IMG/VR virus record: IMGVR_UViG_3300042350_004191
Span: 1 to 64,000 of that record
Strand: one strand, 5' to 3'
DNA: 64,000 nucleotides
Shown: positions 1 to 64,000 of the stretch, piece by piece
How positions within the stretch are numbered: position 1 is the first letter of the stretch
Layout: each line of letters opens with the position of its first letter
The notes under the pieces: model-generated
What the model saw: only the letters and a program-made list of their open reading frames with translations
The model's database searches: none
Told to the model about the DNA's origin: nothing
Translations under genes and position numbers: made by a program

Positions 1-129
1 TGTTTTCCTCTAAATTTAGGACTTGGAGATTCGTAATACTCTTGAACACGGCAAAAAGTCATAGCCCGATCATATTTGTTTTTTATGATCACTGCAAAAA
101 TGAGCGGTTTTACTTCTTTGATTTTGTAT

Positions 130-450
130 TTAATTTCCATTTTCTAAAAAATTTTCTTTATATATAAAACCAATTATATTATTTTTTGTTTTTATTTGAT
201 ACCAATTTCCAGATTGATTTAAAATGATAATTTCTGTATCATTTGCAAGTCTGGTTATAATTTTAGAAGTTGCAGAAGGTAATTGTCTTAAATTTGTCCA
301 ACCATCGGAATCATAAATGAATCCTTTTCTATAGTTTTCTTCTTTCAGATTTATTTCTCTCGTATAAAATGTATTATAAACTGTAACCGAAGCAGTAGCT
401 ATTGCTGCGATTCCAGTTAGTGTGGCTCCTATTTGTTGAAAACCATTCAT
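130..450 (-). CDS. Membrane-anchored SH3b-domain protein
   Basis: N-terminal hydrophobic helix followed by an SH3b-like motif (TNLRQLPS..KIITRL..GNWYQI..GFI). Confidence 0.7.
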   Translation of the reverse strand: MNGFQQIGATLTGIAAIATASVTVYNTFYTREINLKEENYRKGFIYDSDGWTNLRQLPSATSKIITRLANDTEIIILNQSGNWYQIKTKNNIIGFIYKENFLENGN

Positions 451-453
451 AAA

Positions 454-633
454 TTAAAGCCTATAACAATCTTTTAAAGGATGTTTTTGATGTATACTAT
501 CAATAGTAGCTCTATGATAAGCCCAACAAATAGGGCATTTATAAACTCTGAAATTTTTTTGTTTTGCTTTCTTTTTAGAATAATATCTTCTCTTTGTCGA
601 ACAGACTAAAATATCTCTATTGGTAAAAAGCAT
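454..633 (-). CDS. Small Zn-ribbon-like protein (59 aa, not in ORF track)
   Basis: Translated by hand: MLFTNRDILVCSTKRRY...YKCPICWAYH...; TTGACT and TAGAAT hexamers just upstream. Confidence 0.5.
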   Translation of the reverse strand: MLFTNRDILVCSTKRRYYSKKKAKQKNFRVYKCPICWAYHRATIDSIHQKHPLKDCYRL

Positions 634-682
634 GACATTATTATTCTACAAATAATAAGATAAGTCAAGAAAAATTTGAAAA

Positions 683-1144
683 TGGTGGAGGTGAGGAGAG
701 TTGAACTCCTGTCCAAATAATATAGGCTAAAAGGTCTACATGTTTGAGTATCTTTAGCATTTCAGCCACCATACGGTGACGGAGACTTTAGGCTGCATAG
801 TGACACTAACTGAGTTTATAGTCTGCCTGTAGACATTATCGCAAATCTACAAACGGAAGATTCTTTTTGTTACGTTGATACAGTCCACAGTTCAACAACC
901 TCTGCTTGTCAATACAACCTTAGAGGATCCGGTTGTAAAGTCTTTTAGGCTGCTAAGAGCATTTCTTCGTCAGCATATGAGGCAAGAACCTCATCGGCAT
1001 TGTTGAAAATGCTTTCGGCTTCAGCTAAAAGCTCAGAAGTATATTCTTCTGCATTTAGTTTTTTAATCGATTTTTTACGAGGCCATCGATTAACCTCGAC
1101 ATGCACTTTTAGTTTCAACTATCTGTCGAAACCAGTACACCCCC
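683..1144 (-). ncRNA. ssrA: tmRNA
   Basis: 5' GGGGGTGTACTGGTTTCGAC; 3' T-arm GGAGTTCAACTCTCC then CACCTCCACCA with a G3.U pair. Tag ORF 1052-945 reads AEEYTSELLAEAESIFNNADEVLASYADEEMLLAA*. Confidence 0.95.
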
Positions 1145-1267
1145 AAAATTTCAAAGAACTACCCGATTTTGTATGGTTCACTGACTGCAAACTTATGGAT
1201 CATCGGGAACCATCCCAAATCTAATATATAATAATTTACCAAAAATTACATACAATGTCAAATAAAA

Positions 1268-1340
1268 TCGAGCATGGAAGACTCGAACTTCCGGTATCTT
1301 GCTCCCAAAGCAAGTGCCATTGCCGCTAGGCGAATGCTCG
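1268..1340 (-). tRNA. tRNA-Pro(UGG)
   Basis: Cloverleaf; anticodon arm CTTGC-TTTGGGA-GCAAG; T-loop GTTCGAG; CCA not encoded. Confidence 0.93.
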
Positions 1341-1342
1341 TT

Positions 1343-1834
1343 TTATAAAAATTCGTCAGAATTTTTTTTATAATACTCCAAACCTTTGTTTATTAAAGCT
1401 TTTTTTGCTGCTTCAATAACGTCTGGTTTATCTTCCAATTCATTGATTTTAAGCTGACCTTGCCAAAAATCATAAACATATTTTTCTTCTTCGGTTTCTA
1501 CTCCTGAAGAATTTTTAGTTTTTACCATTTCAGGTATTTGAATAGATATGTTTTTAATTTTTATATCTGGATTATCTCCAGCAAATTCACCACCAGGATA
1601 AGTTTGAACTCTACCACGACCTTCAAAATAATCATATTCAGGTTCTTCATAAGTCACATCAGGTGTAATATCAAGTTCACCCGAAACAATATATGTTTGT
1701 CCGTTTATATCTAAAGAAATAAAATCAGGTAATGGATCAGATGTATAACCAATCTCAAGGAATTTACCACGTTCTTCTTTAAGAAGAATTTTTGAATATG
1801 CTTCAGCTAAAAATTTAGAATCTTTGTCTTTCAT
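1343..1834 (-). CDS. Hypothetical protein with shared N-terminal leader (MKDKDSKFLAEAY..LLKE)
   Basis: ORF; TAAATA 7 nt upstream of ATG. Confidence 0.7.
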   Translation of the reverse strand: MKDKDSKFLAEAYSKILLKEERGKFLEIGYTSDPLPDFISLDINGQTYIVSGELDITPDVTYEEPEYDYFEGRGRVQTYPGGEFAGDNPDIKIKNISIQIPEMVKTKNSSGVETEEEKYVYDFWQGQLKINELEDKPDVIEAAKKALINKGLEYYKKNSDEFL

Positions 1835-1848
1835 TATACATTATTTAC

Positions 1849-2343
1849 TCAGTAAGGTACGCCAAATGCTTCGCAAAGTAATTGAACAGCGTCTTTGTCT
1901 ACCTTATCGTCTGATTGAACAACATCCGTATAAACACCAGAACCATAATCTCCATATGGGTCACTAGCTTCGATATCCGCTGTAATCGTAGGTGTTGGAG
2001 CTTTTACTGTAGTTTTATCTTCGTTTACAGTTTTAATCTTATTCAGAATAAGAGTTAATAGTTGAAGGTTTGAAAAGTCTGAGTTTGTATTTTGTACAAA
2101 TTCAGTAATTTCTTCTTTCGAAAATTTGCCTCTTAATGCTGAAAAGGGATCTTGGTATTGACCGAATACAAAATGAGGAAGATATCTTACAGCAAGCATT
2201 GCACTGTCTTTAATAACATGAAATGCAGAAGCATTTTGAATAGTTACTCCTGTAGCAGGATTAATGCTGGCTTTCTTAGCCGCATTATAAAGCTTGGCTT
2301 CTCTTACTGAACTGTTTGTTAATATTTTTTCAATAAACTTCAT
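1849..2343 (-). CDS. Hypothetical protein
   Basis: 164-aa ORF within a minus-strand operon. Confidence 0.65.
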   Translation of the reverse strand: MKFIEKILTNSSVREAKLYNAAKKASINPATGVTIQNASAFHVIKDSAMLAVRYLPHFVFGQYQDPFSALRGKFSKEEITEFVQNTNSDFSNLQLLTLILNKIKTVNEDKTTVKAPTPTITADIEASDPYGDYGSGVYTDVVQSDDKVDKDAVQLLCEAFGVPY

Positions 2344-2542
2344 TTGTTTCTAAAAACTTTTGATATAATTTTTCAAGATCACGAATGTCGTTTTCTGCTT
2401 CCGTCATTTCTTTTAAAAGACTTTCACATTTTGATTTATCACACGTATTGTATAAATCTAATACTTCGTCTTTCAAGTCTTGTATTTGTAGTTCAATTTC
2501 GCTTAGTTCTTTTAAATCTTTGTATACTTCATTTTCCATCAA
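2330..2542 (-). CDS. Small acidic coiled-coil protein
   Basis: ORF overlapping its neighbours in the operon. Confidence 0.55.
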   Translation of the reverse strand: MMENEVYKDLKELSEIELQIQDLKDEVLDLYNTCDKSKCESLLKEMTEAENDIRDLEKLYQKFLETNEVY

Positions 2543-2721
2543 TACCTAATTACTGTTTTTTGTCCAGTTTCAAGGTTAGTGATTTTATATGTTAGTTTTT
2601 GGCTTGGGAAATACCGATCATATTTGGAACGATATGACAAGATTTTCTCATGAGATTTGAAAGGTGACAACATCACTTCATAGAAATCGTTGTCATTAAT
2701 TTTTCTTTCGAGTTTAAACAT
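2539..2721 (-). CDS. Hypothetical protein
   Basis: ORF coupled to neighbours. Confidence 0.5.
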   Translation of the reverse strand: MFKLERKINDNDFYEVMLSPFKSHEKILSYRSKYDRYFPSQKLTYKITNLETGQKTVIRY

Positions 2722-2725
2722 ACGA

Positions 2726-3805
2726 TTAAACTTTAAGTGTTTTACCGAGCATTGAAACTACTGCTCTTTTGTTTGTAACCAAAACTGTTTCAACCGAAAA
2801 GTCTTGCTCTTTCTTTGAATAATTTACGATTGAGAATGCATTTTGCCAGTTAGCTGCTGATGCATATAATGGTTGAAGATTACAAGCACATCCATTTTCA
2901 AACACACGAATAATCTTTTCTTTTTGTGTGCCTATGGAGGGGATTCTTTGTGGAGTCATACCAATACGATGTGTATGATTACACATAATAGAAGTAAACC
3001 ATTTTTCAAACAACCCTCTAGCTGAATAACCACCATGTCTTCTGACTACATCACCATGCATGATAACGAAACCTTCAACAATTTCAAGGTAATCAACCAG
3101 CTTTGTCTTATTCCATTCTGCTTGAGGATAGAAAATAGATTGGTATGAAAGTTTTTCTTGGATCTCTGGGAGAACACCCAATTCACCGATACGATCTGAA
3201 AGATAACGCCACCATCTTCCTTCTACACCATCACCAGAATGGTTTGCATTTGTTTCATAAATTTCTGCTCCATAAGAAGCAGTAATTTCGTGAAGTAGAT
3301 ATAAGAACTTGTGGAACTCTTCTCTTTCTTTGAGCAAAGAAGTGTTATAGCGAATATCTTTAGAATATCTGCTAATAGCAAACATGTCTAAAATATCACC
3401 ATTTAGCACAATTGTTGATGGTTTAATTTCATCTACTGCTTGTAAGAATATGTTCAACACATCCCAATCTTCACTGCCAAAGTGAATATCGCCTATTACT
3501 AAAGCATAAGGATTAGCCTCTCTTGTAACTTCTTGACGAATAGGTTTATTAAATTCGATTGGGGCTAATTGTAAAATAAAATCTACCAACTCTTCTTTAT
3601 CTTCAGATGGTATATGAGAGGATGGTTTTTTATAGGGAGTTGGACTATTACTAATTGCTACGTTTTCATTTCTCTTACGATCCATTACCCAATCCCAAAC
3701 TGTTGAGGGTTTTGATCCGAGGATTTCTGCGATTTGTCTGAAGCTAAAACCCTGAGACTTTAACTCCTTTGCTTTTTGGATGTTATTATTTAACATATAC
3801 TCCAA
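2726..3805 (-). CDS. N-terminal HTH plus calcineurin-like metallophosphoesterase
   Basis: FSFRQIAEILGSKPSTVWDW HTH; GDIHFG, NGDILD, ANH, HGD and HTHR motifs. Confidence 0.85.
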   Translation of the reverse strand: MEYMLNNNIQKAKELKSQGFSFRQIAEILGSKPSTVWDWVMDRKRNENVAISNSPTPYKKPSSHIPSEDKEELVDFILQLAPIEFNKPIRQEVTREANPYALVIGDIHFGSEDWDVLNIFLQAVDEIKPSTIVLNGDILDMFAISRYSKDIRYNTSLLKEREEFHKFLYLLHEITASYGAEIYETNANHSGDGVEGRWWRYLSDRIGELGVLPEIQEKLSYQSIFYPQAEWNKTKLVDYLEIVEGFVIMHGDVVRRHGGYSARGLFEKWFTSIMCNHTHRIGMTPQRIPSIGTQKEKIIRVFENGCACNLQPLYASAANWQNAFSIVNYSKKEQDFSVETVLVTNKRAVVSMLGKTLKV

Positions 3806-3842
3806 ATTTACACTAAACCACGTATAAGGTCAAGTTTTATTT

Positions 3843-4484
3843 TTAGATCTCGACTATATCTAATTTGGCCGTCCAGTTATAGGGTGAACCTGTAGAACCA
3901 CCTTTAACATTAATTTTTAAAGTTTTTCCAGTATTCGTATCATCGGCTTCAATAAAAGCATCAGTATTTAAGTCTTCTCTAGAATGAATCATCTTTGTAG
4001 GTATGCCTACAATACTAACTGTACCTGTAGAATTTCTTTTAATCAATCCTGTAAATTCGATATTTGTAGAATAATTTGAAATATTGTTAACTCCAATAAT
4101 AAAAACTTTAAAGAACCAAGACTTTCCTAAAGACATTGTTAAATAAGAAACAGCATTAATATCAGGAACTAATGGAGTATAAAAGGAATCATTTATTGTT
4201 GTTGCTTTATATATAAAAGTACCTGAACGATTGTTATTTGTACCTAATAAAAAGGGAGCATCCGCGCTTAAAGTTTTTAATACAGTTAAAACACCAGTGT
4301 AATAGCCATCTTTAAAGTTCATAGCTAAAGAACTTACGGACACTTTAAAAGTATCGGGAAATGCTTGTCCGGGACTATTTATGTCAAAAAAGTTTGCAGG
4401 TAATATACATGTTTGCCAATTTGGATCAAATTGAGCCTTTACATAAGGTGTCAGTTCGCTAATTCTTTTAGATGTCGTTGCCAT
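3843..4484 (-). CDS. Probable virion/fibre-associated protein
   Basis: KRISEL N-terminal motif; beta-rich C-terminus; TATAAATA upstream. Confidence 0.55.
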   Translation of the reverse strand: MATTSKRISELTPYVKAQFDPNWQTCILPANFFDINSPGQAFPDTFKVSVSSLAMNFKDGYYTGVLTVLKTLSADAPFLLGTNNNRSGTFIYKATTINDSFYTPLVPDINAVSYLTMSLGKSWFFKVFIIGVNNISNYSTNIEFTGLIKRNSTGTVSIVGIPTKMIHSREDLNTDAFIEADDTNTGKTLKINVKGGSTGSPYNWTAKLDIVEI

Positions 4485-4499
4485 TACAATGTATTTATA

Positions 4500-4928
4500 T
4501 TACTTGGTAGGTTTACCGTGATAATATCTTTCCAAATAAGTTATTCTTTCAGTTATACCATCTACATCTTTTTGTGTATTATTAATTTGATTGTTTAACC
4601 CTTTGAACTGTTCAGAAAACATTATTTGTTGGGATATTATTGTTTCAAGTTTAGTATTTGCGACTTCAAAACCATTTTTATATAAAGCCTCTTGTCTTTC
4701 AATAACTTTTTCAAAAATTTCTTTTTTAACGTAATTTTCAGATAACCAAGAAGTATAATAACCTATACCTAAAAAGACAAAAGCCGCTATAAGGGGTTTA
4801 ACGAATAAGTTAATAAATGAGCGATGTTTATGTTCAAACGATGATATTCTATCAAAAAAATCAGAAGATTGTTCATCATCATAGCCACGGCGACCATAGA
4901 CTTCTTGTTGTTCAGCTTTATTACTCAT
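4500..4928 (-). CDS. Single-TM coiled-coil membrane protein (possible lysis accessory)
   Basis: TM segment LIAAFVFLGIGYY followed by heptad-rich region. Confidence 0.55.
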   Translation of the reverse strand: MSNKAEQQEVYGRRGYDDEQSSDFFDRISSFEHKHRSFINLFVKPLIAAFVFLGIGYYTSWLSENYVKKEIFEKVIERQEALYKNGFEVANTKLETIISQQIMFSEQFKGLNNQINNTQKDVDGITERITYLERYYHGKPTK

Positions 4929-4995
4929 AATATCGACAATAATACTTATTGTCTATCGAACCAAAAAATTTTAAAATTAAATATAAAATATTTAA

Positions 4996-5139
4996 TTAAA
5001 AGAGTTTAGATGCAATTTTTTTGAAAAAGTCTACTAAAAAATTATCTTTCTTAATTACGGGTTGTTCAACAACAACTTTTTTAGCTGTTGTTTTTTTAGA
5101 TTTATTCTTTTTAGTAGTAATTTTAGTTTGTTTTTTCAT
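4996..5139 (-). CDS. Small basic peptide with amphipathic C-terminus (47 aa, not in ORF track)
   Basis: MKKQTKITTKKNKSKKTTAKKVVVEQPVIKKDNFLVDFFKKIASKLF*. Confidence 0.55.
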   Translation of the reverse strand: MKKQTKITTKKNKSKKTTAKKVVVEQPVIKKDNFLVDFFKKIASKLF

Positions 5140-5145
5140 ATTATT

Positions 5146-5286
5146 CTATTTATTCTTTTTAAACCAATTTTTTATTGTATTAAAGATGTTTTTAGCTTTT
5201 TTGGCTTTTTTCTTTTTAACCATAACAACCTCTTCCACGATCTCTACAGACTGATCTCTATAATTTCTTCTGTTGCTATATTTCAT
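5146..5286 (-). CDS. Small basic peptide with amphipathic C-terminus (46 aa, not in ORF track)
   Basis: MKYSNRRNYRDQSVEIVEEVVMVKKKKAKKAKNIFNTIKNWFKKNK*. Confidence 0.55.
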   Translation of the reverse strand: MKYSNRRNYRDQSVEIVEEVVMVKKKKAKKAKNIFNTIKNWFKKNK

Positions 5287-5289
5287 ATA

Positions 5290-6129
5290 TTAATGTTGAT
5301 ATTTAGCATGTCCTTCTCTTTTTTTAAAGATTTTTTTGATAGTCTTAACAGGAGAAAAGACTTCTTCTGGTTGTTCTATAATATCTTCTTTATCAAATCT
5401 TCTATTAGCTGCTATGTTATATGCTAAAATTAATGCTATAGCCAAAGGATCAAATACAATTATAATTGCTATAGTAAACCATTTAACAACCGTATTAATA
5501 TCTGTGTTAAATAATTCGGCTGCATATTTTAATGTTCCAATATCTTTTTGTTTTCCACTTTGTTTCTGTGCTTCAATGGTTTGTAAATCGAGAGTTTTTA
5601 TCTCGTCAAATATTTGGTTCATTCTTGTGCGGGTTTGTGTTATTTCTTCACCCGCTGCTTTAATGTCTTCATAAATAGGTGCAGCCGACCTACGTGACAT
5701 ACTTGGAAGTCTTTTTTCTTGTGATATACGAGATTGGTTTAATGTTTCTACTCTAGAATTTAAAGATTCTAATTCTTTTTCGAGTATCGCTTTTTGCGAT
5801 ATCAAAAATGTTTGTTGTGATTCTGCTTGAGAATATTCTATTAAACTAGTCTGATAAGCTGCTGTCAAATAACCAAATATACCCATAGATGTTATTCCCA
5901 TCAGGGTTAAAATAGCAACGAGTGTGTAAGTCTTAAGTAAAAGATTGGTCTTGTGCCAATATCTATAAAGAAAGCTTGTGGCGACTATCTTACCAGCTTC
6001 TAAAGCACCAGCCATGATTAATACAGATATATAAGCTCCTGCATATAGAGTAGCTATACCCTTAACAGAAAAATAAGCCGCTACACCAGCAATAATGAAT
6101 GCTGTTAAGGCTAAAATTTTGATAAACAT
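5290..6129 (-). CDS. Multi-TM membrane protein with coiled coil
   Basis: Three N-terminal TM helices, a coiled coil, and a C-terminal TM with VFDPLAI. Confidence 0.75.
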   Translation of the reverse strand: MFIKILALTAFIIAGVAAYFSVKGIATLYAGAYISVLIMAGALEAGKIVATSFLYRYWHKTNLLLKTYTLVAILTLMGITSMGIFGYLTAAYQTSLIEYSQAESQQTFLISQKAILEKELESLNSRVETLNQSRISQEKRLPSMSRRSAAPIYEDIKAAGEEITQTRTRMNQIFDEIKTLDLQTIEAQKQSGKQKDIGTLKYAAELFNTDINTVVKWFTIAIIIVFDPLAIALILAYNIAANRRFDKEDIIEQPEEVFSPVKTIKKIFKKREGHAKYQH

Positions 6130-6157
6130 AACTATTTAATATTTATCAAAAAGTAAA

Positions 6158-7750
6158 TTATCTACTAATCTCTTCCCAATCCATTGAACCAAAGACATTT
6201 GTAGTATCACTATCAGAAGCTACAACCAAACTCAATTCATAGAAAGTATTGTTTAAAGAATTTCTTTCAAGTTGAAATTTGAATAGGGCTTCTTTTAAGA
6301 TATCTACTTGTGTAGAACCTTGATTTGATGTTGTAAAATACCCACTTGCTAAAGTTCTTCCACCAGTAATAGCTGTTGCATCAAGTTTATATTGTACAGC
6401 AGAATCATCTCCAGCACTCACCCATGTTCCACTTCCACCAGAAGTTACTCCGCTTGCTATAACTTTCCAATTATAATAACCAGCAGATTTGGCAAGTACA
6501 GATAATGCCGTTAAGATAACAATAGCATCTTGTTTATCAGCTTTAAGCCTCATTGTTACAACAGGATAAAAAACACCTTTAGAAGTTAATGCTTTTGGAG
6601 TTTCAATCAATGTGCCTACAGCTTGTTGCAACCCTCTAAGTTCATAACCACCTTCTGATATTACAGTAGAACATACTTGTTTTAATGTTTTAGTACCACC
6701 TGTTGTGGTTGTTTTATTAACAATCTCATATCTAAGAGGTAAGGAAGCTGTGGTGATATAAGTTGAAGCAATTCTGTTAGCATGGTGGAATGAATGACAA
6801 ACAATAAATTTACCATCGATAACAAACCCAGTTCTTACCGTTCCTAAACCAAGCCATTCAATATCCATCCACAAAATTTGTGCTTTTGTAATATCTAAAG
6901 TAAATCCAGAAGGTCCAGTTCCGTTTAATTTGTCACCATTCCAAGCTGATACAGGTACTATAATTTCTGAAGAAGGAGAACCATTTACTAATGTTCTTTC
7001 AACAAAACTCATTACACCATCATCTAGTTGAAAATAGATACCATTATCTTGTCCAAAATACCCAACTCTCTGTCTTAAATTTGCAGTAGAAGGAGCCATG
7101 ACAAAGGTGTTCATGACTAATAACGATTTGCCGGGTTGATAGGAAAACACTTTTGTTGTTTCTCTTATCGCACTTGCTCCTGTTGTATTGGTAACATTTA
7201 ATTCCATCAATCCCTGTGATACATTGAATGAAACCGAACCTCCATTTGCGGATAGTGTAGACCATAAATTATTATCTCTATAACGATGTGAAGAATCAAA
7301 TAAAGTCATGGGAGAAGATGTTCTCAATCTTCCAAAAGCATCAAGCTGTGTTGGTTCTGGTGTTGTTATACTTGTTACGGTATTTGTAACTTTAACATTT
7401 AAAGAAGATGTTGGTGCAAAAACTGTAGCAAAATTTCCATCTTTATCACCAATGGTAATATCATCAACAGAAGATTCTAAATCTTGGGATATTACCCTTA
7501 AAGCATTTAAACCACTACCAGCATCTACAACATCCACTCTTAAATTGGAATTATGATCTTTTAGTTCTACGGCACCGATGCTAACATCTTTAGCAGAAAG
7601 AGTTACAGTAAAATCATCAAAATTTGTAACATAAGATGCTTGTGCAAATAATTTTCTGTTTGCATTATTTTCAACTTCCAACCAAGAATTATTATAACCT
7701 ATATTACAATTGGGCGGTATAGAAGAAACACTATTTATTAGATTATACAT
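6158..7750 (-). CDS. Beta-rich probable structural protein
   Basis: DAFGRLRTSSPMTLFDS and YQPGKS motifs recalled from aquatic phage proteins; TAAGTA upstream. Confidence 0.65.
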   Translation of the reverse strand: MYNLINSVSSIPPNCNIGYNNSWLEVENNANRKLFAQASYVTNFDDFTVTLSAKDVSIGAVELKDHNSNLRVDVVDAGSGLNALRVISQDLESSVDDITIGDKDGNFATVFAPTSSLNVKVTNTVTSITTPEPTQLDAFGRLRTSSPMTLFDSSHRYRDNNLWSTLSANGGSVSFNVSQGLMELNVTNTTGASAIRETTKVFSYQPGKSLLVMNTFVMAPSTANLRQRVGYFGQDNGIYFQLDDGVMSFVERTLVNGSPSSEIIVPVSAWNGDKLNGTGPSGFTLDITKAQILWMDIEWLGLGTVRTGFVIDGKFIVCHSFHHANRIASTYITTASLPLRYEIVNKTTTTGGTKTLKQVCSTVISEGGYELRGLQQAVGTLIETPKALTSKGVFYPVVTMRLKADKQDAIVILTALSVLAKSAGYYNWKVIASGVTSGGSGTWVSAGDDSAVQYKLDATAITGGRTLASGYFTTSNQGSTQVDILKEALFKFQLERNSLNNTFYELSLVVASDSDTTNVFGSMDWEEISR

Positions 7751-7775
7751 TCTAATAAATACTTATCTTTTTTTA

Positions 7776-8912
7776 TTAGTGAATAATCAAATATGTTCCT
7801 CGAACATCTCGTCTACTAGCAGACAAGTCAGATTCACCGGGTAAAACAATAACGTTATACTGTCCAGCATCACCTTTAGGAGTGTCTTTTAGTTCGTCAA
7901 TTGTTAATAAAGTTTTTGGATCAATATTATATTTTTGAGAAATAATGCTTTTTGTTGCATCAACATTATTATATTTCCATTTTTTATCGTCACCTATTTC
8001 AATATATTTGAAACGAGTAATTGCATAAAGTTCTGGTTCTTTTACTTTGTCCTCAACATTTACTATGTACGAAACTTTATCTTTTTTAGGATCGATTAAT
8101 TTTTCTTGTTCTTTTCTTGCACCATATGAGAAATTAAAAATAACATTTTCTGGTGGATTTGGAAAAGCTTTGGTCATCTCTACTTCTTTTGTATAAATGT
8201 AATGATCAACCATGGGCGTGTTCTTTACAATATCCATGACGATATTAAAGAATTTTGGAGATAATAAATCGCCAGAATCATTCCAACGAATTTGTACTCT
8301 TTTGTTTCTATGTTTTACGGCGGCTAATTTTATTTCTGCTTCCAATTGACCTTGAAAACTTTCAGGATCATTGAACAAATAATTTAGTGTTCTGTTTTGA
8401 AACATAGAAACTTCTGGAAAGAGTGTATAAGATCCATGTTTTGCATAACAAACTAATTGACATGCACCAGCGGATGGACATGTATCTACAATTTTGAATT
8501 CTCCAGTATCCTCATCTATTACCAAACCTTTTAATGCTGGTAAAGTAGTATTATAAAATACTGTATCTTCAGTAGAACTCTTTTTCATTTTTGCGTTTTG
8601 GCGCAAGAGTTCTTCGGGTCTTTTAGTTAAAATATTTTTAAAAGCATCCAGATCTACAGTTTCTCCGCTTGGTGTTTGGACCAAGACTCTTTGTGCAATA
8701 GAAGCATGAATATGAGGCATATGCAAGTAATCTTGCTTCTGTGTTTTAGGGTCTACTTTTTTGACTCTTTTCTTTTCGACTACTCTATTGATATAATCAA
8801 CAAGTTTTTGGGAATCGATGGGTCTTGTTGTTCCCATTGAAGAATCGAAGGCTTCTCCAAGACGAACACCCTCATACAAACCTTCCAGTAAAATTTGATC
8901 TTTTGAACGCAT
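7776..8912 (-). CDS. GP88-like Cys-motif (Fe-S/radical-SAM-like) protein with shared N-terminal leader
   Basis: CPSAGACQLVCYA, RWNDSGD and YIYTK motifs; N-terminus MRSKDQILLEGLY. Confidence 0.7.
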   Translation of the reverse strand: MRSKDQILLEGLYEGVRLGEAFDSSMGTTRPIDSQKLVDYINRVVEKKRVKKVDPKTQKQDYLHMPHIHASIAQRVLVQTPSGETVDLDAFKNILTKRPEELLRQNAKMKKSSTEDTVFYNTTLPALKGLVIDEDTGEFKIVDTCPSAGACQLVCYAKHGSYTLFPEVSMFQNRTLNYLFNDPESFQGQLEAEIKLAAVKHRNKRVQIRWNDSGDLLSPKFFNIVMDIVKNTPMVDHYIYTKEVEMTKAFPNPPENVIFNFSYGARKEQEKLIDPKKDKVSYIVNVEDKVKEPELYAITRFKYIEIGDDKKWKYNNVDATKSIISQKYNIDPKTLLTIDELKDTPKGDAGQYNVIVLPGESDLSASRRDVRGTYLIIH

Positions 8913-8936
8913 ATATTATATATTTACCGTAAATGC

Positions 8937-9176
8937 TTACTTAACAAACACTTTAACGTGTGGGTGTATTGTCAAATAAGTTATAGCGTCTTCGTATGTC
9001 CTAAATTCTTTTACAACTTCTTTTTCGTAGGTTGCATAAAATTTAAAAGTTTCTGTTTTTAAGTTTTTTGCTTTTAGGTTTTCTGTTTTTAAGTTTTGCA
9101 TAACTGCATCAATTGCTTTTTTAATATTAGCATCTGATGTAGGATCATTCTTCAAGTTTTCGGTGGAAGTATACAT
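8937..9176 (-). CDS. Hypothetical protein
   Basis: ORF with TAAATA upstream. Confidence 0.55.
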   Translation of the reverse strand: MYTSTENLKNDPTSDANIKKAIDAVMQNLKTENLKAKNLKTETFKFYATYEKEVVKEFRTYEDAITYLTIHPHVKVFVK

Positions 9177-9194
9177 GATATATGTATTTATGAT

Positions 9195-9593
9195 TTAATA
9201 GTTCTCTTTGATCCATTTAATGACTCTATTCTTGTACTTTTTAGAATAGTAGAATTCATAATGACCAAACAGCTTTCTCATTCCACAAGCGTCCCAGTTT
9301 TTCTTTGCCCACCATTCAACCCAATTTTCGGCTTCAAATATTAATTCGGCTGGATAGTTATAACTGTCATGGAATTCTTTAAAAACTCCATTACGGATAC
9401 AATAAACGTGTCCTAGTTCATGAAAAACTGTTTCAGCTAAACGTTTTTTGGTAATCTTTTTATTTATGAAGATCTTTTTGCCTGTAGTGGCGCATTGACC
9501 ATCAAATTCTTTGGTAAAAGTATTAAAACCAACTTTGACGTTATAAGCCTTACACAGTTCTCGTAAAAACTTGTAAGTTTCTTTTTTTGTCAT
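9195..9593 (-). CDS. Zincin-like (ImmA/IrrE-type) metallopeptidase
   Basis: TVFHELGH motif with a downstream Glu-bearing helix (EAENW). Confidence 0.65.
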   Translation of the reverse strand: MTKKETYKFLRELCKAYNVKVGFNTFTKEFDGQCATTGKKIFINKKITKKRLAETVFHELGHVYCIRNGVFKEFHDSYNYPAELIFEAENWVEWWAKKNWDACGMRKLFGHYEFYYSKKYKNRVIKWIKENY

Positions 9594-9596
9594 AAC

Positions 9597-9809
9597 TCAC
9601 CTAGGGTTTAAAATCTTTTCTTTCTTGAGCCTGTCTCTGAGCTTTCTTTCTTTCTTTTGTTTAGGAGTCTCGAATGCTCTCTTAGAACGAACCTGATCAA
9701 TAACCCCTTCGATCAAGAGATTGGTTTTTAATCTTTTAAGAACGCGATCTAAACCAGCTTTATCTTCTCGATCACGTTTGTTGAGTTTGATTTCAGTGTT
9801 TATAACCAT
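9597..9809 (-). CDS. rpsU: Ribosomal protein bS21 homolog
   Basis: LDRVLKRLK...EGVIDQVRSKRAFETPKQKKERK fits the bS21 pattern; 70 aa, basic. Confidence 0.8.
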   Translation of the reverse strand: MVINTEIKLNKRDREDKAGLDRVLKRLKTNLLIEGVIDQVRSKRAFETPKQKKERKLRDRLKKEKILNPR

Positions 9810-9858
9810 AATTTTGAAAAGTATTGTATATGAAATTTTGGAAGTTGCAAGTTTTTTT

Positions 9859-9932
9859 TGGTGCGGGATGAGGGAATCGAACCCTCGTCTAAGCTTTGGA
9901 AGAGCCTCGTTTTACCATTAAACTAATCCCGC
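9859..9932 (-). tRNA. tRNA-Gly(UCC)
   Basis: GCGGGATTAGTTTAATGGTAAAAC...CTTCCAA...GGTTCGATTCC..CCCGCACCA. Confidence 0.93.
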
Positions 9933-9946
9933 CGTCCCAACTGGAA

Positions 9947-10054
9947 TTACTTCACAGCAGCGACTGTAGTTTTACCACAAGGCTTACATTCTTTCTTGGA
10001 AGCACAAGCAGTCAAACCAACCATTGCGACTAACGATAGGATGATGTATTTCAT
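9947..10054 (-). CDS. Small lipoprotein (35 aa, not in ORF track)
   Basis: MKYIILSLVAMVGLTACASKKECKPCGKTTVAAVK*; lipobox LTAC. Confidence 0.7.
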   Translation of the reverse strand: MKYIILSLVAMVGLTACASKKECKPCGKTTVAAVK

Positions 10055-10099
10055 AAGGTCACTATCCTACTACAGATTTAGTTGTTTGTCAAATAAAAA

Positions 10100-10171
10100 C
10101 ATCCTCGACGGGTTTCGAACCCGTACTGCCACCGTGAAAGGGTAGTGTGCTAACCGTTACACTACGAGGAC
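10100..10171 (-). tRNA. tRNA-Glu(UUC)
   Basis: Cloverleaf; anticodon arm CTACC-CTTTCAC-GGTGG. Confidence 0.92.
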
Positions 10172-10227
10172 TAGAGAAATATTTATATTGACTCTACCAG
10201 TAATTTTAGATAATATCAAGCTCAAAT

Positions 10228-10725
10228 ATGAATATTTTTATTCTGGATGAAAATCCCAAGACAGCGGCACAGTACAATTGTGATAAACATGTTGTAAAAA
10301 TGATCGTAGAACTCTACCAGCAATTAGGTTCGGCTGTAATTCGTAGTGGCGCAACGCCAGAACTTATGCCACTAACATCAAAAAACACGCCACTAAAAGG
10401 AGGCTATCACAATCATCCATGCACCCGTTGGTGTGGAGATTCAAGAGACAATTATGAATGGGCAGTCGAACATGCATTGGAACTTTGTCTAGAATACACC
10501 AAAAGATATGGAAAGATTCATTCATGTGAAGCAGGAATTGTTCATTTGGCAAAGATGAGTAATATTATTCCCGAAGGACCTTTAACTTCGTTTGCTCTGG
10601 CAATGCCTGATGAATATAAATCCGAAAATGCTGTAAATTCTTATCGTACATATTACTTGAATGACAAAAAAGCCTTTGCCAAATGGGAAAAATCAAACAA
10701 TGTTCCTTTTTGGTGGAAGTTGTAA
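10228..10725 (+). CDS. Pyrimidine-dimer DNA glycosylase / endonuclease V-like protein
   Basis: MNIFILD..P..AAQ..CDKHVVKM..E, HNHPC..W and YRTYY motifs. Confidence 0.85.
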   Translation: MNIFILDENPKTAAQYNCDKHVVKMIVELYQQLGSAVIRSGATPELMPLTSKNTPLKGGYHNHPCTRWCGDSRDNYEWAVEHALELCLEYTKRYGKIHSCEAGIVHLAKMSNIIPEGPLTSFALAMPDEYKSENAVNSYRTYYLNDKKAFAKWEKSNNVPFWWKL

Positions 10726-10810
10726 CTCAAATAAAATAAGTAACACCATGGGAGGAAATTATTAGCTACTATGACCATGTTACTAGTAATGTCCCTAGTA
10801 GCAATCGGTG

Positions 10811-11197
10811 CTACCGTTTACTTGGTAGTTTGTGATTAATATTTTTAACAATATCTTTTAAATCTTTGTTTGGAAAAAGTTTTAATACTTTAACAACAAT
10901 TTCTTCTTTCTCTAAATTATATTCTAAAAGCTTTTCTACTTCTCTAGGATATATTTTTCTATGTGACTTGCAATATTCTATGATTTTTCTTTGTTCTTTG
11001 GTTATTTCACGAAGCCTTTCGTTCATATTTAAAAACTTATGAACTTTGCTTTTACCTCTTGGGTTTTCTTTTATCAATTCTTTATAATGATCTAGAACTT
11101 CGTTTAAGACCTTTTCTCCATCGTATTCAGAAATTGTTTCCATGTTTTTTATGATTTCTTCAAAATCATCCACTTCAGATTTATTTTTAGTACTCAT
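10811..11197 (-). CDS. Hypothetical helical protein
   Basis: ORF coupled to the NUDIX gene. Confidence 0.6.
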   Translation of the reverse strand: MSTKNKSEVDDFEEIIKNMETISEYDGEKVLNEVLDHYKELIKENPRGKSKVHKFLNMNERLREITKEQRKIIEYCKSHRKIYPREVEKLLEYNLEKEEIVVKVLKLFPNKDLKDIVKNINHKLPSKR

Positions 11198-11598
11198 TTT
11201 AATTTTTTAAATAGTTTTGGTAAAGCATCGACCACCGCTTTTGATGGGTTTATTTTGGACAAATGGCTTAAAGGAATCCATACAAAATCTATATGTTCAT
11301 TGGAAATTTTCGGTAAAAATGGTTGGTTTACTTTCATAATAAAAGAATAACAGGTTCTTCCTGTTTCTTTTTTGATATATTTGATATAATCTAATATTTT
11401 TCCTTCAGGAAGGAATCCTATTTCTTCTATTGTTTCACGATTGGCTGTTTGTAAAGGAGTTTCTTTTTTTTCTCTGTGACCACCAACAAAAGTGTATTTC
11501 CCATTATGTTTCAACAAAAACAAAATCAAATTGTCCGGTGTAAGAAAAATATATCCAGCACCTTCATGATCATTTGAAACCATATCTAAAAATTTCAT
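11194..11598 (-). CDS. NUDIX hydrolase
   Basis: GGHREKKETPLQTANRETIEEIG NUDIX box; EH motif. Confidence 0.9.
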   Translation of the reverse strand: MKFLDMVSNDHEGAGYIFLTPDNLILFLLKHNGKYTFVGGHREKKETPLQTANRETIEEIGFLPEGKILDYIKYIKKETGRTCYSFIMKVNQPFLPKISNEHIDFVWIPLSHLSKINPSKAVVDALPKLFKKLK

Positions 11599-11663
11599 TC
11601 CAAAAAGTCTATATCAAATAAAACTTATTTGCAACCAAAGATTTATCCGATAAAATATATTTA

Positions 11664-12071
11664 TCAGAACATAGGACTATGTAATGTAATGGTTGGTTCG
11701 ATAAAGGCGGCTGATCGAATAAAAAGTTTCGGATAACAAATTTCGGCAATAGTCATAGGATCATATATAGGATAGGTTGCCACCGGAAAACTTCCTTTGG
11801 CTGGATCATATACGAAAGTAATGTTCTTATAAACAAAAACATTCACTGCATGACCCGTCACAGGATAAACATAAAACTGTATGGCAAGGGTACGAGTCCA
11901 AATATAAGGTTCAAGTTTTTTATTAGCTTCCAATAAAAACTTATGGTGCAAAGAATAAATCAGACAACCATTGTCTATCATCGTGAAAGTTCTTTCCTGA
12001 TGATGTTTGTAATTGGGTATAAAAAAGAAAAAACAGACTACCAATATAAAACTTGGTAGGAGCCTTATCAT
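11664..12071 (-). CDS. Membrane-anchored protein, possible Cys-His-Asp (transglutaminase-like) triad
   Basis: Start re-called at 12071 (TAAATA upstream); N-terminal TM; NGC...GHAV...YDP. Confidence 0.45.
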   Translation of the reverse strand: MIRLLPSFILVVCFFFFIPNYKHHQERTFTMIDNGCLIYSLHHKFLLEANKKLEPYIWTRTLAIQFYVYPVTGHAVNVFVYKNITFVYDPAKGSFPVATYPIYDPMTIAEICYPKLFIRSAAFIEPTITLHSPMF

Positions 12072-12108
12072 GAAAATATTTACACAAAACAAGTGTAAGT
12101 ATTAAAAT

Positions 12109-12816
12109 ATGAAAGATAGGGATCATAAATTATTGGAAGAAGCTTATAAAAAAGTTTATTTAAAAGAAGAAGAAGAGAAATATAACATGGACGAAGTTCC
12201 TAGTGACCAAGAAATGGAACGTGCATTGGAAAAATATTACCAAGAACACGAAAACCCAGACGAACTTACCAAAAAACTTTTCACATTAAAATCTTTAAAA
12301 AGTTTCTTTGAAGAAATGAAACAAACAAGAGATAGTTGGAATTCTGCATATCCAAAAGATAGAAAAACTACAATAGCTGATGCAATAAACAGCATATATT
12401 CCGATACATATAAAGATGTACATGGAATAAGAATGACTCCGAATGTAACAGGAAGGTTCGCTCTTTTCCCTGAATACCATCCACTTATTTCCATGGCATT
12501 TTCTTATTTCAGGCTTTATCGAGAAGATGAATTAACCAGAGACGAAAGAAATCTAGGGTACGAAAACCGCGAAGTACTTTATGATTTAGAATTGAAGATA
12601 GATCGTTTTATTGATGATATAAATGAAGATGCTGATCTTCCTAGTATAGCCAAACAAATATTCGATATGATCGAATCGGCAAATTTTAAACAGGACAACG
12701 ACAATTTTTACAAAAATAATTTGTTGGATTCCGTGAGAACCTCTATAAAGAGAGCCTCAAATCTTGATGAGAACGAAAGAAAATATTTGTTGGCAAATTT
12801 ACCAGAAAAAATTTAA
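12109..12816 (+). CDS. Hypothetical protein with shared N-terminal leader (MKDRDHKLLEEAY..LKE)
   Basis: ORF; TAAGTA 7 nt upstream of ATG. Confidence 0.7.
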   Translation: MKDRDHKLLEEAYKKVYLKEEEEKYNMDEVPSDQEMERALEKYYQEHENPDELTKKLFTLKSLKSFFEEMKQTRDSWNSAYPKDRKTTIADAINSIYSDTYKDVHGIRMTPNVTGRFALFPEYHPLISMAFSYFRLYREDELTRDERNLGYENREVLYDLELKIDRFIDDINEDADLPSIAKQIFDMIESANFKQDNDNFYKNNLLDSVRTSIKRASNLDENERKYLLANLPEKI

Positions 12817-13040
12817 TCAGGCTTTAATTGTCCGATCTTAATTTTAATCTGACCATTACCTTTATTGATTCCATAAGGATGTTGATAAAAACGCTTGGGT
12901 AATTGGTTAATAGCTCCCTCATGATACTTGGGTTCTATAAGTGACAAATCATCACCCTCCAGATAAACATAAGATTCGCCTGTAAGAAGACAGACTATTT
13001 CTTGTTCAGGATTTTCAAAATGCTTGGAAGGAATATACAT
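12813..13040 (-). CDS. Hypothetical protein
   Basis: ORF. Confidence 0.5.
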   Translation of the reverse strand: MYIPSKHFENPEQEIVCLLTGESYVYLEGDDLSLIEPKYHEGAINQLPKRFYQHPYGINKGNGQIKIKIGQLKPD

Positions 13041-13082
13041 TTAAAGATATAATATCCCAACTATTCGATAAAATCAAATAGT

Positions 13083-13283
13083 TCAACCACCATTTCCACC
13101 GCCACCGTCTCCACCACCAGCAGCACCATCTCCTGCACCAGTGCCAAAACCATAGCCAGCACCATACCAAGGATATCCCCATGTTCCATAGGGTCCGATT
13201 CTTCTGCGACCAGAAGAAGACTTTCTTTTCTTCTTGGTCGTTCTTTTTCTCTTTTCCAACAAAAATTCTTTAAAGGAGATCAT
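13083..13283 (-). CDS. Basic/Gly-rich peptide with T4 internal-protein-like N-terminus (MISFKEFLLE)
   Basis: Resembles the T4 capsid-targeting sequence MKTYQEFIAE; TAAGTA upstream. Confidence 0.6.
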   Translation of the reverse strand: MISFKEFLLEKRKRTTKKKRKSSSGRRRIGPYGTWGYPWYGAGYGFGTGAGDGAAGGGDGGGGNGG

Positions 13284-13312
13284 TTTATATACTTACTTAT
13301 ATAAATATAACA

Positions 13313-13981
13313 GTGAGAAATAAAGATCAAATACTTTTAGAAAACTTATACAATTCCATCTTAGAAGCAAAAGTGGTAATGGAAGACCCTAAAAGTCTGA
13401 TCGGTCAAATTGTCGATGTCCATCCAGCAATTTCTGGCACACCAGAAAGCGATCCTATGCTTTATATGGCATGGTCCATAAAATCCCTAGCAACAGGAAA
13501 AGTTATCCATAATACCAGAACACTATTGTTAAAAGACTGTACGGCAATAATCGACCATGATAAAGTCAAAAATTTTCAACTCAACCCAAATAAAGGAACA
13601 AAAACCCCTAACCTATTAGTAAGAGGCACAGTATTAGACATAGACTTTGATGTGTCTAAAATATCTAATATCCTATCAAATGGAGATTGGAAATCAATAA
13701 CTTATAATCCACACAAACACAGAGAATATGTATACAAAGACAAACTACCCGAATGGTGGAACACTGACGAAAGATTTCCCCATGATAATCCAAGAATCCC
13801 AGACCTAGCTAAAAAAAGATTGGAAGCATCAGAAGAAAGATCTAAAGAAAATTTCTCATATAATGAGCTTAGTAAAAAAGACCCAAATGAAAACATTTCA
13901 AAGTTTTCCTGTGAAAATATACTTTTAAAACAATACCTTAAAAGAGGAGAAGACTATATGTGGGTAAAAGGTGTATTATAA
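13313..13981 (+). CDS. Hypothetical protein with shared N-terminal leader (MRNKDQILLENLY..ILE)
   Basis: GTG start; TATAAATA upstream. Confidence 0.7.
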   Translation: MRNKDQILLENLYNSILEAKVVMEDPKSLIGQIVDVHPAISGTPESDPMLYMAWSIKSLATGKVIHNTRTLLLKDCTAIIDHDKVKNFQLNPNKGTKTPNLLVRGTVLDIDFDVSKISNILSNGDWKSITYNPHKHREYVYKDKLPEWWNTDERFPHDNPRIPDLAKKRLEASEERSKENFSYNELSKKDPNENISKFSCENILLKQYLKRGEDYMWVKGVL

Positions 13982-14019
13982 TAGGGTACAAGTTTACAAA
14001 ATTAGGTTATATAAAGGCA

Positions 14020-14547
14020 TTATAACAAATTTTGTATTTTATATAAGTTTTTGTATTCCAAAGCAAATCTTGAAGTATCGTAGGTTATATTTTTCACCTT
14101 GGTCCCTTTAGAAATAAATTCGGCCTTTTGATGATATTCTTCCTTTGGTATAAAACCACATATCCATGCCAAGGAAAAATCGTTTTTTATTCTACTGAAT
14201 ATATAAAAATCCACTTCCCTGTTCCTCTGATCCTCATAGATAGTGCCTATATAATCTATATGTGGTTTAAAATTACAACCTTGAGCCTTGGAATCAAAAG
14301 TTCTTTGTTTAGAGTTTTTGAAATCATATTTTACATCATCACTATAATCTAATATCTTAATGGTATGTTTTATGGCTACTTCTGCCAAATATCCGGTCAA
14401 TCGTATTTTTTCCCACTTTTGCTCAGTCCTATGAGTCCCATATTTTCCAAATCTCCTTTCAAAAACTTTATTTCTTTCTTCGGCTTCTTTAACCATCTCA
14501 GGAGTTATGATTACTTCCATAATGTCATTTCGATCTTGGACTTTCAT
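14020..14547 (-). CDS. Putative PD-(D/E)XK restriction-endonuclease-like protein
   Basis: GYLAE...YD...FDSK motif and DFYIF..AWICG. Confidence 0.55.
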   Translation of the reverse strand: MKVQDRNDIMEVIITPEMVKEAEERNKVFERRFGKYGTHRTEQKWEKIRLTGYLAEVAIKHTIKILDYSDDVKYDFKNSKQRTFDSKAQGCNFKPHIDYIGTIYEDQRNREVDFYIFSRIKNDFSLAWICGFIPKEEYHQKAEFISKGTKVKNITYDTSRFALEYKNLYKIQNLL

Positions 14548-14864
14548 TTGTCAGGATATATTATCATATTCTATAGGAAAATCAAATAATAGGTGGACTA
14601 GGGGTATATTATAGGGTAGGGGGTGTATATTTTTATACAGGGGGTAGGCAATGCCCCCCCACCGACTTTTTTATGACAAACTCTATGGGTGTTTTTTTCT
14701 GGCTTGGGTCTGTTACTATGACACTCTTTCAGTGGTGGACTGTGTTGTGTCATAGTGGTTTCCGTTTCATCTGGTTTGTATCAGAGTGCCTGTCACTTCG
14801 AGGTCGAGTCTTTACAGCACCGGACAGATGACAACAGCACCGGAGGGAGCAACCGATACGGCGC

Positions 14865-14895
14865 AAAAAAAACCCTCTCCTTTTGGAGAGGGTTT
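14865..14895 (-). terminator. Rho-independent terminator
   Basis: CCCTCTCC-TTTT-GGAGAGGG hairpin with an A8 tract on + (U-tail on -). Confidence 0.85.
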
Positions 14896-14914
14896 CAGTG
14901 GGGAAGATTTCGGA

Positions 14915-15148
14915 TTAGGAAACCGGAGCCTTCTTCAGGTCATGGATGGGCGCAGCCTTTGCCTTGCCAACCTTGGGGAGGTTGGTGGCGCAGGAGCGCA
15001 GAGCAAAGCGCACCGCATCGGATTTGCTGATGCCCAAGGTGAGCATGATGGTGGACAGAGCCGCCTCTGTTTCAGCTTCCCAACGGAAGGTTCCGCCGAG
15101 GGCTTTGTTGGTTTTGTATGCGCGTTTGGTGGTGGTGATGTTTCTCAT
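14915..15148 (-). CDS. Ribbon-helix-helix (CopG/Arc/MetJ-like) DNA-binding protein, 77 aa
   Basis: Start re-called at 15148 from promoter position; GGTFRWEAETEAALSTIMLTLGISKSDAVRFALR fits the RHH pattern. Confidence 0.65.
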   Translation of the reverse strand: MRNITTTKRAYKTNKALGGTFRWEAETEAALSTIMLTLGISKSDAVRFALRSCATNLPKVGKAKAAPIHDLKKAPVS

Positions 15149-15158
15149 AACGGTGATG

Positions 15159-15187
15159 ATAGTAGTCTGGATTACTTGTAAACACAA
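15159..15187 (-). promoter_or_regulatory. Boxed early-type promoter
   Basis: TTGTGT-ttacaagtaatccagac-TACTAT; ATG 10 nt downstream. Confidence 0.75.
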
Positions 15188-15280
15188 GCACAAATGTAGG
15201 ACAATCTGGGAGGGTAAGAGAGGCAAGGGGATGACAGCACCAGCACCGGAGGAGCATCGAGGTATGGCGCATCGAGGAGA

Positions 15281-15316
15281 AAAAGAAAACCCCTGTCACC
15301 TTTCGATGACAGGGGT
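15281..15316 (-). terminator. Rho-independent terminator
   Basis: ACCCCTGTCA/TGACAGGGGT stem plus A-tract. Confidence 0.8.
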
Positions 15317-15336
15317 GGATGCCACACGCCGCTCTA

Positions 15337-15852
15337 TCAGAAACCATCGTTGTATGGTTCGTAAGGTTCGTTCAGACCTGATGCCAGCCATTCGGTGACA
15401 GTGTTCCGGTCTTCGAGGATGATGTCACTGGCGACCCAGTAGTTGAGGATATCCTCAGTGAGGGTGGAGGGGTTGTAGCCTCTCTGGTAGAACCTACCAT
15501 TGACAAAGGTGCAGAAGGCGGCGGTGCAATCGACATCCCTCTCGATGAGTTCGTACCTCTCGATGGTCTGACCGAAGGATGCACCCTTGGTGCCAGTGAA
15601 GGTGATCTTCCGAGTGTAGAAGTTGCTGTGATCATCTTCATCAAAGAAGTTCTCAGGCAGTAGGCAGCAGTCCATCTTGTGTTCCCTACAGAGGTAGCCT
15701 TCGAGTTCGGTGCAGTGAAGGTCACAGATGATTTTCGCATCGGTGATGGACGGGTATTGATCGTCCTTGGTATCCGCGATGTGCTTGGGAGCAGTCGTGG
15801 TGTTGAGGTAACGGTGTTTGATGATGTTGATGAGTTCGGTGAGTGTGTCCAT
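15337..15852 (-). CDS. Early hypothetical protein
   Basis: Start re-called at MDTLTELINII, 10 nt after the -10 box. Confidence 0.7.
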   Translation of the reverse strand: MDTLTELINIIKHRYLNTTTAPKHIADTKDDQYPSITDAKIICDLHCTELEGYLCREHKMDCCLLPENFFDEDDHSNFYTRKITFTGTKGASFGQTIERYELIERDVDCTAAFCTFVNGRFYQRGYNPSTLTEDILNYWVASDIILEDRNTVTEWLASGLNEPYEPYNDGF

Positions 15853-15862
15853 AACGTGTAAG

Positions 15863-15891
15863 AGACTACTATGGATTACTTGTAAGGTCGA
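15863..15891 (-). promoter_or_regulatory. Boxed early-type promoter
   Basis: TCGACC-ttacaagtaatccatag-TAGTCT. Confidence 0.75.
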
Positions 15892-15977
15892 GCTAAAAAT
15901 GAATTCCTTTTTAATTGCCAGCACCCTGTGTCATTGAGGCAAGGCGACACAGGGTGCTGTTGTAACTCAGTGCTGCA

Positions 15978-16190
15978 TTACAGAACAGGTAGGTCTTCGA
16001 CTTCGTTGACGGTGATGAGGTAGTGCTTCCTCGTTCCATCATTGTTGAACCATGTGGCTTGCACCACATTGTCCTTGTGCAGTCTGATGTAGGGAGTGCG
16101 ATAACCTCTCTCTCCCTCATCCAAACCCCTCACTACTTTAGTGATGACAACTTCGAGGTCTTCTAGGTCCTTGATGTCTTTAGTCTTCAT
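15978..16190 (-). CDS. Early hypothetical protein
   Basis: ORF, ATGA-coupled to the upstream ORF; hairpin at 15919-15958 follows. Confidence 0.6.
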   Translation of the reverse strand: MKTKDIKDLEDLEVVITKVVRGLDEGERGYRTPYIRLHKDNVVQATWFNNDGTRKHYLITVNEVEDLPVL

Positions 16191-16459
16191 TGATGGTATT
16201 GTCCGGTGGTCAGACGCTGGAGAGACTCAGCCCAATCGTAGTGGGGCATCCATTCTCCATCGCTGAAGTCGATGTAGTGCCTGTCATGCGACAGCTTGTA
16301 GGTGATTCCTTTTGCCTTGCATTCCTTTCGGAACTGGAGGTAGTCAGGATCTGTCTTCTTCCTCGCTGGCTTCGAGCCGTATTCGAGGAGTCGATTGAGA
16401 TTGCGCTGGAGCATCCAGAGACTCATTTGAATTCCTCCGGTATCTCGACCTTCTCCCAT
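16187..16459 (-). CDS. Early hypothetical protein (true start probably MSLWML)
   Basis: ORF in operon. Confidence 0.55.
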   Translation of the reverse strand: MGEGRDTGGIQMSLWMLQRNLNRLLEYGSKPARKKTDPDYLQFRKECKAKGITYKLSHDRHYIDFSDGEWMPHYDWAESLQRLTTGQYHQ

Positions 16460-16821
16460 TCGCCGTAGGCAATCGAGGAGCCGTAGTTATCGACAAACGG
16501 TTTGAGTCTGTCGCCAGCTTTGTAGCCTGTCATGGTGTAGCCCATGCGAGCCAGTGCTTCGAGCTTCTCGTCGGTGAGAAGGTCTGCATCGGTCTGGACG
16601 TTCATGCTCACGTTGACCTTGAAGGGGATTCTCTTTGGTGAGTAGAGAGCCTTGCCAGTGCGTTTGAGCTTTCCGTTCCTGAGAGCCTTGGCATTACGCA
16701 AAGCCTCACCGATTGTTTCGCCACAGCCCCAATTGAATTCATTGGTCTTGGCGATGTAGTAGACTGTCTGTTTACTGGACATAAACGAGTGTGCCTTGTC
16801 TGACTTCGAGTTGAGAAGCAA
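16423..16821 (-). CDS. Early hypothetical protein (true start probably MSSKQTV)
   Basis: ORF in operon. Confidence 0.6.
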   Translation of the reverse strand: MLLNSKSDKAHSFMSSKQTVYYIAKTNEFNWGCGETIGEALRNAKALRNGKLKRTGKALYSPKRIPFKVNVSMNVQTDADLLTDEKLEALARMGYTMTGYKAGDRLKPFVDNYGSSIAYGEWEKVEIPEEFK

Positions 16822-16991
16822 CCTGCTTTTATGTGGTTACAGGTTGGGCGATGAATTGACCAGCGAAAGCACCAGCAACGCCGCCACATTACCCTTTTCT
16901 TCTCGTCTGTGAAAGTCAGCTTATAGGCTATGTTCTCCTACTGATGTTTTGTGTGGTGTTCTCAGTACATCTCGTACTTTGAACGAGAACC

Positions 16992-17019
16992 ACTGTAGCA
17001 GGATTATTTGTAAACGCGA
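16992..17019 (-). promoter_or_regulatory. Boxed early-type promoter
   Basis: TCGCGT-ttacaaataatcctgc-TACAGT. Confidence 0.6.
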
Positions 17020-17276
17020 GAAAATAAAATTCAATTGGAAAGATTTTTTTCTTTACATTTGGAAATCAAACAGTCGTTTAAGTTGGAAATTAAATTGTAA
17101 GACAATTAGAATTTTCTTGACTGACAAAGAAATTTTTAGTAGTCAAAATTTTTTGAAATAGAACAAGTAATCCGAAAATGTCAAGACTAAAATGATTGTC
17201 TTACGTTGTAAGTATTTGTGCCAGCCCGAATTAGAAACAAGACGTTGATTGTAAGACAAAGAGAAAGGCTGGACAC

Positions 17277-17305
17277 AAAGAAGGACGGGAGCAATCCCGT
17301 CCTTC
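17277..17305 (-). terminator. Terminator hairpin
   Basis: GAAGGACGGGA-GCAA-TCCCGTCCTTC perfect stem. Confidence 0.75.
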
Positions 17306-17530
17306 AAGTTTTAGAATGTAAGACGATTAGTTAGGGCTGTTGAGCATCTGGAGCTTCTGGTCTTTGAGACTGACCATATTATCTGCAAGGATGTTCAGTT
17401 TCGCCTCATGCTCTCGCAAGTGCTGGAGGAGGATGGAGATTGCGGATTTGGCTAATTCCATTTCCTCTTGGAGTCTTTCGATTTGTGTCATGGTGAAAGT
17501 GGGGAGAGGGTTTCCCCTCTCCCCATGATT

Positions 17531-18106
17531 TTAGTCGTGGAGTTGGATCAGATTCCCCTTCACTTTGATGCCAGCCATTTGCTCTGGCGTGAAGATGAAT
17601 TCGCGGAACCTCTCACGCTTGAAGCCGCACACCTTTTTGATGTGTTTCTTCGCCAGCGTCAGAGGACGCGAGTTAACGGGTTTCTTTGGATTGGTCGGAG
17701 GAGCGATTTGTTCCTTCTGTTCCCGAAACCCATACAGATGAATCGTTCCGCTTTCCTTGTGGAGCTTGATTCCATCCGAGATAATCTCGTAGGTATCCTC
17801 TCCGTTGTTTTTGTTTTGAGCCGCATGAACGTAGCTCCCAGAGACACCATTGGTGAGCGTTTGCGTCAGCGAGGCGAGCAATTCCGCTTTCGCTTTGGCT
17901 TCCAGATCGTTTTGCGGTTGGTATGCTTCCAGAGCAGCTTTGTCATGCTCACAGGCAGCTTTGTTGCTGATACCAAAGTTAAGCGTGTAGCGAGCCGTCT
18001 CGCCAGTGTCTTTGGTAACGTAGAGGAAGGAGATGAACGTGCAACCCTTCTTTGTGGCTTCCTCCAGAATTTCCAGAGGACTTTGTGTGTTGGTGTTATT
18101 TCTCAT
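17531..18106 (-). CDS. Early hypothetical protein
   Basis: 191-aa ORF with its own promoter and a downstream hairpin at 17501-17524. Confidence 0.75.
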   Translation of the reverse strand: MRNNTNTQSPLEILEEATKKGCTFISFLYVTKDTGETARYTLNFGISNKAACEHDKAALEAYQPQNDLEAKAKAELLASLTQTLTNGVSGSYVHAAQNKNNGEDTYEIISDGIKLHKESGTIHLYGFREQKEQIAPPTNPKKPVNSRPLTLAKKHIKKVCGFKRERFREFIFTPEQMAGIKVKGNLIQLHD

Positions 18107-18116
18107 AACAGGAAGG

Positions 18117-18145
18117 AGTATCGCATGGATTACTTGTAAGGTCGA
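18117..18145 (-). promoter_or_regulatory. Boxed early-type promoter
   Basis: TCGACC-ttacaagtaatccatgc-GATACT-ccttcctgtt-ATG. Confidence 0.75.
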
Positions 18146-18380
18146 GAAAATAAATCCGATTGGATTAAAATTTCTGAATGTCTTACAATCAACCTATCCA
18201 CATGGAATTCGATGGGATTGGAATTGTAAGACAATTAGATTTTGATTGTCTTACGATATATAAGTCAAAAAAAATTGTAAGACAATTGAGAACCAGATCG
18301 TAAGACATTCTTCGCCACTCGGTTTTGTCCGTGGGTTTAACCCACTGTCAAGGATCACCGAAAACCTATACGATTTGATT

Positions 18381-18686
18381 TTACTTTTTCGCTTCCATCG
18401 GAAGCTTCACGCAGTTGCAGAATTCCACATCTGCGAGTGCATCTTGCTCTGTCATGCTTCCCTCATCGATCATGTCTGAGTAGATGCAGACAGCAATCTC
18501 ACGGAGAGAAGAGGCTTTCATTTCCCAACCATTCCCCCAGTTGTTTCCATTGTTGGGAAGTTCCATGTCCCTCTTCGCATGAGAGCAAGTGGAAGCATGG
18601 ACACGGAAGGCTCCGTGTCTCCAGCTTGCAGGACCACAGACTTGTACGGACAGTTCTTTCGATTTGGTGATAGTAGGTGTTCTCAT
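18381..18686 (-). CDS. Early small Cys/His-containing protein
   Basis: ORF with its own promoter; HASTCSH...FCNC. Confidence 0.65.
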   Translation of the reverse strand: MRTPTITKSKELSVQVCGPASWRHGAFRVHASTCSHAKRDMELPNNGNNWGNGWEMKASSLREIAVCIYSDMIDEGSMTEQDALADVEFCNCVKLPMEAKK

Positions 18687-18696
18687 AACAGGAAAG

Positions 18697-18725
18697 AGTG
18701 TCGCACAAATTACTTGTAAGGTCGA
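18697..18725 (-). promoter_or_regulatory. Boxed early-type promoter
   Basis: TCGACC-ttacaagtaatttgtgc-GACACT-ctttcctgtt-ATG. Confidence 0.75.
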
Positions 18726-19064
18726 GAATAAAAACCGATTGGATTTAAGTTTCCAATTGTCCTACAATCGCTGAAAATTTTTGCCCTATATATGTAAGAC
18801 AATTAGATTTTGATTGTCTTACGAATTATTGGCTGTCTGAAAACCGTTGTTACCTGACACTATGATGCAACGTAACACGATGTTGAATTGTAAGACAATT
18901 AGATTTCCGAGCAAAGAAGAACCCCAAGGATTTCTCCTTGGGGTTTTGAGCTATTTGTTTTCTTCGTTTAGCTTCGCAACCTCATCGAGCCATGCTTCGT
19001 ATTCGGAAGCAAACTCATCGCTCTGCATGATGGTATTGAAGTCATCGGTGACTGGATTCATAAG

Positions 19065-19286
19065 CTATTCACCCCAATGGGAGATCCTGCAACGCATCAG
19101 ATAGCAAGTCTCATCGTGCCAGAAGTTACAGACAAAAACGCAGTTAGGGATAGGACCAATAGCTTCACTGCTGCGATCAATGAAGAGTCCCTGTTGCCAG
19201 CATTCATTACGAATGCCCCGATCTTTCCACCGAAGCGGAATGTATTGACTCCACCAAACTGAGTCGGTTGTGGTTTTAGTGCTCAT
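19065..19286 (-). CDS. Early hypothetical Trp/Cys-rich protein
   Basis: ORF with its own promoter; terminator hairpin at ~18914-18946. Confidence 0.6.
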   Translation of the reverse strand: MSTKTTTDSVWWSQYIPLRWKDRGIRNECWQQGLFIDRSSEAIGPIPNCVFVCNFWHDETCYLMRCRISHWGE

Positions 19287-19296
19287 AACAGGAATG

Positions 19297-19325
19297 AAAC
19301 TACTACGGATTACTTGTCAGCACAA
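19297..19325 (-). promoter_or_regulatory. Boxed early-type promoter
   Basis: TTGTGC-tgacaagtaatccgtag-TAGTTT-cattcctgtt-ATG. Confidence 0.7.
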
Positions 19326-19435
19326 GAAAAAAAACCAATTGGATTCAAATACCCGATTGTAAGACAATTAGAATATTATTGACAAAAGCAAAAAACCCCC
19401 ACCTTTCGGTGAGGGTCTTTTGTGATTCTTATCCC

Positions 19436-20482
19436 TTACTTGGTAGCGAGGATTGCTTCACGCCCAAGCTGCAAGATCTCTTTGCGACGAGCATCATTCG
19501 AGAGCATCGCAACAAACGCTTGCTTATGTTCAGCAGCACTACCCATCGCAGAGCGATAGAGGCGGCTACCTTGGGAGTTAGTGCGTCCAGTGCCATTGCC
19601 ATGAGTCCAAAACTCTGTTGCACCATTGGCAAGGTCATACAGGGTTTCGCCAGTGTTCCCGATACCACGCGCAAAGAGCAACGTGATTTCGTTTGCTGCA
19701 TTCACTGCGCGAGTCGAGAGTTCGACAGTGCCAGTGGTTTTGGCAAAGTATCCCATAGCCATTGCAAGGGCTTCGTTATTGTCAACCCTGCAAGAGGAGA
19801 GATACTCCATGACTTCGACCAGATTGGCGCGACCTTTGAGGATAGCGTTAACCAAGTCTCCGAGGTTTTCCATGGCGAGCTTCGCGTTCTTGGTATGGTA
19901 AACCTTGAAGCTAACATCACCCATTGCTTCCATCGACCAACGCAAGGTGTTCATGCAGATGATTCGGATGATCGAATCATAAACATTCATTGCAATGGTG
20001 CCATCATGGGAAGTGACAAAGTTCAAGTGGGCTTTGAATTTCTCTTTTCCACGCTTGTTGACTTTGACTTCCAGATCCGACCCATTCAGTGCAACACTGA
20101 TGGCGAATTTCTTCCCACGCTCCAGCGAGCAGATCGAGGAGATTTTGGCTCCCAAATCTTTGATCGCAGCTTCGAGGGTGTTCCAAACCTCTTCGTTTGA
20201 GATAGGCGTATAGCCAGCCTTGGGAATGTGCAGAGGCACAATCTGATCTACAACGTCGAGGTCATCGCGGCATTCGCGGTGATCCGCGAGCAGCACTTTA
20301 TACTTGTCCAAGGTGATCTGGCGACCATCCAAGTAGACAAGTGCAGGGGATTCAGCGACCTTGAAGAAGTGCTTTTTGGCAACCTCTCTGTCGATCACTT
20401 GACGGTGATTCGCCATCGTATGCCACTCAGTGCCTTCGATGGAGTCTACCATATCATGCGGTAATACTATTCCATGACTCAT
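19436..20482 (-). CDS. DUF932 (phage/plasmid-like, TIGR03299-type) protein
   Basis: SLERGKKF, TSHDGT, IRIICMNTL and HTKN motifs; terminator at 19390-19418. Confidence 0.8.
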   Translation of the reverse strand: MSHGIVLPHDMVDSIEGTEWHTMANHRQVIDREVAKKHFFKVAESPALVYLDGRQITLDKYKVLLADHRECRDDLDVVDQIVPLHIPKAGYTPISNEEVWNTLEAAIKDLGAKISSICSLERGKKFAISVALNGSDLEVKVNKRGKEKFKAHLNFVTSHDGTIAMNVYDSIIRIICMNTLRWSMEAMGDVSFKVYHTKNAKLAMENLGDLVNAILKGRANLVEVMEYLSSCRVDNNEALAMAMGYFAKTTGTVELSTRAVNAANEITLLFARGIGNTGETLYDLANGATEFWTHGNGTGRTNSQGSRLYRSAMGSAAEHKQAFVAMLSNDARRKEILQLGREAILATK

Positions 20483-20548
20483 ATATTTTGTGTCTTTCTT
20501 TTGTGTTTTGGTTAGTTAGCTGAATACTTCTTGCATTCAACTGTCCCT

Positions 20549-20577
20549 ATCCTAATTGAGATTACTTGTAAGTGCAA
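20549..20577 (-). promoter_or_regulatory. Boxed early-type promoter
   Basis: TTGCAC-ttacaagtaatctcaat-TAGGAT. Confidence 0.75.
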
Positions 20578-20882
20578 GTTTTATTTTCATTCTTTTTTAA
20601 TTAAATCCAATTGTCTTACAAATCGAGGTCAGTCTGTTTGTCTTACAAAGTGTTGACAATCAACAACATCCATCCGATTGTCTTACGATCTATTCACCTG
20701 TGAAAAAGGGAGGAAGATTTCTCCTCCTCCCTTTACCACTACACCACACACAAAACTTTATGAAGGCATATCCCAACCTTCATCGTATGCTTCTTTCCAT
20801 GCACGATAGTAATTGTATGCTGCCCATCCAATCACTGACAATGCACCAACAAGCACACCGAGGATAAATGAAATGAAAATAC

Positions 20883-21203
20883 TCATTCGGAAACTTCCAA
20901 TTTGGTTGGTTCGTAGTATTGATGTTGAGGCGCATCATACCATTCTTCTGTGGAGACTTCACCTTTGACCAGATCATATGTGATGTTGTCTCCGTAGTTG
21001 CTACCATCACCAGCACCCGAATAGGAATAGACTTCCCATGCCCAGTCTTCAATCTCTTGGGCGAAGTTGTTATTTTGTTCTGGTGCTAATCCAACGTGCA
21101 AATATCCTTCGTCACTTCCACCAGAAAACTCAAGGACGATTTGTTCGACTCCAAGTTTCTTGGCTTTGTTGTAGATTTTTTTAGATAGAGGTTGTGCTTC
21201 CAT
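20883..21203 (-). CDS. DUF6878-like protein
   Basis: VLEFSGGSDEG and GAGDG..YG.I motifs. Confidence 0.6.
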   Translation of the reverse strand: MEAQPLSKKIYNKAKKLGVEQIVLEFSGGSDEGYLHVGLAPEQNNNFAQEIEDWAWEVYSYSGAGDGSNYGDNITYDLVKGEVSTEEWYDAPQHQYYEPTKLEVSE

Positions 21204-21204
21204 G

Positions 21205-21588
21205 TTATTTGATTTCTAATTTGGTTGTTTGGGTTTTCTTGCCGACAGTCATCATCCACTTTGGAGGATTGTTAGTCAGCATGAAAAGGTAATCCTTTGG
21301 AGTCGGAATGAATCCGCAGTCTTCTTGGATATGTTGCTCCGCGAGCATCTTGGTAGGAATCTCCTGTCCATTGCTATTAGTGATAGCATGACCAAACTCT
21401 TTGATTGCCCATTGGATACCAGCAGAATGATGACGCAGTGCGCGATGAGTCCAATCTCCTGTGAAGGCTTTTGTTTCATCGAACCAGTCATGGAGTTCGA
21501 CGTAATCCATCGGATCGCCACCCCATTTAGAGGCTGATGATTGTGCGTGTTTGTAAGGTGTCATAGGATTTCGATTAGTTGTTTCCAA
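21205..21588 (-). CDS. DUF6915-like protein
   Basis: PYKHAQSSASKWGG, HDWFDETK, HRALRHH and EQHIQEDCG motifs. Confidence 0.7.
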   Translation of the reverse strand: METTNRNPMTPYKHAQSSASKWGGDPMDYVELHDWFDETKAFTGDWTHRALRHHSAGIQWAIKEFGHAITNSNGQEIPTKMLAEQHIQEDCGFIPTPKDYLFMLTNNPPKWMMTVGKKTQTTKLEIK

Positions 21589-21720
21589 GACCTTCTCGCA
21601 TTTTGAAATGATCTTCCATGTATCTTAATGCTTTTTCTTCATCAAAATTATAAGTCTCCATGACATACTGGACAGCCTCTTCAAAAGTCAATTCAGTATC
21701 GGGGTTGTTCCATTCTTTTT

Positions 21721-22305
21721 TCATTTGCTGTAAGACTTCCAGATTTCCAAATCCATGTCAGCAATATTCTTTCCTGCTTTTTCGCATTCGGAAATAAAAT
21801 CCAATTCAATTTTCCGATACTTCTTCTTGTTGGAAGGAGTTGCTTTCGGGACATTGTATCCCTTCTCTGACATATACTTGAGGATGTGTGTATCCAAGAC
21901 AGCAACCTTCATGTCTGGACGAGAGTGCAGGACAAAGAACCGAGATGTCTTGGGTCCGATTCCCTCTACGGATTCCAGTTCTTGGCAACTGACAGTATGA
22001 AGTCTTCCTTCAAACTGGAGAATGCCACGGAAAGCTTTTTCAATCCGATTGTATTGTCCGAGCTTGTAGTGCTTCAAACGTCCCACCAAGGTTCCAGAGT
22101 CAACCATAGCATCGTTATAGTTGACGAGGTAGCGCAACCATTTGAAAGGAGAAACCCCAATGACTCTGGATGTCCACAAAAACTGATTGAGTTTTTCTGC
22201 CTGTGTCTTTGCCGTCTTACCAGCAACGAGGATGGCAAACATGAGAAACTCTTCGAGTTCTTCTTGGGTTCGATTGTAGTTAGTGATGTCTGTTGGTGTT
22301 ATCAT
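21721..22305 (-). CDS. HhH DNA glycosylase, Ogg-like
   Basis: VEGIGPKTSRFF HhH; AVLDTHILK; DLEIW C-terminus. Confidence 0.75.
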   Translation of the reverse strand: MITPTDITNYNRTQEELEEFLMFAILVAGKTAKTQAEKLNQFLWTSRVIGVSPFKWLRYLVNYNDAMVDSGTLVGRLKHYKLGQYNRIEKAFRGILQFEGRLHTVSCQELESVEGIGPKTSRFFVLHSRPDMKVAVLDTHILKYMSEKGYNVPKATPSNKKKYRKIELDFISECEKAGKNIADMDLEIWKSYSK

Positions 22306-22315
22306 GGTGGTAGTG

Positions 22316-22343
22316 GTTGTATCAGATTAGTTGTAAAGGTCAA
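22316..22343 (-). promoter_or_regulatory. Boxed early-type promoter
   Basis: TTGACC-tttacaactaatctga-TACAAC. Confidence 0.6.
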
Positions 22344-22351
22344 GATTTATT

Positions 22352-22546
22352 TCAAACACAGTATGCTTCGAGTGCATCGAGTTTTTTGGCACAGATGAGA
22401 ACAAGCATTGCTTGAGTAATCTTTACTCCACACTTTGCTGTGTAACTCATAGGGATGTTGGGAAACTCTGGAGTGGAAACAGTCTCTCCGTCGAATACCA
22501 CAGGGAAAGCATCTCCTGCAATGTTTATCCAAATTGTTTTTTTCAT
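22352..22546 (-). CDS. Hypothetical protein
   Basis: ORF in operon. Confidence 0.5.
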   Translation of the reverse strand: MKKTIWINIAGDAFPVVFDGETVSTPEFPNIPMSYTAKCGVKITQAMLVLICAKKLDALEAYCV

Positions 22547-22774
22547 TTAGATTTTCTCCTTCACACGGATGAGTTCGTCTGCTGTGCGATAGGTGACTTT
22601 GGTGAGTTGCAACAAAGGTGCTTGGTCAACCTCGCCACCAGAAAGAATCTTCGTGATGCGATAGTCAACGCCATTGCTGATGACAGTATCACCCAATTCC
22701 AATTCGTTTCCTTCTTGGTCAAGGACAAATGGTTTACAATCTTCGTCGGATAGGTAGTAGTTGGTTTTTTTCAT
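22547..22774 (-). CDS. Hypothetical protein
   Basis: ORF in operon. Confidence 0.55.
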   Translation of the reverse strand: MKKTNYYLSDEDCKPFVLDQEGNELELGDTVISNGVDYRITKILSGGEVDQAPLLQLTKVTYRTADELIRVKEKI

Positions 22775-23010
22775 GGAAGGTCTTTATAGAATTTTAGAAC
22801 GCCTCGGTCAATAAGATTTTGCACTTCTCCACATTCAATCTTTCCACGCTCACCATCGGAATCAATGAACCACACGTTCCCATTTGGTGCTTCACTGGAC
22901 AGAAGAAGAACAGAGCCTTCTCTATGGTTTTTGTAAATCTGTGGATTGGGGTTATGAACATTGCTGTCGTATCCCAATTGAATTGGTTTTTGGACGATAT
23001 AGGATTTCAT
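22771..23010 (-). CDS. Hypothetical protein (start re-called at MKSYIVQ)
   Basis: The longer ORF call overlaps tRNA-Cys. Confidence 0.55.
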   Translation of the reverse strand: MKSYIVQKPIQLGYDSNVHNPNPQIYKNHREGSVLLLSSEAPNGNVWFIDSDGERGKIECGEVQNLIDRGVLKFYKDLP

Positions 23011-23027
23011 TTGGTTTTTAGTGGTTA

Positions 23028-23099
23028 AGCATCGTGTTGGATTTGAACCAACGTATAAGAGTTTTGCAGACTCTCGCCTTACCACTTGGCTAACGATGC
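23028..23099 (-). tRNA. tRNA-Cys(GCA)
   Basis: GCATCGT/ACGATGC acceptor stem, U73, anticodon arm AGAGT-CTGCAAA-ACTCT. Confidence 0.92.
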
Positions 23100-23114
23100 G
23101 TCAATGTGGCGAGC

Positions 23115-23143
23115 ATCATGCCCAAAATTACTTGTAAGGTCAA
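23115..23143 (-). promoter_or_regulatory. Boxed early-type promoter (drives tRNA-Cys)
   Basis: TTGACC-ttacaagtaattttggg-CATGAT. Confidence 0.75.
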
Positions 23144-23441
23144 ATCTTTTTTTAGGGGTCTGAGAGAATTCTCTGATTGTAAGACAATTAGATTTTCCTT
23201 GACTAAGAATTTATTTCTGATATTATCTATAACCTTTTGATTGTAAGACAATTAGATCTGATTGTCTTACATGTCGGCGTTCAACGACATTCAGGAATGT
23301 TGCCTAATGCCGACATCGGTATCACAAATTGTGATTTCAAAAACGTTTGCAAACAGACATGTATTATGTGTCTGTCTGCAAACAAAACAAAGAGGGTCGA
23401 GCCTTTCGACCCGACCCTCTTACCACTACTACCACCAAAAA

Positions 23442-23690
23442 CTATTTAGATTCTTTTTGTTTAGCTCTCAGCTTTTTTAATTTGTCCCAGAGTTTAGCAT
23501 GTTCAACATTAAAGCTCTGATATTCTTCATACAGTCCCTTATCGAGGAAGCATGAAATATTATCTCCTAAATCATCAACAAACTCCAAATCATCTACAAG
23601 AGTCAAAGCAACGTCATGAAGGTCAGACCAAACTTCTTCGAGCCTGTTTAACAATTCTTGTTCTTTCTTTTCAAATGTATTCTTTTTCAT
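23442..23690 (-). CDS. Hypothetical helical protein
   Basis: ORF; terminator hairpin at 23390-23421 follows. Confidence 0.55.
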   Translation of the reverse strand: MKKNTFEKKEQELLNRLEEVWSDLHDVALTLVDDLEFVDDLGDNISCFLDKGLYEEYQSFNVEHAKLWDKLKKLRAKQKESK

Positions 23691-23694
23691 GGTG

Positions 23695-23946
23695 TTAGCT
23701 ATTCAGCCAGTTGATGAACCTCATAGTAAAATGAGCAATGATATATATTTCAGCGATCACTGATAGTAAGACAATCAGATAAAAGCCCCTAACAATCCAG
23801 ATGTCTTTGTTCGAGTTAATCATATCTTGTATTATTTTTTTCCTTTCTTCTTGGATGTATTCTGATTCAAAACTGTATTTGGAAAGAGGCTCATTGTCCT
23901 CTCGCGTATGCGCGTGTGTGCGCTGTATTGAATCAGGGTGTTCCAT
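23695..23946 (-). CDS. Membrane protein (C-terminal TM)
   Basis: Hydrophobic C-terminal helix. Confidence 0.55.
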   Translation of the reverse strand: MEHPDSIQRTHAHTREDNEPLSKYSFESEYIQEERKKIIQDMINSNKDIWIVRGFYLIVLLSVIAEIYIIAHFTMRFINWLNS

Positions 23947-23963
23947 TTTAGCACAGTGTTGTA

Positions 23964-24125
23964 TTAATACCAGTAGTAGGCTCGAACACGATTTTGTTCA
24001 GGGTGTTTGGCGAGATTCGGTGTCTTAAAGACAGCCATTGCTTCTCGTTGCACCTGTCGTTCCCACCTACTGACAGATGAGCAACCAGCAGTTCCTAATA
24101 GTAAGACAATTAGAATAGTTTTCAT
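23964..24125 (-). CDS. Small lipoprotein (53 aa, not in ORF track)
   Basis: MKTILIVLLLGTAGCSSVSRW...; lipobox TAGC; overlaps the stop of the upstream gene. Confidence 0.65.
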   Translation of the reverse strand: MKTILIVLLLGTAGCSSVSRWERQVQREAMAVFKTPNLAKHPEQNRVRAYYWY

Positions 24126-24601
24126 TAGGCTGCAATTTTCAAATCAGTAGGAACCTTGGCAGTCTTTCCTGTAAAGGTTTCGTAATACTCTACTGCATGT
24201 TGCCATTCAGTATCTTCCATTGTTCCATCAGAAGAGAAGTCGAATACTTCTTTGGGGAAGATGTGTGCAAAGGTTAGCAGTGCAAAACATACGAGAAGAT
24301 CGTAGGGTTTACGGGCTGTCTTGCAGAAGTCGCTCCAGTTGCCAAGCAAGTTAGGGCGCGACCAGTGCATACCAAAGGTTTCGTGATCGAGTCCTTCAGC
24401 TTGATTTCCATTGAACCAGACTTCGGTTTCGTTGAAGATAGGATCACCTTCTCCGAGTCCTCCTCGAATCTCGATACCCTTGTTAGGCAACCATTCAGCA
24501 AACTTCTTAATCTGCTGACTGGCTTTCTTGAACTTCTTGCGAAGCTGTTCAGTATTTTGAACCTTATTAGGCTCAAACTTCCAGTAGTGTGTGTATCCCA
24601 T
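24125..24601 (-). CDS. Conserved phage hypothetical protein (start re-called at MGYTHYW)
   Basis: MGYTHYW, FNG...HETF and FCKTARKPYD motifs. Confidence 0.75.
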   Translation of the reverse strand: MGYTHYWKFEPNKVQNTEQLRKKFKKASQQIKKFAEWLPNKGIEIRGGLGEGDPIFNETEVWFNGNQAEGLDHETFGMHWSRPNLLGNWSDFCKTARKPYDLLVCFALLTFAHIFPKEVFDFSSDGTMEDTEWQHAVEYYETFTGKTAKVPTDLKIAA

Positions 24602-24602
24602 A

Positions 24603-24911
24603 TTATTGTTCTCCGTTGAAATGGTATTCGTATTCCGCTGCCTCGACAAGCAGGTTGATGATACCAACGCCAAACTTGTCTTGGGGGTCGCTATCCATTT
24701 CATGGTAATGATCGGCAGCGATGCCATAGTTTCCGTTTTTGATTTCATGGCAAACAAACAAGGAGTCTGCGAAATCGTCTGATGCCATCTTGAGAAGCTC
24801 CAGATCGCTATTACGAGCATAGCGTTCCATGAGTTTGAGGTAGTATGGCTTGAACCGCTTGATGTGGTTGTCTGCCATTTTGTTTAGCTTTGCTTTTGGT
24901 AGTTTTTTCAT
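24603..24911 (-). CDS. Early hypothetical protein
   Basis: Promoter at 24921-24949, TTGACC-ttacagataaaaaccac-TAATCT. Confidence 0.65.
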   Translation of the reverse strand: MKKLPKAKLNKMADNHIKRFKPYYLKLMERYARNSDLELLKMASDDFADSLFVCHEIKNGNYGIAADHYHEMDSDPQDKFGVGIINLLVEAAEYEYHFNGEQ

Positions 24912-24945
24912 AACGCGAGCAGATTAGTGGTTTTTATCTGTAAGG

Positions 24946-25146
24946 TCAAGATTTTTCTGCAAGGTCGATAAGTTGTTGGTGATCAATCCATTTGCCATCA
25001 ACAGTCTTTTGGAACTTGGTGATGATCTTCTGGAATTGTTCATTGGTCAATCCCAAATCTTCCTCGATCCAATCATCCCAATTGGAATTAAGATAACACA
25101 GTGCATAGTCGATGACTCGATCCATTGCTTGTTTATTCTTTTTCAT
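24946..25146 (-). CDS. Hypothetical protein
   Basis: ORF in operon. Confidence 0.5.
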   Translation of the reverse strand: MKKNKQAMDRVIDYALCYLNSNWDDWIEEDLGLTNEQFQKIITKFQKTVDGKWIDHQQLIDLAEKS

Positions 25147-25401
25147 ACTAATTCAATCTGATCTTCGCCACGGAAGATCGTTTGCGGTTGGAGAGGAGCA
25201 AGTTCAAAGATAGGAGTAGGTTCTCCATCATTTCCTTGAGACTCTTGATGAATCTTGTAGATACGATAGAGTTCTTTTTTGCGACCAACTCTCACAATAT
25301 CACCTTCTTTAACCATGTCACCATGCTTGTCACCTGCAATGATTGAGCCTTTGAGTTGGGCATGAACCTCTTCGTAGGTATTAGTAGTTGTATGCATCAT
25401 A

Positions 25402-25611
25402 TTATCTGTCCTCCGCGATCCACCACCCAAGTTGCGCCAAGGCAGCATGAGCAGCATGGTTAACATCAACGGCATCAACCTCAAACAAATCACTTGGATT
25501 GAAATCGTTGACAATCAGAAAAGACTTTTTCTTCCGACGAATCTCACGCTTCACTCTTTCTGTTGGTAAAGAGCGTAGCTTGTTTGTTAGGATTCTTTTT
25601 ACTGTTTTCAT
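25402..25611 (-). CDS. Hypothetical protein
   Basis: ORF in operon. Confidence 0.5.
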   Translation of the reverse strand: MKTVKRILTNKLRSLPTERVKREIRRKKKSFLIVNDFNPSDLFEVDAVDVNHAAHAALAQLGWWIAEDR

Positions 25612-25947
25612 TTAGCAACTCCTGCAAACTGTTGAGGTCACACCAGCAAGTTCGTTTTCCCATTCGGTTGCTGGCTTCAAGAGAGTAAGCTGAACCCTGT
25701 CTCCCTCGTTATCTATGAGGAGCATCAGACAACCATCATCGCTTACAGAAACAATTGAATTGTTTTCTTCCACGAATTTGACATTGTAAGACAGTCCATC
25801 TTCTTCCCAAGAAAGATAAAGGAATTCGTTTTCTTTATCTCCTGTGATTTCATCAAGACTTGGATAGATCAGAGCATTGTTCTCGACAATGACAGCAGCG
25901 CATTCACGAAGTCTGTTGAAGGCTTGTTTAAGTGGTATCTTCTTCAT
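25612..25947 (-). CDS. Early hypothetical protein
   Basis: Promoter at 25957-25985, TTGCCA-tttacaaacaaaaccac-TAACCT. Confidence 0.65.
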   Translation of the reverse strand: MKKIPLKQAFNRLRECAAVIVENNALIYPSLDEITGDKENEFLYLSWEEDGLSYNVKFVEENNSIVSVSDDGCLMLLIDNEGDRVQLTLLKPATEWENELAGVTSTVCRSC

Positions 25948-26017
25948 GTTGGTCAGAGGTTAGTGGTTTTGTTTGTAAATGGCAAGCATTTTTTCTAAAC
26001 CACTGATTGTAAGACAA

Positions 26018-26218
26018 TTATTCTTCCTCAGAGAATTCCAGAAGAGATTCGATATGCTCGAAAGATTCTTTGATCTTCATATTTCCATATGAGATGATCT
26101 TGGATTCGAGTTCGTAATGCTCATCCATTGAATAGCCAGCAAGAAACAGGTGAAGCGCACTGGCAGCTTCTTTGGTTTTCTTGTCGCCATACTTTTTAAT
26201 GAATTGTGTTTTAGTCAT
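26018..26218 (-). CDS. Hypothetical protein
   Basis: ORF. Confidence 0.5.
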   Translation of the reverse strand: MTKTQFIKKYGDKKTKEAASALHLFLAGYSMDEHYELESKIISYGNMKIKESFEHIESLLEFSEEE

Positions 26219-26222
26219 TTTG

Positions 26223-26468
26223 TTATTCGTTTGTATAGAGTCTAGGTGTTACCGCTGTTTTGACAAAACCGTTATACAGTTTAGGTGTAACTTCTGTTTT
26301 GACATGTTTCCATTCAGCGCGATTGCAGTGATGCTCTATCCACCGCTGCAAAAGATTTTGTGCTTTGCAAATGGCAATACGAACCTCATCAAGATCATTT
26401 GTATTACCAGTGATCTCCTTTCGGAGTTGTCCCAAGCATTCTTCGATTTCGATATGTGTCAGTGTCAT
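26223..26468 (-). CDS. Hypothetical protein
   Basis: ORF. Confidence 0.5.
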   Translation of the reverse strand: MTLTHIEIEECLGQLRKEITGNTNDLDEVRIAICKAQNLLQRWIEHHCNRAEWKHVKTEVTPKLYNGFVKTAVTPRLYTNE

Positions 26469-26525
26469 AAAGTATTTGGTGGTTTGGGGTGGGAGAGAAT
26501 ATCCCTCCCACCCCTACCACTACTA

Positions 26526-27464
26526 CTACCAATTCTTCTTCACGAATTTTCCGTTGCTATCACGAACAGCGTAGTATTTCTGTCCGGTAGGTTTCTGTCC
26601 ATAGACACCACGCTCTCCATTAGAGAAGTCGTATTCGTCTTGCATCTCGTCCTCGTAGCTATCGTCATAGTCATCCTCATACTCTCCACCATTGGAGGAG
26701 TAGAGTGGAGCGTCCCATCCCGACTCGTCACGCTGAACCTTAGAACGCCAATCGTCCTTGTATTCAGCAACGACCTCGTAGCGACAGCACCGACCCTTGG
26801 TGTTGTTGTAATCAGCAGGGATGCTGACAACATCCTTGGGATTGATCTTGACGATGACAGTCTTTCCGTTCTCACCATCCGAGAAATTCGGAAGGTATTT
26901 GATGGAACAGAAGTGCAGACCTTGCGAGCAAGTCTGATCCTTGTCCTCACACACACGATTGCGAGGCATCTCACAGATAGAACCAACTTGATTGTTGAAG
27001 GTTCCAGAGTGAATGTCTGTCCAATCGCCACGGATATTCTTGAAGGCAAGGAAGCAACCATCTTCTGTGATGGGAAGCTCACCAGCCTCAAGGAAATCAT
27101 ACAACTCATCCACAGCACGTTTGCTTGGATTCTGCATGAGGTTGGCGAGGAATTTCACCATCGGTTGAAACGGCAAGTCATCGCGCATGAACGCGAGGAT
27201 GCGGTTGGTCAGTGTGTTGTGGATGATTTCACCATTGAAGGTGATAGCACCATCAGCAATCGCCACACCATCAGAGATGTATTGACTGACTTGGTTTCCA
27301 ATGTCCACAAGGTCAACGAAGCTCTCCCAATCGCCCATGCGAATAGCATCCAAGATGCCGTTGTATTTGGGATGATCAGTCTCGACCATATAGGACTTGC
27401 CATCTATCACAGCAGCGATCTTGCCGCTACCAGTGATTGTAACTGCGTTTGTGGTTGTAGCCAT
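26526..27464 (-). CDS. rIIB: RIIB-like protein
   Basis: NPS..AVDELYDFL, ITEDGCFLAFK, EMPRNRV..D...CSQGLH and VVSIPADY..KGRCCRY motifs; adjacent to rIIA. Confidence 0.9.
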   Translation of the reverse strand: MATTTNAVTITGSGKIAAVIDGKSYMVETDHPKYNGILDAIRMGDWESFVDLVDIGNQVSQYISDGVAIADGAITFNGEIIHNTLTNRILAFMRDDLPFQPMVKFLANLMQNPSKRAVDELYDFLEAGELPITEDGCFLAFKNIRGDWTDIHSGTFNNQVGSICEMPRNRVCEDKDQTCSQGLHFCSIKYLPNFSDGENGKTVIVKINPKDVVSIPADYNNTKGRCCRYEVVAEYKDDWRSKVQRDESGWDAPLYSSNGGEYEDDYDDSYEDEMQDEYDFSNGERGVYGQKPTGQKYYAVRDSNGKFVKKNW

Positions 27465-27501
27465 ATTTTCTATTTGGTTTTAGTGTTGTTGTTTCAGTTG
27501 G

Positions 27502-29499
27502 TTATTTCATCTCTGATGCCGCTTTCAGCACCAGATCATCCGACACTTGCCAACTATCAAGTGAAGAATAGAGCAACTTTACCAGATTGCTTGTAAAGGT
27601 CAAGCTGTTTTTCTCAGGTATTTTGATATAGTATCTGAGAGGAGCATATTTCTTGGCATACTCACAAGCACTATGAATGTCCAGTATGAATTTTTTGAAT
27701 TCGTTTGTATCTGACAAGGCAACGAACAGCTTGTTCTTCACAAGGCTATTGATCTTGCCACGATCCGGTGCATGGCTTGCCATCTTCAGCTTCTCAATGT
27801 CATAGTCAACAATGGTGTTGTTTATGACATCGTTGATAGGCTTACTACCGAGGGCTGCGATATGCTTGACATTACGCTCTGTCACCATACGGACATCGTG
27901 AATGTCGATGCCGAGGTATTCCAGAGCAGACCACAGATTGTCTTTGCGATTGAAGTTAGCGAGAACCTTGCCGTCTTTGTTCTTGAACGAACCAGCATCG
28001 AAATACCAGTCGTTAAGATTCTTGACCACATAGTATTTGGGAGCAGGTTCATTACCAGACAGATCAAATTGTTCTGCTTGGCAAGTGACGTTACCATCGT
28101 TACGAAGGAAGAACAGATTGATCACTCCCTTGAGGCGACCTTGACGAGTAACACGACCAGCAGATGCGCGGTTGGTGTTGACAGGATCAAGGTCAGAGGT
28201 CTTGTTGAAGATGTTGGCGGGGAAGCCAGCACCGATCAGATTGTTCATCTCGTCTTGAGTGACCAGATTGACAGAAGCATTTGAATTGGAATTCTGTCGA
28301 ATGAATTGGATCACACGCTTGTATGCACCACGCTTGAGGTCATCGTAATACCACAGAGCATTGTTATCCAAGGAAGCATAGCCAGACTCAGTATATTTTC
28401 TGCGACCATACATACGCTTGGAAACATTCTTGAGGTTGGGAGCATACGGATGGATGGAGCGGCGAGGCTCAGTAATGTCGATCTTGTTCCACATGACCTT
28501 ACCTTTGATCATACTGGAATTAAGGAACGACCATTGACCATGCAGCAAGTAAAGGGCTTTCATGGCATCCAAGAGGTTCGGAGAATCCTTGATGGTTTCC
28601 TCGACCTTTGCCAAGAAGTCTAACTTGACCTGTTCGATCTTGTCATTGAGTGCCTTGATCGTGGAAGGGCAATAGGACAGAGCCTCACGCGAAGGAACGA
28701 AATCCAATTCACCAATGTTGAAGGTGATCACCAGACCCGCCTTGCGAAGAATCTCATGGTGAGCATAGTCCATCTTGTAGCTGTCGATAGGATAGGTCAC
28801 ACCGCCCATGACAGCAAAGGACTGGTTCAGGCTATTGTAGGACTTCCAGAATCCACCAGTGAACATCGGCTTCTCATTGTCCCAATCAATCTTGCCACCG
28901 ACAATCGTAGGACGAACATCGAAGAAGCGGAATGATTTATAGACAGCTTGAATGAAATCATTGAAGTCTGTTTGCTTGACCGGAATCTGGATTGCTACAC
29001 CATTACTCTCAGTGGTCTTGTCCATAGACATGAGACTGATCGTAGGCATATTGTCAGCATTGAAGTAAGCATTGTAGATGCGCTTCTCTCCTTTGACAAT
29101 CGAAGTGATCGTGAAGTTATCCGTATAGCAGAAGGGAGATTTGCTACCCAATCCCAAGCAACCAATCTGTGAATTGGTGTTGGTCTTGGTCGAAGCAAAA
29201 TAGACAGCATAGATGTCGTAGATGTCCTCATGCTTGATGCCTGTGCCGAAGTCTTGGATAGTGAGCCAAGGTTCGATGGCATTAGGAAGGTGAATGAGGA
29301 AGGGCTGATTAGCCTTGCCAGCAGCAACCATCGAATCAGATGCGTTGCAGCCAAGCTCGCGGACAATAGCCAGAGGCTTGTCAGAGTAGAGGTCAGAAAG
29401 AATCTGGAACGCCTTACGCGAAGCCTTCATCTTGAATTGAGCCTCGTCAGTAATGTTTCCGATCTGTTCGATAGTGGTATCGGTATCGTTGATGATCAT
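27502..29499 (-). CDS. rIIA: RIIA-like protein (N-terminal GHKL/HATPase)
   Basis: LYSDKPLAIVREL..NA.DS, DFGTG, STK...IG.LGLGSKSPF and SREALSY motifs. Confidence 0.9.
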   Translation of the reverse strand: MIINDTDTTIEQIGNITDEAQFKMKASRKAFQILSDLYSDKPLAIVRELGCNASDSMVAAGKANQPFLIHLPNAIEPWLTIQDFGTGIKHEDIYDIYAVYFASTKTNTNSQIGCLGLGSKSPFCYTDNFTITSIVKGEKRIYNAYFNADNMPTISLMSMDKTTESNGVAIQIPVKQTDFNDFIQAVYKSFRFFDVRPTIVGGKIDWDNEKPMFTGGFWKSYNSLNQSFAVMGGVTYPIDSYKMDYAHHEILRKAGLVITFNIGELDFVPSREALSYCPSTIKALNDKIEQVKLDFLAKVEETIKDSPNLLDAMKALYLLHGQWSFLNSSMIKGKVMWNKIDITEPRRSIHPYAPNLKNVSKRMYGRRKYTESGYASLDNNALWYYDDLKRGAYKRVIQFIRQNSNSNASVNLVTQDEMNNLIGAGFPANIFNKTSDLDPVNTNRASAGRVTRQGRLKGVINLFFLRNDGNVTCQAEQFDLSGNEPAPKYYVVKNLNDWYFDAGSFKNKDGKVLANFNRKDNLWSALEYLGIDIHDVRMVTERNVKHIAALGSKPINDVINNTIVDYDIEKLKMASHAPDRGKINSLVKNKLFVALSDTNEFKKFILDIHSACEYAKKYAPLRYYIKIPEKNSLTFTSNLVKLLYSSLDSWQVSDDLVLKAASEMK

Positions 29500-29554
29500 G
29501 GTAGTAGTTTGTTTGTGGTTAGTTGTTGTAGTTGTATTTCATTTAACGTGGAGA

Positions 29555-29583
29555 AGTATGCCAGCGATTACTTGTAATGTCGA
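29555..29583 (-). promoter_or_regulatory. Boxed early-type promoter for rIIA-rIIB
   Basis: TCGACA-ttacaagtaatcgctgg-CATACT. Confidence 0.75.
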
Positions 29584-29673
29584 GAAATAATTTCGAGAAA
29601 GTTTTTGTTGGTGAGATAGTAATTCCTTGTAAAGTCAAGCTTTTTGTGATTGTCTTACAATCGGTGTTACGAA

Positions 29674-29708
29674 GAAAAAGAGCAGGGACTTTTGATCCCT
29701 GCTCTTTC
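29674..29708 (-). terminator. Terminator (possibly bidirectional)
   Basis: AAAGAGCAGGGA-CTTTTGA-TCCCTGCTCTTT. Confidence 0.8.
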
Positions 29709-30191
29709 TTGTTTTGTTTAGGGGGAAATTATCTGACCTTCAAATCATCCAGAATCATTGCTGGAAGATACTTCTGGTTGACAATGACAGTTAGTTCATC
29801 CATTCGAGTTTCAAGCTCTTTAATCTTTTTCGATTTGGCAAGACTCGAAAGCATCAGGACGAATACGATCAAAGTAATTGTGAATGAAAAAAGTATATCA
29901 GTTGTTTTCATTGTAGTCATGGTTCGAGTAATCGAGGTAATCATTGAACCGACCTTGCCGCTTGATCTGTTCGAGCCACGATTCATCCGTGAACTCAAAA
30001 ACTGATAGTGCGATAAACGAGGGTATCGTTGTTTTGCCAAACAGGTTGGCGATCTTCTCTATGATGTTGTGCATTGGATTTACTTTCTATTTGGTTTTTG
30101 TTGATGTTGTCCATGATCAGGAATGTAGTCCATCCGAATACGAATGCACCAGTTACCAGACCATAGGCAAAGGGTATGATGTTTTTCATGG

Positions 30192-30446
30192 TTAGTCAAT
30201 ACTTTCTGTTAGGAATTCTGGAATGTTTTGAATTGATGCTTCTGGTGCTTCAACAATGTCGAGAGCATCATACAGTTCATTGTATTTCACAAGACTGCAA
30301 AGATCTTCATAAAGACAATCTTTAGCGTGTTGAACCATGCTTTCATCATTCAGATCAACATAGTATCCCAAGTCTATATGAACCTTTCCCAATCTTGGAG
30401 CCTTGGGTAAGTCTTTGACACAATCGAATTCAAGTTGGCTATTCAT
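30192..30446 (-). CDS. Hypothetical protein
   Basis: ORF. Confidence 0.55.
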   Translation of the reverse strand: MNSQLEFDCVKDLPKAPRLGKVHIDLGYYVDLNDESMVQHAKDCLYEDLCSLVKYNELYDALDIVEAPEASIQNIPEFLTESID

Positions 30447-30491
30447 AGTATTGGTATGATATGATTTTTAATGTGGAATGTCAATTCTTTT

Positions 30492-30998
30492 TTAGCAGAG
30501 TTCCTTTTGAAGTTTCTTGGGTGCGCTCTTGATCGGAGAGTGTTCATGGTCGTGATTATGCAACCAGTTTGGATAGCTGAAGTATTCTCCGCAGAAGTCC
30601 ATACCTTCTTCGATATACGTCAAGCGAAACTCCCGACCAGTAAGCAGGGAAAGAGTTTTGACAATACCGATAGGAGGACTCCATGCGGTTTCAAAACCAA
30701 TACCAGTAGGTTCTGCATAGTAGACTTCACCGCCACCTTTGGTTCCCCAATTCTCCACGCACCAATCCCATGCGCTATCTGCACCATACTTGCGGATAAG
30801 TTTCTGACGCAACTCAAGTCGAAAGGCAGGGCTGTCGAGATTGTCATCCTTATCCGCTTTTTTGAGTGCGGTTGGGATGGGACGAATCTTTTGGAAAGAA
30901 AGGTTTCCCTTTTTGTCCATGTAGTCTTTGAGAACATCCAAGATAGAATCATTGGTATCCTCGTTTAACATTAGTGTATTGCTGCAATAGTTAGGCAT
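30492..30998 (-). CDS. DUF1281/YubB-type ferredoxin-like fold protein
   Basis: MPNYCSN, WCVENWGTK, FETAWSPP and Y.EEG..FCG motifs. Confidence 0.8.
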   Translation of the reverse strand: MPNYCSNTLMLNEDTNDSILDVLKDYMDKKGNLSFQKIRPIPTALKKADKDDNLDSPAFRLELRQKLIRKYGADSAWDWCVENWGTKGGGEVYYAEPTGIGFETAWSPPIGIVKTLSLLTGREFRLTYIEEGMDFCGEYFSYPNWLHNHDHEHSPIKSAPKKLQKELC

Positions 30999-31170
30999 GG
31001 TAGTATTTCTATTTGGTTTTTAATCTTCGAGTTCTTTCATGTTATCGACTACGATTTGACAAGCCATATCTTTGACTTCATCCAAGTATTCGACAAGACC
31101 GAATTGTGATTCGAGCATACAAATCAGGTCTTCCTGAATTTGTTCGCTGACTCTTGCTATTTGTTTTTTC

Positions 31171-31419
31171 TTACCCATTGAAGTATGTCTCCATTTCTTC
31201 TTTTGTTAGTGGTGTGATGTGTTCCACTTCCATGTCACTCATCTCGAATGATTGAAGTGAAGCAGCACCAGTTGTTTCGAGGAAGTTGTAGTCCAACTCT
31301 TGAATTGATCCGTCTGCATCTGTCTTGTTCTCCGCGATGACATCGAGAGAGAACGAGACTTTGTAGGTGTAGCGTTTCATGACAGGCGCGATTAGATCAA
31401 ATGTCGCTGTGCTCGTCAA
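31171..31419 (-). CDS. Hypothetical protein
   Basis: ORF in operon. Confidence 0.5.
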   Translation of the reverse strand: MTSTATFDLIAPVMKRYTYKVSFSLDVIAENKTDADGSIQELDYNFLETTGAASLQSFEMSDMEVEHITPLTKEEMETYFNG

Positions 31420-31726
31420 GAACTTTCTTTACGTAGTGCTCGACTTTGTTCCATGTCGTTCCCTCATTGGCATCCACATAGTTGTAGAGGTAATTGGAAA
31501 CAATCATTGCTTCGCGGGTAGTGAGATCTCTTGGAGCCTTGGCACAATAGTCTTCAGGTGTCCAGACTTCGAGATAGCATTCAGGATACTTTTGTTGAAG
31601 AGCAAAGAGTTCGGTTAGGAAATCCTGTTTACTACCAAACCCCTTTCCATAGTCCTGATCAGGATAGACCTCTTCGACTACTTGACGGATTTTCTTTTTG
31701 TTTACTTTTGGTTTCATGGTTTTCAT
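31397..31726 (-). CDS. Hypothetical protein
   Basis: ORF in operon. Confidence 0.6.
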   Translation of the reverse strand: MKTMKPKVNKKKIRQVVEEVYPDQDYGKGFGSKQDFLTELFALQQKYPECYLEVWTPEDYCAKAPRDLTTREAMIVSNYLYNYVDANEGTTWNKVEHYVKKVLDEHSDI

Positions 31727-31739
31727 TTGGTTTAATTGT

Positions 31740-32204
31740 TTATCCTACTTTCCAGTATCCATAGACACATCGTTTGCCGTCCCTCGAACAATTGTGGGTA
31801 TCATGAATGACCCCATCAATAAGGGCGACTAAGTGTTTGGAGACACTGAGAATGTATCGACCATGCATTGGAACCTCATAGGGTTTCATGTGAGCAGTGC
31901 AACCCGTTCCGATTCCCATGATAGGTGTCCACTTGGCTCCCATATGATCCATGATCTTCTTAATGGTGTTACGATAAACGCCTGATCGAGCCGAAGACTT
32001 GCCACGTTTGCGTTTACCTGTCCTTTCATTCGAGGACATCTTATTCACAAACTCATAGACTTCGAGGTAGTTCTTTTGAAAAGCAATTGAGATTGCTCGA
32101 ACAACACAGTCACCCGCAGATCCTTTGAATCCTGCTTCGTGTCTGCCCCCGTCATTGTATTGGAAGGCGAGTTGGTTATTCATCGGAACCCTCCTGCTTG
32201 GCAA
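31740..32204 (-). CDS. Conserved phage hypothetical protein
   Basis: YNDGGR..AGFKG..GDCVVRAISIA and H....IDG..HDT motifs. Confidence 0.7.
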   Translation of the reverse strand: MPSRRVPMNNQLAFQYNDGGRHEAGFKGSAGDCVVRAISIAFQKNYLEVYEFVNKMSSNERTGKRKRGKSSARSGVYRNTIKKIMDHMGAKWTPIMGIGTGCTAHMKPYEVPMHGRYILSVSKHLVALIDGVIHDTHNCSRDGKRCVYGYWKVG

Positions 32205-32367
32205 AGTCGAGGAGCAACTTTCTCAGTTGATTCCTTCGCATTACTGCTTCGAGGGTTTCGTCGTATTGAAGCTGTTCGGAGAATAGTTCTCGAATAGCTT
32301 GTTTGATTTCGGTGGTAGTCATAGGCTGTCCTTTGTATCAGATTACTTGTAAAGGTCAAGAAAAAAA

Positions 32368-32458
32368 TGCAGGGTATGGGAATCGAACCCATGCTCGTCC
32401 CTCATCTAGGGAACACAGATTATAAGTCTGTCGGTGCTTCCAGTTACACTAACCCTGC
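32368..32458 (-). tRNA. tRNA-Ile(UAU) with long variable arm (91 nt)
   Basis: GCAGGGT/ACCCTGC-A acceptor; anticodon arm ACAGA-CTTATAA-TCTGT; variable arm GTTCCCT-AGATG-AGGGAC. Confidence 0.85.
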
Positions 32459-32467
32459 TGGAAATTG

Positions 32468-32540
32468 TGGGGCGGGAGGGAGTCGAACCCCCAACCAAGC
32501 GATTATGAGCCGCCTGCTCTAACCATTGAGCTACCACCCC
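32468..32540 (-). tRNA. tRNA-Ile2(CAU, lysidine type); elongator Met less likely
   Basis: GGTTAGAGCAGGCGGCTCATAATCGCTTGGT closely resembles bacterial ileX-type tRNA as recalled. Confidence 0.8.
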
Positions 32541-32558
32541 AAATAAAATGTAAAAGAG

Positions 32559-32632
32559 CGTCTCCATCTGGGATCGAACCAGAAACCTACAGCTTAGAAG
32601 GCTGTTGCTCTATCCAGTTGAGCTATGGAGAC
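32559..32632 (-). tRNA. tRNA-Arg(UCU)
   Basis: Anticodon arm ACAGC-CTTCTAA-GCTGT. Confidence 0.93.
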
Positions 32633-32638
32633 AAAGGG

Positions 32639-32721
32639 TAGCGAAGGTGGGACTCGAACCCACACGCTGTTGCCAGCAACGGATTTTAAGTCCGTTGTGT
32701 CTGCCATTTCACCACTTCGCC
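32639..32721 (-). tRNA. tRNA-Leu(UAA)
   Basis: Anticodon arm ACGGA-CTTAAAA-TCCGT; long variable arm. Confidence 0.93.
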
Positions 32722-32730
32722 ATAAAGTTT

Positions 32731-32919
32731 TCATCCTCTTAAAAGTCTTTTGATATCACATTTGCATTTAGCATAGTGAGGGCATCCATTGCAATACCTG
32801 TAATTGTCGAGATAGATATCTGGACGGATACAAGTTTCATGTAGGAGAGGTTTATCATCACCAGTCTCGGAAAGGATTTTACTGGTAATATCGTATTTCG
32901 GTTTTCGTTTGCGACCCAT
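32731..32919 (-). CDS. Small Cys-rich protein
   Basis: C...CNGCPHY..CKC. Confidence 0.55.
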   Translation of the reverse strand: MGRKRKPKYDITSKILSETGDDKPLLHETCIRPDIYLDNYRYCNGCPHYAKCKCDIKRLLRG

Positions 32920-33173
32920 ATTACTGTTAATCTGATTTACTCGTAAAATCTTAGATTACTAATAAAAGTTTTACAAGTAAAAAATTCAGATAGTTTTACA
33001 GGTTATAAGGATTATGAGTAAAAGTTCCATTACAATTAATCCAATTGGAACTGTTTTATATTTCTGGTTACATGTAATTTCGAGCATCGTCTTCATAACA
33101 AGTAAATTAGGGAGGGACAATTACAATTAAAAATCAATCGAATTATAATTAATCCCTCCCTATTTATGTTAGA

Positions 33174-33401
33174 TTAAGCCCACTCAGGACCAATCAGTTG
33201 AACACCACTCTTACCCAAGCGAGCCTTATAAACAGACTCACCTTCTTCCTTAGAGTTACGGGCAACTCTACGTGAGGGCATTAACAGTGCATTTTGAAGC
33301 TTACGAGTATAGTCATAACGACGATCCTTGTGAAGGAATTCACCAGTCTCATTGTTACGAACAACCCACATAAGCTTATTCGTCTTTTTGGTTTTGTTCA
33401 T
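33174..33401 (-). CDS. Early hypothetical basic protein
   Basis: Promoter at 33412-33440, TTGACA-tgacaagtaatctatag-TAATCT. Confidence 0.65.
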   Translation of the reverse strand: MNKTKKTNKLMWVVRNNETGEFLHKDRRYDYTRKLQNALLMPSRRVARNSKEEGESVYKARLGKSGVQLIGPEWA

Positions 33402-33684
33402 ATCGGCCCTAAGATTACTATAGATTACTTGTCATGTCAATGAGTTTTTTCAAAATACTTTCGGATCCCCAATTGTAAGACAATCAGTTTTTTCTTGACA
33501 CAGGACTCGATTTTTAGTAGGAACTAAATTGTAAGACAATCATTTTTTCCTTGACTTGTATTCAGATTTTTAGTAGCCAGAAATCTCTTTGTCTTACAAT
33601 CTACTGGTTCTATTTGAGATTTAAATCCTATTTTAATTGGATTTTACTGATTGTAAGACATTCAGTTTGTAAGACAATCAATTA

Positions 33685-33790
33685 TTCAAACGATTGTTTG
33701 TTGACTTTCAAACGATTGTATGGAATCTTTCAAACGACTGTTAGACATATTCAAACGTATGTTTAATAAATTCAAACGTATGTTTAATTA
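33685..33790. repeat. Five phased TTCAAACG direct repeats (iteron-like)
   Basis: Starts at 33685, 33707, 33729, 33750 and 33771 (periods 22, 22, 21, 21); followed by a very AT-rich tract. Confidence 0.85.
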
Positions 33791-34153
33791 TATTAATTGT
33801 AATACATTTAATATAAACGACTTACGGCTATCAGATTACTAATATAATAAAAATTACATTAAAAATTTAAAAAAAATTAGTTGTAAAAAAATAAAAAAGT
33901 GAGTCTAATATAATTTTCTTTTATTATTTCTACTCTGTTAGACCCTTCAAAGACATACCATTCCTGTCTGAACCAACCCTGAAACTTATTTGGAACCTTT
34001 TAATCCTACTTCTTAAATGCTTTTCTATTATTATATCTTTGTTCTTCTGTTGGATCAGTAGAACAATTTATACATACCAAGCAATATAAGAAGAAAAATA
34101 TGATGGCTAATGGGTGCATTACATTTTATCTCTTAAAGATATTTACAATAGCC

Positions 34154-34396
34154 TTATACAGAATGGTAGAAATTGAAACCGAAATATAGGTTTTTACCAT
34201 TGGTTAGGAATTTTGGAATAGGGATAAATTCTTCTGAGTTACCTTTTCCTTCTTCCATGAGTCTCATGTATTCTTTCTCTGATTCTGTATTTCCTTTCTC
34301 GGCTATTCTTACTGCATTATAGTTTTCGTATTGCTCATAATAGCTTTCACAATATTCTATTGCTTCTTGGGTTATCAATGGATTGTTAGGATTCAT
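34154..34396 (-). CDS. Hypothetical protein
   Basis: ORF. Confidence 0.55.
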   Translation of the reverse strand: MNPNNPLITQEAIEYCESYYEQYENYNAVRIAEKGNTESEKEYMRLMEEGKGNSEEFIPIPKFLTNGKNLYFGFNFYHSV

Positions 34397-34588
34397 TGCT
34401 CTATTATATTATGTTTTAATGCAACAGCAAGTTTTATTGTGACAGAAACCAGTGCTGTATTCTAACAAGGTGTTGTATTAAAACAGGAAGGTCTATATTC
34501 GGTCTATTATAATTTTATTACTTTAGGGTAAAAATAGATTCAAATACTTTATATTGAAAGACTTATATCATTTATGCGGTGAATAAGG

Positions 34589-34912
34589 CTAATAATCTCC
34601 GCAATCTTTTCTGCCTTTTTTGAAAGGTTTTTTCTTGTTTTTGAATACTTTTTTGGTATTTTGGGCAACTTTTTGGGGTGGTTCTATGGTTCTTTCTACC
34701 AGATTTCGCTCATAGATTTCCTCATAGGCACTGATCCAGTCCTGACCTTTTTCTCTTCCAAGCTGGTAAAGGAAGGTATGAACCGAATCCAGACTTGGGT
34801 AATAGTTGTCTGAAAGGAATGTCTTCCAGTCGAATTGTTCGAGGCTTTCTCTATATTGTTCTATGTTGGCTGGCACATAGAAGTCTTCCAGATGTCTAAT
34901 CATTGAGGGCAT
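34589..34912 (-). CDS. Hypothetical protein
   Basis: ORF. Confidence 0.55.
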   Translation of the reverse strand: MPSMIRHLEDFYVPANIEQYRESLEQFDWKTFLSDNYYPSLDSVHTFLYQLGREKGQDWISAYEEIYERNLVERTIEPPQKVAQNTKKVFKNKKKPFKKGRKDCGDY

Positions 34913-34918
34913 AAAAGA

Positions 34919-35227
34919 TTATCTTTGGCAACACTTTTCTTTATTGCAGCCTGTCTTCTTTCTCTTGTATGATACCGAAGAACCATTTCCTATAAGTGCA
35001 AGGAGAACCAGTGCAGCGAACCAGTTTGTCCATGTATAGAGAATGGCTGTCTGGAATAATGTATTGACACACCAGATAAAGATAATCGGAACAAAATAGA
35101 TTGTCAGTAAAACCAGTGCGAATACAAATAATAGGCTGATTAGTCTTGTGATCATAAAATTATTTTCCTGCATGTTTTGAGAGAAACATGACTTTCTTTG
35201 GGTTGATATCCACCAACTCTTTGCCAT
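34919..35227 (-). CDS. Two-TM membrane protein (true start probably MITRLIS)
   Basis: Hydrophobic segments; WCVNTLF motif. Confidence 0.55.
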   Translation of the reverse strand: MAKSWWISTQRKSCFSQNMQENNFMITRLISLLFVFALVLLTIYFVPIIFIWCVNTLFQTAILYTWTNWFAALVLLALIGNGSSVSYKRKKTGCNKEKCCQR

Positions 35228-35594
35228 ACATTATTTTTGATACGAGTCTGTCTTGTCTTCCATGATAGAGGACAAAGTATCTTTGATCGCCTTTGATCCT
35301 TGTATGGTGGTTGATTATATATCTCAATTGTTTAGAGATGGTCTGAAGCATAGGGTTGATCACCGAAAGGTTTGGCTTCCGAAATTGTTACCTTTACAGA
35401 AGCACCCCTTCCACCAAAGCTCTTGATATCTTGGTTGAAATTATCATCGGCTTTTTGGGTTTCTTTAATCTCATCGGTTTCTTCAATATCATCAATAACA
35501 AGATTAAGTTCATCTTGTTCATTATATTCTGTAATAATTTGTTCGTCTTTTTTACTCATAGTATTATATATTCTTACACAGTTTTACTGATTTG

Positions 35595-35966
35595 TCAAGG
35601 GGTAGTTTTTAAAAGTTCTGGATTCTCATGGTTATTGCCCAAGACTTCAATAGGATTATCATAGAGATAAAGGGAATGTAACCACTGGAAGGACAAGGTT
35701 CCTTCGGGTTCGATTAGTTCTGCAACAAAGGCAGCATGTTTATATTTGATGATGGCTTGCCTTTTACTGTTTGCCCATATGAATTCTATAATATCCCCTT
35801 CAAAGAGTTCATGGCCGCTTTGGGTTCTCATCTCTGTTGATTGTTGGAGATTACCCTTGAGATCATTTGGAATCGTGCTGAAGTCTGATTCCATGTCAAA
35901 GTAATTGAATTTATTATTCGGATTATCCCATAGCCGAAAATGGAAGGATCTTTTCATGGTAAACAT
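35595..35966 (-). CDS. YopX family protein
   Basis: FRLWD, ELFEGDII and EVLGNNHENPELL motifs. Confidence 0.85.
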   Translation of the reverse strand: MFTMKRSFHFRLWDNPNNKFNYFDMESDFSTIPNDLKGNLQQSTEMRTQSGHELFEGDIIEFIWANSKRQAIIKYKHAAFVAELIEPEGTLSFQWLHSLYLYDNPIEVLGNNHENPELLKTTP

Positions 35967-36417
35967 ATAAGGGTATTTATATACCCATCAATCATAATAT
36001 TCGTATTCAAAGGAATCCTTTGATCTCATGGCTTCTATTCTGTCCCTTTGTAAACGGAGGTCATCAATAATCTCAATGGCAACAGTAAGTTTCTTTTTGA
36101 GTTCTTCGTTTTCTTTCCTTAGTTCAATAAGGACAGGATTAGTTTTTGTTTCTACTTTGTTCATAGATTAGTTATTCAGTTGCTTGGTCTTATTAAGAAG
36201 TTCTCTTATCAAAGGGTTTTCTATAATCGAGGCAACAATTGAATCGTATGCTGCAACCATATAAACCTTTCCTTCACATATCTTAAATAGATCATCGGGA
36301 TCTTTGATAACATAGCACAGCACCGGATTAGGATCAACTATAGAGTTTCTATATTCCTCTCGAAAGATTACCCAATATCCTCCAAGCTTTACTTTTATAG
36401 GAAAGCTATGGGGTGGA

Positions 36418-36720
36418 TTACTTTTGGGTTTCTTGGAGTAGCTTGTAGGCCCTGCCCAAAGCCACTTGATTGCCGATTTTATGGTTGAAAGCATCTTCAT
36501 TTGAACATATTGCTTCTGCTGAAACGGTGATTGATTTGTCAGGATTAGTGAGTTCGATACGAGTCTTTCCTCCCTTGGGTTGGATTTCTTCGTATTCACC
36601 ATCCATCTTCTTGATGGTCTTTGTGTTTCGGGTATGAATGACTCTTACCTTGTAACCGCTTTGTCTTAGTGATTTAACTGTTTCCATATTATAAATTGAT
36701 TCTATTTCTTTTGATGGCAA
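36418..36720 (-). CDS. Conserved phage hypothetical protein
   Basis: GGKT...AICSNEDAFNHKIG..VALGRA motif. Confidence 0.6.
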   Translation of the reverse strand: MPSKEIESIYNMETVKSLRQSGYKVRVIHTRNTKTIKKMDGEYEEIQPKGGKTRIELTNPDKSITVSAEAICSNEDAFNHKIGNQVALGRAYKLLQETQK

Positions 36721-36879
36721 ATGATTTTTTTGTTTGTCCTTTGTATTTGAATGTAATCAGATCTTTGCCACTAAAATCTTCTTCTACATCCATAAATTCA
36801 ATATCAGGATTGTTGTTTAGTGAAAGATGTTCTCCATCTACCGTTACACACGTTTCATATTCCAAGAATGTTTGGCTGT

Positions 36880-37389
36880 TCATTTCAATGTTTTGTTATA
36901 ATCTGGAAACAAGGGATATGGTTGAGCAGATGCATGGAGTTCCCTTTGCTCTTTGAGTCGAACATTTTCTTTGTATTGGTTATAGCCCCACATATACATC
37001 AAACCCATAGCATGAACAATGATTACATAAATCATAATTGTTCTGAAGTCTGATTTGGAAGATGTTTCTTTCGGTGGTTCGTTTTCTTCCATCCACTTTC
37101 TTTTCCAGTCTTCTACGATAGGAGGTCTGGCTGTTTTTGGTTCGGGATTAATTACTTCATCAATATCGAGCTTGGCTTTTTCAATAGCAAGTTTTTCAAT
37201 ACCATCTCTGACTTCCATTTCATCTTCGATGATTTCAACAAGATCATTCAACAATGAAATACGATTGATTATTTTGAATTCAATGAAGTGTGTTCTTTTG
37301 AAATCCATCAGACCACGATAGATCTGGAAGAATTTCTTGTCATCTGATTTACGAATCAGATCTTCGATTGCTGTTGCTAATGTAGTCAT
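36880..37389 (-). CDS. Membrane-anchored hypothetical protein
   Basis: TM segment near the C-terminus. Confidence 0.55.
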   Translation of the reverse strand: MTTLATAIEDLIRKSDDKKFFQIYRGLMDFKRTHFIEFKIINRISLLNDLVEIIEDEMEVRDGIEKLAIEKAKLDIDEVINPEPKTARPPIVEDWKRKWMEENEPPKETSSKSDFRTIMIYVIIVHAMGLMYMWGYNQYKENVRLKEQRELHASAQPYPLFPDYNKTLK

Positions 37390-37395
37390 ATATTT

Positions 37396-38178
37396 TTAGT
37401 AGTTGAATACCATTTTAGGAGGAGCATCGTCTGTTTCATATTCATAGACTAGTTCTTCCTTCTTCTCAGTTTTGTCTTTGACATTATCGCCTTCAATTGC
37501 AGTAAAGTCAAACCCATTTTCGGTCATCTTGAAATAGGTTGTGCCAGCAGAACCAAAGCGGTTCTTGGTCACTTCAAATTCGCAGATGGACGAATCAAAC
37601 TTGTTGCGACGAATCATGATATTGCAATCAACATTGTGGGGGAACAGGGTAGTTCCCTTATATGTGCCACGCTTGGTCGAATGGAGGATCGTGCCGACCA
37701 CAACACCAAGCTGTTTGGCAGTAGAAGTAATGTAGTTGGCAAGATAGGTTTCGAGAAACAGACGGCGCAAGCCAGTCTTGCTTGCGATGGCAGGAAGGGA
37801 GTCGATGATGATAACATCAAACTTGTTTTTCTCGACTTCTTCAAAGATGGATTCGATCACGTTCATATTAGCAATCTGAACATGCTCAACACCGATACGA
37901 GAAGCGGTGAAGCCAAGCTGGTAGATGGTTTCTTCGGCTGAGATATAACCGACATTCAAGCCGTTCTGCTGGATGCCATTGAGCATTTGCAGGAGCATGG
38001 TGGTCTTGCCACAACCCGGCGTTCCCGCCAGAGTAAAGGTTTGACCAGCAATGAAACCTCCACCAAGAGCCTCGTCCAAGTCAGTGATGCCAGAAGCAAT
38101 TCTGAAATAGAAGTTGTCTGGAACCTCAACGTCTTTGGTCTTGATGAAGTTGGAATGTTGTATGTTTAGTTCAATCAT
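37396..38178 (-). CDS. RadA/Sms-like RecA-family ATPase (ATPase domain only)
   Basis: LDEALGGG, Walker A GTPGCGKT, YISAEE, IIIDS, KNRFG; boxed promoter at 38188-38216. Confidence 0.85.
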   Translation of the reverse strand: MIELNIQHSNFIKTKDVEVPDNFYFRIASGITDLDEALGGGFIAGQTFTLAGTPGCGKTTMLLQMLNGIQQNGLNVGYISAEETIYQLGFTASRIGVEHVQIANMNVIESIFEEVEKNKFDVIIIDSLPAIASKTGLRRLFLETYLANYITSTAKQLGVVVGTILHSTKRGTYKGTTLFPHNVDCNIMIRRNKFDSSICEFEVTKNRFGSAGTTYFKMTENGFDFTAIEGDNVKDKTEKKEELVYEYETDDAPPKMVFNY

Positions 38179-38225
38179 GCAGGGGTCAAGTTACACGGAA
38201 TTACCTGTAATGTCAACCACTATCT

Positions 38226-38768
38226 TCAGACTATTTGAAAGTGTCGAACATCATTTGGATCGTCAGACTTGACCCCGAAAATATTTGCGAGATAAAAACC
38301 ACCTTTCTTATTCTCGACATAAACTGGTTTAGGGATATTTAAATGAATTAAAAGCTTTTTGAGAAGGTCAACTCGATCTGAATTGAAACCAAATCCATCA
38401 GAATCAATAAATGATTTCCAGAAAGAAACATATGATACATCCATCTCACTTGTCTTACCTAATATGATACCCAGACTATCAACATCAATATTCTCGAAAG
38501 CTGATCCACCTTTACCAAAAACAAACAGACCATCCCCTTCTATTCCTTTTCTTTCTCTGACTTTTCTTAATAGATAAGAATGAGAAGGCATTGTCTCATC
38601 TTCCAGATGAGCATAAAATATCGTTTTGTTATCTTCATCAAATGCGAACAAGTATGCTTTTTCGGAAAAGAAATCTCTTGGGTATTGCCTACCATCCAAA
38701 CCAATAATCTTGTCTGGATTTTCTTTTAATAAAAATTCTTTTTCGTATAAAAATTTTACAAAATTCAT
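38226..38768 (-). CDS. Hypothetical late protein (start re-called, MNFVKFLYEKEFLLKE)
   Basis: TAAGTA just upstream of ATG 38768; the longer call runs through a terminator. Confidence 0.65.
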   Translation of the reverse strand: MNFVKFLYEKEFLLKENPDKIIGLDGRQYPRDFFSEKAYLFAFDEDNKTIFYAHLEDETMPSHSYLLRKVRERKGIEGDGLFVFGKGGSAFENIDVDSLGIILGKTSEMDVSYVSFWKSFIDSDGFGFNSDRVDLLKKLLIHLNIPKPVYVENKKGGFYLANIFGVKSDDPNDVRHFQIV

Positions 38769-38785
38769 ATTATTACTTATAAAGT

Positions 38786-38815
38786 AAAAACCCCTCTTGA
38801 AAAAGAGGGGTTTTT
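38786..38815. terminator. Bidirectional terminator
   Basis: AAAAACCCCTCTT-GAAA-AAGAGGGGTTTTT. Confidence 0.8.
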
Positions 38816-39504
38816 GTATTGTATTAGAGTAACGATGCAACTACTTTTTTAGCCCAACGAAATAATCCGAAAAAAATCTGAGCGATTTCTTTCAAATCTT
38901 CTCGCTGTATCGTTCCAACAAATCCAACTGTTCCATAGGGTCCGAAGACTATTCCTAATTGATGAGTTTGGTATTGTTTCATGTATTTTCATCTCCTTTC
39001 ACTTTATACTTAACAGCATTATCTATACCAAACAAGTTACAATATTGTAATACTTTATAACCTGTTGAATACGTGGAGGATAAAAAGTTTAAATGTTAAA
39101 ATTTCTTTCTTAATAAAATAGTAAAGAAGTATGGGCAAGTTTATTATGTAATAATAAGTTAACCAAAATTCAAACAAACATCTTTTGACCAAATATCTAA
39201 TTTTGTTTGTAAACATATATTTTTTTACCTTTTACTTCTTTTACCTTTACTTCTGGTTTAATTTTCTTTTCCCAAACTATATTATCATAGTTGTTTTTAT
39301 AGTTTTTGGAAAAACAATTTCTCGGTTTATCTCCTTTTCCTGCACTCATAAATTATTTTGAACAAGACTGAATTAAGAAAGCAAAACTGAAAAATAAAAC
39401 TACCAGTAAAGATGAACTGAAAATTATTGAAAACTTATTTTTCATAGCTTATTACTTTAGCTTCTTTTGGGTGTTTTGTCAATCTTTTTTGTAAGTAATA
39501 ATAT

Positions 39505-39714
39505 ATGAGATCAAAAGATGACATTATGTTACAAGAAGCTTATGAATTAATTCTTGAAGGTAAAAAGAAAAAAGAAACAAATAAAAAGAAACCCAATCCT
39601 TGGGCTGTTTGTAATGCTTCAACTGGTGGAAAAAAGAAAAATCCAGAAAAATTTGAAAGTTGTGTAAAAGGTGTTAAAAAGAAAACAGGATTTAAAGATA
39701 AAAAGAAAAAGTAA
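39505..39714 (+). CDS. Basic small protein with shared N-terminal leader (MRSKDDIMLQEAY..ILE)
   Basis: TAAGTA upstream; NPWAVC...KFESCV. Confidence 0.7.
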   Translation: MRSKDDIMLQEAYELILEGKKKKETNKKKPNPWAVCNASTGGKKKNPEKFESCVKGVKKKTGFKDKKKK

Positions 39715-40059
39715 ATGAAATCAAAAGACGATAAAAATCTTTTAGAGGCTTATTCAACAGTTTTAAAAGAAAATAGCTGTGGGATCATGGGTGATATGAT
39801 CGTTGCTCCAACCGAAACCGGACATCCCGAACAAACAGATTCTTCAAGAGAACAAGAAGAAACAAGTATGGATGAAAATAATGCTTCAGTCATTTTACAA
39901 AAAGCAAATGTTTTAGTATCCTTATTACAAAGCGGAGTTCGCTTAGATCCTTGGATGCAACAAAAAATTACTCTTGCTGCTGATTATCTTACAAGTGTAA
40001 CCGATACAGCAACATTCGATCAGCAAAAGAATCAACACCAACCTCATCATGAAATCTAA
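39715..40059 (+). CDS. Protein with shared N-terminal leader (MKSKDDKNLLEAY..LKE)
   Basis: ORF; LDPWMQQKITLAADYL motif. Confidence 0.7.
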   Translation: MKSKDDKNLLEAYSTVLKENSCGIMGDMIVAPTETGHPEQTDSSREQEETSMDENNASVILQKANVLVSLLQSGVRLDPWMQQKITLAADYLTSVTDTATFDQQKNQHQPHHEI

Positions 40060-40420
40060 AGACGATAAAAATTTACTCGAAGCATACGAATCTGTTTCTA
40101 AATTACAAGTAGAAGCAGAATCTAAAATATATCAACCCAAACAAAATATTGCGGGAGGAACTAGCACATCTTTAAAAGACTTAACATATGCAAAAAAAGC
40201 TGAATATGACGAAGATTTAGCTGAATGGATCAAAACTCGTATATCCAGAGAGCTTCCACAAGATTTAGATGTTAGAGAAGATCTGGTTAAACTTTATAAA
40301 AAACTTAGCGCGAATCAATTGGGTAAAGAAATTACAAAACCCAACGATGAAAAAGAATCTCAAGAAACCCTTACACGCGCACAATATGCAATGTCTGGTT
40401 ATAGTGGGCCAAATTCATAA
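40049..40420 (+). CDS. Protein with shared N-terminal leader (MKSKDDKNLLEAY)
   Basis: First 13 aa identical to the preceding gene; remainder unrelated. Confidence 0.7.
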   Translation: MKSKDDKNLLEAYESVSKLQVEAESKIYQPKQNIAGGTSTSLKDLTYAKKAEYDEDLAEWIKTRISRELPQDLDVREDLVKLYKKLSANQLGKEITKPNDEKESQETLTRAQYAMSGYSGPNS

Positions 40421-40843
40421 CACATAGTTCCCGTCATTGTCTGTCCAGATAACTTTTTTAAAATTAAAAAAACGAAGGAGATTCTCACATGACATACATG
40501 GTTTTGACAATGCTATTTCTTGCTTTCTGTTATACCTTATATTAATAAGGGTGCATTTCTTGGTGTCTATATTCGTAAGCTTTCTGAGCTTATTGATTGC
40601 ATCGAATTCACTACAGGTAAACTTTTCTCCCGATATATCTTTACCTGTCCTTGCACATAACTTTTTGTTTCTTAGATTTATTGGATGAGTCTTTCTACAA
40701 TTATGTCCTATGGATATAATTCTATTCTTATAAAGGATGAAAGAGAAATGGTTGCATCGCATTTCTGGATCAGGATCTATTAAAGACTTAGATATTTCCT
40801 CGATCCTTTTATATTTTTTTATATTCGATCCCATAAAATTCAA
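40415..40843 (-). CDS. Zn-dependent deaminase-fold protein, CxE variant
   Basis: IISIGHN, CSEFDAI and SKPCMSC motifs. Confidence 0.7.
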   Translation of the reverse strand: MNFMGSNIKKYKRIEEISKSLIDPDPEMRCNHFSFILYKNRIISIGHNCRKTHPINLRNKKLCARTGKDISGEKFTCSEFDAINKLRKLTNIDTKKCTLINIRYNRKQEIALSKPCMSCENLLRFFNFKKVIWTDNDGNYVL

Positions 40844-41219
40844 AGATGTCTATAGCTTTCATGTCATGGTCATATAATTCCGAATATATAACTTTCTTGA
40901 TGCCATAAGCAGCAATCATAGTAGCACAATTAGAACAAGGTAAGAGTGTGCAAGCCAACAAACTACATTCTCCACGTTTAATAAGAGAAAGTAAATTAGC
41001 TTCTGCATGAATCATGTATGGTCTTCTTTCATTTCGATCTAACCAAAAATTGTTATCTACGTTTTTTCCTGTAGCCAATCCATTGTAAGCAACACCTATG
41101 ACACGATTATCAAAATCCAAAGCACAAGCACCAACTTTTTTAAATTGATCTTCAGATCTTAAAGCTGCTACTTCTGCTATTTTCATAGCATACTCTTCCC
41201 ATGATAATCTAGACTTCAT
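40809..41219 (-). CDS. dCMP deaminase
   Basis: RSED..KVGAC, YNG, HAEAN and PCSNC motifs. Confidence 0.9.
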   Translation of the reverse strand: MKSRLSWEEYAMKIAEVAALRSEDQFKKVGACALDFDNRVIGVAYNGLATGKNVDNNFWLDRNERRPYMIHAEANLLSLIKRGECSLLACTLLPCSNCATMIAAYGIKKVIYSELYDHDMKAIDIFEFYGIEYKKI

Positions 41220-41988
41220 TCGCTATTTCAATAAATGCATGAAACAATTTTTCGTTTTGAAAAAGATTACAAGCAGTAAACCCTTGCCACATGTTCCAAC
41301 TGAAATTCAGTCTTTCTTTAAATCCTTTTATTTTGTTTCCACCGTTTTTACTCCCATTGATAATATTATCAAGAATAATGTTTGTAATAGTCCATAAATT
41401 ATTATTTTCATTTTCTATTTTTGTAGAATTTAACAAAGAAAAAGAATTGAAACTATATGGTTTTTTCTTTTTTTTGTATCGAATATCTGTTGCATAGTTT
41501 GCATAACCCATCATTTCCATATTGGTTAGTATTCTGTTTTTTGCTTCATTAATAGAATTATTAATGGATTCATAATATACTCGACAATGATCTAATTTTT
41601 TCGCAAGTTCTTCTATGGACAAATTATTTTTTTTATGAATAAAAACATTATCTTGCATAAAATATTTTGGTGTTATAAAATCTACTTTGGTAGTTGGATT
41701 ATGCCAACCAATTAAATAACTCAAGTCTTGTTTTGTATTCCAAATATAAATTTGGGGATACCCTTGCTGCAATGCAACATCATCGCTACATGTATTTTCA
41801 TGTACCAATACAGCACAGTGTTTCTTAAAATCGGTGCTGCCATGTGACACAGCATCCTTTAATACCCAACCTTTACCTAAAGCTATTTTTAAAATATCCC
41901 TAGTGGATGTATACAACCCTTCTTTGGAGGGTAAGCTAATAGTAGAAGCTTTGTCTGATGCATCTTTAATTGTTAGCGGTTGTATCAT
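41209..41988 (-). CDS. Divergent DUF932/DUF945-like protein
   Basis: T..IL..L..GW, KKH and NLWT..N....II.G...LN...W pattern; family core poorly conserved. Confidence 0.45.
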   Translation of the reverse strand: MIQPLTIKDASDKASTISLPSKEGLYTSTRDILKIALGKGWVLKDAVSHGSTDFKKHCAVLVHENTCSDDVALQQGYPQIYIWNTKQDLSYLIGWHNPTTKVDFITPKYFMQDNVFIHKKNNLSIEELAKKLDHCRVYYESINNSINEAKNRILTNMEMMGYANYATDIRYKKKKKPYSFNSFSLLNSTKIENENNNLWTITNIILDNIINGSKNGGNKIKGFKERLNFSWNMWQGFTACNLFQNEKLFHAFIEIANEV

Positions 41989-42478
41989 TTAACAGAAAGT
42001 TTTCAATTAATCTTTTGTAATAAAGATAGCTAATCTTATCATTAACTTTTAATTTATCAAGCATTGATGGTTTAGCTGTAGATAAAATTTTATCATTCAT
42101 TATAGAACCTTCTTCCGTAGTGTGTCCTAGACCTAACATATGTCCAGCTTCATGTGCAACTGCTCCTGAAAGATATTCTCCTTTCAATACATGATCGTAT
42201 TCTTTATTTAAAAGAACCGTTTTTGTTCTAGGTGAATATTGTGCAACCCAATCCGGTTTTTTAATTCGGCTTGGATCTGCATGTTCAATTATCAAATATG
42301 CACTATCAATTGATTCTGTTCTTTTAAAAGCCAAACGATTTGTGGTCCAATAATCTAAACCTCTGGCTATTTCTTCTGGATATGGACCATCATAATAATA
42401 TTCTATCAAAAGAGATTTTTCTCTTTTGAATTCAAAATAGAATAAAACACCTATAGCTATGATTAGCAATAATTTCAC
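41966..42478 (-). CDS. Membrane-anchored matrixin-like (metzincin) metalloprotease
   Basis: HEAGHMLGLGH plus SIM Met-turn; N-terminal TM; promoter at 42485-42513. Confidence 0.85.
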   Translation of the reverse strand: MKLLLIIAIGVLFYFEFKREKSLLIEYYYDGPYPEEIARGLDYWTTNRLAFKRTESIDSAYLIIEHADPSRIKKPDWVAQYSPRTKTVLLNKEYDHVLKGEYLSGAVAHEAGHMLGLGHTTEEGSIMNDKILSTAKPSMLDKLKVNDKISYLYYKRLIENFLLNDTTANN

Positions 42479-42516
42479 AAAACAAGTATGGCTATTTTTA
42501 CTTGTATTGTCAAACC

Positions 42517-43797
42517 TTATTTAAGTAATTCTTTGATAAAAGCAGCAGCCCATTTCTGAGCTTCGCCTGTGTTAGCGGCTCCACGGATATTCCCATCAAT
42601 AAAATTCATAACAGGCTTCATTTGTTCATCGGATATACTGCTTAATTTTTCAGCAGCTTTCGCGTATTGTTCAGGACTTAAATCTAGATTTTTAGCAGCA
42701 TTAACAAATGCTGGTGAGGGTCCATTAGACCAGTCACCCTGACCATTAATTCCTTTTTCAAATAAAGCTGAATCAAATTTGTTTTTAGCTACATCAAGTG
42801 GAGATTCTGGATTAAATGGTGTTTCATGGTATCTTTCGAAATAAGAATCAGGATTTAACCCTGCATCTACGGGTTGATCGATCAACTCAGCACTGGGTTC
42901 ATTAGCTGTCAGTCCCATCTCACTTTCTAGACCATTAATATATTTGGAAAGATAATCAATACTAACCCCTAATATAGGTGCAGCTACAGCAAGAATAGCT
43001 GCTTGTTTAGCGACTTTCTTTGGATCAGGTCTTTCTCCATTTAAAACATCTGTTGCTGCTTTTCTTAATGCACCAGCAGTTGCAGCTTTTAACATTGTTG
43101 CAGGAATACCAGCTATGCCAGCAATTGATGCTAATGCTCCACCAGCAGCAGCACCTAAAGCCAATAATGGTGCAGCCTTACCAACGAACTCTACTCCTCT
43201 TCCAATCGAATGTCTAATATCACTTAATTTAGATTCTGTTGGTTTAATTGAATACTCTGATTCTAATTTTGCGATCATTCCATCAATTTGTTTTTTTACC
43301 GAATCATCAGCACCGGAAGTTGTTCCTAAGTCCCTCTGAAGTTCTTTTAGGTGTGAACCAACTTTCTTTTGGAATATCTCAAATCTTTTGTTCACTCTTT
43401 GTGATTGAACATTGCTTTCTCCTGTGGGTGTTTTTTCTCCCATAGCAAATCTTTTCCATCCAGAAACATTAGAAGCAATTCTAGAACCTAATTTTTCCTC
43501 AACATAAGACTCTTCTTTGATTTCTTCTTGTGAAAAAGACTGTTCTATTTCTTTTTGGTCAGTAAAATCTTTAGGAGATTTTTTAATTTCGTCAAAAAAT
43601 TTATTGATTAACTCTCTATATTTTTCTTGTGCAAGTAATTCAGCCTCTAAATTTTCTATGGCCTTTTTTAATTCGTCTACATTATCTTCTATTTTTTGTT
43701 CGAGATCTGTAGGTAAACTATTTTCAACTTCCTCTTTTAAAAGAACTCGTTTAAAATAAATTTCTTGTAATGATTTAAATTCTTCTGTCTTGTTCAT
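42517..43797 (-). CDS. Probable internal/ejected virion protein with hydrophobic Ala/Gly segments
   Basis: Leader variant EEFKSLQEIY..VLLKE; APLLALGAAAGGALASIAGIAG segment. Confidence 0.6.
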   Translation of the reverse strand: MNKTEEFKSLQEIYFKRVLLKEEVENSLPTDLEQKIEDNVDELKKAIENLEAELLAQEKYRELINKFFDEIKKSPKDFTDQKEIEQSFSQEEIKEESYVEEKLGSRIASNVSGWKRFAMGEKTPTGESNVQSQRVNKRFEIFQKKVGSHLKELQRDLGTTSGADDSVKKQIDGMIAKLESEYSIKPTESKLSDIRHSIGRGVEFVGKAAPLLALGAAAGGALASIAGIAGIPATMLKAATAGALRKAATDVLNGERPDPKKVAKQAAILAVAAPILGVSIDYLSKYINGLESEMGLTANEPSAELIDQPVDAGLNPDSYFERYHETPFNPESPLDVAKNKFDSALFEKGINGQGDWSNGPSPAFVNAAKNLDLSPEQYAKAAEKLSSISDEQMKPVMNFIDGNIRGAANTGEAQKWAAAFIKELLK

Positions 43798-44831
43798 AAT
43801 AAATTACATTCTTTCAAAAATTCATTAAAGGGATTATATGATTCGTTTTTATATGAATACCTTGTTTTAGTTGGCCCGACTTTAGTTTCTGTTCTTGTCA
43901 CTCCAGATGGTTTTTTAGTTGTTTTAACTGGGGCGTTTTTTTGTTTAGACCATTTTTGGTTTAGTGTTTCTATCAAATTAGGATTTTTAATTATTTCTGC
44001 TTTTTTTGTTTTTCCTTTTTTACTGGATAAAACTACCCAATTTTTACCATCATACACATATTTGAAAATACCATGTTCAACAGTATCATTTTTCTTTGGG
44101 GATTCTATTGCTGTTTTTGATGTACCTCTTACAGGTGTAATTTCACCTTTAGGTTTTTTTGGTTGTTCTTGTGTTTTTTGTTGTGGAACTTCTTCAGTTT
44201 TTTGTTGAGTTGGTTCTGGTGTTTTATTTGAGTTATCTAAATCTTCTTTTCTAAATAAAGGTTTGCCGCTTACAATAGTAGATTTGATCTTACCTGTTGC
44301 TGCTTTATTCTGTAATTCTGTTTCAGATATTTTTAAATAATCTGCTGCACCTTTTATATCAAGATAACCTTGTACATTAGTTGTTGGTTTGGAAGTTTCT
44401 GGTGTCGGTTCACTAGTTGGTTCTGGTTGTGAAGTTGTTTTTACTTCCGGTGTGGTTGTTGAAGTTTGTGTGGGATTAGTTAAAAATTTCTCAAGATTTT
44501 CTATTTCTTTTAATCTTTGTGCTATAATTGGAAAATCTTTTTGAAGCGTATCGGGATTGGGATCTACTTTAAAAAGTTTCAAATCATTTTTGAAATCAGC
44601 AATTTCTTGTTGGACTTTCTGAACAAAGGATTTTAGTAAGGAACCTTGTTGGGCTTTTGCGTACTCTGTTCTTGCACTTGGACGATCAGCCGTATCGCCT
44701 GTAAGCTTTCCTCCAATATTTTTCATCAGTGTACCAGCACCTTGTTTGATACCAGCACCCTGACCTTTTAATCTGTCCCAAATCCCCTCTTGGTATAATT
44801 GTTCCAAGAGCAAATCATCATTATTTCTCAT
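43794..44831 (-). CDS. Leader-bearing protein with internal excisionase/MerR-type HTH
   Basis: MRNNDDLLLEQLYQE; YLDIKGAADYLKISETELQNKAATGKI..LFRKEDLD. Confidence 0.7.
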   Translation of the reverse strand: MRNNDDLLLEQLYQEGIWDRLKGQGAGIKQGAGTLMKNIGGKLTGDTADRPSARTEYAKAQQGSLLKSFVQKVQQEIADFKNDLKLFKVDPNPDTLQKDFPIIAQRLKEIENLEKFLTNPTQTSTTTPEVKTTSQPEPTSEPTPETSKPTTNVQGYLDIKGAADYLKISETELQNKAATGKIKSTIVSGKPLFRKEDLDNSNKTPEPTQQKTEEVPQQKTQEQPKKPKGEITPVRGTSKTAIESPKKNDTVEHGIFKYVYDGKNWVVLSSKKGKTKKAEIIKNPNLIETLNQKWSKQKNAPVKTTKKPSGVTRTETKVGPTKTRYSYKNESYNPFNEFLKECNLL

Positions 44832-44878
44832 ACTTATGTATTAATACTTATACATAAGTAAGAGTAAAAATGTAATTT

Positions 44879-45106
44879 TTAGTTGTCGATTCTATACAGA
44901 GCCAGAGAATCTCTCCGATAGGGGGGATAATCAGGATATCTGGGAATTACTCTGTAATGTGCAGACTCAACAGGAGGATAACCTGATGGTGTTACATACG
45001 TTTGACCATTGCCGTTGTTAGTTGAGTAAGATCTGGTCGTATGATATGCACAGCCAGAAGACAGCACACAACCTACGGTTAGCACAATATGGAATATGTT
45101 TTTCAT
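44879..45106 (-). CDS. Small lipoprotein under a boxed early-type promoter
   Basis: Lipobox SSGC; promoter at 45115-45143, TTGACC-ttacaagtaattcccta-TAGTCT. Confidence 0.65.
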   Translation of the reverse strand: MKNIFHIVLTVGCVLSSGCAYHTTRSYSTNNGNGQTYVTPSGYPPVESAHYRVIPRYPDYPPYRRDSLALYRIDN

Positions 45107-45139
45107 ACTCCACCAGACTATAGGGAATTACTTGTAAGG

Positions 45140-45967
45140 TCAAGAAATTTTTATATCACCAGTGTAGTTTTCTGGTTCTTTAATTCCTGTAGGACCTTTT
45201 TTCTCTATTAAATCATTTAAAAAATACCACCTTGGGTATAAAGTTCCTTGTCCAACTTGGATAAGTCCTGTTGGTTTTCCTCTGTTATTATCTAGTCTAA
45301 AGGCTTTTCCTAACTTAATATCTGGAGCATTTTCTGTTTTTGTAATTTTGAATTTGTGCAAATAAGTTGAATTATCAGTTTCAAAAATAAACCAAGTTGC
45401 ATACTGTAAGTCTGGATAAATTTCTTCATTGATAATTTGGCTTTGATAATTTATTATATTATCGAAAGATTCATTATTTGGTCTTGGGTCTGTTAATTGT
45501 ACCCAAAATGTTCCAGTCTGTGAAATAATTCTTTTAACATCAATATCATTTTTTTTATTTTCGTCCTGATTTACTATCTGATTTAATTGGTTATTAAACA
45601 AATTTAAAAGAGGATTTTGTTGAATATCTACAATTTCACCTACAAGACCTTCAAGGGTTCCAACTTTTTCCATTATTACTGCTGTAGGGGAAAATATTCT
45701 GGCTGTTGAAGTTTCTTTTGTTGTTGTTGAAGTGCTTTGCGGCGTTTTGCTTTCTTGTAAAGCTTTATTAGCCATATCGCTTGTTACAAATTTCAATTCA
45801 AACTTTTTCTGTTCTAAATTTTTTGGAAGCTGAGTTTTTACATCTTTATTATTTTGAAATTTTTTCATGAAATCTGGAAGTCTTGTTAGATTAAAATTGT
45901 ATGCTCCTTTTGCTGCATCGAAAATATCTCCAAGAGCTTCTTGAATTACTGAATCGAATTTATTCAT
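45140..45967 (-). CDS. Hypothetical late protein (MNKFDSVIQE N-terminus)
   Basis: TAAATA upstream. Confidence 0.65.
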   Translation of the reverse strand: MNKFDSVIQEALGDIFDAAKGAYNFNLTRLPDFMKKFQNNKDVKTQLPKNLEQKKFELKFVTSDMANKALQESKTPQSTSTTTKETSTARIFSPTAVIMEKVGTLEGLVGEIVDIQQNPLLNLFNNQLNQIVNQDENKKNDIDVKRIISQTGTFWVQLTDPRPNNESFDNIINYQSQIINEEIYPDLQYATWFIFETDNSTYLHKFKITKTENAPDIKLGKAFRLDNNRGKPTGLIQVGQGTLYPRWYFLNDLIEKKGPTGIKEPENYTGDIKIS

Positions 45968-46004
45968 ATAGTATATTTAGTATCTTAAGGATAATTATTA
46001 GAGA

Positions 46005-46325
46005 ATGGTTGATACACAACAATACATTGCCCAAGAATATCTTTATAATAATAGAATTTATAAAGGAAGATTTCCTATAGCCTTGGTAAACAAAAATTGT
46101 CCTTATGGTGGATATATTTCACCTGAACAATTTGAAAGAAACTTTACACCAAATACAACATTAAGAGAAGAATTAAACGAAGACGAAATTGGTTTTATTA
46201 GACTAGAAACCGAAGTAACCGGAAAAGATTCTTCTGGAGGAACAGTTATCAAAGATTACATTACTACTGAAAATTCACCTAATAAAAATCTTAGTAATAA
46301 AAACTTTACTTTAAGTTTAGCTTAA
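46005..46325 (+). CDS. Hypothetical virion-associated protein
   Basis: First gene of the plus-strand structural block. Confidence 0.55.
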   Translation: MVDTQQYIAQEYLYNNRIYKGRFPIALVNKNCPYGGYISPEQFERNFTPNTTLREELNEDEIGFIRLETEVTGKDSSGGTVIKDYITTENSPNKNLSNKNFTLSLA

Positions 46326-46342
46326 ATAATAAATAATAACAT

Positions 46343-47314
46343 ATGAGTCAAGGATTAAAAATTTCAGAATTACCAGATCTTCCAAAAAATGATATAGATG
46401 TTGGTGATTATTTTATCATAGCCGAAAAAACTGGACAAAATACTTGGGCTACAAGAAAAGTTGATGCAAAATTTATTTTAAAATTAAAAACAGAAGCTGT
46501 AAATGCTGGTTTAGATGAAAATGAAGCTGAAATTTTAGCATCCACAACAACAAATAACCAAACACAAGCATCGGTTTTAAATTTAAGAAGACTGAAAGCT
46601 GGAAGTGATATTTCTTTGGTCCAAAGTGCAGATAATATTACTATAAATGCACTCGTAAATGCCCGAAATGCAGAATCTAATATAGCTAACAGAGCAGGAC
46701 TTTTCATAGGAAAAAATACAAATGACGATTTAAGATTTAAAAATATTTCAGGTACTAAAGGTATTGAAACCGTACATGATAATCCTACAAGGGTTATTAT
46801 ACAACCTATGGCTCATCATTACTTTTTTGTTCCTGCTAGACCGAACAATCCAGACATAAACCCGAATATTTTAAATGTATGGTCTAAACAAAGATCTCAG
46901 CCCGGTGCTTTGTGGCCCGGAAGAACTTTGACGGGTGCATGGACTACACCAACACAGACTTTAAATTTAACAGATCAAATCAATGCATTGCCACAAAATG
47001 TTAGAGACTCCTTAAATGCATCTGAAAAAGGATTAGCTTTTATAAGAATAAGGTTAAACACAAACTCTGCTGGAAATGTCCCACATTATGTACAGGTAAA
47101 ATCATCTGGTGCAAATGATTGGGTAACTAAAATTGATATAGATCCATCGGGTGGATCTGGTGCAGCATGGGAAGGTGAAGATACGACTACAACTATTGTA
47201 CAGTTTAATAAAACAAACAGAAGTTTTGACTGGAGAGTTGGTGTTGGTAATGTAGCAAGAGGACCAACATGGGAGTTTTCTGTTGGAATGTGGTTAGAAG
47301 GTTTCTTTATTTAA
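46343..47314 (+). CDS. Probable fibre/structural protein
   Basis: KISELP N-terminus; LRRLKAG and LRFKNISG shaft-like repeats. Confidence 0.65.
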   Translation: MSQGLKISELPDLPKNDIDVGDYFIIAEKTGQNTWATRKVDAKFILKLKTEAVNAGLDENEAEILASTTTNNQTQASVLNLRRLKAGSDISLVQSADNITINALVNARNAESNIANRAGLFIGKNTNDDLRFKNISGTKGIETVHDNPTRVIIQPMAHHYFFVPARPNNPDINPNILNVWSKQRSQPGALWPGRTLTGAWTTPTQTLNLTDQINALPQNVRDSLNASEKGLAFIRIRLNTNSAGNVPHYVQVKSSGANDWVTKIDIDPSGGSGAAWEGEDTTTTIVQFNKTNRSFDWRVGVGNVARGPTWEFSVGMWLEGFFI

Positions 47315-47323
47315 TTTTTCAAA

Positions 47324-50300
47324 ATGTCTGATGAATTTAAACCATTATCATACAATGATTGGTTAGCAAAAAATGGCTTATCTGCCACAGAAGATTTTGC
47401 TGGCTATTCAAAATATTTGGTAAATTGGTATAAAAAACAACAAAATCCAAATGTAAATTTAAGAGCAGACTACATACAACTATTAAGAGATTTAAATTTT
47501 GTATTTGGTGATGAAAAACGTGATCGTTTTTTAAGTAATATAAATTTTGGTAATAGAGAAGAATTAATAAATTCTTTACCATACTTTGTTACCAAAATCA
47601 AAGAGCTTGTCAAAGATTTTAACGAAAAAAGACAATCAGTTAAAAAATCAAAATTAAAATACAATTTAAATTCGTCCAATAAAGGAATCGAAACATTATT
47701 ATATGAATATGTTTTAAGATGCTTTACTAGTAAAGACAGAATTGCACCTGTACCTTATAAACAATTATCTGGACTGTTACCCGACCTTAATAATTCAAAC
47801 AAGTCTTTTTTTATAGAGGTTGAAGAATTATACGATAATTCAAATTATTCTGATGTCTGGCCCGGTAATCCAGCACGAAACGTATCTCCTAAAACTTTAT
47901 CAAATCAATTTCCTTATCAAGGAAATTTAAATGAAAACCAGATTTTAGGAATGCTGACATCTTCTTTAAAAGAAAGAGCAGCTTCCACTCCTTTATCTAA
48001 AATATTTTTTGATTTTTTAGATACTAATAATCCAGCTTTAGACGAGTCTGAAATGGATTTAAATGGATATTTAAATGCAATTAATACTATTGTAGCAAAT
48101 GAAAAATACATGGGTAATGATTTATATGCATTGACTGCTATTAAAAATTTTAATGCATTTTCTTCAGATTATACGGCAAATTTAAATTTAGAAGTTGGAA
48201 ACAATTGGTTTTATTGGCCTAGTGGTGCAAAAATTTATAAATCAGATCCTATAGATAACATATATTTTCCAATTAATATAAACAGTAGTGATCTTGTAAA
48301 AAATGGAGCTACTGGTACTGGAGATTTTAGAACTTCTGATATTATCCTCACAGATAAAAAAGGTTATATAGAAGGTGCTTGGTTGCTAGGTCCAAGAATG
48401 GAATTTAGTAAACATAGAATCACTGTGAACATTGATTCAGGAGAAAAAAGACAATTTTTATGGCCGTATGTTGGTTTTAATTTAACCAAAAACACTAATC
48501 AATGGAGAGGCTTTTCTTTAAATGATGATTCTAATAAATATTTTTATTTCTTATCAGATAAAGAAAAAAATTTGATATTAGAGAAATATTATACATTAAG
48601 ACTCCCAGTACTTTCTAGTCAGCCAGTTTATTTAAATTCTACTAATTTTTATAAAAGTGGGGCATTGCCAGCACAAAATGCATTAGATGCAGATGTGATT
48701 ATTAAACAAAAACACACTTACGATTTTCAACCCATCTATTCTTCTAAAACAGAAGCAGCATATTTATATAGATTTCATGAAACCGAAATACCCATAAAGG
48801 CAGGGGTAACAAATGTATTATGGCCTTTAACAAAAATTGATGATGAAAATCAAAATATTCCTATCACAGTAACTGATGATTTTTGTGACCCTATTGAATT
48901 AAAAATGGTAAATGTTCAAGAAGGCTTTAGGGGAGCAGTTGCTGGAACCAATGCTGATGAAGCTGACATAATTTACAAGATAGATAAAAGAACCGGAAAC
49001 CCTATAGAGGCAGCATGGTTAGCAAATAGTGATGTATCAACATTAAACACAAGCACTGCAAATGATATAAAAGTATATAATACTAAAGCAAGTAGTGAAT
49101 GTTGCGAAACTTTATTGGTAGGTTCAAATCAAGATGGTATTTTTACTCATATAAAATCTGGACAAAGGATTTCTTTTGTTTGGGGAGATAAAGACACATT
49201 TGCAGATGAGGTTTTTAACTACTCTTCACACAAAGAAAATTGTCCATATGAAAAATTAAAGACCAATTACTATTCAGACCAAGATTACAACAATCCAAGA
49301 CCAATAGCTGAAAAAACTGAACCTTGGAAAGATTGTACTTGTAAAGCTACTCTCTATTCACCAATAGGACATAAAGGAAATTCTTTTGATCAATATGATG
49401 GCATTACAGATTTATTATATGCTGATCCACAAGGCACTGGTGAAGACTTTGATTTAAATACTTGGAAAGACACAAGATGTTTGGGTTATAAGTCTAGTCC
49501 ACAATTTTCATTTTTTAAATTAGATAACAATGCACCAGACGTAATTGGTTTTTGGAATGGTCAGTGGAGGACATCAAATGGTGGTAGAATGGTTTTAAAA
49601 ACCGGAAGAAGATATACGTATTATAGAACACATTTTAAACGTTTAGGAAATGATGGTCCTATGATAGTTTTGGATTATCAATATAAAGACCCTATAGGTT
49701 TTTGTTTAAACTCAACTCCAGTAGACATGATTTTATGTGTAGACTTGAGTAATTCTCAAAAATATAATCTTGATATAACAAGGGATATTGTTCAAAAAAT
49801 TGTAGAAGGCCAACCTGATAATGTTCATATAGGAATAGTTGCTTTTGATTCTAGGCAATTTCGTTGTTCATATCTTTCAAGATATCCTGATTTGGGTAAC
49901 TTTTTGGATCAATTGTTTGCTTTTGATGACAGTAATTTTTATGCATATAGAACGAATATTGTTGATGCATTACGTTTAGCTGAATTTTTATTAACAACTA
50001 CAATAACGGAAAATAATAAAAGATCAATAATAACTTGGAATAAGATTTGCAGAGATGTAAATGCAACAATTGTCGATGCTCAAAGAAAAGCTATTTTCAA
50101 TCAACCAAGATTAAATGAAGTAGATAAAAAAATTATATTAATAAGTGATGGAGATGAGACATCAGAAGTTGCCAAGGGATATGGTAAAACACAAGCTGAA
50201 GCTAACAGAGTTTCAGAAGGAAAACTTGCTTTGATTCCGTATGTCAATTCTCTTAAAGCTAAAAAATATCCTTTAATTAATTCACCACAACAAACTGTAG

Positions 50301-52027
50301 GATTTACCTTTCAATGTATTGATATCGGACCTTTGAGTATGATAAACAATACCATGGAAAGAATAGCATCCAATACAAATTTATATTTTAATTTACAAAA
50401 ATATTTAATAACAAACGATACTACGGATGTAACAAGAATTATTAAAAATATAATTTATAACACAGTTAATTGTTATGATGTATATTCTAGGTGGAAAAAA
50501 TTAATAAGAAGCAATACAGACGGATCTTGGGTCGAATCTAACGAAGAAACAGACATGGTTTTAAGACCCGGTGATAACTTAGTTTATCTACATAGAGAAA
50601 CTATAAACTACATTTCTCCTCTAAGAGAATATGCAAACTTTTCAATTCCTTCAAAAAGTTTTAATATAAAGATTCCTTTAAGAGGTTGGGATTATGCGAA
50701 AAATAGATATGTAAATGATCCTGTAGTTACCTATAGAGGAGGAAAACCATTTTGGGGAAAAGTTTATGTAGATGTAGACAATACTAATAATTTTCAGAAA
50801 GAATTTATGTATATGGGTGGTCATGTAAGATGGTTTGATGAATACCTTCCTATTACACAACCCGAAGTTTCTACTATGATTTTGAATTATGGTGATTTTG
50901 TCGAATATATCAGAAAAACACCAGAGAGATTGAAGTTGAGTGATGTTTTTGATTTTGTAGAATATAAAACAAACTATCAATGGAACAAATTAGAATTTTC
51001 AAAACAATTTTCTAATTTAGAAAGATTTTTCAAAAGTGATAGATTAGAATATGTTGCAACACCGACTTCTGTAAAAAGTGATATGGTGATTGAAGGTTTT
51101 TATGAATTTAAACCTGCTAGATACAACTATTATGCTAGAAAACGATTTACATTCGAACAAGATTTACAATTAATATATAAATGTCGCCCAACGTATGTTG
51201 ATATTTTAACAGGTAAAGTTTTAGAAGCACAATACCCATATGCAAACTTGGATAACATTAATTTTCCAACAACACCATTAATACCATATACTAATAATTT
51301 TATTACTAAAAAGAGTGTTGGTGGTTATTTATTACCTAATAATTTAGGTGTTCCATATTTTTCTCCTTATGGATATAACTTTGAAATAGATGAAGAAAAG
51401 ATAGCACTATTTGAAAGTCAAAAAAGAGAAATGATCTTTTTAGATCCAGAAAAATATGGACCAATAAATAGAAATCTTACAAATATAGATAATCTTGCAC
51501 CTACAAAGGTAGAATCGATAGATAATAGATGGATGATGATACCGTATGGTTCTGGAGAAACTGCTGGTGTTATAACAAATACAAAAAATTTCCAAAAATT
51601 TACAGCATATCAAAGTGAATACGAAATCTTAGGTGTTAATAATTATGGAGTTAGTAGACCCACTGATAATTTCCAATTTTATAATCAAAACAGACAATGG
51701 ATAGGGGGAGGAACTACAGAAAGAGGGGAAGTTACAGAAAAAATGTATTTAGACCGAAGAGCAAAATTTTTGGCTAATTTGGGTATAATGACAAAATGGA
51801 GAATGGATTTGTTTGGAAATAACTATGCATTATATAAATCTAAATCTGATGCAAATCTTCTTGAAACTGATAATTCAGATGTCAATTATAATGATATTGA
51901 TGCTTCTAGAGAGAAACTTTCAACAGACGATTGGCCTAGAACACAACTCTTCCCAGAAAATTATGAAAATATTGCTTATAACTCTAAAGCAATCGATTAT
52001 CTTGACTTTATCGTTGAAGAGGAATAA
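47324..52027 (+). CDS. Large virion-associated protein with internal vWA domain
   Basis: DMILCVDLSNS (DxSxS MIDAS), IVAFD, TNIVDAL and ILISDG motifs. Confidence 0.75.
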   Translation: MSDEFKPLSYNDWLAKNGLSATEDFAGYSKYLVNWYKKQQNPNVNLRADYIQLLRDLNFVFGDEKRDRFLSNINFGNREELINSLPYFVTKIKELVKDFNEKRQSVKKSKLKYNLNSSNKGIETLLYEYVLRCFTSKDRIAPVPYKQLSGLLPDLNNSNKSFFIEVEELYDNSNYSDVWPGNPARNVSPKTLSNQFPYQGNLNENQILGMLTSSLKERAASTPLSKIFFDFLDTNNPALDESEMDLNGYLNAINTIVANEKYMGNDLYALTAIKNFNAFSSDYTANLNLEVGNNWFYWPSGAKIYKSDPIDNIYFPININSSDLVKNGATGTGDFRTSDIILTDKKGYIEGAWLLGPRMEFSKHRITVNIDSGEKRQFLWPYVGFNLTKNTNQWRGFSLNDDSNKYFYFLSDKEKNLILEKYYTLRLPVLSSQPVYLNSTNFYKSGALPAQNALDADVIIKQKHTYDFQPIYSSKTEAAYLYRFHETEIPIKAGVTNVLWPLTKIDDENQNIPITVTDDFCDPIELKMVNVQEGFRGAVAGTNADEADIIYKIDKRTGNPIEAAWLANSDVSTLNTSTANDIKVYNTKASSECCETLLVGSNQDGIFTHIKSGQRISFVWGDKDTFADEVFNYSSHKENCPYEKLKTNYYSDQDYNNPRPIAEKTEPWKDCTCKATLYSPIGHKGNSFDQYDGITDLLYADPQGTGEDFDLNTWKDTRCLGYKSSPQFSFFKLDNNAPDVIGFWNGQWRTSNGGRMVLKTGRRYTYYRTHFKRLGNDGPMIVLDYQYKDPIGFCLNSTPVDMILCVDLSNSQKYNLDITRDIVQKIVEGQPDNVHIGIVAFDSRQFRCSYLSRYPDLGNFLDQLFAFDDSNFYAYRTNIVDALRLAEFLLTTTITENNKRSIITWNKICRDVNATIVDAQRKAIFNQPRLNEVDKKIILISDGDETSEVAKGYGKTQAEANRVSEGKLALIPYVNSLKAKKYPLINSPQQTVGFTFQCIDIGPLSMINNTMERIASNTNLYFNLQKYLITNDTTDVTRIIKNIIYNTVNCYDVYSRWKKLIRSNTDGSWVESNEETDMVLRPGDNLVYLHRETINYISPLREYANFSIPSKSFNIKIPLRGWDYAKNRYVNDPVVTYRGGKPFWGKVYVDVDNTNNFQKEFMYMGGHVRWFDEYLPITQPEVSTMILNYGDFVEYIRKTPERLKLSDVFDFVEYKTNYQWNKLEFSKQFSNLERFFKSDRLEYVATPTSVKSDMVIEGFYEFKPARYNYYARKRFTFEQDLQLIYKCRPTYVDILTGKVLEAQYPYANLDNINFPTTPLIPYTNNFITKKSVGGYLLPNNLGVPYFSPYGYNFEIDEEKIALFESQKREMIFLDPEKYGPINRNLTNIDNLAPTKVESIDNRWMMIPYGSGETAGVITNTKNFQKFTAYQSEYEILGVNNYGVSRPTDNFQFYNQNRQWIGGGTTERGEVTEKMYLDRRAKFLANLGIMTKWRMDLFGNNYALYKSKSDANLLETDNSDVNYNDIDASREKLSTDDWPRTQLFPENYENIAYNSKAIDYLDFIVEEE

Positions 52028-52047
52028 TTATTATTCAACAAATTAAA

Positions 52048-53973
52048 ATGGCTGACATAACACCACAGGCAAATATACAAAAGGACAATGGAAGAAGTTT
52101 CATGAGTTCATTAGTTTCAAAGCTTCCTTTTATGCAGGATGTCGTTGAAACAGAAACAAACAATCCAAAATACGAATTGTTTGATCGTTTATCTAAACGA
52201 TATGAAATGAAAGTAATGAAACAGTCTGTTTTGGTTGGTCCGTATTTAAACCAAAACAGTTTAGATGCTGCAAACCCCGCAAACGTTTTTGGTTCAGACA
52301 AAGGTTATCATCAATACATTTATGCAAATATAGATGTCGATAAACAAAGAAGATTGTCTGAATATAGGAGAATGGCTGCTTTTGCAGAAGTCTCTGATTG
52401 TTTGGACGAAATTTGTGATGAATTTATTAACAAAGACGAAAGAGGTAATGTAATAAAGTTATTACATACAAACACAACTAAGTTAAGCGAAGAAGTTAAG
52501 TCAGAATTAGAAAAAGAATTTTATAAATTTGTCCAGTGTTTTGATTTAGAAGGTAAGGGTTGGGGTTATTGTCGCAGACTTTTAACGGAAGGTGAGCTAT
52601 TCTTTGAAAATATAATTCATGAAGAAAAAAGAGACAAAGGAATAATTGGAGCATTGAGTATACCCGGTGAACTTATCAATCCTATCTATGATAATGTTCA
52701 AAATAATGTAATTCAAAATTTCCTATTTCAAAAACCAATTAATTTTGTAAATCAAGCTGATCCTCGAAATCCTAATTTTACACCTAATGCAAACAATCTT
52801 CCTACAAACATAGGAAGTGCAAATGCATTACAACATCAAATGATTACTTTGGAAGGAAACCAAGTAACTTATATAGATTCAGGTATTTGGAATGATAATG
52901 TAACAATTAAAATACCTTTTATAGAAAATTGTCGTAGAGCCTACAAACTTCTGTCTTTACTTGAAGATGCGATCATCATTTATAGAATGGTCCGAGCACC
53001 GGAAAGATTAAAATTTGTAATTGACGTTGGTAACATGCCTCCAGCAAAAGCTGAAGCATATGTTAAAGGTCTGATGCAAAAATATTGGACAAAGAAAACA
53101 TATGATAGTCAATCTGCTAATAGTGCATCAGGTGGAGGTTCTGCTGGAAATGTATATGATCCACAATCAATGTTGGATTCTTATTGGTTTGCAAAAAGGG
53201 CTGGTGAACAGGGATCAGACGTTCAGGTTCTTCAGGGTGGACAAAATCTTGGTCAATTAGATGATTTAAACTATTTTGTTTTAAAATTATATAAAAGTCT
53301 CAAAGTTCCAACTAGCAGATTAAATCCAAATGAGACTTTTAAAGATGGTGCTGAAATTCTTAAAGAAGAATTAAGATTTGCTAAGTTTATTGTTAGATTA
53401 CAAAATCAATTTAGTACAGGATTAAAAGAATCTTTTGTAACGCATTTAAAATTAACAGGTCTTTGGAAAGAACACAAACTTCAAGAATCTTATTTCAATT
53501 TTGAAATGGTTCCTCCATCTAATTTCTTTGCAATTAGACAACAACAATTACTGGAATTAAAACTTAAAAACTTTGAAACCATGTCTGGTAATGAAGGTAT
53601 TTCAAATACATATGCACAAAGATATTATCTTGAAATGTCTGATGCAGCTATTAGTGAGAATATGGAATGGAAGAGAAAAGATGCAGCATTGGCTTGGGAA
53701 TTAGCACAGATAGAGGCTGCTGGACCCAATTGGAAAGAACAAGTGGAAGCTACTGAAAAAGCAGCAACCGAAGCTGGTGTAGCTGGTGGCGGCGGTGGTG
53801 GCGGTGGTGGAGAATCAGCTTTACCGGAATTTGGTGGTGGACCATCTACTGGTGAAGGAGAAGGTGCAGAAACGGGTGAAGCTGGTGGTGGAGCAAATAT
53901 AGCTGGTGGCGCAACTCCCGCACCTACAACAAATGTTCCTGAAGCAGAAGAAACAGAAAATATTCAAGCATAG
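52048..53973 (+). CDS. gp20: T4 gp20-like portal protein
   Basis: LEDAIIIYRMVRAPER..F.IDVGNMP..KAEAY, LDSYW, GGQNLG.LDD..YF..KLYKSLKVP.SRL and ELRFAKFI.RLQ motifs. Confidence 0.95.
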   Translation: MADITPQANIQKDNGRSFMSSLVSKLPFMQDVVETETNNPKYELFDRLSKRYEMKVMKQSVLVGPYLNQNSLDAANPANVFGSDKGYHQYIYANIDVDKQRRLSEYRRMAAFAEVSDCLDEICDEFINKDERGNVIKLLHTNTTKLSEEVKSELEKEFYKFVQCFDLEGKGWGYCRRLLTEGELFFENIIHEEKRDKGIIGALSIPGELINPIYDNVQNNVIQNFLFQKPINFVNQADPRNPNFTPNANNLPTNIGSANALQHQMITLEGNQVTYIDSGIWNDNVTIKIPFIENCRRAYKLLSLLEDAIIIYRMVRAPERLKFVIDVGNMPPAKAEAYVKGLMQKYWTKKTYDSQSANSASGGGSAGNVYDPQSMLDSYWFAKRAGEQGSDVQVLQGGQNLGQLDDLNYFVLKLYKSLKVPTSRLNPNETFKDGAEILKEELRFAKFIVRLQNQFSTGLKESFVTHLKLTGLWKEHKLQESYFNFEMVPPSNFFAIRQQQLLELKLKNFETMSGNEGISNTYAQRYYLEMSDAAISENMEWKRKDAALAWELAQIEAAGPNWKEQVEATEKAATEAGVAGGGGGGGGGESALPEFGGGPSTGEGEGAETGEAGGGANIAGGATPAPTTNVPEAEETENIQA

Positions 53974-54037
53974 CCAATTAATTCATTGGTTATAATTAAA
54001 GTGTAAATCTGATTTAAAATACATAAGTATATGTTAT

Positions 54038-63589
<9,552 letters not shown>

Positions 63590-63601
63590 GTAATTAGATA
63601 T

Positions 63602-64000
63602 ATGGCTGATTTAAGAATATCGCAATTGAATCAAGTGGTAACACCCACTTTAAATGATATATTTCCTGTTGTAAATTCTGCGGAAACCAAAAGAATAACT
63701 TTTGGTAATATTAATAATTCATTGCCAACTACCACCTTTGTCAGGGCCAATTCTGGTATATGGAACAAAACTTTAGATTCAGCAAGAATGGAAATAAACG
63801 GAAATGTAGGTATAGGAAATACGCTTAATAATGTTGAATATATTGTTAATTGGAACAGTTTAACTTATCAAACTAATAGTGGTGTAATCGAAGCCGACAT
63901 AACAAATGATAATATGATCATAAAAGAAACTGGTAACTATTTGGTAAGTGCCAGATATTCCAGCTATGACCTAACAGATGATACCGACAGCTTAAGAATA
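63602..64000 (+). CDS. Fibre/structural protein, partial (runs off the window)
   Basis: MADLRISQLNQVVTPTLNDIFPVV..TKRIT; TAAGTA upstream. Confidence 0.7.
   Translation, partial: MADLRISQLNQVVTPTLNDIFPVVNSAETKRITFGNINNSLPTTTFVRANSGIWNKTLDSARMEINGNVGIGNTLNNVEYIVNWNSLTYQTNSGVIEADITNDNMIIKETGNYLVSARYSSYDLTDDTDSLRI

Follow-up and report, generated by a model that had tools for sequence, protein, structure and literature searches.

Architecture of the tagged ORFs

The question raised by this locus is why a set of otherwise unrelated late proteins begins with the same short peptide. Within the 64,000 nt stretch analysed here (the window), eight ORFs open with M-[KR]-x-K-D-Q-I-L-L-E-x-[AL]-Y-x-x-[IV]-[LI]-x-E, in which position 3 may also be given as [NS]. 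This leader of about 20 residues, M-[KR]-[NS]-K-D-Q-I-L-L-E-x-[AL]-Y-x-x-[IV]-[LI]-x-E, is referred to below as KD-type; D5, L9 and Y13 are invariant. In a six-frame translation of the whole window, the strict pattern [KRN]D...L.[EGNQ][AL]Y has eight matches, all not more than four residues from the start codon of an ORF (ORFs of 69–378 aa), whereas shuffling the residues of the translations leaves 0.06 matches on average and never more than 2. The features needed for the following discussion are listed here, a slash marking the leader/body junction.

1343..1834, minus strand: KD-type leader ORF, 163 aa; leader MKDKDSKFLAEAYSKILLKE encoded at 1775-1834; two h-x-E sites, with the Glu at residues 11 and 20; predicted mature part acidic (pI 4.4); TAAATA at 1842-1847, 7 nt upstream of the ATG
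7776..8912, minus strand: KD-type leader on a GP88-family body (PF17338, 4e-35), 378 aa; leader encoded at 8853-8912; junction RLGE/AFD
12109..12816, plus strand: KD-type leader ORF, 235 aa; leader MKDRDHKLLEEAYKKVYLKE encoded at 12109-12168; TAAGTA upstream at 12096-12101
13083..13283, minus strand: T4-type (FK-type) capsid-targeting sequence (CTS) gene, 66 aa, divergent from ORF 13313; N-terminus MISFKEFLLE/KRKR...; product strongly basic (pI 10.8 when mature), its tail rich in Gly; TAAGTA at 13290-13295, 6 nt upstream of the ATG
13313..13981, plus strand: KD-type leader ORF with GTG start codon, 222 aa; leader encoded at 13313-13366, ending ILE; body weakly matches L5 gp82; TAAATA upstream at 13302-13307
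38226..38768, minus strand: perhaps a degenerate leader (MNFVKFLYEKEFLLKE/NPDK; low confidence), 180 aa; neither an HMM nor a Pfam match
39505..39714, plus strand: gene 1 of a tagged three-gene array, 69 aa; leader encoded at 39505-39558; mature part Lys-rich (pI 10.3) and internal-protein-like; TAAGTA upstream at 39492-39497
39715..40059, plus strand: gene 2 of the array, 114 aa; leader encoded at 39715-39771 (…STVLKE)
40049..40420, plus strand: gene 3 of the array, 123 aa; residues 1-13 identical to those of 39715; clear h-x-E only at the first site (residue 11)
42517..43797, minus strand: diverged KD-type leader, 426 aa; leader encoded at 43732-43797, ending LLKE; translationally coupled to 43794-44831
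43794..44831, minus strand: KD-type leader on an HTH-containing protein (HTH_17, 1e-4, under the cutoff), 345 aa; leader MRNNDDLLLEQLYQE encoded at 44787-44831; TAAGTA upstream at 44845-44850
52048..53973, plus strand: T4-type portal gp20 (PF07230, 1.6e-95)
62918..63589, plus strand: last gene of the window, from which the genome was followed further

A first-pass annotation had described nine ORFs with a common N-terminus. All nine exist as quoted, eight being canonical and one diverged, and a tenth tagged gene, the CTS gene at 13083-13283(-), had been overlooked. Since the minus-strand ORFs were quoted by their low-end coordinate, their leaders lie at the high end (1834, 8912, 44831 and 43797). 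The diverged ORF (43797-) scores under the HMM threshold, but its orthologues grade from MNKTEEFKSLQEIYFKRVLLKE through MNTRTKEVYTISDIYSNRILLKE to MTKDLHNLTSLYESVLIKE, the last of which is the canonical form shortened by one residue. As this series reaches a near-canonical form, the ORF belongs to the KD class, from which its own leader has diverged.

Distribution of the leader

In 5.0 Mb of related viral contigs, the leader HMM gave 303 matches, representing 211 unique proteins with 90 unrelated body families, and no match was internal (non-N-terminal). A library of 1.84 billion proteins yielded at least 422 cluster representatives at E<=1e-3, and in 146 of the best 150 of these clusters the match begins at residue 1. 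The expectation that such an HMM would find only N-termini is thus borne out in the window, the contigs and the library alike. Among 185,579 prokaryotic species genomes no genuine KD-type leader was found, the two matches both being due to chance. The leader belongs to an uncultured clade of T4-like phages of about 210 kb, probably inhabiting freshwater, whose major capsid protein shares at most 34% identity with that of any deposited phage. The portal gene places the window itself in a T4-like head context.

Expression signals and the level of selection

The motif TAARTA ends 5–13 nt upstream of the start codons at 1834, 8912, 12109, 13313, 39505 and 44831, while 39715, 40049 and 43797 are operon-internal and lie downstream in TAARTA-led operons; every tagged gene or its operon therefore follows this late-type promoter, as had been claimed (six directly, three within operons). 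The motif is common to tagged genes and untagged virion genes. With TAARTA ending only 5–9 nt from the ATG, and no Shine-Dalgarno sequence, the late mRNAs would be leaderless or almost so, and the conserved start might then be an RNA or translation element, a downstream enhancer for such mRNAs, with the peptide incidental. This is extremely unlikely, as numerous late genes behind this promoter carry no leader, the operon-internal 39715 and 40049 are nevertheless tagged, and orthologues bear unrelated leaders that retain only the h-x-E junction. Synonymous sites are also as free as background: codons at K4, D5, L8, L9, E10 and Y13 follow background usage, Leu being drawn from both the TTR and CTN families, and 39715 and 40049 code 6 of their 13 identical residues differently, in agreement with the synonymous differences reported earlier. 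Selection acts on the peptide, which upholds the original reading of this pair.

Tagged genes form arrays and occupy hypervariable slots, a pattern that would also be produced if the common 5' end were a mere footprint of cassette shuffling, i.e. the functionless boundary of a selfish module. Such an origin is hardly credible, given that the peptide stays conserved in spite of nucleotide drift, that conservation is position-specific over at least 422 clusters, and that the leader is always N-terminal and in frame.

Leader junction and leader swapping

The information content of the leaders returns to background beyond about residue 20, so that the conserved block closes on an h-x-E. The Glu of such a motif stands at residue 10 in 88% of leaders, and 77% have one at residues 18-20; a second site is present in 90% of the global leader set and missing in about 10–25% of leaders. 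In place of the single LxE site of the first-pass annotation, the leader thus has a pair of h-x-E sites, one at residues 8-10 and another at residues 18-20.

The GP88-like orthologues share one common body, on which the leader is KD-type in 26 cases and T4-like FK-type (MxTFKKY) in 12–14, with three other types besides. At their leader/body junctions P1 is E in 54/55 and P3 is L, I or V in 50/55. As judged from sequence, the junction (L/I/V)-x-E is the cleavage motif of gp21, and it is kept even when the leader is replaced. At least 14 changes of leader type are required on the GP88-like tree, and sister pairs may carry unlike leaders, such as P0005 (KD) and P0007 (FK), or P0052 (KD) and P0054 (FK). 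This swapping is the decisive line of evidence for a putative targeting role, although the P1 Glu could alternatively be just a conserved residue of the body. The FK-type CTS has the form M-x-[ST]-F-[KQ]-[EKQ]-[YF]-[ILF]-x-E, is 10–13 aa long, and occurs in the clade and in cyanophage-like contigs.

T4-type CTS and KD-type leaders coexist in the same genomes (L484, and 13083-13283 of the window), so the second leader could bear another address. It might be a shared helix through which late proteins dock or oligomerise somewhere other than the head interior, such as the tail/baseplate lumen, a membrane or cell-pole site, a chaperone or a host hub protein, with removal by gp21 optional; the leaders without a second h-x-E would fit this, as would the fact that capsid residence is something we infer. 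It is nonetheless an unlikely explanation. KD and FK leaders repeatedly replace each other on the same cargo with the same junction, which argues for an equivalent function and not a different address; the junction fits the gp21 motif, and tagged cassettes are found within the head operon (see below).

Head machinery

Contig L486 is 100% identical to window nt 52918–64000 and extends beyond it. At L486 nt 15034–18344, outside the window, are genes for the prohead protease gp21 (nt 15034–15705; Peptidase_S77, PF03420, 8e-29), a gp67-like protein of 73 aa, a gp22-like scaffold (T4_CASP-like) and the capsid protein Gp23 (PF07068, 5e-90). This block lies about 4.4–8.8 kb downstream of 62918..63589, starting about 4 kb beyond the window end. 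In eight related contigs (L032, L089, L092, L096, L099, L100, L101 and L147) tagged cassettes of 86–356 aa fill a variable slot directly after the gp21 stop codon, within the gp21-gp22 head operon, and in L017 and L019 the slot is empty. The major capsid protein of the clade has no clear L/I-x-E where the T4 gp23 site aligns, reading WCFE/A in most members and WCLEE/A in the window genome, so that it gives no independent confirmation of protease specificity.

Cargo and structure

Among the cargo are PARP-like, GNAT, NUDIX, CCA-adding and HTH proteins; the PARP-like domain may be compared with Alt, an ADP-ribosyltransferase that T4 packages. The label 'Fe-S', previously attached to the GP88-like cargo, is unproven: three Cys of this protein are conserved, but its fold matches nothing significantly. 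In the AF2 model of 7776..8912(-) the leader forms a separate, low-confidence helix (residues 4–19, pLDDT 58–72) in front of a confidently modelled body (pLDDT above 90). Shuffled sequences reach a helical hydrophobic moment no lower than the leader's.

Since the PARP-like, GNAT, NUDIX and nucleotidyltransferase cargoes are potentially toxic, and the junction is a predicted protease site, the leader might be chiefly an inhibitory (zymogen-type) propeptide that keeps effectors silent until cut by gp21, with targeting secondary or absent. As the main function this is very improbable: a single sequence of 20 residues is unlikely to inhibit at least 90 unrelated folds, including basic peptides of 50 aa, the leader is predicted to be detached from the body in the AF2 model, and the equivalent leader in T4 is a targeting signal (PMC9026906). 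Inhibition is compatible with targeting and does not exclude it.

Comparison with known systems

In T4 the CTS comprises residues 1-10, of which 4 and 7 are needed for targeting and 8 and 10 for processing, and gp21 cleaves after L/I-X-E (PMC9026906); the internal proteins are diverse, with the CTS as their sole common feature (PMC3012670). According to NC_000866, IPII and IPIII begin MKTYQEFIAE and IPI begins MKTFKEF. Both the T4 CTS and the KD leader are N-terminal, occur on otherwise unrelated late proteins, and have a small residue after their terminal (L/I)-x-E; gp20, gp21, gp22 and gp23 are encoded in either genome, and in both phage groups diverse cargo is carried in hypervariable loci (PMC9026906, PMC3012670). 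Residues 1-10 of the KD leader (M-K-x-K-D-Q-I-L-L-E) are laid out like MKTYQEFIAE, with a basic residue at 2, hydrophobic residues at 7-8 and E at 10. The KD leader is, however, unrelated in sequence to MKT(Y/F)(Q/K)EF, without significant similarity; its conserved block of about 20 aa is twice as long and has the second h-x-E site; and it occurs on at least 422 cargo clusters, with a function predicted from sequence, against three IPs in T4. The FK-type CTS shares the position, junction, cargo (e.g. GP88-like, DUF5661) and genomes of the KD leader, but at 10–13 aa is recognisably similar to T4 IPI (TFKEF), while the KD-type is a separate sequence class.

As is predicted for the KD leader, the propeptides of many packaged head and ejection proteins in phiKZ, 201phi2-1 and SPN3US are cut behind the Glu of a short motif, there by gp21-like proteases (gp175, gp245), and one propeptide can hold several sites (PMC9026906, PMC10052503). 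They differ in their S/A-x-E motif and phage lineage, and no single leader sequence common to unrelated cargo is reported for them. The N-terminal ~30 residues of P1 DarB, an anti-restriction effector, are enough to direct a foreign protein into the capsid (PMC9024508), which resembles the role proposed for the KD leader. DarB is unlike it in being one cargo in a stepwise Dar hierarchy, with no leader family and no gp21-type junction. Encapsulin cargo-loading peptides are likewise short and portable and send unrelated cargo inside an HK97-fold shell, but they are usually C-terminal and uncleaved, and that shell involves neither DNA nor ejection.

Proposed mechanism

The KD-type leader is probably a capsid-targeting propeptide of T4 type, forming a second class that is longer than the first. 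The targeting proposal of the first-pass annotation agrees with the sequence data at each point accessible to computation, namely the N-terminal HMM matches, TAARTA, the presence of gp21, the predicted (L/I/V)-x-E junction and the swap with FK leaders. Docking on the core, cleavage, virion residence and ejection into the host are steps that we infer. Tagged proteins would be produced late from TAARTA promoters together with the head proteins, and the helical leader would dock on the prohead scaffolding core (gp22-like, gp67-like) during shell assembly. The gp21-type protease would then cut after the Glu of (L/I/V)-x-E at the residue 18-20 junction, and possibly also at L8-L9-E10, leaving the mature cargo free within the head. 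At infection the cargo would exit with the DNA and act as an early effector; candidates are the ADP-ribosyltransferase-like, acetyltransferase, NUDIX, CCA-adding and HTH proteins and the small basic proteins. If this reading is true, these phages would possess an address label of the T4 CTS kind, with a new sequence, on hundreds of cargo families.

Leader sequence in the window

Nine ORFs sharing only a related N-terminal sequence had been described in the first-pass annotation, and every N-terminus it quoted was recovered. Eight of the nine carry a canonical copy of what is here called the KD-type leader (about 20 residues, M-[KR]-x-K-D-Q-I-L-L-E-x-[AL]-Y..., found on unrelated, putatively late proteins), and the ninth copy is diverged. 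A strict form of the motif matched eight times in the six-frame translation of the window, each match opening a genuine ORF, while shuffled translations gave a mean of 0.06 matches. The product of one tagged ORF (39505) is small and Lys-rich, and resembles T4 internal proteins. One gene overlooked in the annotation carries a leader of the second kind, the FK-type, which resembles the T4 capsid-targeting sequence (CTS) and has the pattern M-x-[ST]-F-[KQ]-[EKQ]-[YF]...E:

13083–13283, minus strand: FK-type leader (MISFKEFLLE/KRKR…) on a very basic protein of 66 aa

The logo of 180 distinct KD-type leaders reads M1 [KR]2 [NS]3 K4 D5 Q6 I7 L8 L9 E10 x [AL]12 Y13 x x [IV]16 [LI]17 x E19, and information content falls to background past about residue 20. 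It includes two hydrophobic-x-Glu motifs. The first ends at residue 10 in 88% of leaders, and the second at residues 18–20 in 77% (90% in the global set). Judged by sequence, the leader would end at a cleavage motif, (L/I)-x-E, of the type cut by gp21, the T4 prohead protease.

Codon choice at K4, D5, L8, L9, E10 and Y13 equals the genome background (at L8, for example, CTT 13, TTA 17, CTA 3 and CTC 2). As had been pointed out previously, the 13 residues that are identical in ORFs 39715 and 40049 use different codons, with six synonymous differences. The view that the conserved start is an RNA or translation element runs against both observations and is scarcely credible; background codon usage at the conserved residues indicates selection on the peptide and excludes an element acting as DNA or RNA.

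The AlphaFold2 model of the GP88-like cargo (7776–8912, minus strand; 378 aa, a KD-type leader followed by a GP88-family body) places the leader in a separate helix, residues 4–19, at a pLDDT of 58–72, with the body above 90. The helical hydrophobic moment of residues 4–20 (0.206, versus 0.227 ± 0.113 in shuffles) gives no signal of amphipathicity, and the hydrophobic doublets L8L9, A12Y13 and I16L17 make a broad stripe. That the leader is another late address is considered unlikely. It is not built as a Sec or Tat signal peptide: a basic n-region followed by a hydrophobic core of at least 10 residues was not found, and the consensus is charged along its length (K4, D5, Q6, E10, K15, E19), without any stretch of hydrophobic residues.

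Head genes and prohead protease

The window makes up the first 64 kb of IMGVR_UViG_3300042350_004191, a viral contig of 210,586 bp (locus L003 has the same coordinates). Following the genome onward from the window's final gene led to NCBI contig JBFDGW010000300.1 (L486), which is 100% identical to window positions 52918–64000 and continues the genome. It carries four consecutive head genes, the first lying 4.4 kb past the end of the window. With the portal gene, these are:

Window: T4-type portal (PF07230, 1.6e-95), only ~29% identical to cyanophage gp20
L486, 15034–15705: Peptidase_S77 prohead protease (gp21; PF03420, 8e-29)
L486, next after the protease: gp67-like protein of 73 aa
L486: gp22-like scaffold (T4_CASP, 7e-4, below the Pfam cutoff)
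L486: gp23 (PF07068, 5e-90)

The window genome therefore encodes, besides a Peptidase_S77 protease, both a scaffolding core and a shell of the gp23 type, and the same head module is present in relatives. The gene order in L486 10685–20672 is gp13-like, TnsA_N-like, gp21, the 73-aa gp67-like gene, gp22-like scaffold and gp23. T4 has the order 20-67-68-21-22-23, whereas in the window genome the portal and the head module are set apart by collagen-like fibre genes spanning about 11 kb. The protease reads TGELNHPQ, and a degenerate DNA pattern for IGE[ML]NHPQ misses its contig; the 210,586-bp contig was also not among the best 120 gp21 homologues. In the major capsid proteins of the clade the T4 maturation site, LTE/A, is not conserved; their conserved block at the N-terminus closes with WCFE or WCLEE, after which comes a variable Gly-rich stretch.

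The window also codes for collagen-like fibre proteins, phrog_1645 (a conserved virion protein of T4-like phages), a tmRNA and eight tRNAs. No near match to its DNA was found among deposited phages, and the identity of portal and major capsid protein never exceeds 34% for any one of them. The tmRNA (683–1144, minus strand; Rfam RF00023, 143 bits) has the ARAGORN tag peptide ADEEMLLAA and is adjoined by a tRNA-Pro (1268–1340); four of the seven other tRNAs are clustered at 32368–32722. Three large proteins of 879, 1398 and 567 aa, presumably fibres, are encoded one after another at 54349–62921 on the plus strand; all have collagen triple-helix repeats, and their genes contain internal DNA repeats of ~74–89% identity. 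An 18-kb block (~14000–32000) has a GC content of 42–47%, against 29–33% in the flanks. It is crowded with small minus-strand ORFs, the upstream DNA of which is A/C-rich and without a Shine-Dalgarno sequence. The block may be a region of early genes, or else DNA that came from elsewhere.

Expression signals

According to the first-pass annotation, each tagged gene or its operon follows a TAARTA late-type promoter. At the level of the motif this holds for the whole set, which ends 5–13 nt ahead of six of the start codons and the remaining three genes are operon-internal. TAARTA also precedes untagged virion genes, including that of a 530-aa structural protein (6158–7750) and those at 46343 and 54038. 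Across the window it ends 3–14 nt, mostly 5–9, before the start codon of 19 genes (e.g. 3843–4484, 6158–7750, 46343–47314, 54038–54376), with no Shine-Dalgarno sequence. Given this close spacing, late transcripts would have little or no 5' untranslated region, in contrast to T4. A repeated upstream box, ACAAGTAATC-yr-TAGTA, lies 22–24 nt ahead of the ATG of several genes (15881, 19315, 33430; minus strand) and is probably a second promoter class, separate from TAARTA; boxes like it precede 18686, 38178 and 45106.

Distribution and cargo

A leader HMM was scanned against 481 related loci (5.0 Mb), and the expectation that the leader is confined to N-termini was borne out. The 303 matches represent 211 unique proteins of 18–775 aa, and none is internal; four matches lack an ATG, owing to GTG as start codon, to a probable alternative start or to truncation at a contig end. 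When 1.84 billion representative proteins were searched with a profile of 145 sequences, 422 clusters reached E≤1e-3. Among the best 150 of these, 146 matches start at residue 1 and the others at residues 7–23, behind miscalled starts. In IMG/VR, 96 stretches matched M[KR]xKDQILLE written as a codon pattern, and tagged genes form arrays there, as many as seven within 6 kb. The same pattern occurred just twice in the genomes of prokaryotic species (596 Gb), both times by chance in short ORFs, and a cellular origin of the leader was rejected. The leader was not found in sister clades (gp21 at most 47% identical) or in cyanophage-like loci.

With their first 22 residues removed, the 211 proteins fall into 90 families (BLASTP, 1e-5), and about 75 of the family representatives have no Pfam domain. 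Domains recognized in the cargo include two GNAT acetyltransferases, one NUDIX hydrolase, one PARP-like ADP-ribosyltransferase and a nucleotidyltransferase of the CCA-adding/poly(A)-polymerase type with an HD domain; HTH, EAD1, DUF5661, GP88 and L5-gp82-like proteins also occur. That a leader placed on so many unrelated bodies should act mainly as an inhibitory propeptide is judged very unlikely. In eight relatives a tagged cassette of 86–356 aa lies immediately 3' of the gp21 stop codon, a slot that is empty in two other loci (L017 and L019). These cassettes, present or absent, and at least 14 changes of leader type on one cargo (see below) indicate that the leader is a transferable module, independent of its cargo.

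Exchange of leaders on the GP88-like cargo

A search with the GP88-like protein of the window returned 106 homologues, of which 55 have a common body start, (A/K)-F-D-x-x-M-G, preceded by differing leaders. Twenty-six of these leaders are KD-type and 12–14 are T4-like FK-type (MITFKKYLEQLxE); five belong to an xFNKLY and two to an MNLRLLIEE type, with the remainder unclassified. Across five leader types the junction with the body stays constant, with Glu at P1 in 54/55 and L, I or V at P3 in 50/55. A maximum-likelihood tree of the bodies requires at least 14 changes of leader type (shuffled mean 25.1; as few in 0/200 shuffles), and well-supported sister pairs on it differ in having KD or FK leaders. 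A shared start that is no more than a footprint of recombination is regarded as most improbable. Varying leaders on one body, the constant junction and the repeated changes suggest that the KD leader and a recognizable T4-type CTS are functionally interchangeable modules, apparently linked to the cargo through a site of the gp21 type.

The two classes also coexist in single genomes: contig L484 has a KD leader on a PARP-like protein and FK leaders on three genes, with gp21 4 kb away. FK-type leaders occur in cyanophage-like contigs as well (MKSFKQFISES…), and together with the window gene at 13083–13283 this suggests that the classical CTS is conserved well past the T-even phages.

The GP88-like protein had previously been labelled an Fe-S protein. 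This is unproven, since its confident model (pLDDT 91) had no PDB match at E<0.01, only weak matches to TIM-barrel and MoaA-like structures. The body (residues 21–378) has a conserved C-x5-C-x3-C motif, in which C151 and C155 are invariant and C145 is at least 90% conserved.

Comparison with known systems

In the T4 CTS, targeting is governed by residues 4 and 7 and processing by residues 8 and 10, and gp21 cuts after L/I-X-E; Asp in place of Glu at P1 prevents processing and leaves targeting intact (PMC9026906). The first ten residues of the KD leader have the same layout (positions 2, 7, 8 and 10) as the T4 sequence, MKTYQEFIAE, read from NC_000866. The likeness is one of layout only: the consensus MKxKDQILLExAY has no significant sequence similarity to MKTYQEFIAE or MKTFKEF, and tblastn of one leader against 50,697 phage records gave no match at E≤10. 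By contrast, the FK-type leader of the same genomes does resemble T4 (IPI, MKTFKEF). Propeptides of the phiKZ type have an S/A-x-E motif and accompany chimallivirus/phiKZ-like genes, whereas here P3 is L, I or V and the head genes are T4-type, so the KD leader does not belong with them. What is notable relative to the T4 CTS/gp21 system is the scale, the coexistence with a classical CTS and the repeated swapping between both.

Interpretation

The KD leader is likely to be a second class of T4-type capsid-targeting propeptide, and the targeting peptide proposed in the first-pass annotation is supported as far as computation reaches. At the sequence level this reading draws on an N-terminal, portable leader that is selected as a peptide, on the head machinery of the genome, on the conserved junction and on exchange with a T4-like CTS. 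Tagged cargo would dock on the scaffold core, gp21 would then cleave off the leader, and the cargo would reside in the head and be ejected into the host.

A wider proposal, possible though doubtful, is a multi-class address code, in which KD, FK and at least three rarer leader types dock on different core sites, set differing copy numbers or ejection orders, and are exchanged by recombination so as to adjust how much of each effector is injected. If true, over 400 families of injected effectors could be recognized in uncultured phages by the leader alone, and the whole injected proteome would be readable from sequence, a rich source of anti-defence proteins.

If the KD leader is a capsid-targeting propeptide, the T4 paradigm of three internal proteins and one 10-residue CTS would extend to a natural system in which cargo families number in the hundreds and two or more leader classes are interchangeable. 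It would also provide a second, orthogonal packaging tag for the engineering of protein delivery in T4-type heads. What the scaffold core recognizes in a CTS, a long-standing question, would become testable by comparison, for which the at least 14 natural leader swaps on one cargo supply the material. Sequence alone would then suffice to list what proteins uncultured phages inject along with their DNA, and those listed would be prime candidates for anti-defence and host-takeover effectors.

What the first reader, a model, noticed from the sequence alone, without database searches (positions are those of the whole stretch)
14750..20760. Array of self-contained expression cassettes separated by repeat-rich spacers
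Seen: seven consecutive units of [boxed promoter, 1-3 small genes, usually a GC hairpin terminator], separated by non-coding spacers up to ~300 bp that carry the TTGTAAGACAAT boxes. Gene density is unusually low for a phage. Known: in T4-type phages, repeated promoter/stem-loop (PeSL) cassettes mediate shuffling of early genes by recombination. Inference: the shared promoter and box sequences form a plug-in platform for gaining, losing and reordering host-takeover or anti-defence genes, integron-like but without an integrase in this window.
Basis: inference. Interest (0 to 1): 0.65.

Follow-up and report, generated by a model that had tools for sequence, protein, structure and literature searches.

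The report
Swappable early-gene cassettes in a lake phage
A freshwater T4-like phage carries a row of small self-contained early genes, each with the same promoter module, which related strains swap, lose or replace at those modules; the short repeated boxes between them look like binding sites for a phage regulator.

Summary
On the minus strand, 14750-20760 holds seven units. Each has a conserved promoter module, 1-3 genes (all without a known family except one DUF932 gene) and usually a GC hairpin. They are separated by non-coding spacers that carry 18 boxes, and the stretch is 66% coding.

The window is the start of a 210.6-kb lake phage with a T4-type capsid gene, and no cultured phage is close. 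The array is the far end of a roughly 19-kb GC-rich early block that also holds rIIA and rIIB.

Contigs of related strains from other samples carry different cassette sets between the same flanking genes, always behind the same promoter module. Many junctions lie at the promoter core, the box next to the promoter or a hairpin. A 15-nt patch over the -10 region has been exchanged between modules. This matches the PeSL shuffling known from T4-type phages. It is not integron-like: the genome has no integrase, resolvase or Y1 transposase.

Three features differ from described PeSLs:
- The start codon sits 10 nt after the -10 element, so the mRNAs are probably almost leaderless.
- The boxes are dense, differ between lineages and share an invariant GTAAGA centre.
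- A ribbon-helix-helix gene always ends the array, and its subfamily tracks the box type.

The boxes are most likely operators. This was not tested.

The parts
20610..20688 (.). three boxes upstream of promoter A; the terminator of the upstream operon lies at 20709-20727
20483..20578 (-). promoter module A (-35-like element, core 20561-20571, -10 TAGGAT) with a long leader that opens with a 6-codon mini-ORF at 20516-20536
19436..20482 (-). gene A, 348 aa, DUF932
   Evidence: (E 1.4e-26)
19389..19422 (-). intrinsic terminator after A
19287..19368 (-). promoter module B: proximal box 19357-19368, palindrome AATCCAATTGG 19335-19345, T-tract, -35-like element, core 19309-19319, -10 TAGTTT, ATG 10 nt later
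   Evidence: (family D7)
18951..19286 (-). genes B1 (73 aa) and B2 (36 aa), no family match; terminator at 18920-18945
18792..18899 (.). spacer boxes upstream of C, including an inverted box pair at 18792-18824
   Evidence: D6
18687..18767 (-). promoter module C (core 18709-18719, -10 GACACT). The 15-nt patch over the -10 element is replaced in strain variants while both flanks stay identical.
   Evidence: (cluster of changes at 18694-18708)
18381..18686 (-). gene C, 101 aa, no family match; only a weak hairpin downstream
18224..18309 (.). spacer boxes upstream of D, including an inverted pair at 18224-18256 (hairpin z -7.3)
18107..18188 (-). promoter module D (proximal box 18177-18188, palindrome 18156-18166, core 18129-18139, -10 GATACT). 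Identity to strain L145/L166 breaks exactly at the end of the core (window 18128).
17327..18106 (-). genes D1 (191 aa) and D2 (54 aa) with a GC hairpin at 17499-17526 between them. D1 is present but diverged in all variants.
17095..17327 (.). spacer with four boxes and the D2 terminator (17280-17305). A plus-strand module (box, 8 nt, TTGACT, 17 nt, TAGTCA) lies at 17096-17145. A strain junction lies at 17221.
   Evidence: (D8)
16783..17020 (-). promoter module E (core 17003-17013) with a leader of about 220 nt
15978..16782 (-). genes E1, E2 and E3 (119, 79 and 70 aa), found only in the reference strain; hairpin at 15919-15959
15853..15892 (-). promoter module F (core 15875-15885, -10 TAGTCT, ATG 10 nt later); no box
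15337..15852 (-). gene F, 171 aa, no family match; terminator at 15289-15316
15149..15207 (-). promoter module G with a degenerate box (15194-15205) abutting the -35-like element. A strain junction lies at 15207-15212.
14915..15148 (-). gene G, 77 aa, predicted ribbon-helix-helix DNA-binding protein; last gene of the early block; terminator at 14873-14890
20760..33700 (-). rest of the same early block: further promoter cores at 22326, 23127, 27586, 29567, 29622, 32342 and 33424, boxes up to 33678, rIIB (26526-27464), rIIA (27502-29499) and five tRNA genes

Best explanation
The stretch is the far end of the early-gene hyperplastic region of an uncultured freshwater T4-superfamily phage. Each unit is an autonomous early transcription unit built on a conserved module of about 85-90 bp. 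The module reads, in order: a proximal box; a CCAATNGG palindrome; a T-tract; a -35-like hexamer (TCGACC, TTGTGC or similar); the conserved spacer core TTACAAGTAATCC; a -10 hexamer of the form xAxxxT; and an ATG exactly 10 nt later with no Shine-Dalgarno sequence. The mRNA therefore probably starts 1-3 nt before its start codon (inferred). One to three genes and a hairpin terminator follow.

The nearly identical modules give every cassette the same timing. They also serve as homology for the phage's own recombination system, so genes behind a module are exchanged, lost or gained. This is shown by strain comparison and works the way PeSLs do.

The 15-nt boxes are most likely operators for a phage-encoded dimeric regulator. 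The best candidate is the ribbon-helix-helix protein G, encoded by the last cassette. It would autoregulate its own gene and shut off or insulate the early units as it accumulates (inferred).
For: Phage identity:
- gp23 capsid gene, E 1.6e-91
- rIIA, portal and fibre genes; rIIB
- RecA/UvsX-like gene

Promoter module:
- Repeat families D3-D10, 64-90 nt long.
- 26 aligned modules from four genomes share the architecture; most, including every module in the finding except E, have A at position 2 and T at position 6 of the -10 hexamer and a fixed distance to the ATG.
- The close spacing of -10 and ATG is also seen in three other lineages.

Cassette turnover between A and G:
- reference: B, C, D, E, F
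- L166 type: B, C, D', X
- L171 type: D', X
- L176: nine modules, mostly with other genes

Junctions:
- Identity ends exactly at the end of the core, at window 18128.
- E+F is replaced by X between window 17221 and 15212.
- The B+C indel runs from the CCAATT palindrome to the proximal box.
- In L176, homology tracts stop at 19283 (the ATG), 18709 and 17003 (both cores) and restart at 18285 and 15207 (both boxes).
- A 15-nt patch over the -10 element differs between two strains whose C protein is 100% identical, and the same patch sits in front of an unrelated gene in L176.

Boxes:
- All are non-coding. The proximal copy sits 37-39 nt from the core in A-D.
- L156 has 81 copies in 13 kb against about 4 expected.

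RHH candidate:
- The model has a beta-alpha-alpha core with pLDDT 85-94.
- The top fold matches are CopG, ParD, NikR and TCP domains.
- The homodimer test scored 0.44 against a best control of 0.00. That mark was reached by 20 of 30 solved homodimers and 1 of 23 solved single chains. The runs agree in at least 86% of contacts, and partner pLDDT is at least 61.
- An RHH gene is the last early gene in six lineages.
- RHH subfamily and box arms match in seven loci.
Against: Promoter and transcription:
- No transcription start is measured, no RNA run holds the sequence and the host is unknown.
- A scan with the E. coli consensus does not pick up these promoters.
- A second possible -10 element (TATTTT or TATTCT) lies upstream in some modules.

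Recombination at the modules:
- Two of the five structural differences between the reference and the 96-99% identical strain L166 lie inside operons, away from any module (the g49 indel and the g106/g42 replacement).
- The neighbouring low-GC region has no modules yet also varies between strains. Modules are therefore not needed for gene turnover.
- Spacers are the only places where junctions can survive, so enrichment at repeats is partly forced. A crude count of alignment ends found only 15 of 50 within 15 nt of a module or box.

RHH and boxes:
- The link is a correlation confounded by shared descent.
- Fold matches are weak (E about 1, Z up to 3.9).
- L153 has its own boxes, but no RHH gene was found in its 21-kb locus.
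Confidence: 0.68

Rival explanations
1. The repeats are purely regulatory. Cassette turnover comes from ordinary illegitimate recombination followed by selection, and junctions sit at modules only because these fill the non-coding space.
For: - Gene turnover also occurs in the adjacent low-GC region, which has no modules.
- Two of the five differences from L166 lie away from modules.
- The junction at 17221 lies 14 nt from a box, not inside one.
Against: - Identity breaks to the base at the end of the core.
- Three L176 homology tracts end at a core or at the ATG.
- A 15-nt patch bounded by the conserved core and the conserved GTTATG was exchanged between modules that sit in front of unrelated genes. 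This is the signature of homologous exchange.
Confidence: 0.2
2. The array is an integron-like platform in which a site-specific recombinase captures cassettes at the boxes.
For: Only the look of the array: short cassettes separated by palindromic repeats.
Against: - No Phage_integrase, Resolvase or Y1_Tnp match in the 99%-complete genome, with positive controls working.
- Every cassette has its own promoter.
- Boxes number from 0 to 5 per spacer and occur in both orientations.
- The sharpest junctions are at the promoter core, not at boxes.
Confidence: 0.03
3. The boxes bind a host factor, or are selfish elements like REP sequences or replication iterons, and have no link to protein G.
For: - They are palindromic, lie outside genes, occur in both orientations and sometimes form inverted pairs that fold as hairpins.
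- L153 has boxes but no RHH gene was found.
- The asymmetric GTAAGA centre is the same in all lineages. A conserved host partner could explain that.
Against: - The arms of the box differ between closely related phage lineages and change in concert over dozens of copies.
- The proximal copy keeps a fixed distance to the promoter.
- A degenerate copy abuts the promoter of the RHH gene itself in two RHH subfamilies.
- No Y1 transposase is present.
- The boxes are spread over at least 12 spacers, not clustered like an origin of replication.
Confidence: 0.2
4. The GC-rich block is an assembly chimera, so the array does not belong to this phage.
For: GC jumps from about 31% to 42-51% at 14.7 kb.
Against: - Independent assemblies from other samples span the boundary at 100% identity (L144, L146 and L149).
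- Relatives show the same GC contrast.
- The promoter core also occurs at 38200 and 45127, in low-GC DNA.
Confidence: 0.01

Closest known systems
PeSL (promoter-early stem-loop) cassettes of T4-type phages (Arbiol et al. 2010, PMC2839356; Comeau et al. 2014, PMC4122927)
   Same: - A repeated regulatory module of about 100 bp, concentrated in a hyperplastic region.
- It combines a sigma-70-like early promoter, an AT-rich upstream tract and a stem-loop terminator.
- It sits in front of genes of unknown function.
- Insertions, deletions and replacements between close relatives are flanked by it.
   Different: - No Shine-Dalgarno sequence; the ATG lies 10 nt after the -10 element.
- The most conserved part is the spacer between -35 and -10.
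- The terminator is 50-300 nt away from the promoter rather than interleaved with it.
- The gap is filled with lineage-specific boxes.
- An RHH gene closes the array.
- The capsid protein of this phage is only about 34% identical to that of any cultured T4-like phage.
- Mini-circles were not tested.
Host-takeover module of Bacillus phage SPO1 and the early regions of T4 and T5 (from my own knowledge, not checked here)
   Same: Many short early operons in a row, each with its own strong promoter and terminator, encoding small proteins of mostly unknown function.
   Different: No dense palindromic box arrays and no near-leaderless design are known there. There is no sequence relationship.
Arrays of short repeats bound by ribbon-helix-helix repressors, such as omega of pSM19035, Arc/Mnt of P22, CopG and MetJ (from my own knowledge)
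   Same: A small dimeric beta-alpha-alpha protein and multiple short sites, in direct and inverted orientation, upstream of several promoters. Autoregulation is typical.
   Different: Here the sites are 15 nt long with an invariant asymmetric centre, they serve many unrelated cassettes, and binding is untested.
Integrons
   Same: An array of small, exchangeable gene cassettes.
   Different: This array has no integrase and no attC or attI sites. Its cassettes carry their own promoters and terminators.
REP/BIME extragenic palindromes
   Same: Short palindromes outside genes, sometimes as inverted pairs.
   Different: No RAYT (Y1) transposase is present. The boxes keep a fixed register to the promoters and are confined to one 17-kb block.

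Membership tests
PeSL-type regulatory cassette | repeated motif of roughly 100 bp concentrated in a hyperplastic region | tested here: met
   Repeat families of 64-90 nt. All good copies lie at 15-45 kb of the 210-kb genome, on one strand.
PeSL-type regulatory cassette | sigma-70-like early promoter with an AT-rich tract upstream of -35 | tested here: inconclusive
   -35-like and xAxxxT hexamers lie 17 bp apart and a T-tract lies upstream. The E. coli consensus scan misses them. There are no TSS data and the host is unknown.
PeSL-type regulatory cassette | stem-loop terminator or attenuator as part of the motif | tested here: inconclusive
   Strong hairpins follow six of the seven units, but they lie 50-300 nt upstream of the next promoter, not within it.
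PeSL-type regulatory cassette | Shine-Dalgarno sequence and start codon at the 3' end of the motif | tested here: not met
   The start codon is part of the module, but there is no Shine-Dalgarno sequence. The ATG lies 10 nt after the -10 element.
PeSL-type regulatory cassette | indels and replacements between close relatives are flanked by the motif | tested here: met
PeSL-type regulatory cassette | excised mini-circles with a hybrid motif | not testable with these tools
   Only contigs were available. The 'goes back' joints are alignments of repeated modules, not circle junctions.
Integron | tyrosine recombinase (IntI) next to the array | tested here: not met
   No PF00589 match in the whole genome; the controls were positive.
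Integron | promoterless cassettes ending in attC sites | tested here: not met
   Every cassette has its own promoter module. The boxes vary from 0 to 5 per spacer.
Ribbon-helix-helix (Arc/MetJ/CopG) DNA-binding proteins, for protein G | beta-alpha-alpha fold forming an intertwined dimer | tested here: inconclusive
   - The model has the expected order of elements with core pLDDT 85-94.
- The best fold matches are RHH proteins, but with E about 1 and Z up to 3.9.
- The dimer test scored 0.44 against a best control of 0.00, with an interface at residues 17-31 and 45-57.
- No Pfam or PDB sequence match.
Ribbon-helix-helix (Arc/MetJ/CopG) DNA-binding proteins, for protein G | sequence-specific binding to repeated operator sites | not testable with these tools
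   Only correlation: the RHH subfamily matches the box arms in seven loci.
T4-superfamily myovirus | gp23-type major capsid protein, rIIA/rIIB, UvsX-like recombinase | tested here: met

The most novel reading that the evidence does not exclude
This uncultured phage group may run a dedicated control system for its early-gene 'nursery'. In this reading, a ribbon-helix-helix regulator encoded by the last cassette binds dozens of co-evolving 15-nt boxes between the cassettes and acts as a timer or insulator. Promoter modules fused to a near-leaderless start codon would make any captured open reading frame expressible without a ribosome-binding site. Together these would form a purpose-built platform for gene capture and testing, a kind not described for T4-type phages.
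Probability: 0.3. Interest if true: 0.72.

Novelty: new variant of a known kind. Interest (0 to 1): 0.55.

Why it matters
PeSL-mediated shuffling has been documented in a few cultured T4-type phage pairs. Here the same logic appears in a deeply divergent, uncultured freshwater lineage, and natural strain variants catch exchanges at base resolution.

The added features suggest how such a region is kept under common control while its content turns over:
- start codons that are almost leaderless;
- box arrays that change in concert within each lineage;
- a conserved RHH gene at the end of the array.

The array also offers a compact, testable pair of regulator and operator, and a set of small early genes to screen for host-takeover or anti-defence activity.

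Tried and rejected
- No DNA match in cultured phages.
- The DUF932 protein found no relative in IMG/VR.
- Scans of IMG/VR for the promoter pattern and for the 15-nt box gave only single chance hits.
- The one IMG/VR relative found through rIIA (L142, 57% identity) lacks both motifs and ends too early to be useful.
- Exact look-ups of reference proteins returned only the same strain. Variants were reached through protein G and its relatives instead.
- Pfam, PHROGs and the ESM Atlas gave nothing for 10 of the 11 cassette proteins.
- The Pfam and PDB sequence searches for G were blank.
- The joints labelled 'goes back 971/1179' and 'skips 2915' looked like circle or deletion junctions. They are short alignments (sides of 20-33 nt) of the repeated promoter module in variant contigs, for example L168, so I rejected them as evidence for circles.
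- An automatic count of alignment ends near repeats (15 of 50) is dominated by divergence inside genes and is not a usable statistic.
- A profile search for the RHH in other records was not possible, because those records are not held.
- Literature searches for the motif and for leaderless T4-like early genes found nothing relevant.
- A papers search on DUF932 gave no functional lead.

Full report
**What the window is.** The window is the first 64 kb of a 210,586-bp virus record that is rated 99% complete. Near-identical sequence is held by lake and freshwater metagenome runs from 21 studies. The genome encodes the following T4-type genes:
- a gp23-type major capsid protein, E 1.6e-91
- a portal protein, collagen-like fibres and rIIA, and rIIB
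- a RecA/UvsX-like recombinase

The capsid protein and rIIA are only about 34% identical to those of any cultured phage, and no cultured phage matches at the DNA level. It is therefore a deep, uncultured branch of the T4 superfamily. Background GC is about 31%, but the stretch from 14.7 to about 33 kb has 42-51% GC.

**The observation.** All genes in 14750-20760 are on the minus strand. There are seven units, A to G, with the coordinates given under 'parts'. Each begins with the core TTACAAGTAAT or a one-mismatch copy. The window has 26 matches with up to one mismatch against 3.7 expected by chance. Across the whole genome, the copies with a promoter-like context lie only at 15-45 kb and only on the minus strand.

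The box occurs 42 times with up to two mismatches against 14.3 expected. All 18 copies inside the finding are non-coding, and 31 of the 40 GTAAGAC cores in the genome lie between 17.0 and 33.7 kb. The full element is 15 nt long, AATTGT-AAG-ACAATT, with 6-bp palindromic arms.

Coding density is 66%. Strong hairpins follow six units, and the one after C is weak. Only A has a known family, DUF932. The other ten proteins have no significant match in Pfam or PHROGs, and the two tried in the ESM Atlas gave nothing either.

**Anatomy of the promoter module.** I aligned 26 modules from the reference and three variant genomes. They share these elements, in order:
1. a proximal box, in either orientation, 37-39 nt upstream of the core in cassettes A-D
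2. a palindrome, AATCCAATYGG
3. a T-tract
4. a -35-like hexamer (TCGACC, TTGTGC or TTGCAC)
5. the 13-nt core TTACAAGTAATCC
6. a hexamer, 17 bp after the -35-like element, that has A at position 2 and T at position 6 in most modules, including every one in the finding except E (TAGTAT, TAGTCT, GATACT, CACACT and others)
7. ten further nucleotides, often ending in GTT, followed by the ATG

No Shine-Dalgarno sequence is present. With a usual start 7 nt after the -10 element, the leader would be 1-3 nt long. This start site is an inference and was not measured.

Some modules (A, and D1 in the variants) have a long leader. In these, a conserved 6-codon mini-ORF encoding MQE[AV][LF]S takes the place of the gene's start codon.

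Three other lineages use different hexamers but keep the -10 element 6-10 nt from the ATG. The scan with the E. coli consensus does not report these promoters, so whether the host RNA polymerase recognises them remains unproven.

**Do relatives differ in cassette content?** Yes. Contigs laid on the stretch showed that strains in two other lakes lack E and F and carry a different D1.

Look-ups of exact proteins, and of relatives of protein G, fetched variant contigs from JGI, ENA and Logan assemblies. Between the same flanking genes A and G the maps are as follows:

| Strain type | Cassettes between A and G |
|---|---|
| Reference | B, C, D1-D2, E1-E3, F |
| L145/L166/L167/L168 | B, C, D1'-D2, and a new 121-aa gene X |
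| L170 to L174 | D1'-D2, X (no B, no C) |
| L176/L177 | seven cassettes, most of them unrelated genes (nine modules in the contig, counting those of A and G) |

Every cassette in every variant starts with the same module.

More distant relatives were found through the DUF932 protein. In them, whole blocks sit in another order, for example g109-g82b-g168 lies on the other side of rIIA-rIIB in L153. Almost none of B to G is present.

**Where are the junctions?** Against the 96-99% identical strain L145/L166:
- Identity is 100% up to the last base of the D core (window 18128) and then collapses. The sequence that follows resembles the leader of cassette A.
- E+F is replaced by X between window 17221, which is 14 nt from a box, and 15212, the first base of the box plus promoter of G.

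The B+C indel between L166 and L171 runs from the CCAATT palindrome of module B to the proximal box of module D.

Against L176, homology tracts end at 19283 (the ATG of B1), 18709 and 17003 (the ends of two cores), and restart at 18285 and 15207 (both boxes).

The sharpest case is module C. The reference and L166 encode identical C proteins and have identical flanks, but a 15-nt patch over the -10 element differs at most positions. The L166 version of the patch is the one that stands in front of an unrelated gene in L176. This is a conversion tract bounded by the conserved core on one side and the conserved GTTATG on the other. It shows exchange between modules.

**Caveats on the junction evidence.**
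- Two of the five differences between the reference and L166 lie inside operons, away from any module: the indel of a 49-aa gene and the g106/g42 replacement.
- A third difference is a 204-nt insertion between the promoter at 23127 and tRNA-Cys.
- The low-GC region just beyond G has no modules yet also varies between strains.
- Junctions can only survive in spacers, and the spacers consist largely of repeats.
- My automatic count of alignment ends (15 of 50 near a repeat) is dominated by divergence within genes and should not be used.

The modules are clearly used as crossover points. They are neither necessary for gene turnover nor its only source.

**No support for an integron-like mechanism.** The whole genome has no tyrosine recombinase, serine recombinase or Y1 transposase, and the positive controls worked. 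It does have a RecA/UvsX-like gene. Each cassette carries its own promoter. The known system that fits is PeSL shuffling. Its defining features, taken from PMC2839356, are mostly met. The exceptions are the Shine-Dalgarno sequence (absent), the position of the stem-loop (separate from the promoter) and the mini-circles (not testable here).

**The boxes.** They are not needed for the PeSL analogy, and they are the less ordinary part of the finding. Related lineages carry box families with the same GTAAGA centre but different arms:

| Lineage | Box |
|---|---|
| This phage and its strains | ATTGTAAGACAAT |
| L156 and L184 | AATGTAAGACAA (81 copies in 13 kb against about 4 expected) |
| L154, L181 and L186 | AAAGGTAAGACCTTT, again a 6-bp-arm palindrome |
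| L153 | GGTAGTAAGATAAA |

Dozens of copies have thus changed in concert within each lineage. That points to a lineage-specific factor acting in trans.

The last early gene, G, is predicted to fold as strand-helix-helix with pLDDT 85-94 in the core. Its best structural matches are ribbon-helix-helix proteins (CopG, ParD, NikR, TCP domains), though weakly, with E about 1 and Z up to 3.9.

A homodimer test scored 0.44 against a best control of 0.00. That mark was reached by 20 of 30 solved homodimers and 1 of 23 solved single chains. The runs agree in at least 86% of contacts, and partner pLDDT is at least 61. The interface covers residues 17-31 and 45-57, as expected for an RHH dimer.

A profile search found 31 relatives in three subfamilies, which differ in the putative DNA-reading strand: GGTFRW, TTFKHD and TFRL[PS]. 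From the subfamily I predicted the box type for contigs fetched afterwards (L181, L184, L186). The prediction held in all of them, giving seven loci in three classes with no exception.

In six lineages this gene is the last one before the switch to low-GC genes on the other strand. In two subfamilies a degenerate box abuts the -35 element of the RHH gene's own promoter.

All of this is correlation and is confounded by shared descent. L153 has boxes but no RHH gene in the 21 kb that are held. I put the claim that G binds the boxes at a little under even odds.

**Verdict.** This is a real array, and it is a PeSL-like variant in a new phage lineage. Natural variants support module-mediated cassette exchange. 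It also carries a plausible but untested layer of regulator and operator.

Noticed in passing
window 683-1144 (-): A phage-encoded tmRNA (Rfam 143 bits; tag peptide ADEEMLLAA). tmRNAs are reported in marine pelagimyophage and Melnitz-like phages (PMC9004378).
   Followed up: partly
window 23028-23099 (-) and 32368-32722 (-): tRNA genes sit inside the GC-rich early block. tRNA-Cys lies directly behind the promoter core at 23127. A cluster of Ile(tat), Met, Arg(tct) and Leu(taa) lies further on, and three of these read A-ending codons. This suggests that early genes use host-like codons while the phage supplies tRNAs for its AT-rich later genes.
   Followed up: no
window 14700-33000, compared with the rest: The early block has 42-51% GC against about 31% elsewhere. 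The same contrast is seen in relatives L153 and L142, so it is a stable trait of the group and not a chimera. The cause is unexplained.
   Followed up: partly
window 20516-20536 (-); also L166 and L171 (D1') and L176 (A): A conserved 6-codon mini-ORF (MQE[AV][LF]S) starts exactly where other modules have the gene's ATG. About 50-60 nt of leader follow before the main gene.
   Followed up: partly
window 17096-17145, 23178-23230, 33474-33526 and 33530-33582 (+): Plus-strand modules of the form box, 8 nt, TTGACT/TTGACA, 17 nt, then a -10-like hexamer (TAGnnA in three of the four) point against the early genes. The first could give an RNA of about 155 nt that ends at the bidirectional D2 terminator.
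   Followed up: no
window 33400-34150: A large AT-rich non-coding region with several boxes and other repeats lies at the upstream edge of the early block.
   Followed up: no
window 12000-14600 and the matching parts of L167 and L170: The low-GC region next to gene G also differs in gene content between strains (genes of 166+222 aa against 299 aa or 347 aa; inserts of 181 or 218 aa), although it has no promoter modules.
   Followed up: partly
window about 9597-9809 (-): A 70-aa gene has a ribosomal protein S21 Pfam hit, weak in the reference and unmarked in L170.
   Followed up: no
window 14560-14720: The boundary between the low-GC region and the early block carries G-runs and 'tatat' repeats. 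A similar sequence follows the RHH gene in L154 (4530-4580).
   Followed up: no
window 21205-21564 and 21721-22305 (-): A DUF6915 protein (E 1e-39) and an Ogg-like helix-hairpin-helix DNA glycosylase domain (E 1e-6) lie in the operon just upstream of the array. DUF6915 is conserved in all relatives.
   Followed up: no

What the first reader, a model, noticed from the sequence alone, without database searches (positions are those of the whole stretch)
15159..45143. Eighteen sigma70-like promoters with a conserved TTACAAGTAATC spacer box and near-leaderless starts
Seen on the minus strand at 15159, 15863, 16992, 18117, 18697, 19297, 20549, 22316, 23115, 24921, 25957, 27576, 29555, 32332, 33412, 38188, 42485 and 45115. 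The layout is -35 (TTGACC/TCGACC/TTGTGY), then TTACAAGTAATC or a close variant, then a variable -10, with 16-17 nt spacing. The spacer is better conserved than the hexamers. In many cases the ATG lies 9-10 nt after the -10 in a GTTATG context (TTCCTGTTATGAG three times), implying ~3-nt leaders with no Shine-Dalgarno. Known: T4 middle promoters use a MotA box at -30. Inference: an analogous but different phage-specific promoter class, controlled by a factor binding -29 to -18.
Basis: partly seen in the sequence, partly recalled or inferred. Interest (0 to 1): 0.65.

Follow-up and report, generated by a model that had tools for sequence, protein, structure and literature searches.

The report
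Boxed leaderless early promoters, T4-like phage
An uncultured 210-kb T4-like lake phage drives its block of small early genes from about 19 host-type promoters that share an unusually conserved 12-base box between the -35 and -10 elements and start transcription only about 3 bases before the start codon; this looks like a new variant of the promoter-terminator cassettes known from T4-type phages.

Summary
The window is the first 64 kb of a 210,586-bp, ~99% complete, uncultured lake-water T4-like myovirus. It encodes rIIA/rIIB and gp43-, gp32-, gp41- and gp55-like genes, but no detectable MotA, AsiA or RNA polymerase.

The 18 sites, plus one more at 29621-29639, are sigma70-type promoters. T1 and G3 of the -35 are 18/18, A2 of the -10 is 18/18 and T6 is 16/18, with 16-17 nt spacing. 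All carry TTACAAGTAATC at about -29 to -18. Box copies are 82% identical pairwise, against 30-34% in the flanks, and this does not depend on flank similarity.

An ATG that opens a real ORF lies 9-10 nt after the -10 in 12 of 18 sites. However, near-leaderless starts and the absence of Shine-Dalgarno sequences are genome-wide, so they are not special to the box.

The promoters sit in terminator / palindrome / promoter cassettes between ORFan genes in a GC-rich early region. A co-occurring strain has a different cassette content there. This matches the PeSL cassettes of T4-type phages, except that there is no SD and the spacer is conserved.

Sigma70-type promoters of the replication genes lack the box, so the box marks a class. 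It is probably a regulator site, more likely for a repressor than for a MotA-like activator. This is unproven and no factor was found.

The parts
15159..15187 (-). Box promoter (-35 TTGTGT, exact box, -10 TACTAT); ATG of a 77-aa ORF at 15148
15863..15891 (-). Box promoter (TCGACC, exact box, TAGTCT); ATG of a 171-aa ORF at 15852
16992..17019 (-). Box promoter (TCGCGT, box with 1 mismatch, TACAGT, spacer 16). No leaderless ORF; transcript would start GTTCAAAG, with a 2-codon ORF at 16970
18117..18145 (-). Box promoter (TCGACC, exact box, GATACT); TTCCTGTTATGAG context; ATG of a 191-aa ORF at 18106
18697..18725 (-). Box promoter (TCGACC, 1 mismatch, GACACT); ATG of a 101-aa ORF at 18686. In a co-occurring strain the box becomes the consensus while the -10 region is replaced
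19297..19325 (-). Box promoter (TTGTGC, 1 mismatch, TAGTTT); ATG of a 73-aa ORF at 19286
20549..20577 (-). Box promoter (TTGCAC, exact box, TAGGAT). A 6-codon ORF starts at 20536; the DUF932 gene starts at 20482
22316..22343 (-). Box promoter (TTGACC + 1 nt, 1 mismatch, TACAAC, spacer 16). ATG of a 194-aa ORF at 22305, whose residue 1 aligns to position 1 of phrog_11575
23115..23143 (-). Box promoter (TTGACC, 1 mismatch, CATGAT) driving tRNA-Cys (23028-23099); the predicted start is about 8 nt before the tRNA
24921..24949 (-). Promoter with a degenerate box (TTACAGATAAAA); ATG of a 102-aa ORF at 24911
25957..25985 (-). Promoter with a degenerate box (TTACAAACAAAA); ATG of a 111-aa ORF at 25947
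27576..27603 (-). Box promoter inside the 3' end of rIIA (TTGACC + 1 nt, 1 mismatch, TAAAGT), upstream of rIIB (start 27464)
29555..29583 (-). Box promoter (TCGACA, exact box, CATACT). A 7-codon ORF at 29542-29519 is followed by a CA-rich leader and the rIIA ATG at 29499
29621..29639 (-).
32332..32359 (-). Box promoter (TTGACC + 1 nt, exact box, TACAAA, spacer 16); ATG of a 48-aa ORF at 32322
33412..33440 (-). Box promoter (TTGACA, 1 mismatch, TAATCT); ATG of a 75-aa ORF at 33401
38188..38216 (-). Box promoter (TTGACA, 2 mismatches, TAACTT); ATG of a 260-aa RecA/KaiC-like ATPase at 38178. It heads the 38.2-34.2 kb operon
42485..42513 (-). Promoter with a degenerate box (ATACAAGTAAAA); a GTG start 6 nt after the -10 opens a 170-aa metallopeptidase-like ORF
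45115..45143 (-). Box promoter outside the GC-rich region (TTGACC, 1 mismatch, TAGTCT). ATG of a 75-aa lipoprotein-like ORF at 45106; its signal peptide with an LSSGC lipobox supports this start
17095..33677 (.). Palindromic element ATTGT-CTT-ACAAT. The core TGTCTTACA has 21 copies, all within 17-34 kb, in both orientations and mostly intergenic upstream of box promoters. Clusters lie at 17095-17259, 18178-18285, 18757-18898, 19357-19367, 20611-20688, 23177-23272, 26007-26017, 29650-29660 and 33473-33677
19389..19422 (-). Canonical intrinsic terminator after the DUF932 gene, upstream of the palindrome and promoter 19297. Similar terminators lie at 15289-15316, 17280-17305, 18920-18945, 20709-20727, 23390-23421 and 29677-29707
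14600..38300 (-). GC-rich early region (about 44% GC, GC3 0.48, against 32% and 0.19 elsewhere) holding about 50 minus-strand genes. Almost all are ORFans; the rest are rIIA (27502-29499), rIIB (26526-27464) and 5 tRNAs

Best explanation
These are early promoters of an uncultured freshwater T4-like jumbo phage, read by the host RNA polymerase with its primary (sigma70-family) sigma factor.

Layout. Each promoter has an A/T-rich upstream region, a -35 of the form T(T/C)GAC(C/A), a 16-17 nt spacer and a TAnnnT -10. After a 7-nt pyrimidine-rich discriminator, transcription most likely starts at the G of a conserved YGTT. In two thirds of the sites the ATG follows directly (GTTATG), so the mRNAs are functionally leaderless with a leader of about 3 nt. 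The whole phage is expressed this way. It has no Shine-Dalgarno sequences, and its T4-type late TAAATA promoters also lie 5-8 nt from the ATG.

Context. The promoters are the downstream part of composite cassettes: intrinsic terminator, lineage-specific palindrome, UP region, promoter. These cassettes separate small ORFan genes, rIIA/rIIB and tRNAs in a roughly 24-kb GC-rich early region. They coincide with the end points of gene-cassette replacement between co-occurring strains. They are therefore a PeSL-like system (promoter-early stem-loop cassettes).

The box. The 12-bp box (TTAC-AA-GTAA dyad plus TC, about -29 to -18) is kept by selection rather than by common descent alone, and it marks the ORFan/rII/tRNA promoter class. 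My preferred reading, which is inferred and not shown, is that it binds a lineage-specific DNA-binding protein that controls this class together. With good -35 and -10 elements at optimal spacing, shut-off by a repressor is more likely than activation.

My sub-probabilities:
- sigma70-type early promoters: 0.85
- near-leaderless transcripts: 0.75
- PeSL-like cassettes: 0.7
- box is a trans-factor site: 0.45-0.5
For: Shown by tools:
- Motif excess and strand/region bias.
- The invariant -35 T1/G3 and -10 A2/T6 pattern, with 16-17 nt spacing kept even where the box is shifted by 1 nt.
- One site drives tRNA-Cys from a start about 8 nt before the tRNA.
- ATGs at 9-10 nt open ORFs with independently supported N-termini. 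Residue 1 of the 194-aa ORF aligns to position 1 of phrog_11575, and the 75-aa ORF begins with a lipoprotein signal peptide.
- Relatives' early promoters have a 7-nt C/T-rich discriminator followed by a conserved GTTCAAT. This supports the G as +1.
- No SD genome-wide. TAAATA ends 5-8 nt before the ATG in 26 genes. Ten box-less TTGACN-N17-TAnnnT promoters have the ATG 6-11 nt downstream.
- T4-like identity and dependence on host polymerase: rIIA/B, a gp43-like polymerase, and gp32-, gp41- and gp55-like proteins are present. No MotA, AsiA, T7-like or multisubunit RNAP was found.
- Cassette architecture: terminators and palindromes lie upstream of the promoters. The same order is seen upstream of rIIA in relative L040.
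- Almost none of about 40 ORFs scanned in the region match Pfam.
- Strain-level cassette replacement, with contig breaks at the repeats.
- Box selection: identity 0.82 against 0.30-0.34 in the flanks, r = 0.16 with flank similarity, and 0.81 in the 110 pairs with random-level flanks. The box is retained inside the rIIA coding sequence (27585-27596) and outside the GC-rich region (45126-45137). In the strain variant of promoter 18697 the box moves to the consensus while the -10 region is replaced. L040 has box-like spacers, TTACAATAAATC and TTACAAATAATA.
- Class marking: box-less sigma70-type promoters head the gp41-like, gp32-like and denV-like genes.
Against: - There are no RNA data of any kind, only DNA runs from lake metagenomes. 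TSS, timing and activity are all inferred.
- The host is unknown, so 'sigma70-type' rests on consensus only.
- No DNA-binding protein was identified. Pfam found none among about 40 proteins of the region.
- The sites were picked by the box, which inflates its relative conservation.
- In relative L040 the right half of the dyad is not kept (GT becomes TA), which weakens the dimer-operator reading.
- A relative at 60% rIIA identity (L035) has TTGACA promoters with unconserved AT-rich spacers. The box is therefore young and could be the signature of one cassette family that spread recently.
- The generic promoter scan of the region is only modestly above shuffles (56 against 37 +/- 6).
Confidence: 0.6

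Rival explanations
1. The box has no function of its own. It is the signature of one promoter cassette family (PeSL-like) that spread recently by duplication and recombination and is kept uniform by gene conversion. At most, the shared roughly 20 bp (-35 plus box) serve as homology for cassette shuffling.
For: PeSLs are repeated, well-conserved promoter/terminator cassettes that mediate indels in T4-type phages (PMC2839356, PMC4122927). Extended repeats of 60-90 nt link promoters 18117, 18697 and 19297 (families D2-D6). Strain variants break at the repeats. The box is absent at 57-60% rIIA identity. The exact 16-mer is not found in a TTGACC context anywhere else in IMG/VR.
Against: Conservation drops from 83-100% to random within one base at the box's 3' edge, although the -10 lies only 5 nt away. 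Box identity is independent of flank identity. The box persists inside a coding sequence and in promoters with unrelated flanks. Neutral decay or conversion tracts should not spare exactly the 12 positions that sigma70 recognition does not need while the -10 varies freely.
Confidence: 0.28
2. One reading: a phage-specific promoter class that needs a MotA-like activator bound at -29 to -18 (sigma appropriation or similar), making these middle-type rather than early promoters.
For: A conserved element lies near -30 to -18 in a T4-like phage. The -10 hexamers are weak matches to TATAAT apart from A2 and T6, so activation could help. The class is separate from the promoters of the replication genes.
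Against: The -35 element is present and good (T1 and G3 in 18/18), with UP-like A/T tracts and optimal spacing. MotA boxes replace the -35 and have a different sequence (PMC2988021). No MotA or AsiA homologue was found at E <= 1. The genes served (rIIA/B, ORFans, tRNAs) are typical immediate-early cargo.
Confidence: 0.12
3. The box is read directly by the host transcription machinery (sigma region 3/4, the beta' zipper, an alpha-CTD or DNA shape) and simply makes these promoters very strong, like the extra consensus positions of T4 early promoters.
For: T4 early promoters show additional regions of consensus beyond the UP, -35, TGn and -10 elements (PMC2988021). Some box-less promoters elsewhere in the genome have partly box-like spacers, for example TTATAGGTAAAA before the gp41-like gene and CTACCAGTAATT before the denV-like gene.
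Against: Other sigma70-type promoters in the same phage and in relative L035 work with unrelated spacers. I know of no RNA polymerase contact that reads 12 contiguous bases at -29 to -18. The host is unknown, so this cannot be excluded.
Confidence: 0.1
4. The contiguous conserved roughly 19-mer (-35 plus box) is a promoter for a phage-encoded RNA polymerase, with transcription starting near its 3' end and leaders of about 20 nt.
For: Contiguous conserved blocks of 18-20 bp are typical of single-subunit phage RNAP promoters (established knowledge).
Against: No T7-like or multisubunit RNAP domain was detected (the T7-type control rang nowhere, so that one test is weak). A2 and T6 of a -10 hexamer are kept at the right distance in 16-18 of 18 sites. 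A gp55-like late sigma implies use of the host core polymerase.
Confidence: 0.03

Closest known systems
PeSLs (promoter-early stem-loop cassettes) of T4-type phages RB49/phi1, PST/T4 and nt-1/KVP40 (Arbiol et al. 2010, PMC2839356; Comeau et al. 2014, PMC4122927)
   Same: They occur in T4-like genomes as dozens of repeated intergenic cassettes. Each has an AT-rich region, a sigma70-like -35/N17/-10 early promoter and an adjacent lineage-specific stem-loop or terminator. They are concentrated in hyperplastic regions in front of ORFans and lie at indel or replacement end points between close relatives. In RB49/phi1 the spacer is often occupied by a conserved palindromic sequence.
   Different: Here there is no Shine-Dalgarno sequence; the ATG follows the start site by about 3 nt. 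The spacer element is a 12-bp box too short to fold (4-bp arms, 2-nt centre) and is more conserved than the hexamers. The repeated palindrome (ATTGT-CTT-ACAAT) is thermodynamically weak and separate from true GC-rich terminators. The host lineage is unknown and the phage shares only about 30% gp43 identity with known T4-likes. Mini-circle formation and promoter activity are untested.
T4 early promoters (UP/-35/TGn/-10 promoters with additional consensus positions; Hinton 2010, PMC2988021)
   Same: They are host sigma70-dependent and very good matches with UP elements. Extra conserved positions outside the hexamers are acknowledged. They serve rII and small early genes, and internal promoters for rIIB lie in the end of rIIA.
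   Different: There is no TGn extended -10 here, and the -10 is only TAnnnT. The extra conservation is one solid 12-bp dyad block. The transcripts are leaderless.
T4 middle promoters / MotA box with AsiA (sigma appropriation)
   Same: A phage-class-specific element lies around -30 in a T4-like phage, combined with a sigma70-type -10.
   Different: The MotA box replaces the -35, whereas here the -35 is intact and the box lies downstream of it. The sequences are unrelated. No MotA or AsiA gene was found.
Leaderless genes recognised in silico by a TAnnnT signal about 10 nt upstream of the start codon (Zheng et al. 2011, PMC3160421; Deinococcus, PMC4007540; mycobacteria, PMC4633059); lambda cI from PRM (from my own knowledge)
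   Same: A -10-like element lies at a fixed short distance from the AUG, there is no SD, and the 5' coding regions are A/C-rich.
   Different: Here it is the general expression mode of a T4-like phage, for both early (sigma70-type) and late (gp55-type TAAATA) promoters. My three literature searches found no description of this for a T4-like phage; phiKZ, for example, has no leaderless transcript (PMC8244752).

Membership tests
sigma70-type (primary sigma) bacterial promoter | -35 hexamer resembling TTGACA | tested here: met
   T1 18/18, G3 18/18, A4 13/18, C5 14/18
sigma70-type (primary sigma) bacterial promoter | -10 hexamer TAnnnT with conserved A at position 2 and T at position 6, 16-18 nt from the -35 | tested here: met
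   A2 18/18, T6 16/18; spacer 17 in 13 sites and 16 in 4; spacing kept where the box is shifted by 1 nt
sigma70-type (primary sigma) bacterial promoter | Mapped transcription start 6-8 nt after the -10, dependent on host holoenzyme | not testable with these tools
   No RNA runs hold this sequence. Indirect support comes from the conserved YG at +1, the GTTCAAT start in relatives and the position of tRNA-Cys
PeSL cassette of T4-type phages | Resides in a T4-like genome | tested here: met
   rIIA/B, gp43-, gp32-, gp41-, gp55-, gp46/47-like proteins, portal and TerL
PeSL cassette of T4-type phages | Repeated sigma70-like early promoter with an AT-rich upstream region and an adjacent stem-loop or terminator | tested here: met
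   However, the repeated palindrome itself folds weakly, from -0.6 to -6 kcal/mol
PeSL cassette of T4-type phages | Concentrated in hyperplastic regions, upstream of ORFans | tested here: met
   All but one of the box promoters lie in 15-45 kb (the box-like exception is at about 182.1 kb). About 40 ORFs were scanned and nearly all lack Pfam matches
PeSL cassette of T4-type phages | Shine-Dalgarno sequence and start codon at the 3' end of the cassette | tested here: not met
   No SD is present; the ATG follows the -10 by 9-10 nt
PeSL cassette of T4-type phages | Located at insertion, deletion or replacement end points between close relatives | tested here: met
   In run X8, one contig replaces about 15.2-17.2 kb with other sequence, with joints at promoter 15159 and at the palindrome/terminator near 17221. 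Contigs break at 18223-18254, 18795-18822 and 19389-19418. This rests on one variant population and on contigs only
PeSL cassette of T4-type phages | Recombination between cassettes (mini-circles) and demonstrated promoter/terminator activity | not testable with these tools
   Needs a cultured phage or cloned cassettes
T4 middle (MotA/AsiA-dependent) promoter | MotA box centred at -30 replacing the -35 element | tested here: not met
   The -35 is intact and the box sequence is unrelated to TGCTT
T4 middle (MotA/AsiA-dependent) promoter | Phage encodes MotA and AsiA | tested here: not met
   PF09114 and PF09010 give no match at E <= 1 in the 99%-complete genome. Very divergent analogues cannot be excluded
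Leaderless mRNA | 5' end at or within a few nt of an AUG start, with no SD | tested here: inconclusive
   The geometry fits in 12-14 of 18 sites and genome-wide, and N-termini are supported. The 5' ends are not mapped
Repressor operator within a promoter spacer | Dyad-symmetric site overlapping RNA polymerase contacts, with a cognate DNA-binding protein | tested here: inconclusive
   The dyad TTAC-AA-GTAA is centred near -24.5. No cognate protein was identified, and the dyad is not kept in L040

The most novel reading that the evidence does not exclude
A distant branch of T4-like phages that lacks MotA and AsiA controls its immediate-early ORFan/rII/tRNA regulon through an unknown, lineage-specific DNA-binding protein. 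This protein would recognise a 12-bp dyad box in the promoter spacer and possibly also the related CTTACAA-containing palindromes upstream. The whole phage, early and late, would be translated from leaderless, SD-free mRNAs. Together these would be a previously undescribed early-gene switch and a previously undescribed expression mode for a T4-like virus.
Probability: 0.35. Interest if true: 0.7.

Novelty: new variant of a known kind. Interest (0 to 1): 0.55.

Why it matters
How T4-like phages without MotA/AsiA (cyanophages, pelagiphages and many environmental lineages) time their early and middle transcription is still poorly understood. This genome offers a cleanly defined cis-element that separates two sets of host-type promoters, so it is a direct handle for finding the factor.

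It also extends PeSL-type promoter/terminator cassettes, so far described in enterobacterial, Vibrio and Aeromonas T4-likes, to a very distant freshwater lineage. Metagenomic evidence suggests they are end points of gene-cassette exchange there too.

Finally, a jumbo phage whose early and late promoters both sit 5-10 nt from the start codon and that has no Shine-Dalgarno sequences is a natural system for studying leaderless translation. It also gives a strong clue about the translation biology of its unknown host.

Tried and rejected
- Hidden tRNA near 18.5 kb. The megablast hits to phage tRNA-Arg genes were in query coordinates, offset by 13,999. They are the annotated tRNA-Arg at 32558-32632. 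Rfam finds nothing at 18.5 kb, and a low-threshold ARAGORN 'intron tRNA' there is spurious.
- Same promoter in other viruses. The 16-mer (GACC plus box) has 23 single hits in IMG/VR. None is preceded by TT/TC and none has extra copies, so this is chance level.
- Relatives found through rIIA. IMG/VR gave 1 locus and the metagenomes gave 6, one of which is the same contig as the IMG/VR locus. Loci at 57-60% identity lack the box. Only L040 (82% over the first 82 residues) has box-like spacers.
- Contigs carrying the identical DUF932 protein are 99.97-100% identical to the window, so they add nothing.
- RNA evidence. No RNA run holds the sequence, so TSS and timing could not be checked.
- Phage RNA polymerase (T7-like, beta, beta'), MotA, AsiA, WhiB and psbA were not found. 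The T7-type search had no positive control.
- Search for a DNA-binding protein. Pfam on about 40 proteins of the early region found none. The only weak HTH hits are in a 356-aa HTH plus metallophosphatase protein at 2726-3796; this is a lead only.
- Palindrome as terminator. Single copies fold at 0 to -6 kcal/mol, and several do not fold at all. Real GC-rich terminators lie beside them. A simple terminator role is therefore not supported.
- Host.
- The generic promoter scan is only weakly enriched, because the -10 boxes match TATAAT poorly apart from A2 and T6.

Full report
**What the sequence is.** The window is the first 64 kb of a single 210,586-bp contig. It is an IMG/VR virus record rated 99% complete, with 32% GC. 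It encodes:
- a portal, a large terminase, collagen-like tail fibres and a T4-family DNA polymerase with about 30% identity to cyanophage gp43;
- rIIA and rIIB;
- gp32-like, gp41-like and denV-like proteins;
- a sigma region-2 protein placed next to a helicase and a gp47-like phosphoesterase, as gp55 is in T4;
- a tmRNA and 14 tRNAs.

Near-identical DNA occurs only in lake and freshwater metagenomes, and no RNA run holds it. It is therefore an uncultured, distant T4-like jumbo phage with an unknown host. No MotA, AsiA, T7-like RNAP or multisubunit RNAP domains were detected.

**Checking the observation.**
- The 12-mer is strongly over-represented: 35 matches at up to 2 mismatches, against 11.2 +/- 3.1 in shuffles.
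- In the whole genome there are 6 exact and 10 one-mismatch copies on the minus strand. Fourteen of them lie in 15-45 kb. The plus strand has none exact.
- After correcting for 1-nt shifts, the -35 reads T(T/C)GAC(C/A), with T1 and G3 invariant.
- The spacer is 17 nt in 13 sites and 16 nt in 4.
- The -10 keeps A2 in 18/18 and T6 in 16/18 while its other positions vary freely. That is the signature of recognition by a primary sigma factor.
- Where 1 nt is inserted between the -35 and the box (22316, 27576, 32332), nucleotides are lost after the box, so the -35 to -10 distance stays at 16 nt.
- An ATG lies 9-10 nt after the -10 in 12 sites and 12 nt after it in 2. In 13 sites a start codon 18-21 nt after the box opens an ORF of 48-260 aa.
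- These starts are credible. The 194-aa protein aligns from its residue 1 to position 1 of phrog_11575. The 75-aa product at 45106 begins with a lipoprotein signal peptide.

One additional promoter-like copy lies at 29621-29639, and a box-like promoter lies near 182.1 kb. Three listed boxes are degenerate (24921, 25957, 42485).

**Where transcription probably starts.** The 7 nt after the -10 are pyrimidine-rich and are followed by a conserved G, as in CCGTTATG, ACGTTATG and CTGTTATG. In relatives found through rIIA, the early promoters show the same geometry: the -10, then 7 nt rich in C/T, then a conserved GTTCAAT that opens a CA-rich leader. Site 16992 in the window also reads GTTCAAAG at that place. 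The promoter at 23115 sits so that this start falls about 8 nt before tRNA-Cys. I therefore infer +1 at the G, giving GUU-AUG mRNAs. This is inference; no 5' ends are available.

**Leaderless starts are genome-wide.**
- Fewer than about 12% of genes have even a 4-nt SD-like word upstream, inside or outside the region.
- Ten further TTGACN-N17-TAnnnT promoters without the box have their ATG 6-11 nt after the -10. They head the gp41-like, gp32-like and denV-like genes, among others.
- The T4-type late element TAAATA ends 5-8 nt before the ATG in 26 genes, with two or fewer at almost every other distance.

The near-leaderless layout is thus the general expression style of this phage and presumably reflects its host. 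This part of the finding is real, but it is not a feature of the box class.

The box promoters lie in a compositionally distinct block at about 14.6-38.3 kb. It has 44% GC against 32% elsewhere, and third-position GC of 0.48 against 0.19. The block holds about 50 minus-strand genes, nearly all without any Pfam match, plus rIIA, rIIB and five tRNAs.

Between the genes the order is: stop codon, GC-rich intrinsic terminator, one to five copies of a palindrome (ATTGT-CTT-ACAAT), an A/T-rich tract, then the promoter. The palindrome core TGTCTTACA occurs 21 times in the genome. All copies lie within 17-34 kb, in both orientations.

Related phages have their own versions:
- TTGT-CAT-ACAA, 23 copies in 12 kb of L038;
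- AAAGGT-CTT-ACCTTT in L040;
- an ATTGT-AAT-ACATT-like element in L036.

Between the window and L040 the central GT-CTT-AC is kept, while two arm positions changed on both sides, which preserves the symmetry.

Upstream of rIIA the two phages have the same layout:
- terminator;
- palindrome;
- two or more promoter copies with a box (TTACAAGTAATC and TTACAAGGAATT here; TTACAAATAATA and TTACAATAAATC in L040);
- CA-rich leader.

**Evidence for cassette exchange.** Contigs from four lake metagenomes were laid on 14601-20600. They break at the repeats (18223-18254, 18795-18822, 19389-19418). In run X8 one 1,875-nt contig matches 14601-15113 in two pieces separated by about 200 nt of other sequence. 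It then carries about 950 nt that are mostly absent from the reference and rejoins at 17221. The reference genes between promoter 15159 and the palindrome/terminator at about 17.2 kb are therefore replaced. In the same run, the promoter at 18697 keeps its box (it becomes the consensus) while the next 14 nt, including the -10, are a different sequence. Loose ends at break points carry the palindrome.

**Comparison with PeSLs.** This is the behaviour described for PeSLs: composite promoter-terminator motifs in the hyperplastic regions of T4-type phages that flank ORFans and mark indels and replacements (PMC2839356, PMC4122927). [quoted passage not shown]

**Is the box more than shared descent?**
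- Pairwise identity among 20 promoters (the 19 in the window plus the box-like copy at about 182.1 kb) is 0.82 in the box, 0.51 in the -35 segment and 0.30-0.34 in the UP, -10, discriminator and downstream segments. Random expectation is 0.26.
- Box identity does not track flank identity (r = 0.16). It is 0.81 in the 110 pairs whose flanks are at random level.
- Conservation ends abruptly at the 3' edge of the box, 5 nt before the -10.
- The box persists within the rIIA coding sequence (27585-27596) and in an AT-rich context outside the GC-rich region (45126-45137).
- It is absent from the sigma70-type promoters of the replication and repair genes and from relatives at 57-60% rIIA identity.

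These points favour selection on the box as a class-specific cis-element. They must be weighed against ascertainment (the sites were picked by the box) and against the youth of the element.

The box is a dyad (TTAC-AA-GTAA) centred near -24.5. With an intact -35, UP-like tracts and optimal spacing, an activator seems unnecessary. A dimeric repressor that shuts off the immediate-early class is the most economical reading. The right half of the dyad is not kept in L040, and no DNA-binding protein was recognised among about 40 proteins of the region. The only weak HTH hits are in the 356-aa protein at 2726-3796. I put the trans-factor reading at about 0.45-0.5, pure descent or homogenisation at about 0.28, a MotA-like activator at about 0.12, direct RNA polymerase contact at about 0.1 and a phage RNAP promoter at about 0.03.

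**What the palindrome does is open.** Single copies fold weakly or not at all, from 0 to -6 kcal/mol. Genuine terminators lie beside them, and the central three bases are conserved. Oppositely oriented neighbours can form 10-bp stems, for example at 18226-18254. It shares CTTACAA with the left part of the box. A protein-binding site, a recombination site or a processing signal all remain possible.

**Verdict.** The closest known system is the PeSL cassette. Five of its defining features were tested and met. One (the SD at the 3' end) was tested and not met. Activity and mini-circles are untestable here. I therefore rate it a new variant of a known kind, with moderate interest. Two things raise the interest: the sharply conserved spacer box, which separates two sets of host-type promoters, and the genome-wide leaderless, SD-free layout in a T4-like phage.

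Noticed in passing
window 14600-38300 against the rest of the 210.6-kb genome: There is a sharp split in codon usage. The early region has third-position GC of 0.48, the rest of the genome 0.19. The phage's tRNAs mostly read A-ending codons (anticodons TGG, TCC, TTC, TAT, TCT, TAA, TTG). This would fit early genes tuned to a higher-GC host tRNA pool and late genes served by phage tRNAs. Alternatively, the early region may have a foreign origin.
   Followed up: partly
whole genome, e.g. window 3843-4484, 7776-8912, 46343-47314: The T4-type late element TAAATA ends 5-8 nt before the ATG in 26 genes, a sharp peak, so late mRNAs also look leaderless. No Shine-Dalgarno signal appears anywhere in the genome.
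   Followed up: yes
window 33685-33778, with an AT-rich tract at 33800-33900: Five direct repeats of CGTTTGAA occur with 21-22 nt periodicity. They lie next to a very AT-rich stretch and five palindrome copies, in a 750-nt non-coding gap at the edge of the GC-rich region. This is an iteron-like array and a candidate replication origin or regulator array.
   Followed up: no
window 17088-17148, 23170-23230, 33466-33526, 33522-33582 (plus strand): A repeated unit on the plus strand consists of the palindrome, a T-run and CTTGAC, and lacks the box. The copy at 23199-23226 is a good TTGACT-N16-TATTAT promoter pointing antisense to the genes. These may be divergent or antisense promoters.
   Followed up: no
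window 29542-29519, 20536-20516, 16970-16962 (minus strand): Where the main gene is not fused to the promoter, a tiny ORF sits in the leaderless position: 7 codons before rIIA, 6 codons before the DUF932 gene and 2 codons at 16970. Each is followed by a CA-rich leader. This may be ribosome loading followed by re-initiation.
   Followed up: no
window 683-1144 (minus strand): The phage encodes a tmRNA (Rfam 143 bits) with a short, unusual tag, ADEEMLLAA.
   Followed up: no
window 39505-40420 (three tandem plus-strand genes); also 12109-12816 and 43794-44831: A paralogous gene family shares an N-terminal motif, MKSKDD..LLEAY, and the 5' ends of the tandem genes are conserved at the DNA level (repeat family D12).
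   Followed up: no
window 2726-3796 (minus strand): A 356-aa protein has weak N-terminal helix-turn-helix hits and a metallophosphatase domain. It is expressed from a box-less TTGACC-N17-TAAATT promoter 8 nt from its ATG. It is the only DNA-binding candidate seen.
   Followed up: partly
L040 4680-4830: The closest relative carries 2.5 tandem copies of a 55-nt unit (palindrome plus TTTACA plus a box-like spacer) in front of its rIIA promoter, so promoter cassettes can amplify in tandem.
   Followed up: partly
L038 5225-5330 and throughout; L037, L039: Relatives at 57% rIIA identity carry more than 20 copies of TTGTCATACAAAAC. Some are in tandem arrays with about 25-nt spacing, which is iteron-like.
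   Followed up: partly
window, first codons after the box promoters (e.g. 15148, 18106, 19286, 22305, 32322): The 5' coding regions are strikingly A/C-rich and G-poor (ACC, AAC and ACA runs). The leaders in relatives are CA repeats (AACCAAACC...). This fits unstructured, SD-independent initiation regions.
   Followed up: no

What the first reader, a model, noticed from the sequence alone, without database searches (positions are those of the whole stretch)
17095..33680. TTGTAAGACAAT box family confined to the early region, often exactly 10 nt upstream of a TTGAC hexamer
Seen: about 27 intergenic copies in both orientations, all between 17.1 and 33.7 kb. I found no intergenic copies in the other ~47 kb. 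Seven copies show fixed geometry box-N10-TTGAC[A/T]: + strand at 17095, 19357, 23177, 33473 and 33529; - strand in the units at 17180-17205 and 29634-29660. Three of these (17095, 33473, 33529), up to 16 kb apart, extend to box-N10-TTGACw-N9-ATTTTTAGTAG. Inference: this is the site of a phage-encoded DNA-binding protein placed at an activator-like position (~-50). The extra copies may serve as loading, condensation or decoy sites on the first-expressed DNA. Its reverse complement shares the CTTACAA core with the promoter spacer box, so one protein might read both.
Basis: partly seen in the sequence, partly recalled or inferred. Interest (0 to 1): 0.75.

Follow-up and report, generated by a model that had tools for sequence, protein, structure and literature searches.

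The report
Operator boxes in phage early-gene cassettes
A 12-base box repeated 28 times between the small early operons of an uncultured freshwater T4-like phage is real, confined to that region and kept by selection. It looks like the binding site of a phage regulator built into the terminator-promoter cassettes that this phage lineage also uses to shuffle genes.

Summary
The window is the first 64 kb of a 210.6-kb T4-type phage genome from lake water. Of 30 copies of TTGTAAGACAAT with at most one mismatch in the whole genome, 27 lie between 17,095 and 33,678 (p about 5e-27). With an intact core, 28 of 31 copies in that region are non-coding. The box-N10-TTGAC geometry (7 of 28, p about 4e-14) and the three longer units are also real.

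All genes here are on the minus strand, and five of the seven TTGAC hexamers face the other way. The systematic layout is: operon, terminator, one to five boxes, promoter, next operon. The nearest box lies 30-33 nt upstream of the -35 of a gene-strand promoter class (TYGACC-TTACAAGTAAT-N6-(-10)).

In related phages the boxes are 92% conserved against 62% for neighbouring non-coding DNA. Strain-to-strain gene swaps break at the boxes and promoters. These are therefore PeSL-like cassettes with an added operator.

The best candidate binder is a 77-aa ribbon-helix-helix protein (14915-15148). A variant box next to its own -35 is invariant in four relatives. Binding, its sign and transcription start sites remain untested.

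The parts
33473..33678 (.). Box cluster of five copies: 33473+, 33529+, 33588-, 33651+, 33667+. It lies upstream of the cassette promoter of gene 33174-33401. The first two copies carry N10-TTGACw-N9-GATTTTTAGTAG on the + strand.
29649..29660 (-). Single exact box, 16 nt after hairpin 29677-29707 and 10 nt upstream of the -35 TTGACT of the first of two tandem rIIA promoters.
26007..26018 (+). Single exact box in the 70-nt gap between genes 26018-26218 and 25612-25947. No cassette promoter is next to it.
23177..23272 (.). Box cluster: 23177+ and the inverted pair 23241+/23261-. It lies between terminator 23390-23421 and the cassette promoter that drives tRNA-Cys. It also encloses a + strand promoter-like site, TTGACT-16-TATTAT (23199-23226).
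20610..20688 (-). Three boxes in the same orientation (20610, 20637, 20677), between terminator 20709-20727 and the promoter of the DUF932 gene. All three are kept in L146, L150 and L152 while the spacers between them diverge.
19357..19368 (+). Single exact box, 20 nt after terminator 19389-19422 and 31 nt upstream of the -35 of the promoter of gene 19065-19286.
18756..18899 (.). Box cluster: 18756-, inverted pair 18792+/18813-, 18888+. It lies between terminator 18920-18945 and the promoter of gene 18381-18686.
18177..18309 (.). Box cluster: 18177-, inverted pair 18224+/18245-, 18275+, 18298+. It lies upstream of the promoter of gene 17531-18106.
17095..17327 (.). Box cluster: 17095+, 17195-, 17249+, 17316+. 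It lies around terminator 17280-17305 and upstream of the promoter at 16985-17019.
15194..15205 (+). Variant box: ATTGTCCTACAT on the gene strand, 6 nt upstream of the -35 of the RHH gene's promoter. It is invariant in four diverged relatives.
14915..15148 (-). 77-aa predicted ribbon-helix-helix protein, the candidate box-binding regulator. It is transcribed from a promoter of the same cassette class.
15153..33440 (-). Fourteen gene-strand promoters of the class TYGACC-TTACAAGTAAT-N6-(-10), with the ATG about 10 nt after the -10. The low coordinate of the spacer box is at 15171, 15875, 17003, 18129, 18709, 19309, 20561, 22326, 23127, 27586, 29567, 29622, 32342 and 33424. Two more lie at 38200 and 45127.
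15289..29707 (-). Predicted intrinsic terminator hairpins that end the small operons, at 15289-15316, 17280-17305, 17499-17526, 18920-18945, 19389-19422, 20709-20727, 23390-23421 and 29677-29707. The first box follows about 20 nt after several of them.

Best explanation
The boxes are operators of a regulator dedicated to the early, hyperplastic region of an uncultured freshwater T4-type phage.

Placement. Each box sits in the non-coding gap between the terminator of one small early operon and the promoter of the next. It is therefore an extra module of PeSL-like terminator-promoter cassettes.

The site. The core is a 13-bp near palindrome, ATTGTA-A-GACAAT, with a one-sided YAGAWTTT extension. 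Copies often form inverted pairs 20-21 bp apart. The copy nearest a promoter lies 30-33 nt upstream of the -35 of the gene-strand promoter class TYGACC-TTACAAGTAAT-N6-(-10). That promoter itself contains a box-like TTGTAAG core.

The binder. The most likely binder is the 77-aa ribbon-helix-helix protein encoded at 14915-15148. It is made from the same promoter class and has a variant box abutting its own -35.

The effect. As the protein accumulates it would occupy the boxes and tune the early promoters. I think it more likely limits or shuts them off, and feeds back on itself, but the sign is unresolved.

Side effect. The boxes and promoter cores are the longest identical stretches shared by otherwise unrelated gaps. 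They are therefore also where related phages recombine and swap gene cassettes.

Shown: distribution, geometry, selective conservation, mosaic breakpoints. Inferred: protein binding, the identity of the binder, the regulatory sign.
For: - Confinement and non-coding enrichment.
- Regular order of gene, terminator, boxes, promoter, gene in nine gaps.
- Sharp motif edges. Eight core positions are invariant or nearly so in 28 copies, and the flanks are unconserved.
- Box positions are 92% identical between the window and L152, against 62% for other non-coding positions (Fisher p 2e-14). Upstream of the DUF932 gene three boxes are kept in four phages while the spacers between them are scrambled.
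- Relatives from other samples carry 6-21 boxes per contig.
- Over the distinct promoter contexts of the window and its relatives, the nearest box is 30-33 nt from the -35 in 18 of the 27 that have a box within 120 nt. This holds even where the intervening sequence differs. The other distances (10, 44-45, 65, 75) fit an 11-bp phase.
- A more distant relative (G003, rIIA 57-59% identical) has a cluster of a related box, TTGTAATACATT, at the syntenic place.
- The candidate protein: language-model neighbours with a family name are all RHH. The AlphaFold model is strand-helix-helix with core pLDDT 75-90. The variant box at its promoter is invariant in four relatives whose upstream DNA is otherwise unalignable.
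- Strain contigs break at box edges (17093, 17193, 18768, 19352/19355, 19372, 20614) and at promoter spacer boxes (18127/8 in three runs, 18707, 20573). Synteny with relatives changes at the same modules.
Against: - There is no binding, expression or start-site evidence of any kind. No RNA run was listed and the complex prediction was not folded.
- The RHH assignment fails Pfam, PDB sequence search and Foldseek significance (best E 0.8).
- Co-occurrence of the RHH gene with the boxes is not independent evidence, because the relatives were found through that gene.
- Operators centred near -72 are unusual for a plain repressor.
- Part of the box conservation could come from gene conversion between cassettes.
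- Two of the four aligned gaps are nearly identical throughout, so the conservation contrast rests mostly on two gaps.
Confidence: 0.55

Rival explanations
1. The boxes have no binder of their own. They are simply the best-conserved patches of PeSL-type terminator-promoter cassettes, kept alike by recombination and gene conversion. Their only role is as homology for cassette shuffling.
For: - Joints and loose ends of strain contigs fall at boxes and promoter cores.
- Indels between relatives are bounded by them.
- PeSLs in T4-type phages are known to recombine in this way (PMC2839356, PMC4122927).
Against: - Conservation stops abruptly at the 12-20 bp box, whereas homology-driven conversion should carry the flanks along.
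- The boxes occur in both orientations and in variable numbers.
- Their distance to the -35 is kept across unrelated intervening sequence.
- A variant box is fixed at one particular promoter.
Confidence: 0.15
2. The box is an activator site centred near -50 of promoters whose -35 is the TTGAC hexamer 10 nt downstream on the same strand. The other copies are loading or decoy sites.
For: - Seven units share the exact N10 spacing (p 4e-14).
- The unit at 23177 has a good TG-extended -10. It is invariant in L146 and L150 and is followed by conserved hairpins.
- The unit at 29649 is a gene-strand rIIA promoter.
- The units at 33473 and 33529 point toward iterons and an AT-rich stretch.
Against: - Five of the seven units point away from every gene.
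- Three have -10 regions without the final T.
- In one unit (19357) the TTGACA runs straight into a terminator stem.
- TTGAC occupies the slot of the partner half-box TTGTC of the inverted pairs.
- The ATTTTTAGTAG tail is absent from the counterpart unit in L152.
- Twenty-one of the 28 boxes lack this geometry.
Confidence: 0.15
3. The boxes are sites for a host protein, such as a global regulator or nucleoid protein, that the phage recruits to its early region.
For: - No phage protein with a recognised DNA-binding profile was found. HTH_3, RHH_1 and Sigma70_r4 are all negative.
- The sites must act before or while the first phage proteins are made.
Against: - The host is unknown, so this could not be tested.
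- The related phage G003 uses a different box sequence. That fits a co-evolving phage protein better than a conserved host factor.
- The box matches no host operator consensus that I could recall. This is memory only, not a test.
Confidence: 0.1
4. The box acts through its own sequence. Either it serves as a -10 element (TACAAT on one strand, GACAAT on the other), or, in the inverted pairs, as an RNA hairpin.
For: - The consensus scan repeatedly picks TACAAT inside the box as a -10, with TTGTCA 18 nt upstream at 19385-19356.
- The inverted pairs would form 10-12 bp stems.
Against: - There is no orientation bias toward the gene strand (17 against 11).
- The conserved letters of the partner hexamer are TTGAC on the box strand, not the first letters of a -35 on the other strand.
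- Most boxes are unpaired.
- The stems are invariant, so there is no compensatory change to support an RNA structure.
Confidence: 0.05

Closest known systems
PeSL (promoter-early stem-loop) cassettes of T4-type phages (Arbiol et al. 2010, PMC2839356; Comeau et al. 2014, PMC4122927)
   Same: - Composite terminator stem-loop plus sigma-70-like promoter plus start codon.
- Many copies in the ORFan-rich hyperplastic early region of a T4-type genome.
- Insertions, deletions and replacements between close relatives are bounded by the elements.
   Different: - Here a discrete 12-20 bp near-palindromic box, in one to five copies and in either orientation, lies between the stem-loop and the promoter. 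Published PeSLs are described as having only an AT-rich stretch there.
- The promoter has an 11-nt conserved spacer block.
- There is no Shine-Dalgarno sequence.
- Mini-circles were not tested.
Ribbon-helix-helix repressors with repeated operators: P22 Arc and Mnt, plasmid CopG, and omega of pSM19035 with its heptad arrays (from my own knowledge of the literature)
   Same: - A small strand-helix-helix protein.
- Operators built of short repeated or palindromic subsites in direct or inverted order.
- Several promoters under one protein.
- A site at the protein's own promoter.
   Different: - No significant sequence or fold match to any of them.
- About 28 sites are spread over 18 kb of a lytic T4-type phage.
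- Most sites lie upstream of, rather than over, the core promoter.
- Binding is unproven.
T4 middle promoters with the MotA box and MotA/AsiA (from my own knowledge)
   Same: A phage-specific conserved block replaces or extends the -35 region of a sigma-70 -10 promoter class in the pre-replicative genes of a T4-type phage.
   Different: - The block is TTACAAGTAAT, not TGCTT.
- A fair -35 is retained.
- No MotA domain was found, although that search had no positive control.
- The finding's box is a separate upstream element.
Dispersed operator regulons of mobile elements, such as the P1 C1 operators and the KorB sites of IncP plasmids (from my own knowledge)
   Same: One short operator is repeated at many promoters across a defined part of a mobile genome, at variable distances from the promoters.
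   Different: Those systems belong to temperate or plasmid maintenance circuits and use different protein folds. Here the setting is the early region of a lytic-type phage.

Membership tests
PeSL cassettes of T4-type phages | The genome is a T4-type phage | tested here: met
   Gp23 capsid family E 1.6e-91. T4 portal family E 2.4e-97. rIIA and rIIB found by PHROGs.
PeSL cassettes of T4-type phages | A stem-loop terminator just upstream of the promoter | tested here: met
   Seven of the nine box-bearing gaps begin with a scan-detected intrinsic terminator. The gap at 18107-18380 has only a weak hairpin, and no terminator was detected for the gap at 33402-34153.
PeSL cassettes of T4-type phages | A sigma-70-like -35/N17/-10 early promoter | tested here: inconclusive
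   Sixteen gene-strand copies of TYGACC-N17-(-10) are present. The -10 hexamers are weak (GATACT, TAGTCT), and there are no start-site data.
PeSL cassettes of T4-type phages | A Shine-Dalgarno sequence and start codon at the 3' end | tested here: not met
   The start codon follows about 10 nt after the -10. No Shine-Dalgarno sequence is seen before any of the gene starts inspected (13-37 kb and the larger genes at 46-70 kb).
PeSL cassettes of T4-type phages | Concentrated in a hyperplastic, ORFan-rich region, and bounding indels between close relatives | tested here: met
   Most island proteins have no Pfam or PHROG family. Breakpoints fall at the cassettes.
PeSL cassettes of T4-type phages | Mini-circle formation by recombination between neighbouring elements | not testable with these tools
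   This needs inverse PCR on infected cells or virions.
Ribbon-helix-helix repressor-operator systems | The protein has the strand-helix-helix fold | tested here: inconclusive
   The AlphaFold model has strand 21-24 and helices 25-38 and 42-56, with core pLDDT 75-90. Language-model neighbours are RHH_1/3/9. Pfam RHH_1 is negative. The best Foldseek matches (TCP, CopG, Arc) have E of 0.8 or worse.
Ribbon-helix-helix repressor-operator systems | An operator at the protein's own promoter | tested here: met
   A variant box lies 6-7 nt upstream of the -35 and is invariant in four relatives. This is sequence-level evidence only.
Ribbon-helix-helix repressor-operator systems | The protein binds the repeated sites | not testable with these tools
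T4 MotA-dependent middle promoters | A MotA box (TGCTT) at -30 and a MotA homologue | tested here: not met
   The spacer block is TTACAAGTAAT. The MotA_activ search was empty, but its control was also empty.

The most novel reading that the evidence does not exclude
The box and its small binding protein form a dedicated cassette-mobilisation system. Under this reading the boxes are recombination sites recognised by a helper protein that promotes excision and insertion of promoter-gene-terminator cassettes. That would be an integron-like gene-capture device inside a lytic phage's early region, and the 'targeted helper' that the PeSL authors speculated about.
Probability: 0.08. Interest if true: 0.85.

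Novelty: new variant of a known kind. Interest (0 to 1): 0.5.

Why it matters
PeSL cassettes are the accepted explanation for how T4-type phages shuffle their accessory early genes. They have been described only as promoter plus terminator. Here the cassettes of an abundant, uncultured lake phage lineage carry an extra, selectively maintained operator and a plausible small regulator.

This suggests that newly captured genes are plugged into a common regulatory circuit as well as into a promoter. It gives a concrete, cheap test: one 77-aa protein and one 20-bp site. That test probes early-gene control in a phage group with no cultured member.

It also offers sequence landmarks for tracing cassette exchange in metagenomes.

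Tried and rejected
- Megablast of the island against cultured phages found no match. The closest cultured rIIA proteins are about 33% identical.
- Two scans of viral contigs, for box-N10-TTGAC and for the 16-mer box, returned only single chance hits, apart from the withheld own genome.
- The one metagenome scan, for the inverted box pair, found only an unrelated hairpin family.
- Literature search for the box and spacer strings found nothing relevant.
- An RNA-run search listed none, so start sites could not be mapped.
- Profile searches of the genome for MotA, HTH_3, RHH_1 and sigma region 4 were all empty.
- The complex prediction of four RHH copies with box DNA was counted but not folded. 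It is no evidence either way.
- I tried to tie the RHH protein to the different box of G003:
  - Its 28-kb fragment has no RHH homologue.
  - Contigs sharing its box have none either.
  - The only distant homologue lies on a 920-nt contig with no DNA held.
- The protein at 33174-33401 beside the largest cluster gave no lead.
- I considered that the GC island was an assembly chimera and rejected it. Independent contigs cross its left edge, and relatives share the composition.


Full report
SETTING

The window is the first 64 kb of a 210,586-bp virus record rated 99% complete. The genome encodes a Gp23-family capsid protein (E 1.6e-91), a T4-type portal (E 2.4e-97), and rIIA and rIIB (27502-29499 and 26526-27464, minus strand). 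It is therefore a T4-type phage.

It is found in more than twenty lake and freshwater metagenome runs. It is far from any cultured phage: megablast finds no match, and the best cultured rIIA is about 33% identical.

From position 1 to about 46 kb nearly all genes are on the minus strand. None of the gene starts inspected has a Shine-Dalgarno sequence.

THE OBSERVATION

- There are 30 copies of TTGTAAGACAAT with at most one mismatch in the whole genome, and 27 lie between 17095 and 33678. The binomial p is 5e-27.
- The box is the commonest 12-mer in the genome.
- Requiring an intact GTAAGAC or GTAGGAC core, 31 of 33 matches lie in 15.0-33.7 kb. Of these, 28 are in the 20% of that stretch that is non-coding (p 5e-17).
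- The three coding matches have mismatches. Two of them spell Ile-Val-Leu-Leu.
- Box-N10-TTGAC occurs at the seven named places. Offset 10 is the only enriched offset (p 4e-14).
- The three longer units, with N9-ATTTTTAGTAG, are as described.

ANATOMY OF THE BOX

The 28 non-coding copies align to a consensus of about 20 nt: purine, A, TTGTAAGACAAT, then YAGA and a T-rich tail. Positions 3-10 are invariant or nearly so, and there is no conservation beyond the edges.

The core is a 13-bp near palindrome, ATTGTA-A-GACAAT. This explains why both orientations occur.

Three inverted pairs (18224/18245, 18792/18813, 23241/23261) place two boxes 20-21 bp apart, start to start.

In those pairs the partner's TTGTC sits 9-10 nt after the first box. 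That is the same slot where the seven N10 units have TTGAC. Altogether 13 of 28 boxes have TTG(A/T)C at that place.

ANATOMY OF THE SURROUNDINGS

Read in the direction of the genes, the region is a regular series: genes, an intrinsic terminator hairpin, one to five boxes, a promoter, the next genes.

The promoters form a class of sixteen, all on the gene strand. Fourteen lie between 15.1 and 33.4 kb and two at 38.2 and 45.1 kb. Their form is TYGACC, then the conserved block TTACAAGTAAT, six more bases, a weak -10, and the ATG about 10 nt later. One of them drives tRNA-Cys.

Nine gaps with such a promoter and room upstream carry at least one box. One gap, upstream of the promoter at 15875, does not.

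In six window promoters the nearest box lies 30-33 nt upstream of the -35, in either orientation.

RELATIVES

Homologues of the small protein at 14915-15148 led to early-region contigs of related phages from other samples (L146-L153). They carry 6-21 boxes each and the same promoter class.

Conservation of the boxes:
- Upstream of the DUF932 gene three boxes are kept in four phages, while the DNA between them is scrambled.
- Over four aligned gaps between the window and L152, identity is 92% at box positions, 81% at promoter positions and 62% at other non-coding positions (Fisher p 2e-14).
- Two of these four gaps are nearly identical throughout, so the contrast comes mostly from the other two.

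Distance to the promoter. I pooled the distinct promoter contexts of the window and its relatives. The nearest box is 30-33 nt from the -35 in 18 of the 27 that have a box within 120 nt. This holds even where the intervening sequence is unrelated. The remaining values (10, 44-45, 65, 75) fit an 11-bp phase. With so few independent values the phasing is only suggestive.

A more distant relative. G003 is a 28-kb fragment with rIIA 57-59% identical. It has no TTGTAAGACAAT. Instead it has a cluster of a related near-palindromic box, TTGTAATACATT. The cluster lies about 3.5 kb upstream of rIIA, the place that corresponds to the largest cluster here.

MOSAICISM

I laid the contigs of four other lake runs on 17050-20750.
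- Joints run from box to box: 17122 to 19352, 17122 to 19355 with 34 inserted letters like those at 23205-23238, and 18768 back to 17193 with a further box inserted.
- Loose ends fall at box edges (17093, 19372, 20614) and at promoter spacer blocks (18127/8 in three runs, 18707, 20573).
- By my own tally of the positions listed in that output, about 25 of 37 breakpoints fall in the 35% of the stretch that is non-coding.

Synteny with L149, L150 and L152 changes at the same modules. For example, two whole operons present here are absent from L150. One end of that break lies about 20 nt beyond the box at 19357, and homology resumes exactly at the box at 18177.

This is the behaviour described for PeSL cassettes in T4-type phages (PMC2839356, PMC4122927).

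THE CANDIDATE BINDER

No phage protein matches a DNA-binding profile.

The 77-aa product of 14915-15148 has these properties:
- All its language-model neighbours with a family name are ribbon-helix-helix families.
- It has a conserved core typical of that fold.
- Its AlphaFold model is strand-helix-helix with core pLDDT 75-90.
- Foldseek puts TCP, CopG and Arc among the best matches, but without significance.
- Its promoter is of the cassette class.
- A variant box, ATTGTCCTACAT on the gene strand, abuts its -35 and is invariant in four relatives whose upstream DNA otherwise cannot be aligned.

This fits autoregulation, which is typical of such proteins. It is also what one would see if some other factor regulated this gene.

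MECHANISM

I conclude that the boxes are operators kept by selection, built into PeSL-like cassettes, and probably read by the RHH protein.

The sign of regulation is open.
- For repression: the family's usual role, the site next to the protein's own -35, and the TTGAC hexamers lying in a half-site slot.
- For activation: the upstream, phased position and the weak core promoters.

As a consequence of their identity, the boxes are also the crossover points for cassette exchange.

Most of them are doubtful.
- Five of the seven face away from all genes.
- Three have -10 regions without the final T.
- One, at 19357, runs straight into a terminator stem.

Two cases deserve follow-up.
- The unit at 23177 has a good TG-extended -10 and is invariant in relatives. 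It is followed by conserved hairpins (fold z-score -9.65).
- The tandem units at 33473 and 33529 point at five 21-22 bp iterons and an AT-rich stretch. That layout would suit an origin primed by transcription.

LIMITS

There is no RNA evidence, no binding evidence and no known host. Relatives with boxes were found through the candidate gene, so their co-occurrence proves nothing.

Noticed in passing
window 14000-32000: This is a GC island (0.42-0.47 against 0.29-0.34 on both sides) that coincides with the box and promoter region. Relatives share it (L146 0.43, L152 0.46, G003 rIIA segment 0.415), and independent contigs L148 and L149 cross its left edge. It is therefore a lineage feature of the early genes, not a chimera.
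   Followed up: partly
window 33684-33930: Five iterons of ATTCAAACGATTGTTT at 21-22 bp spacing are followed by a very AT-rich stretch. They lie just downstream, on the + strand, of the two tandem box-N10-TTGACw units. This may be a replication origin.
   Followed up: partly
window 23199-23345 (+ strand): A promoter-like site, TTGACT-16-TATTAT with an upstream TG, is flanked by boxes and invariant in L146 and L150. It is followed by conserved hairpins. The RNA fold of 23233-23430 has z-score -9.65. This may be a small + strand RNA.
   Followed up: partly
gene starts inspected at 13-37 kb and 46-70 kb of the genome: None of the gene starts inspected has a Shine-Dalgarno sequence. Upstream regions are A/C-rich, and in the cassette promoters the -10 hexamer is only about 10 nt from the ATG. 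This implies near-leaderless mRNAs and a host that does not rely on Shine-Dalgarno pairing.
   Followed up: no
window 15148, 18106, 18686, 19286 (gene starts, minus strand): Genes behind cassette promoters begin alike (Met-Arg-Asn-x-Thr-x-Thr, with ACC/ACA-rich codons). Either the cassette extends into the first codons, or this reflects selection on initiation.
   Followed up: no
window 683-1144: The phage carries a full-length tmRNA gene (Rfam 143 bits; tag ADEEMLLAA) and eight tRNA genes in the window.
   Followed up: no
window 23028-23143: tRNA-Cys sits alone in the early region and is driven by a cassette promoter with boxes upstream. In L146 and L150 the nearest box is 44-45 nt from the -35 instead of 33 nt, about one helical turn more.
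   Followed up: partly
G003 contig 8400-8800 (held as L009 and L157): A distant relative has 35-bp tandem repeats carrying the related box TTGTAATACATT, plus TGTGTTACAT palindromes. They lie upstream of a small gene and an ATP-dependent-ligase-like gene.
   Followed up: partly
L123, L125-L128, L130, L133, L136, L137, L141-L143: An unrelated family of long hairpins in metagenome contigs has the stem GTAAGACAAT/ATTGTCTTAC extended by conserved flanks (GAAAGTG ... CAAACTTTTGG). These contigs have no similarity to this phage.
   Followed up: no
window 18161, 18737, 19335, 33041, 33633: A second short palindromic element, AATCCAATYGGATT, lies between the proximal box and the -35 in several cassettes. 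Its right half resembles the right half of the extended box.
   Followed up: no
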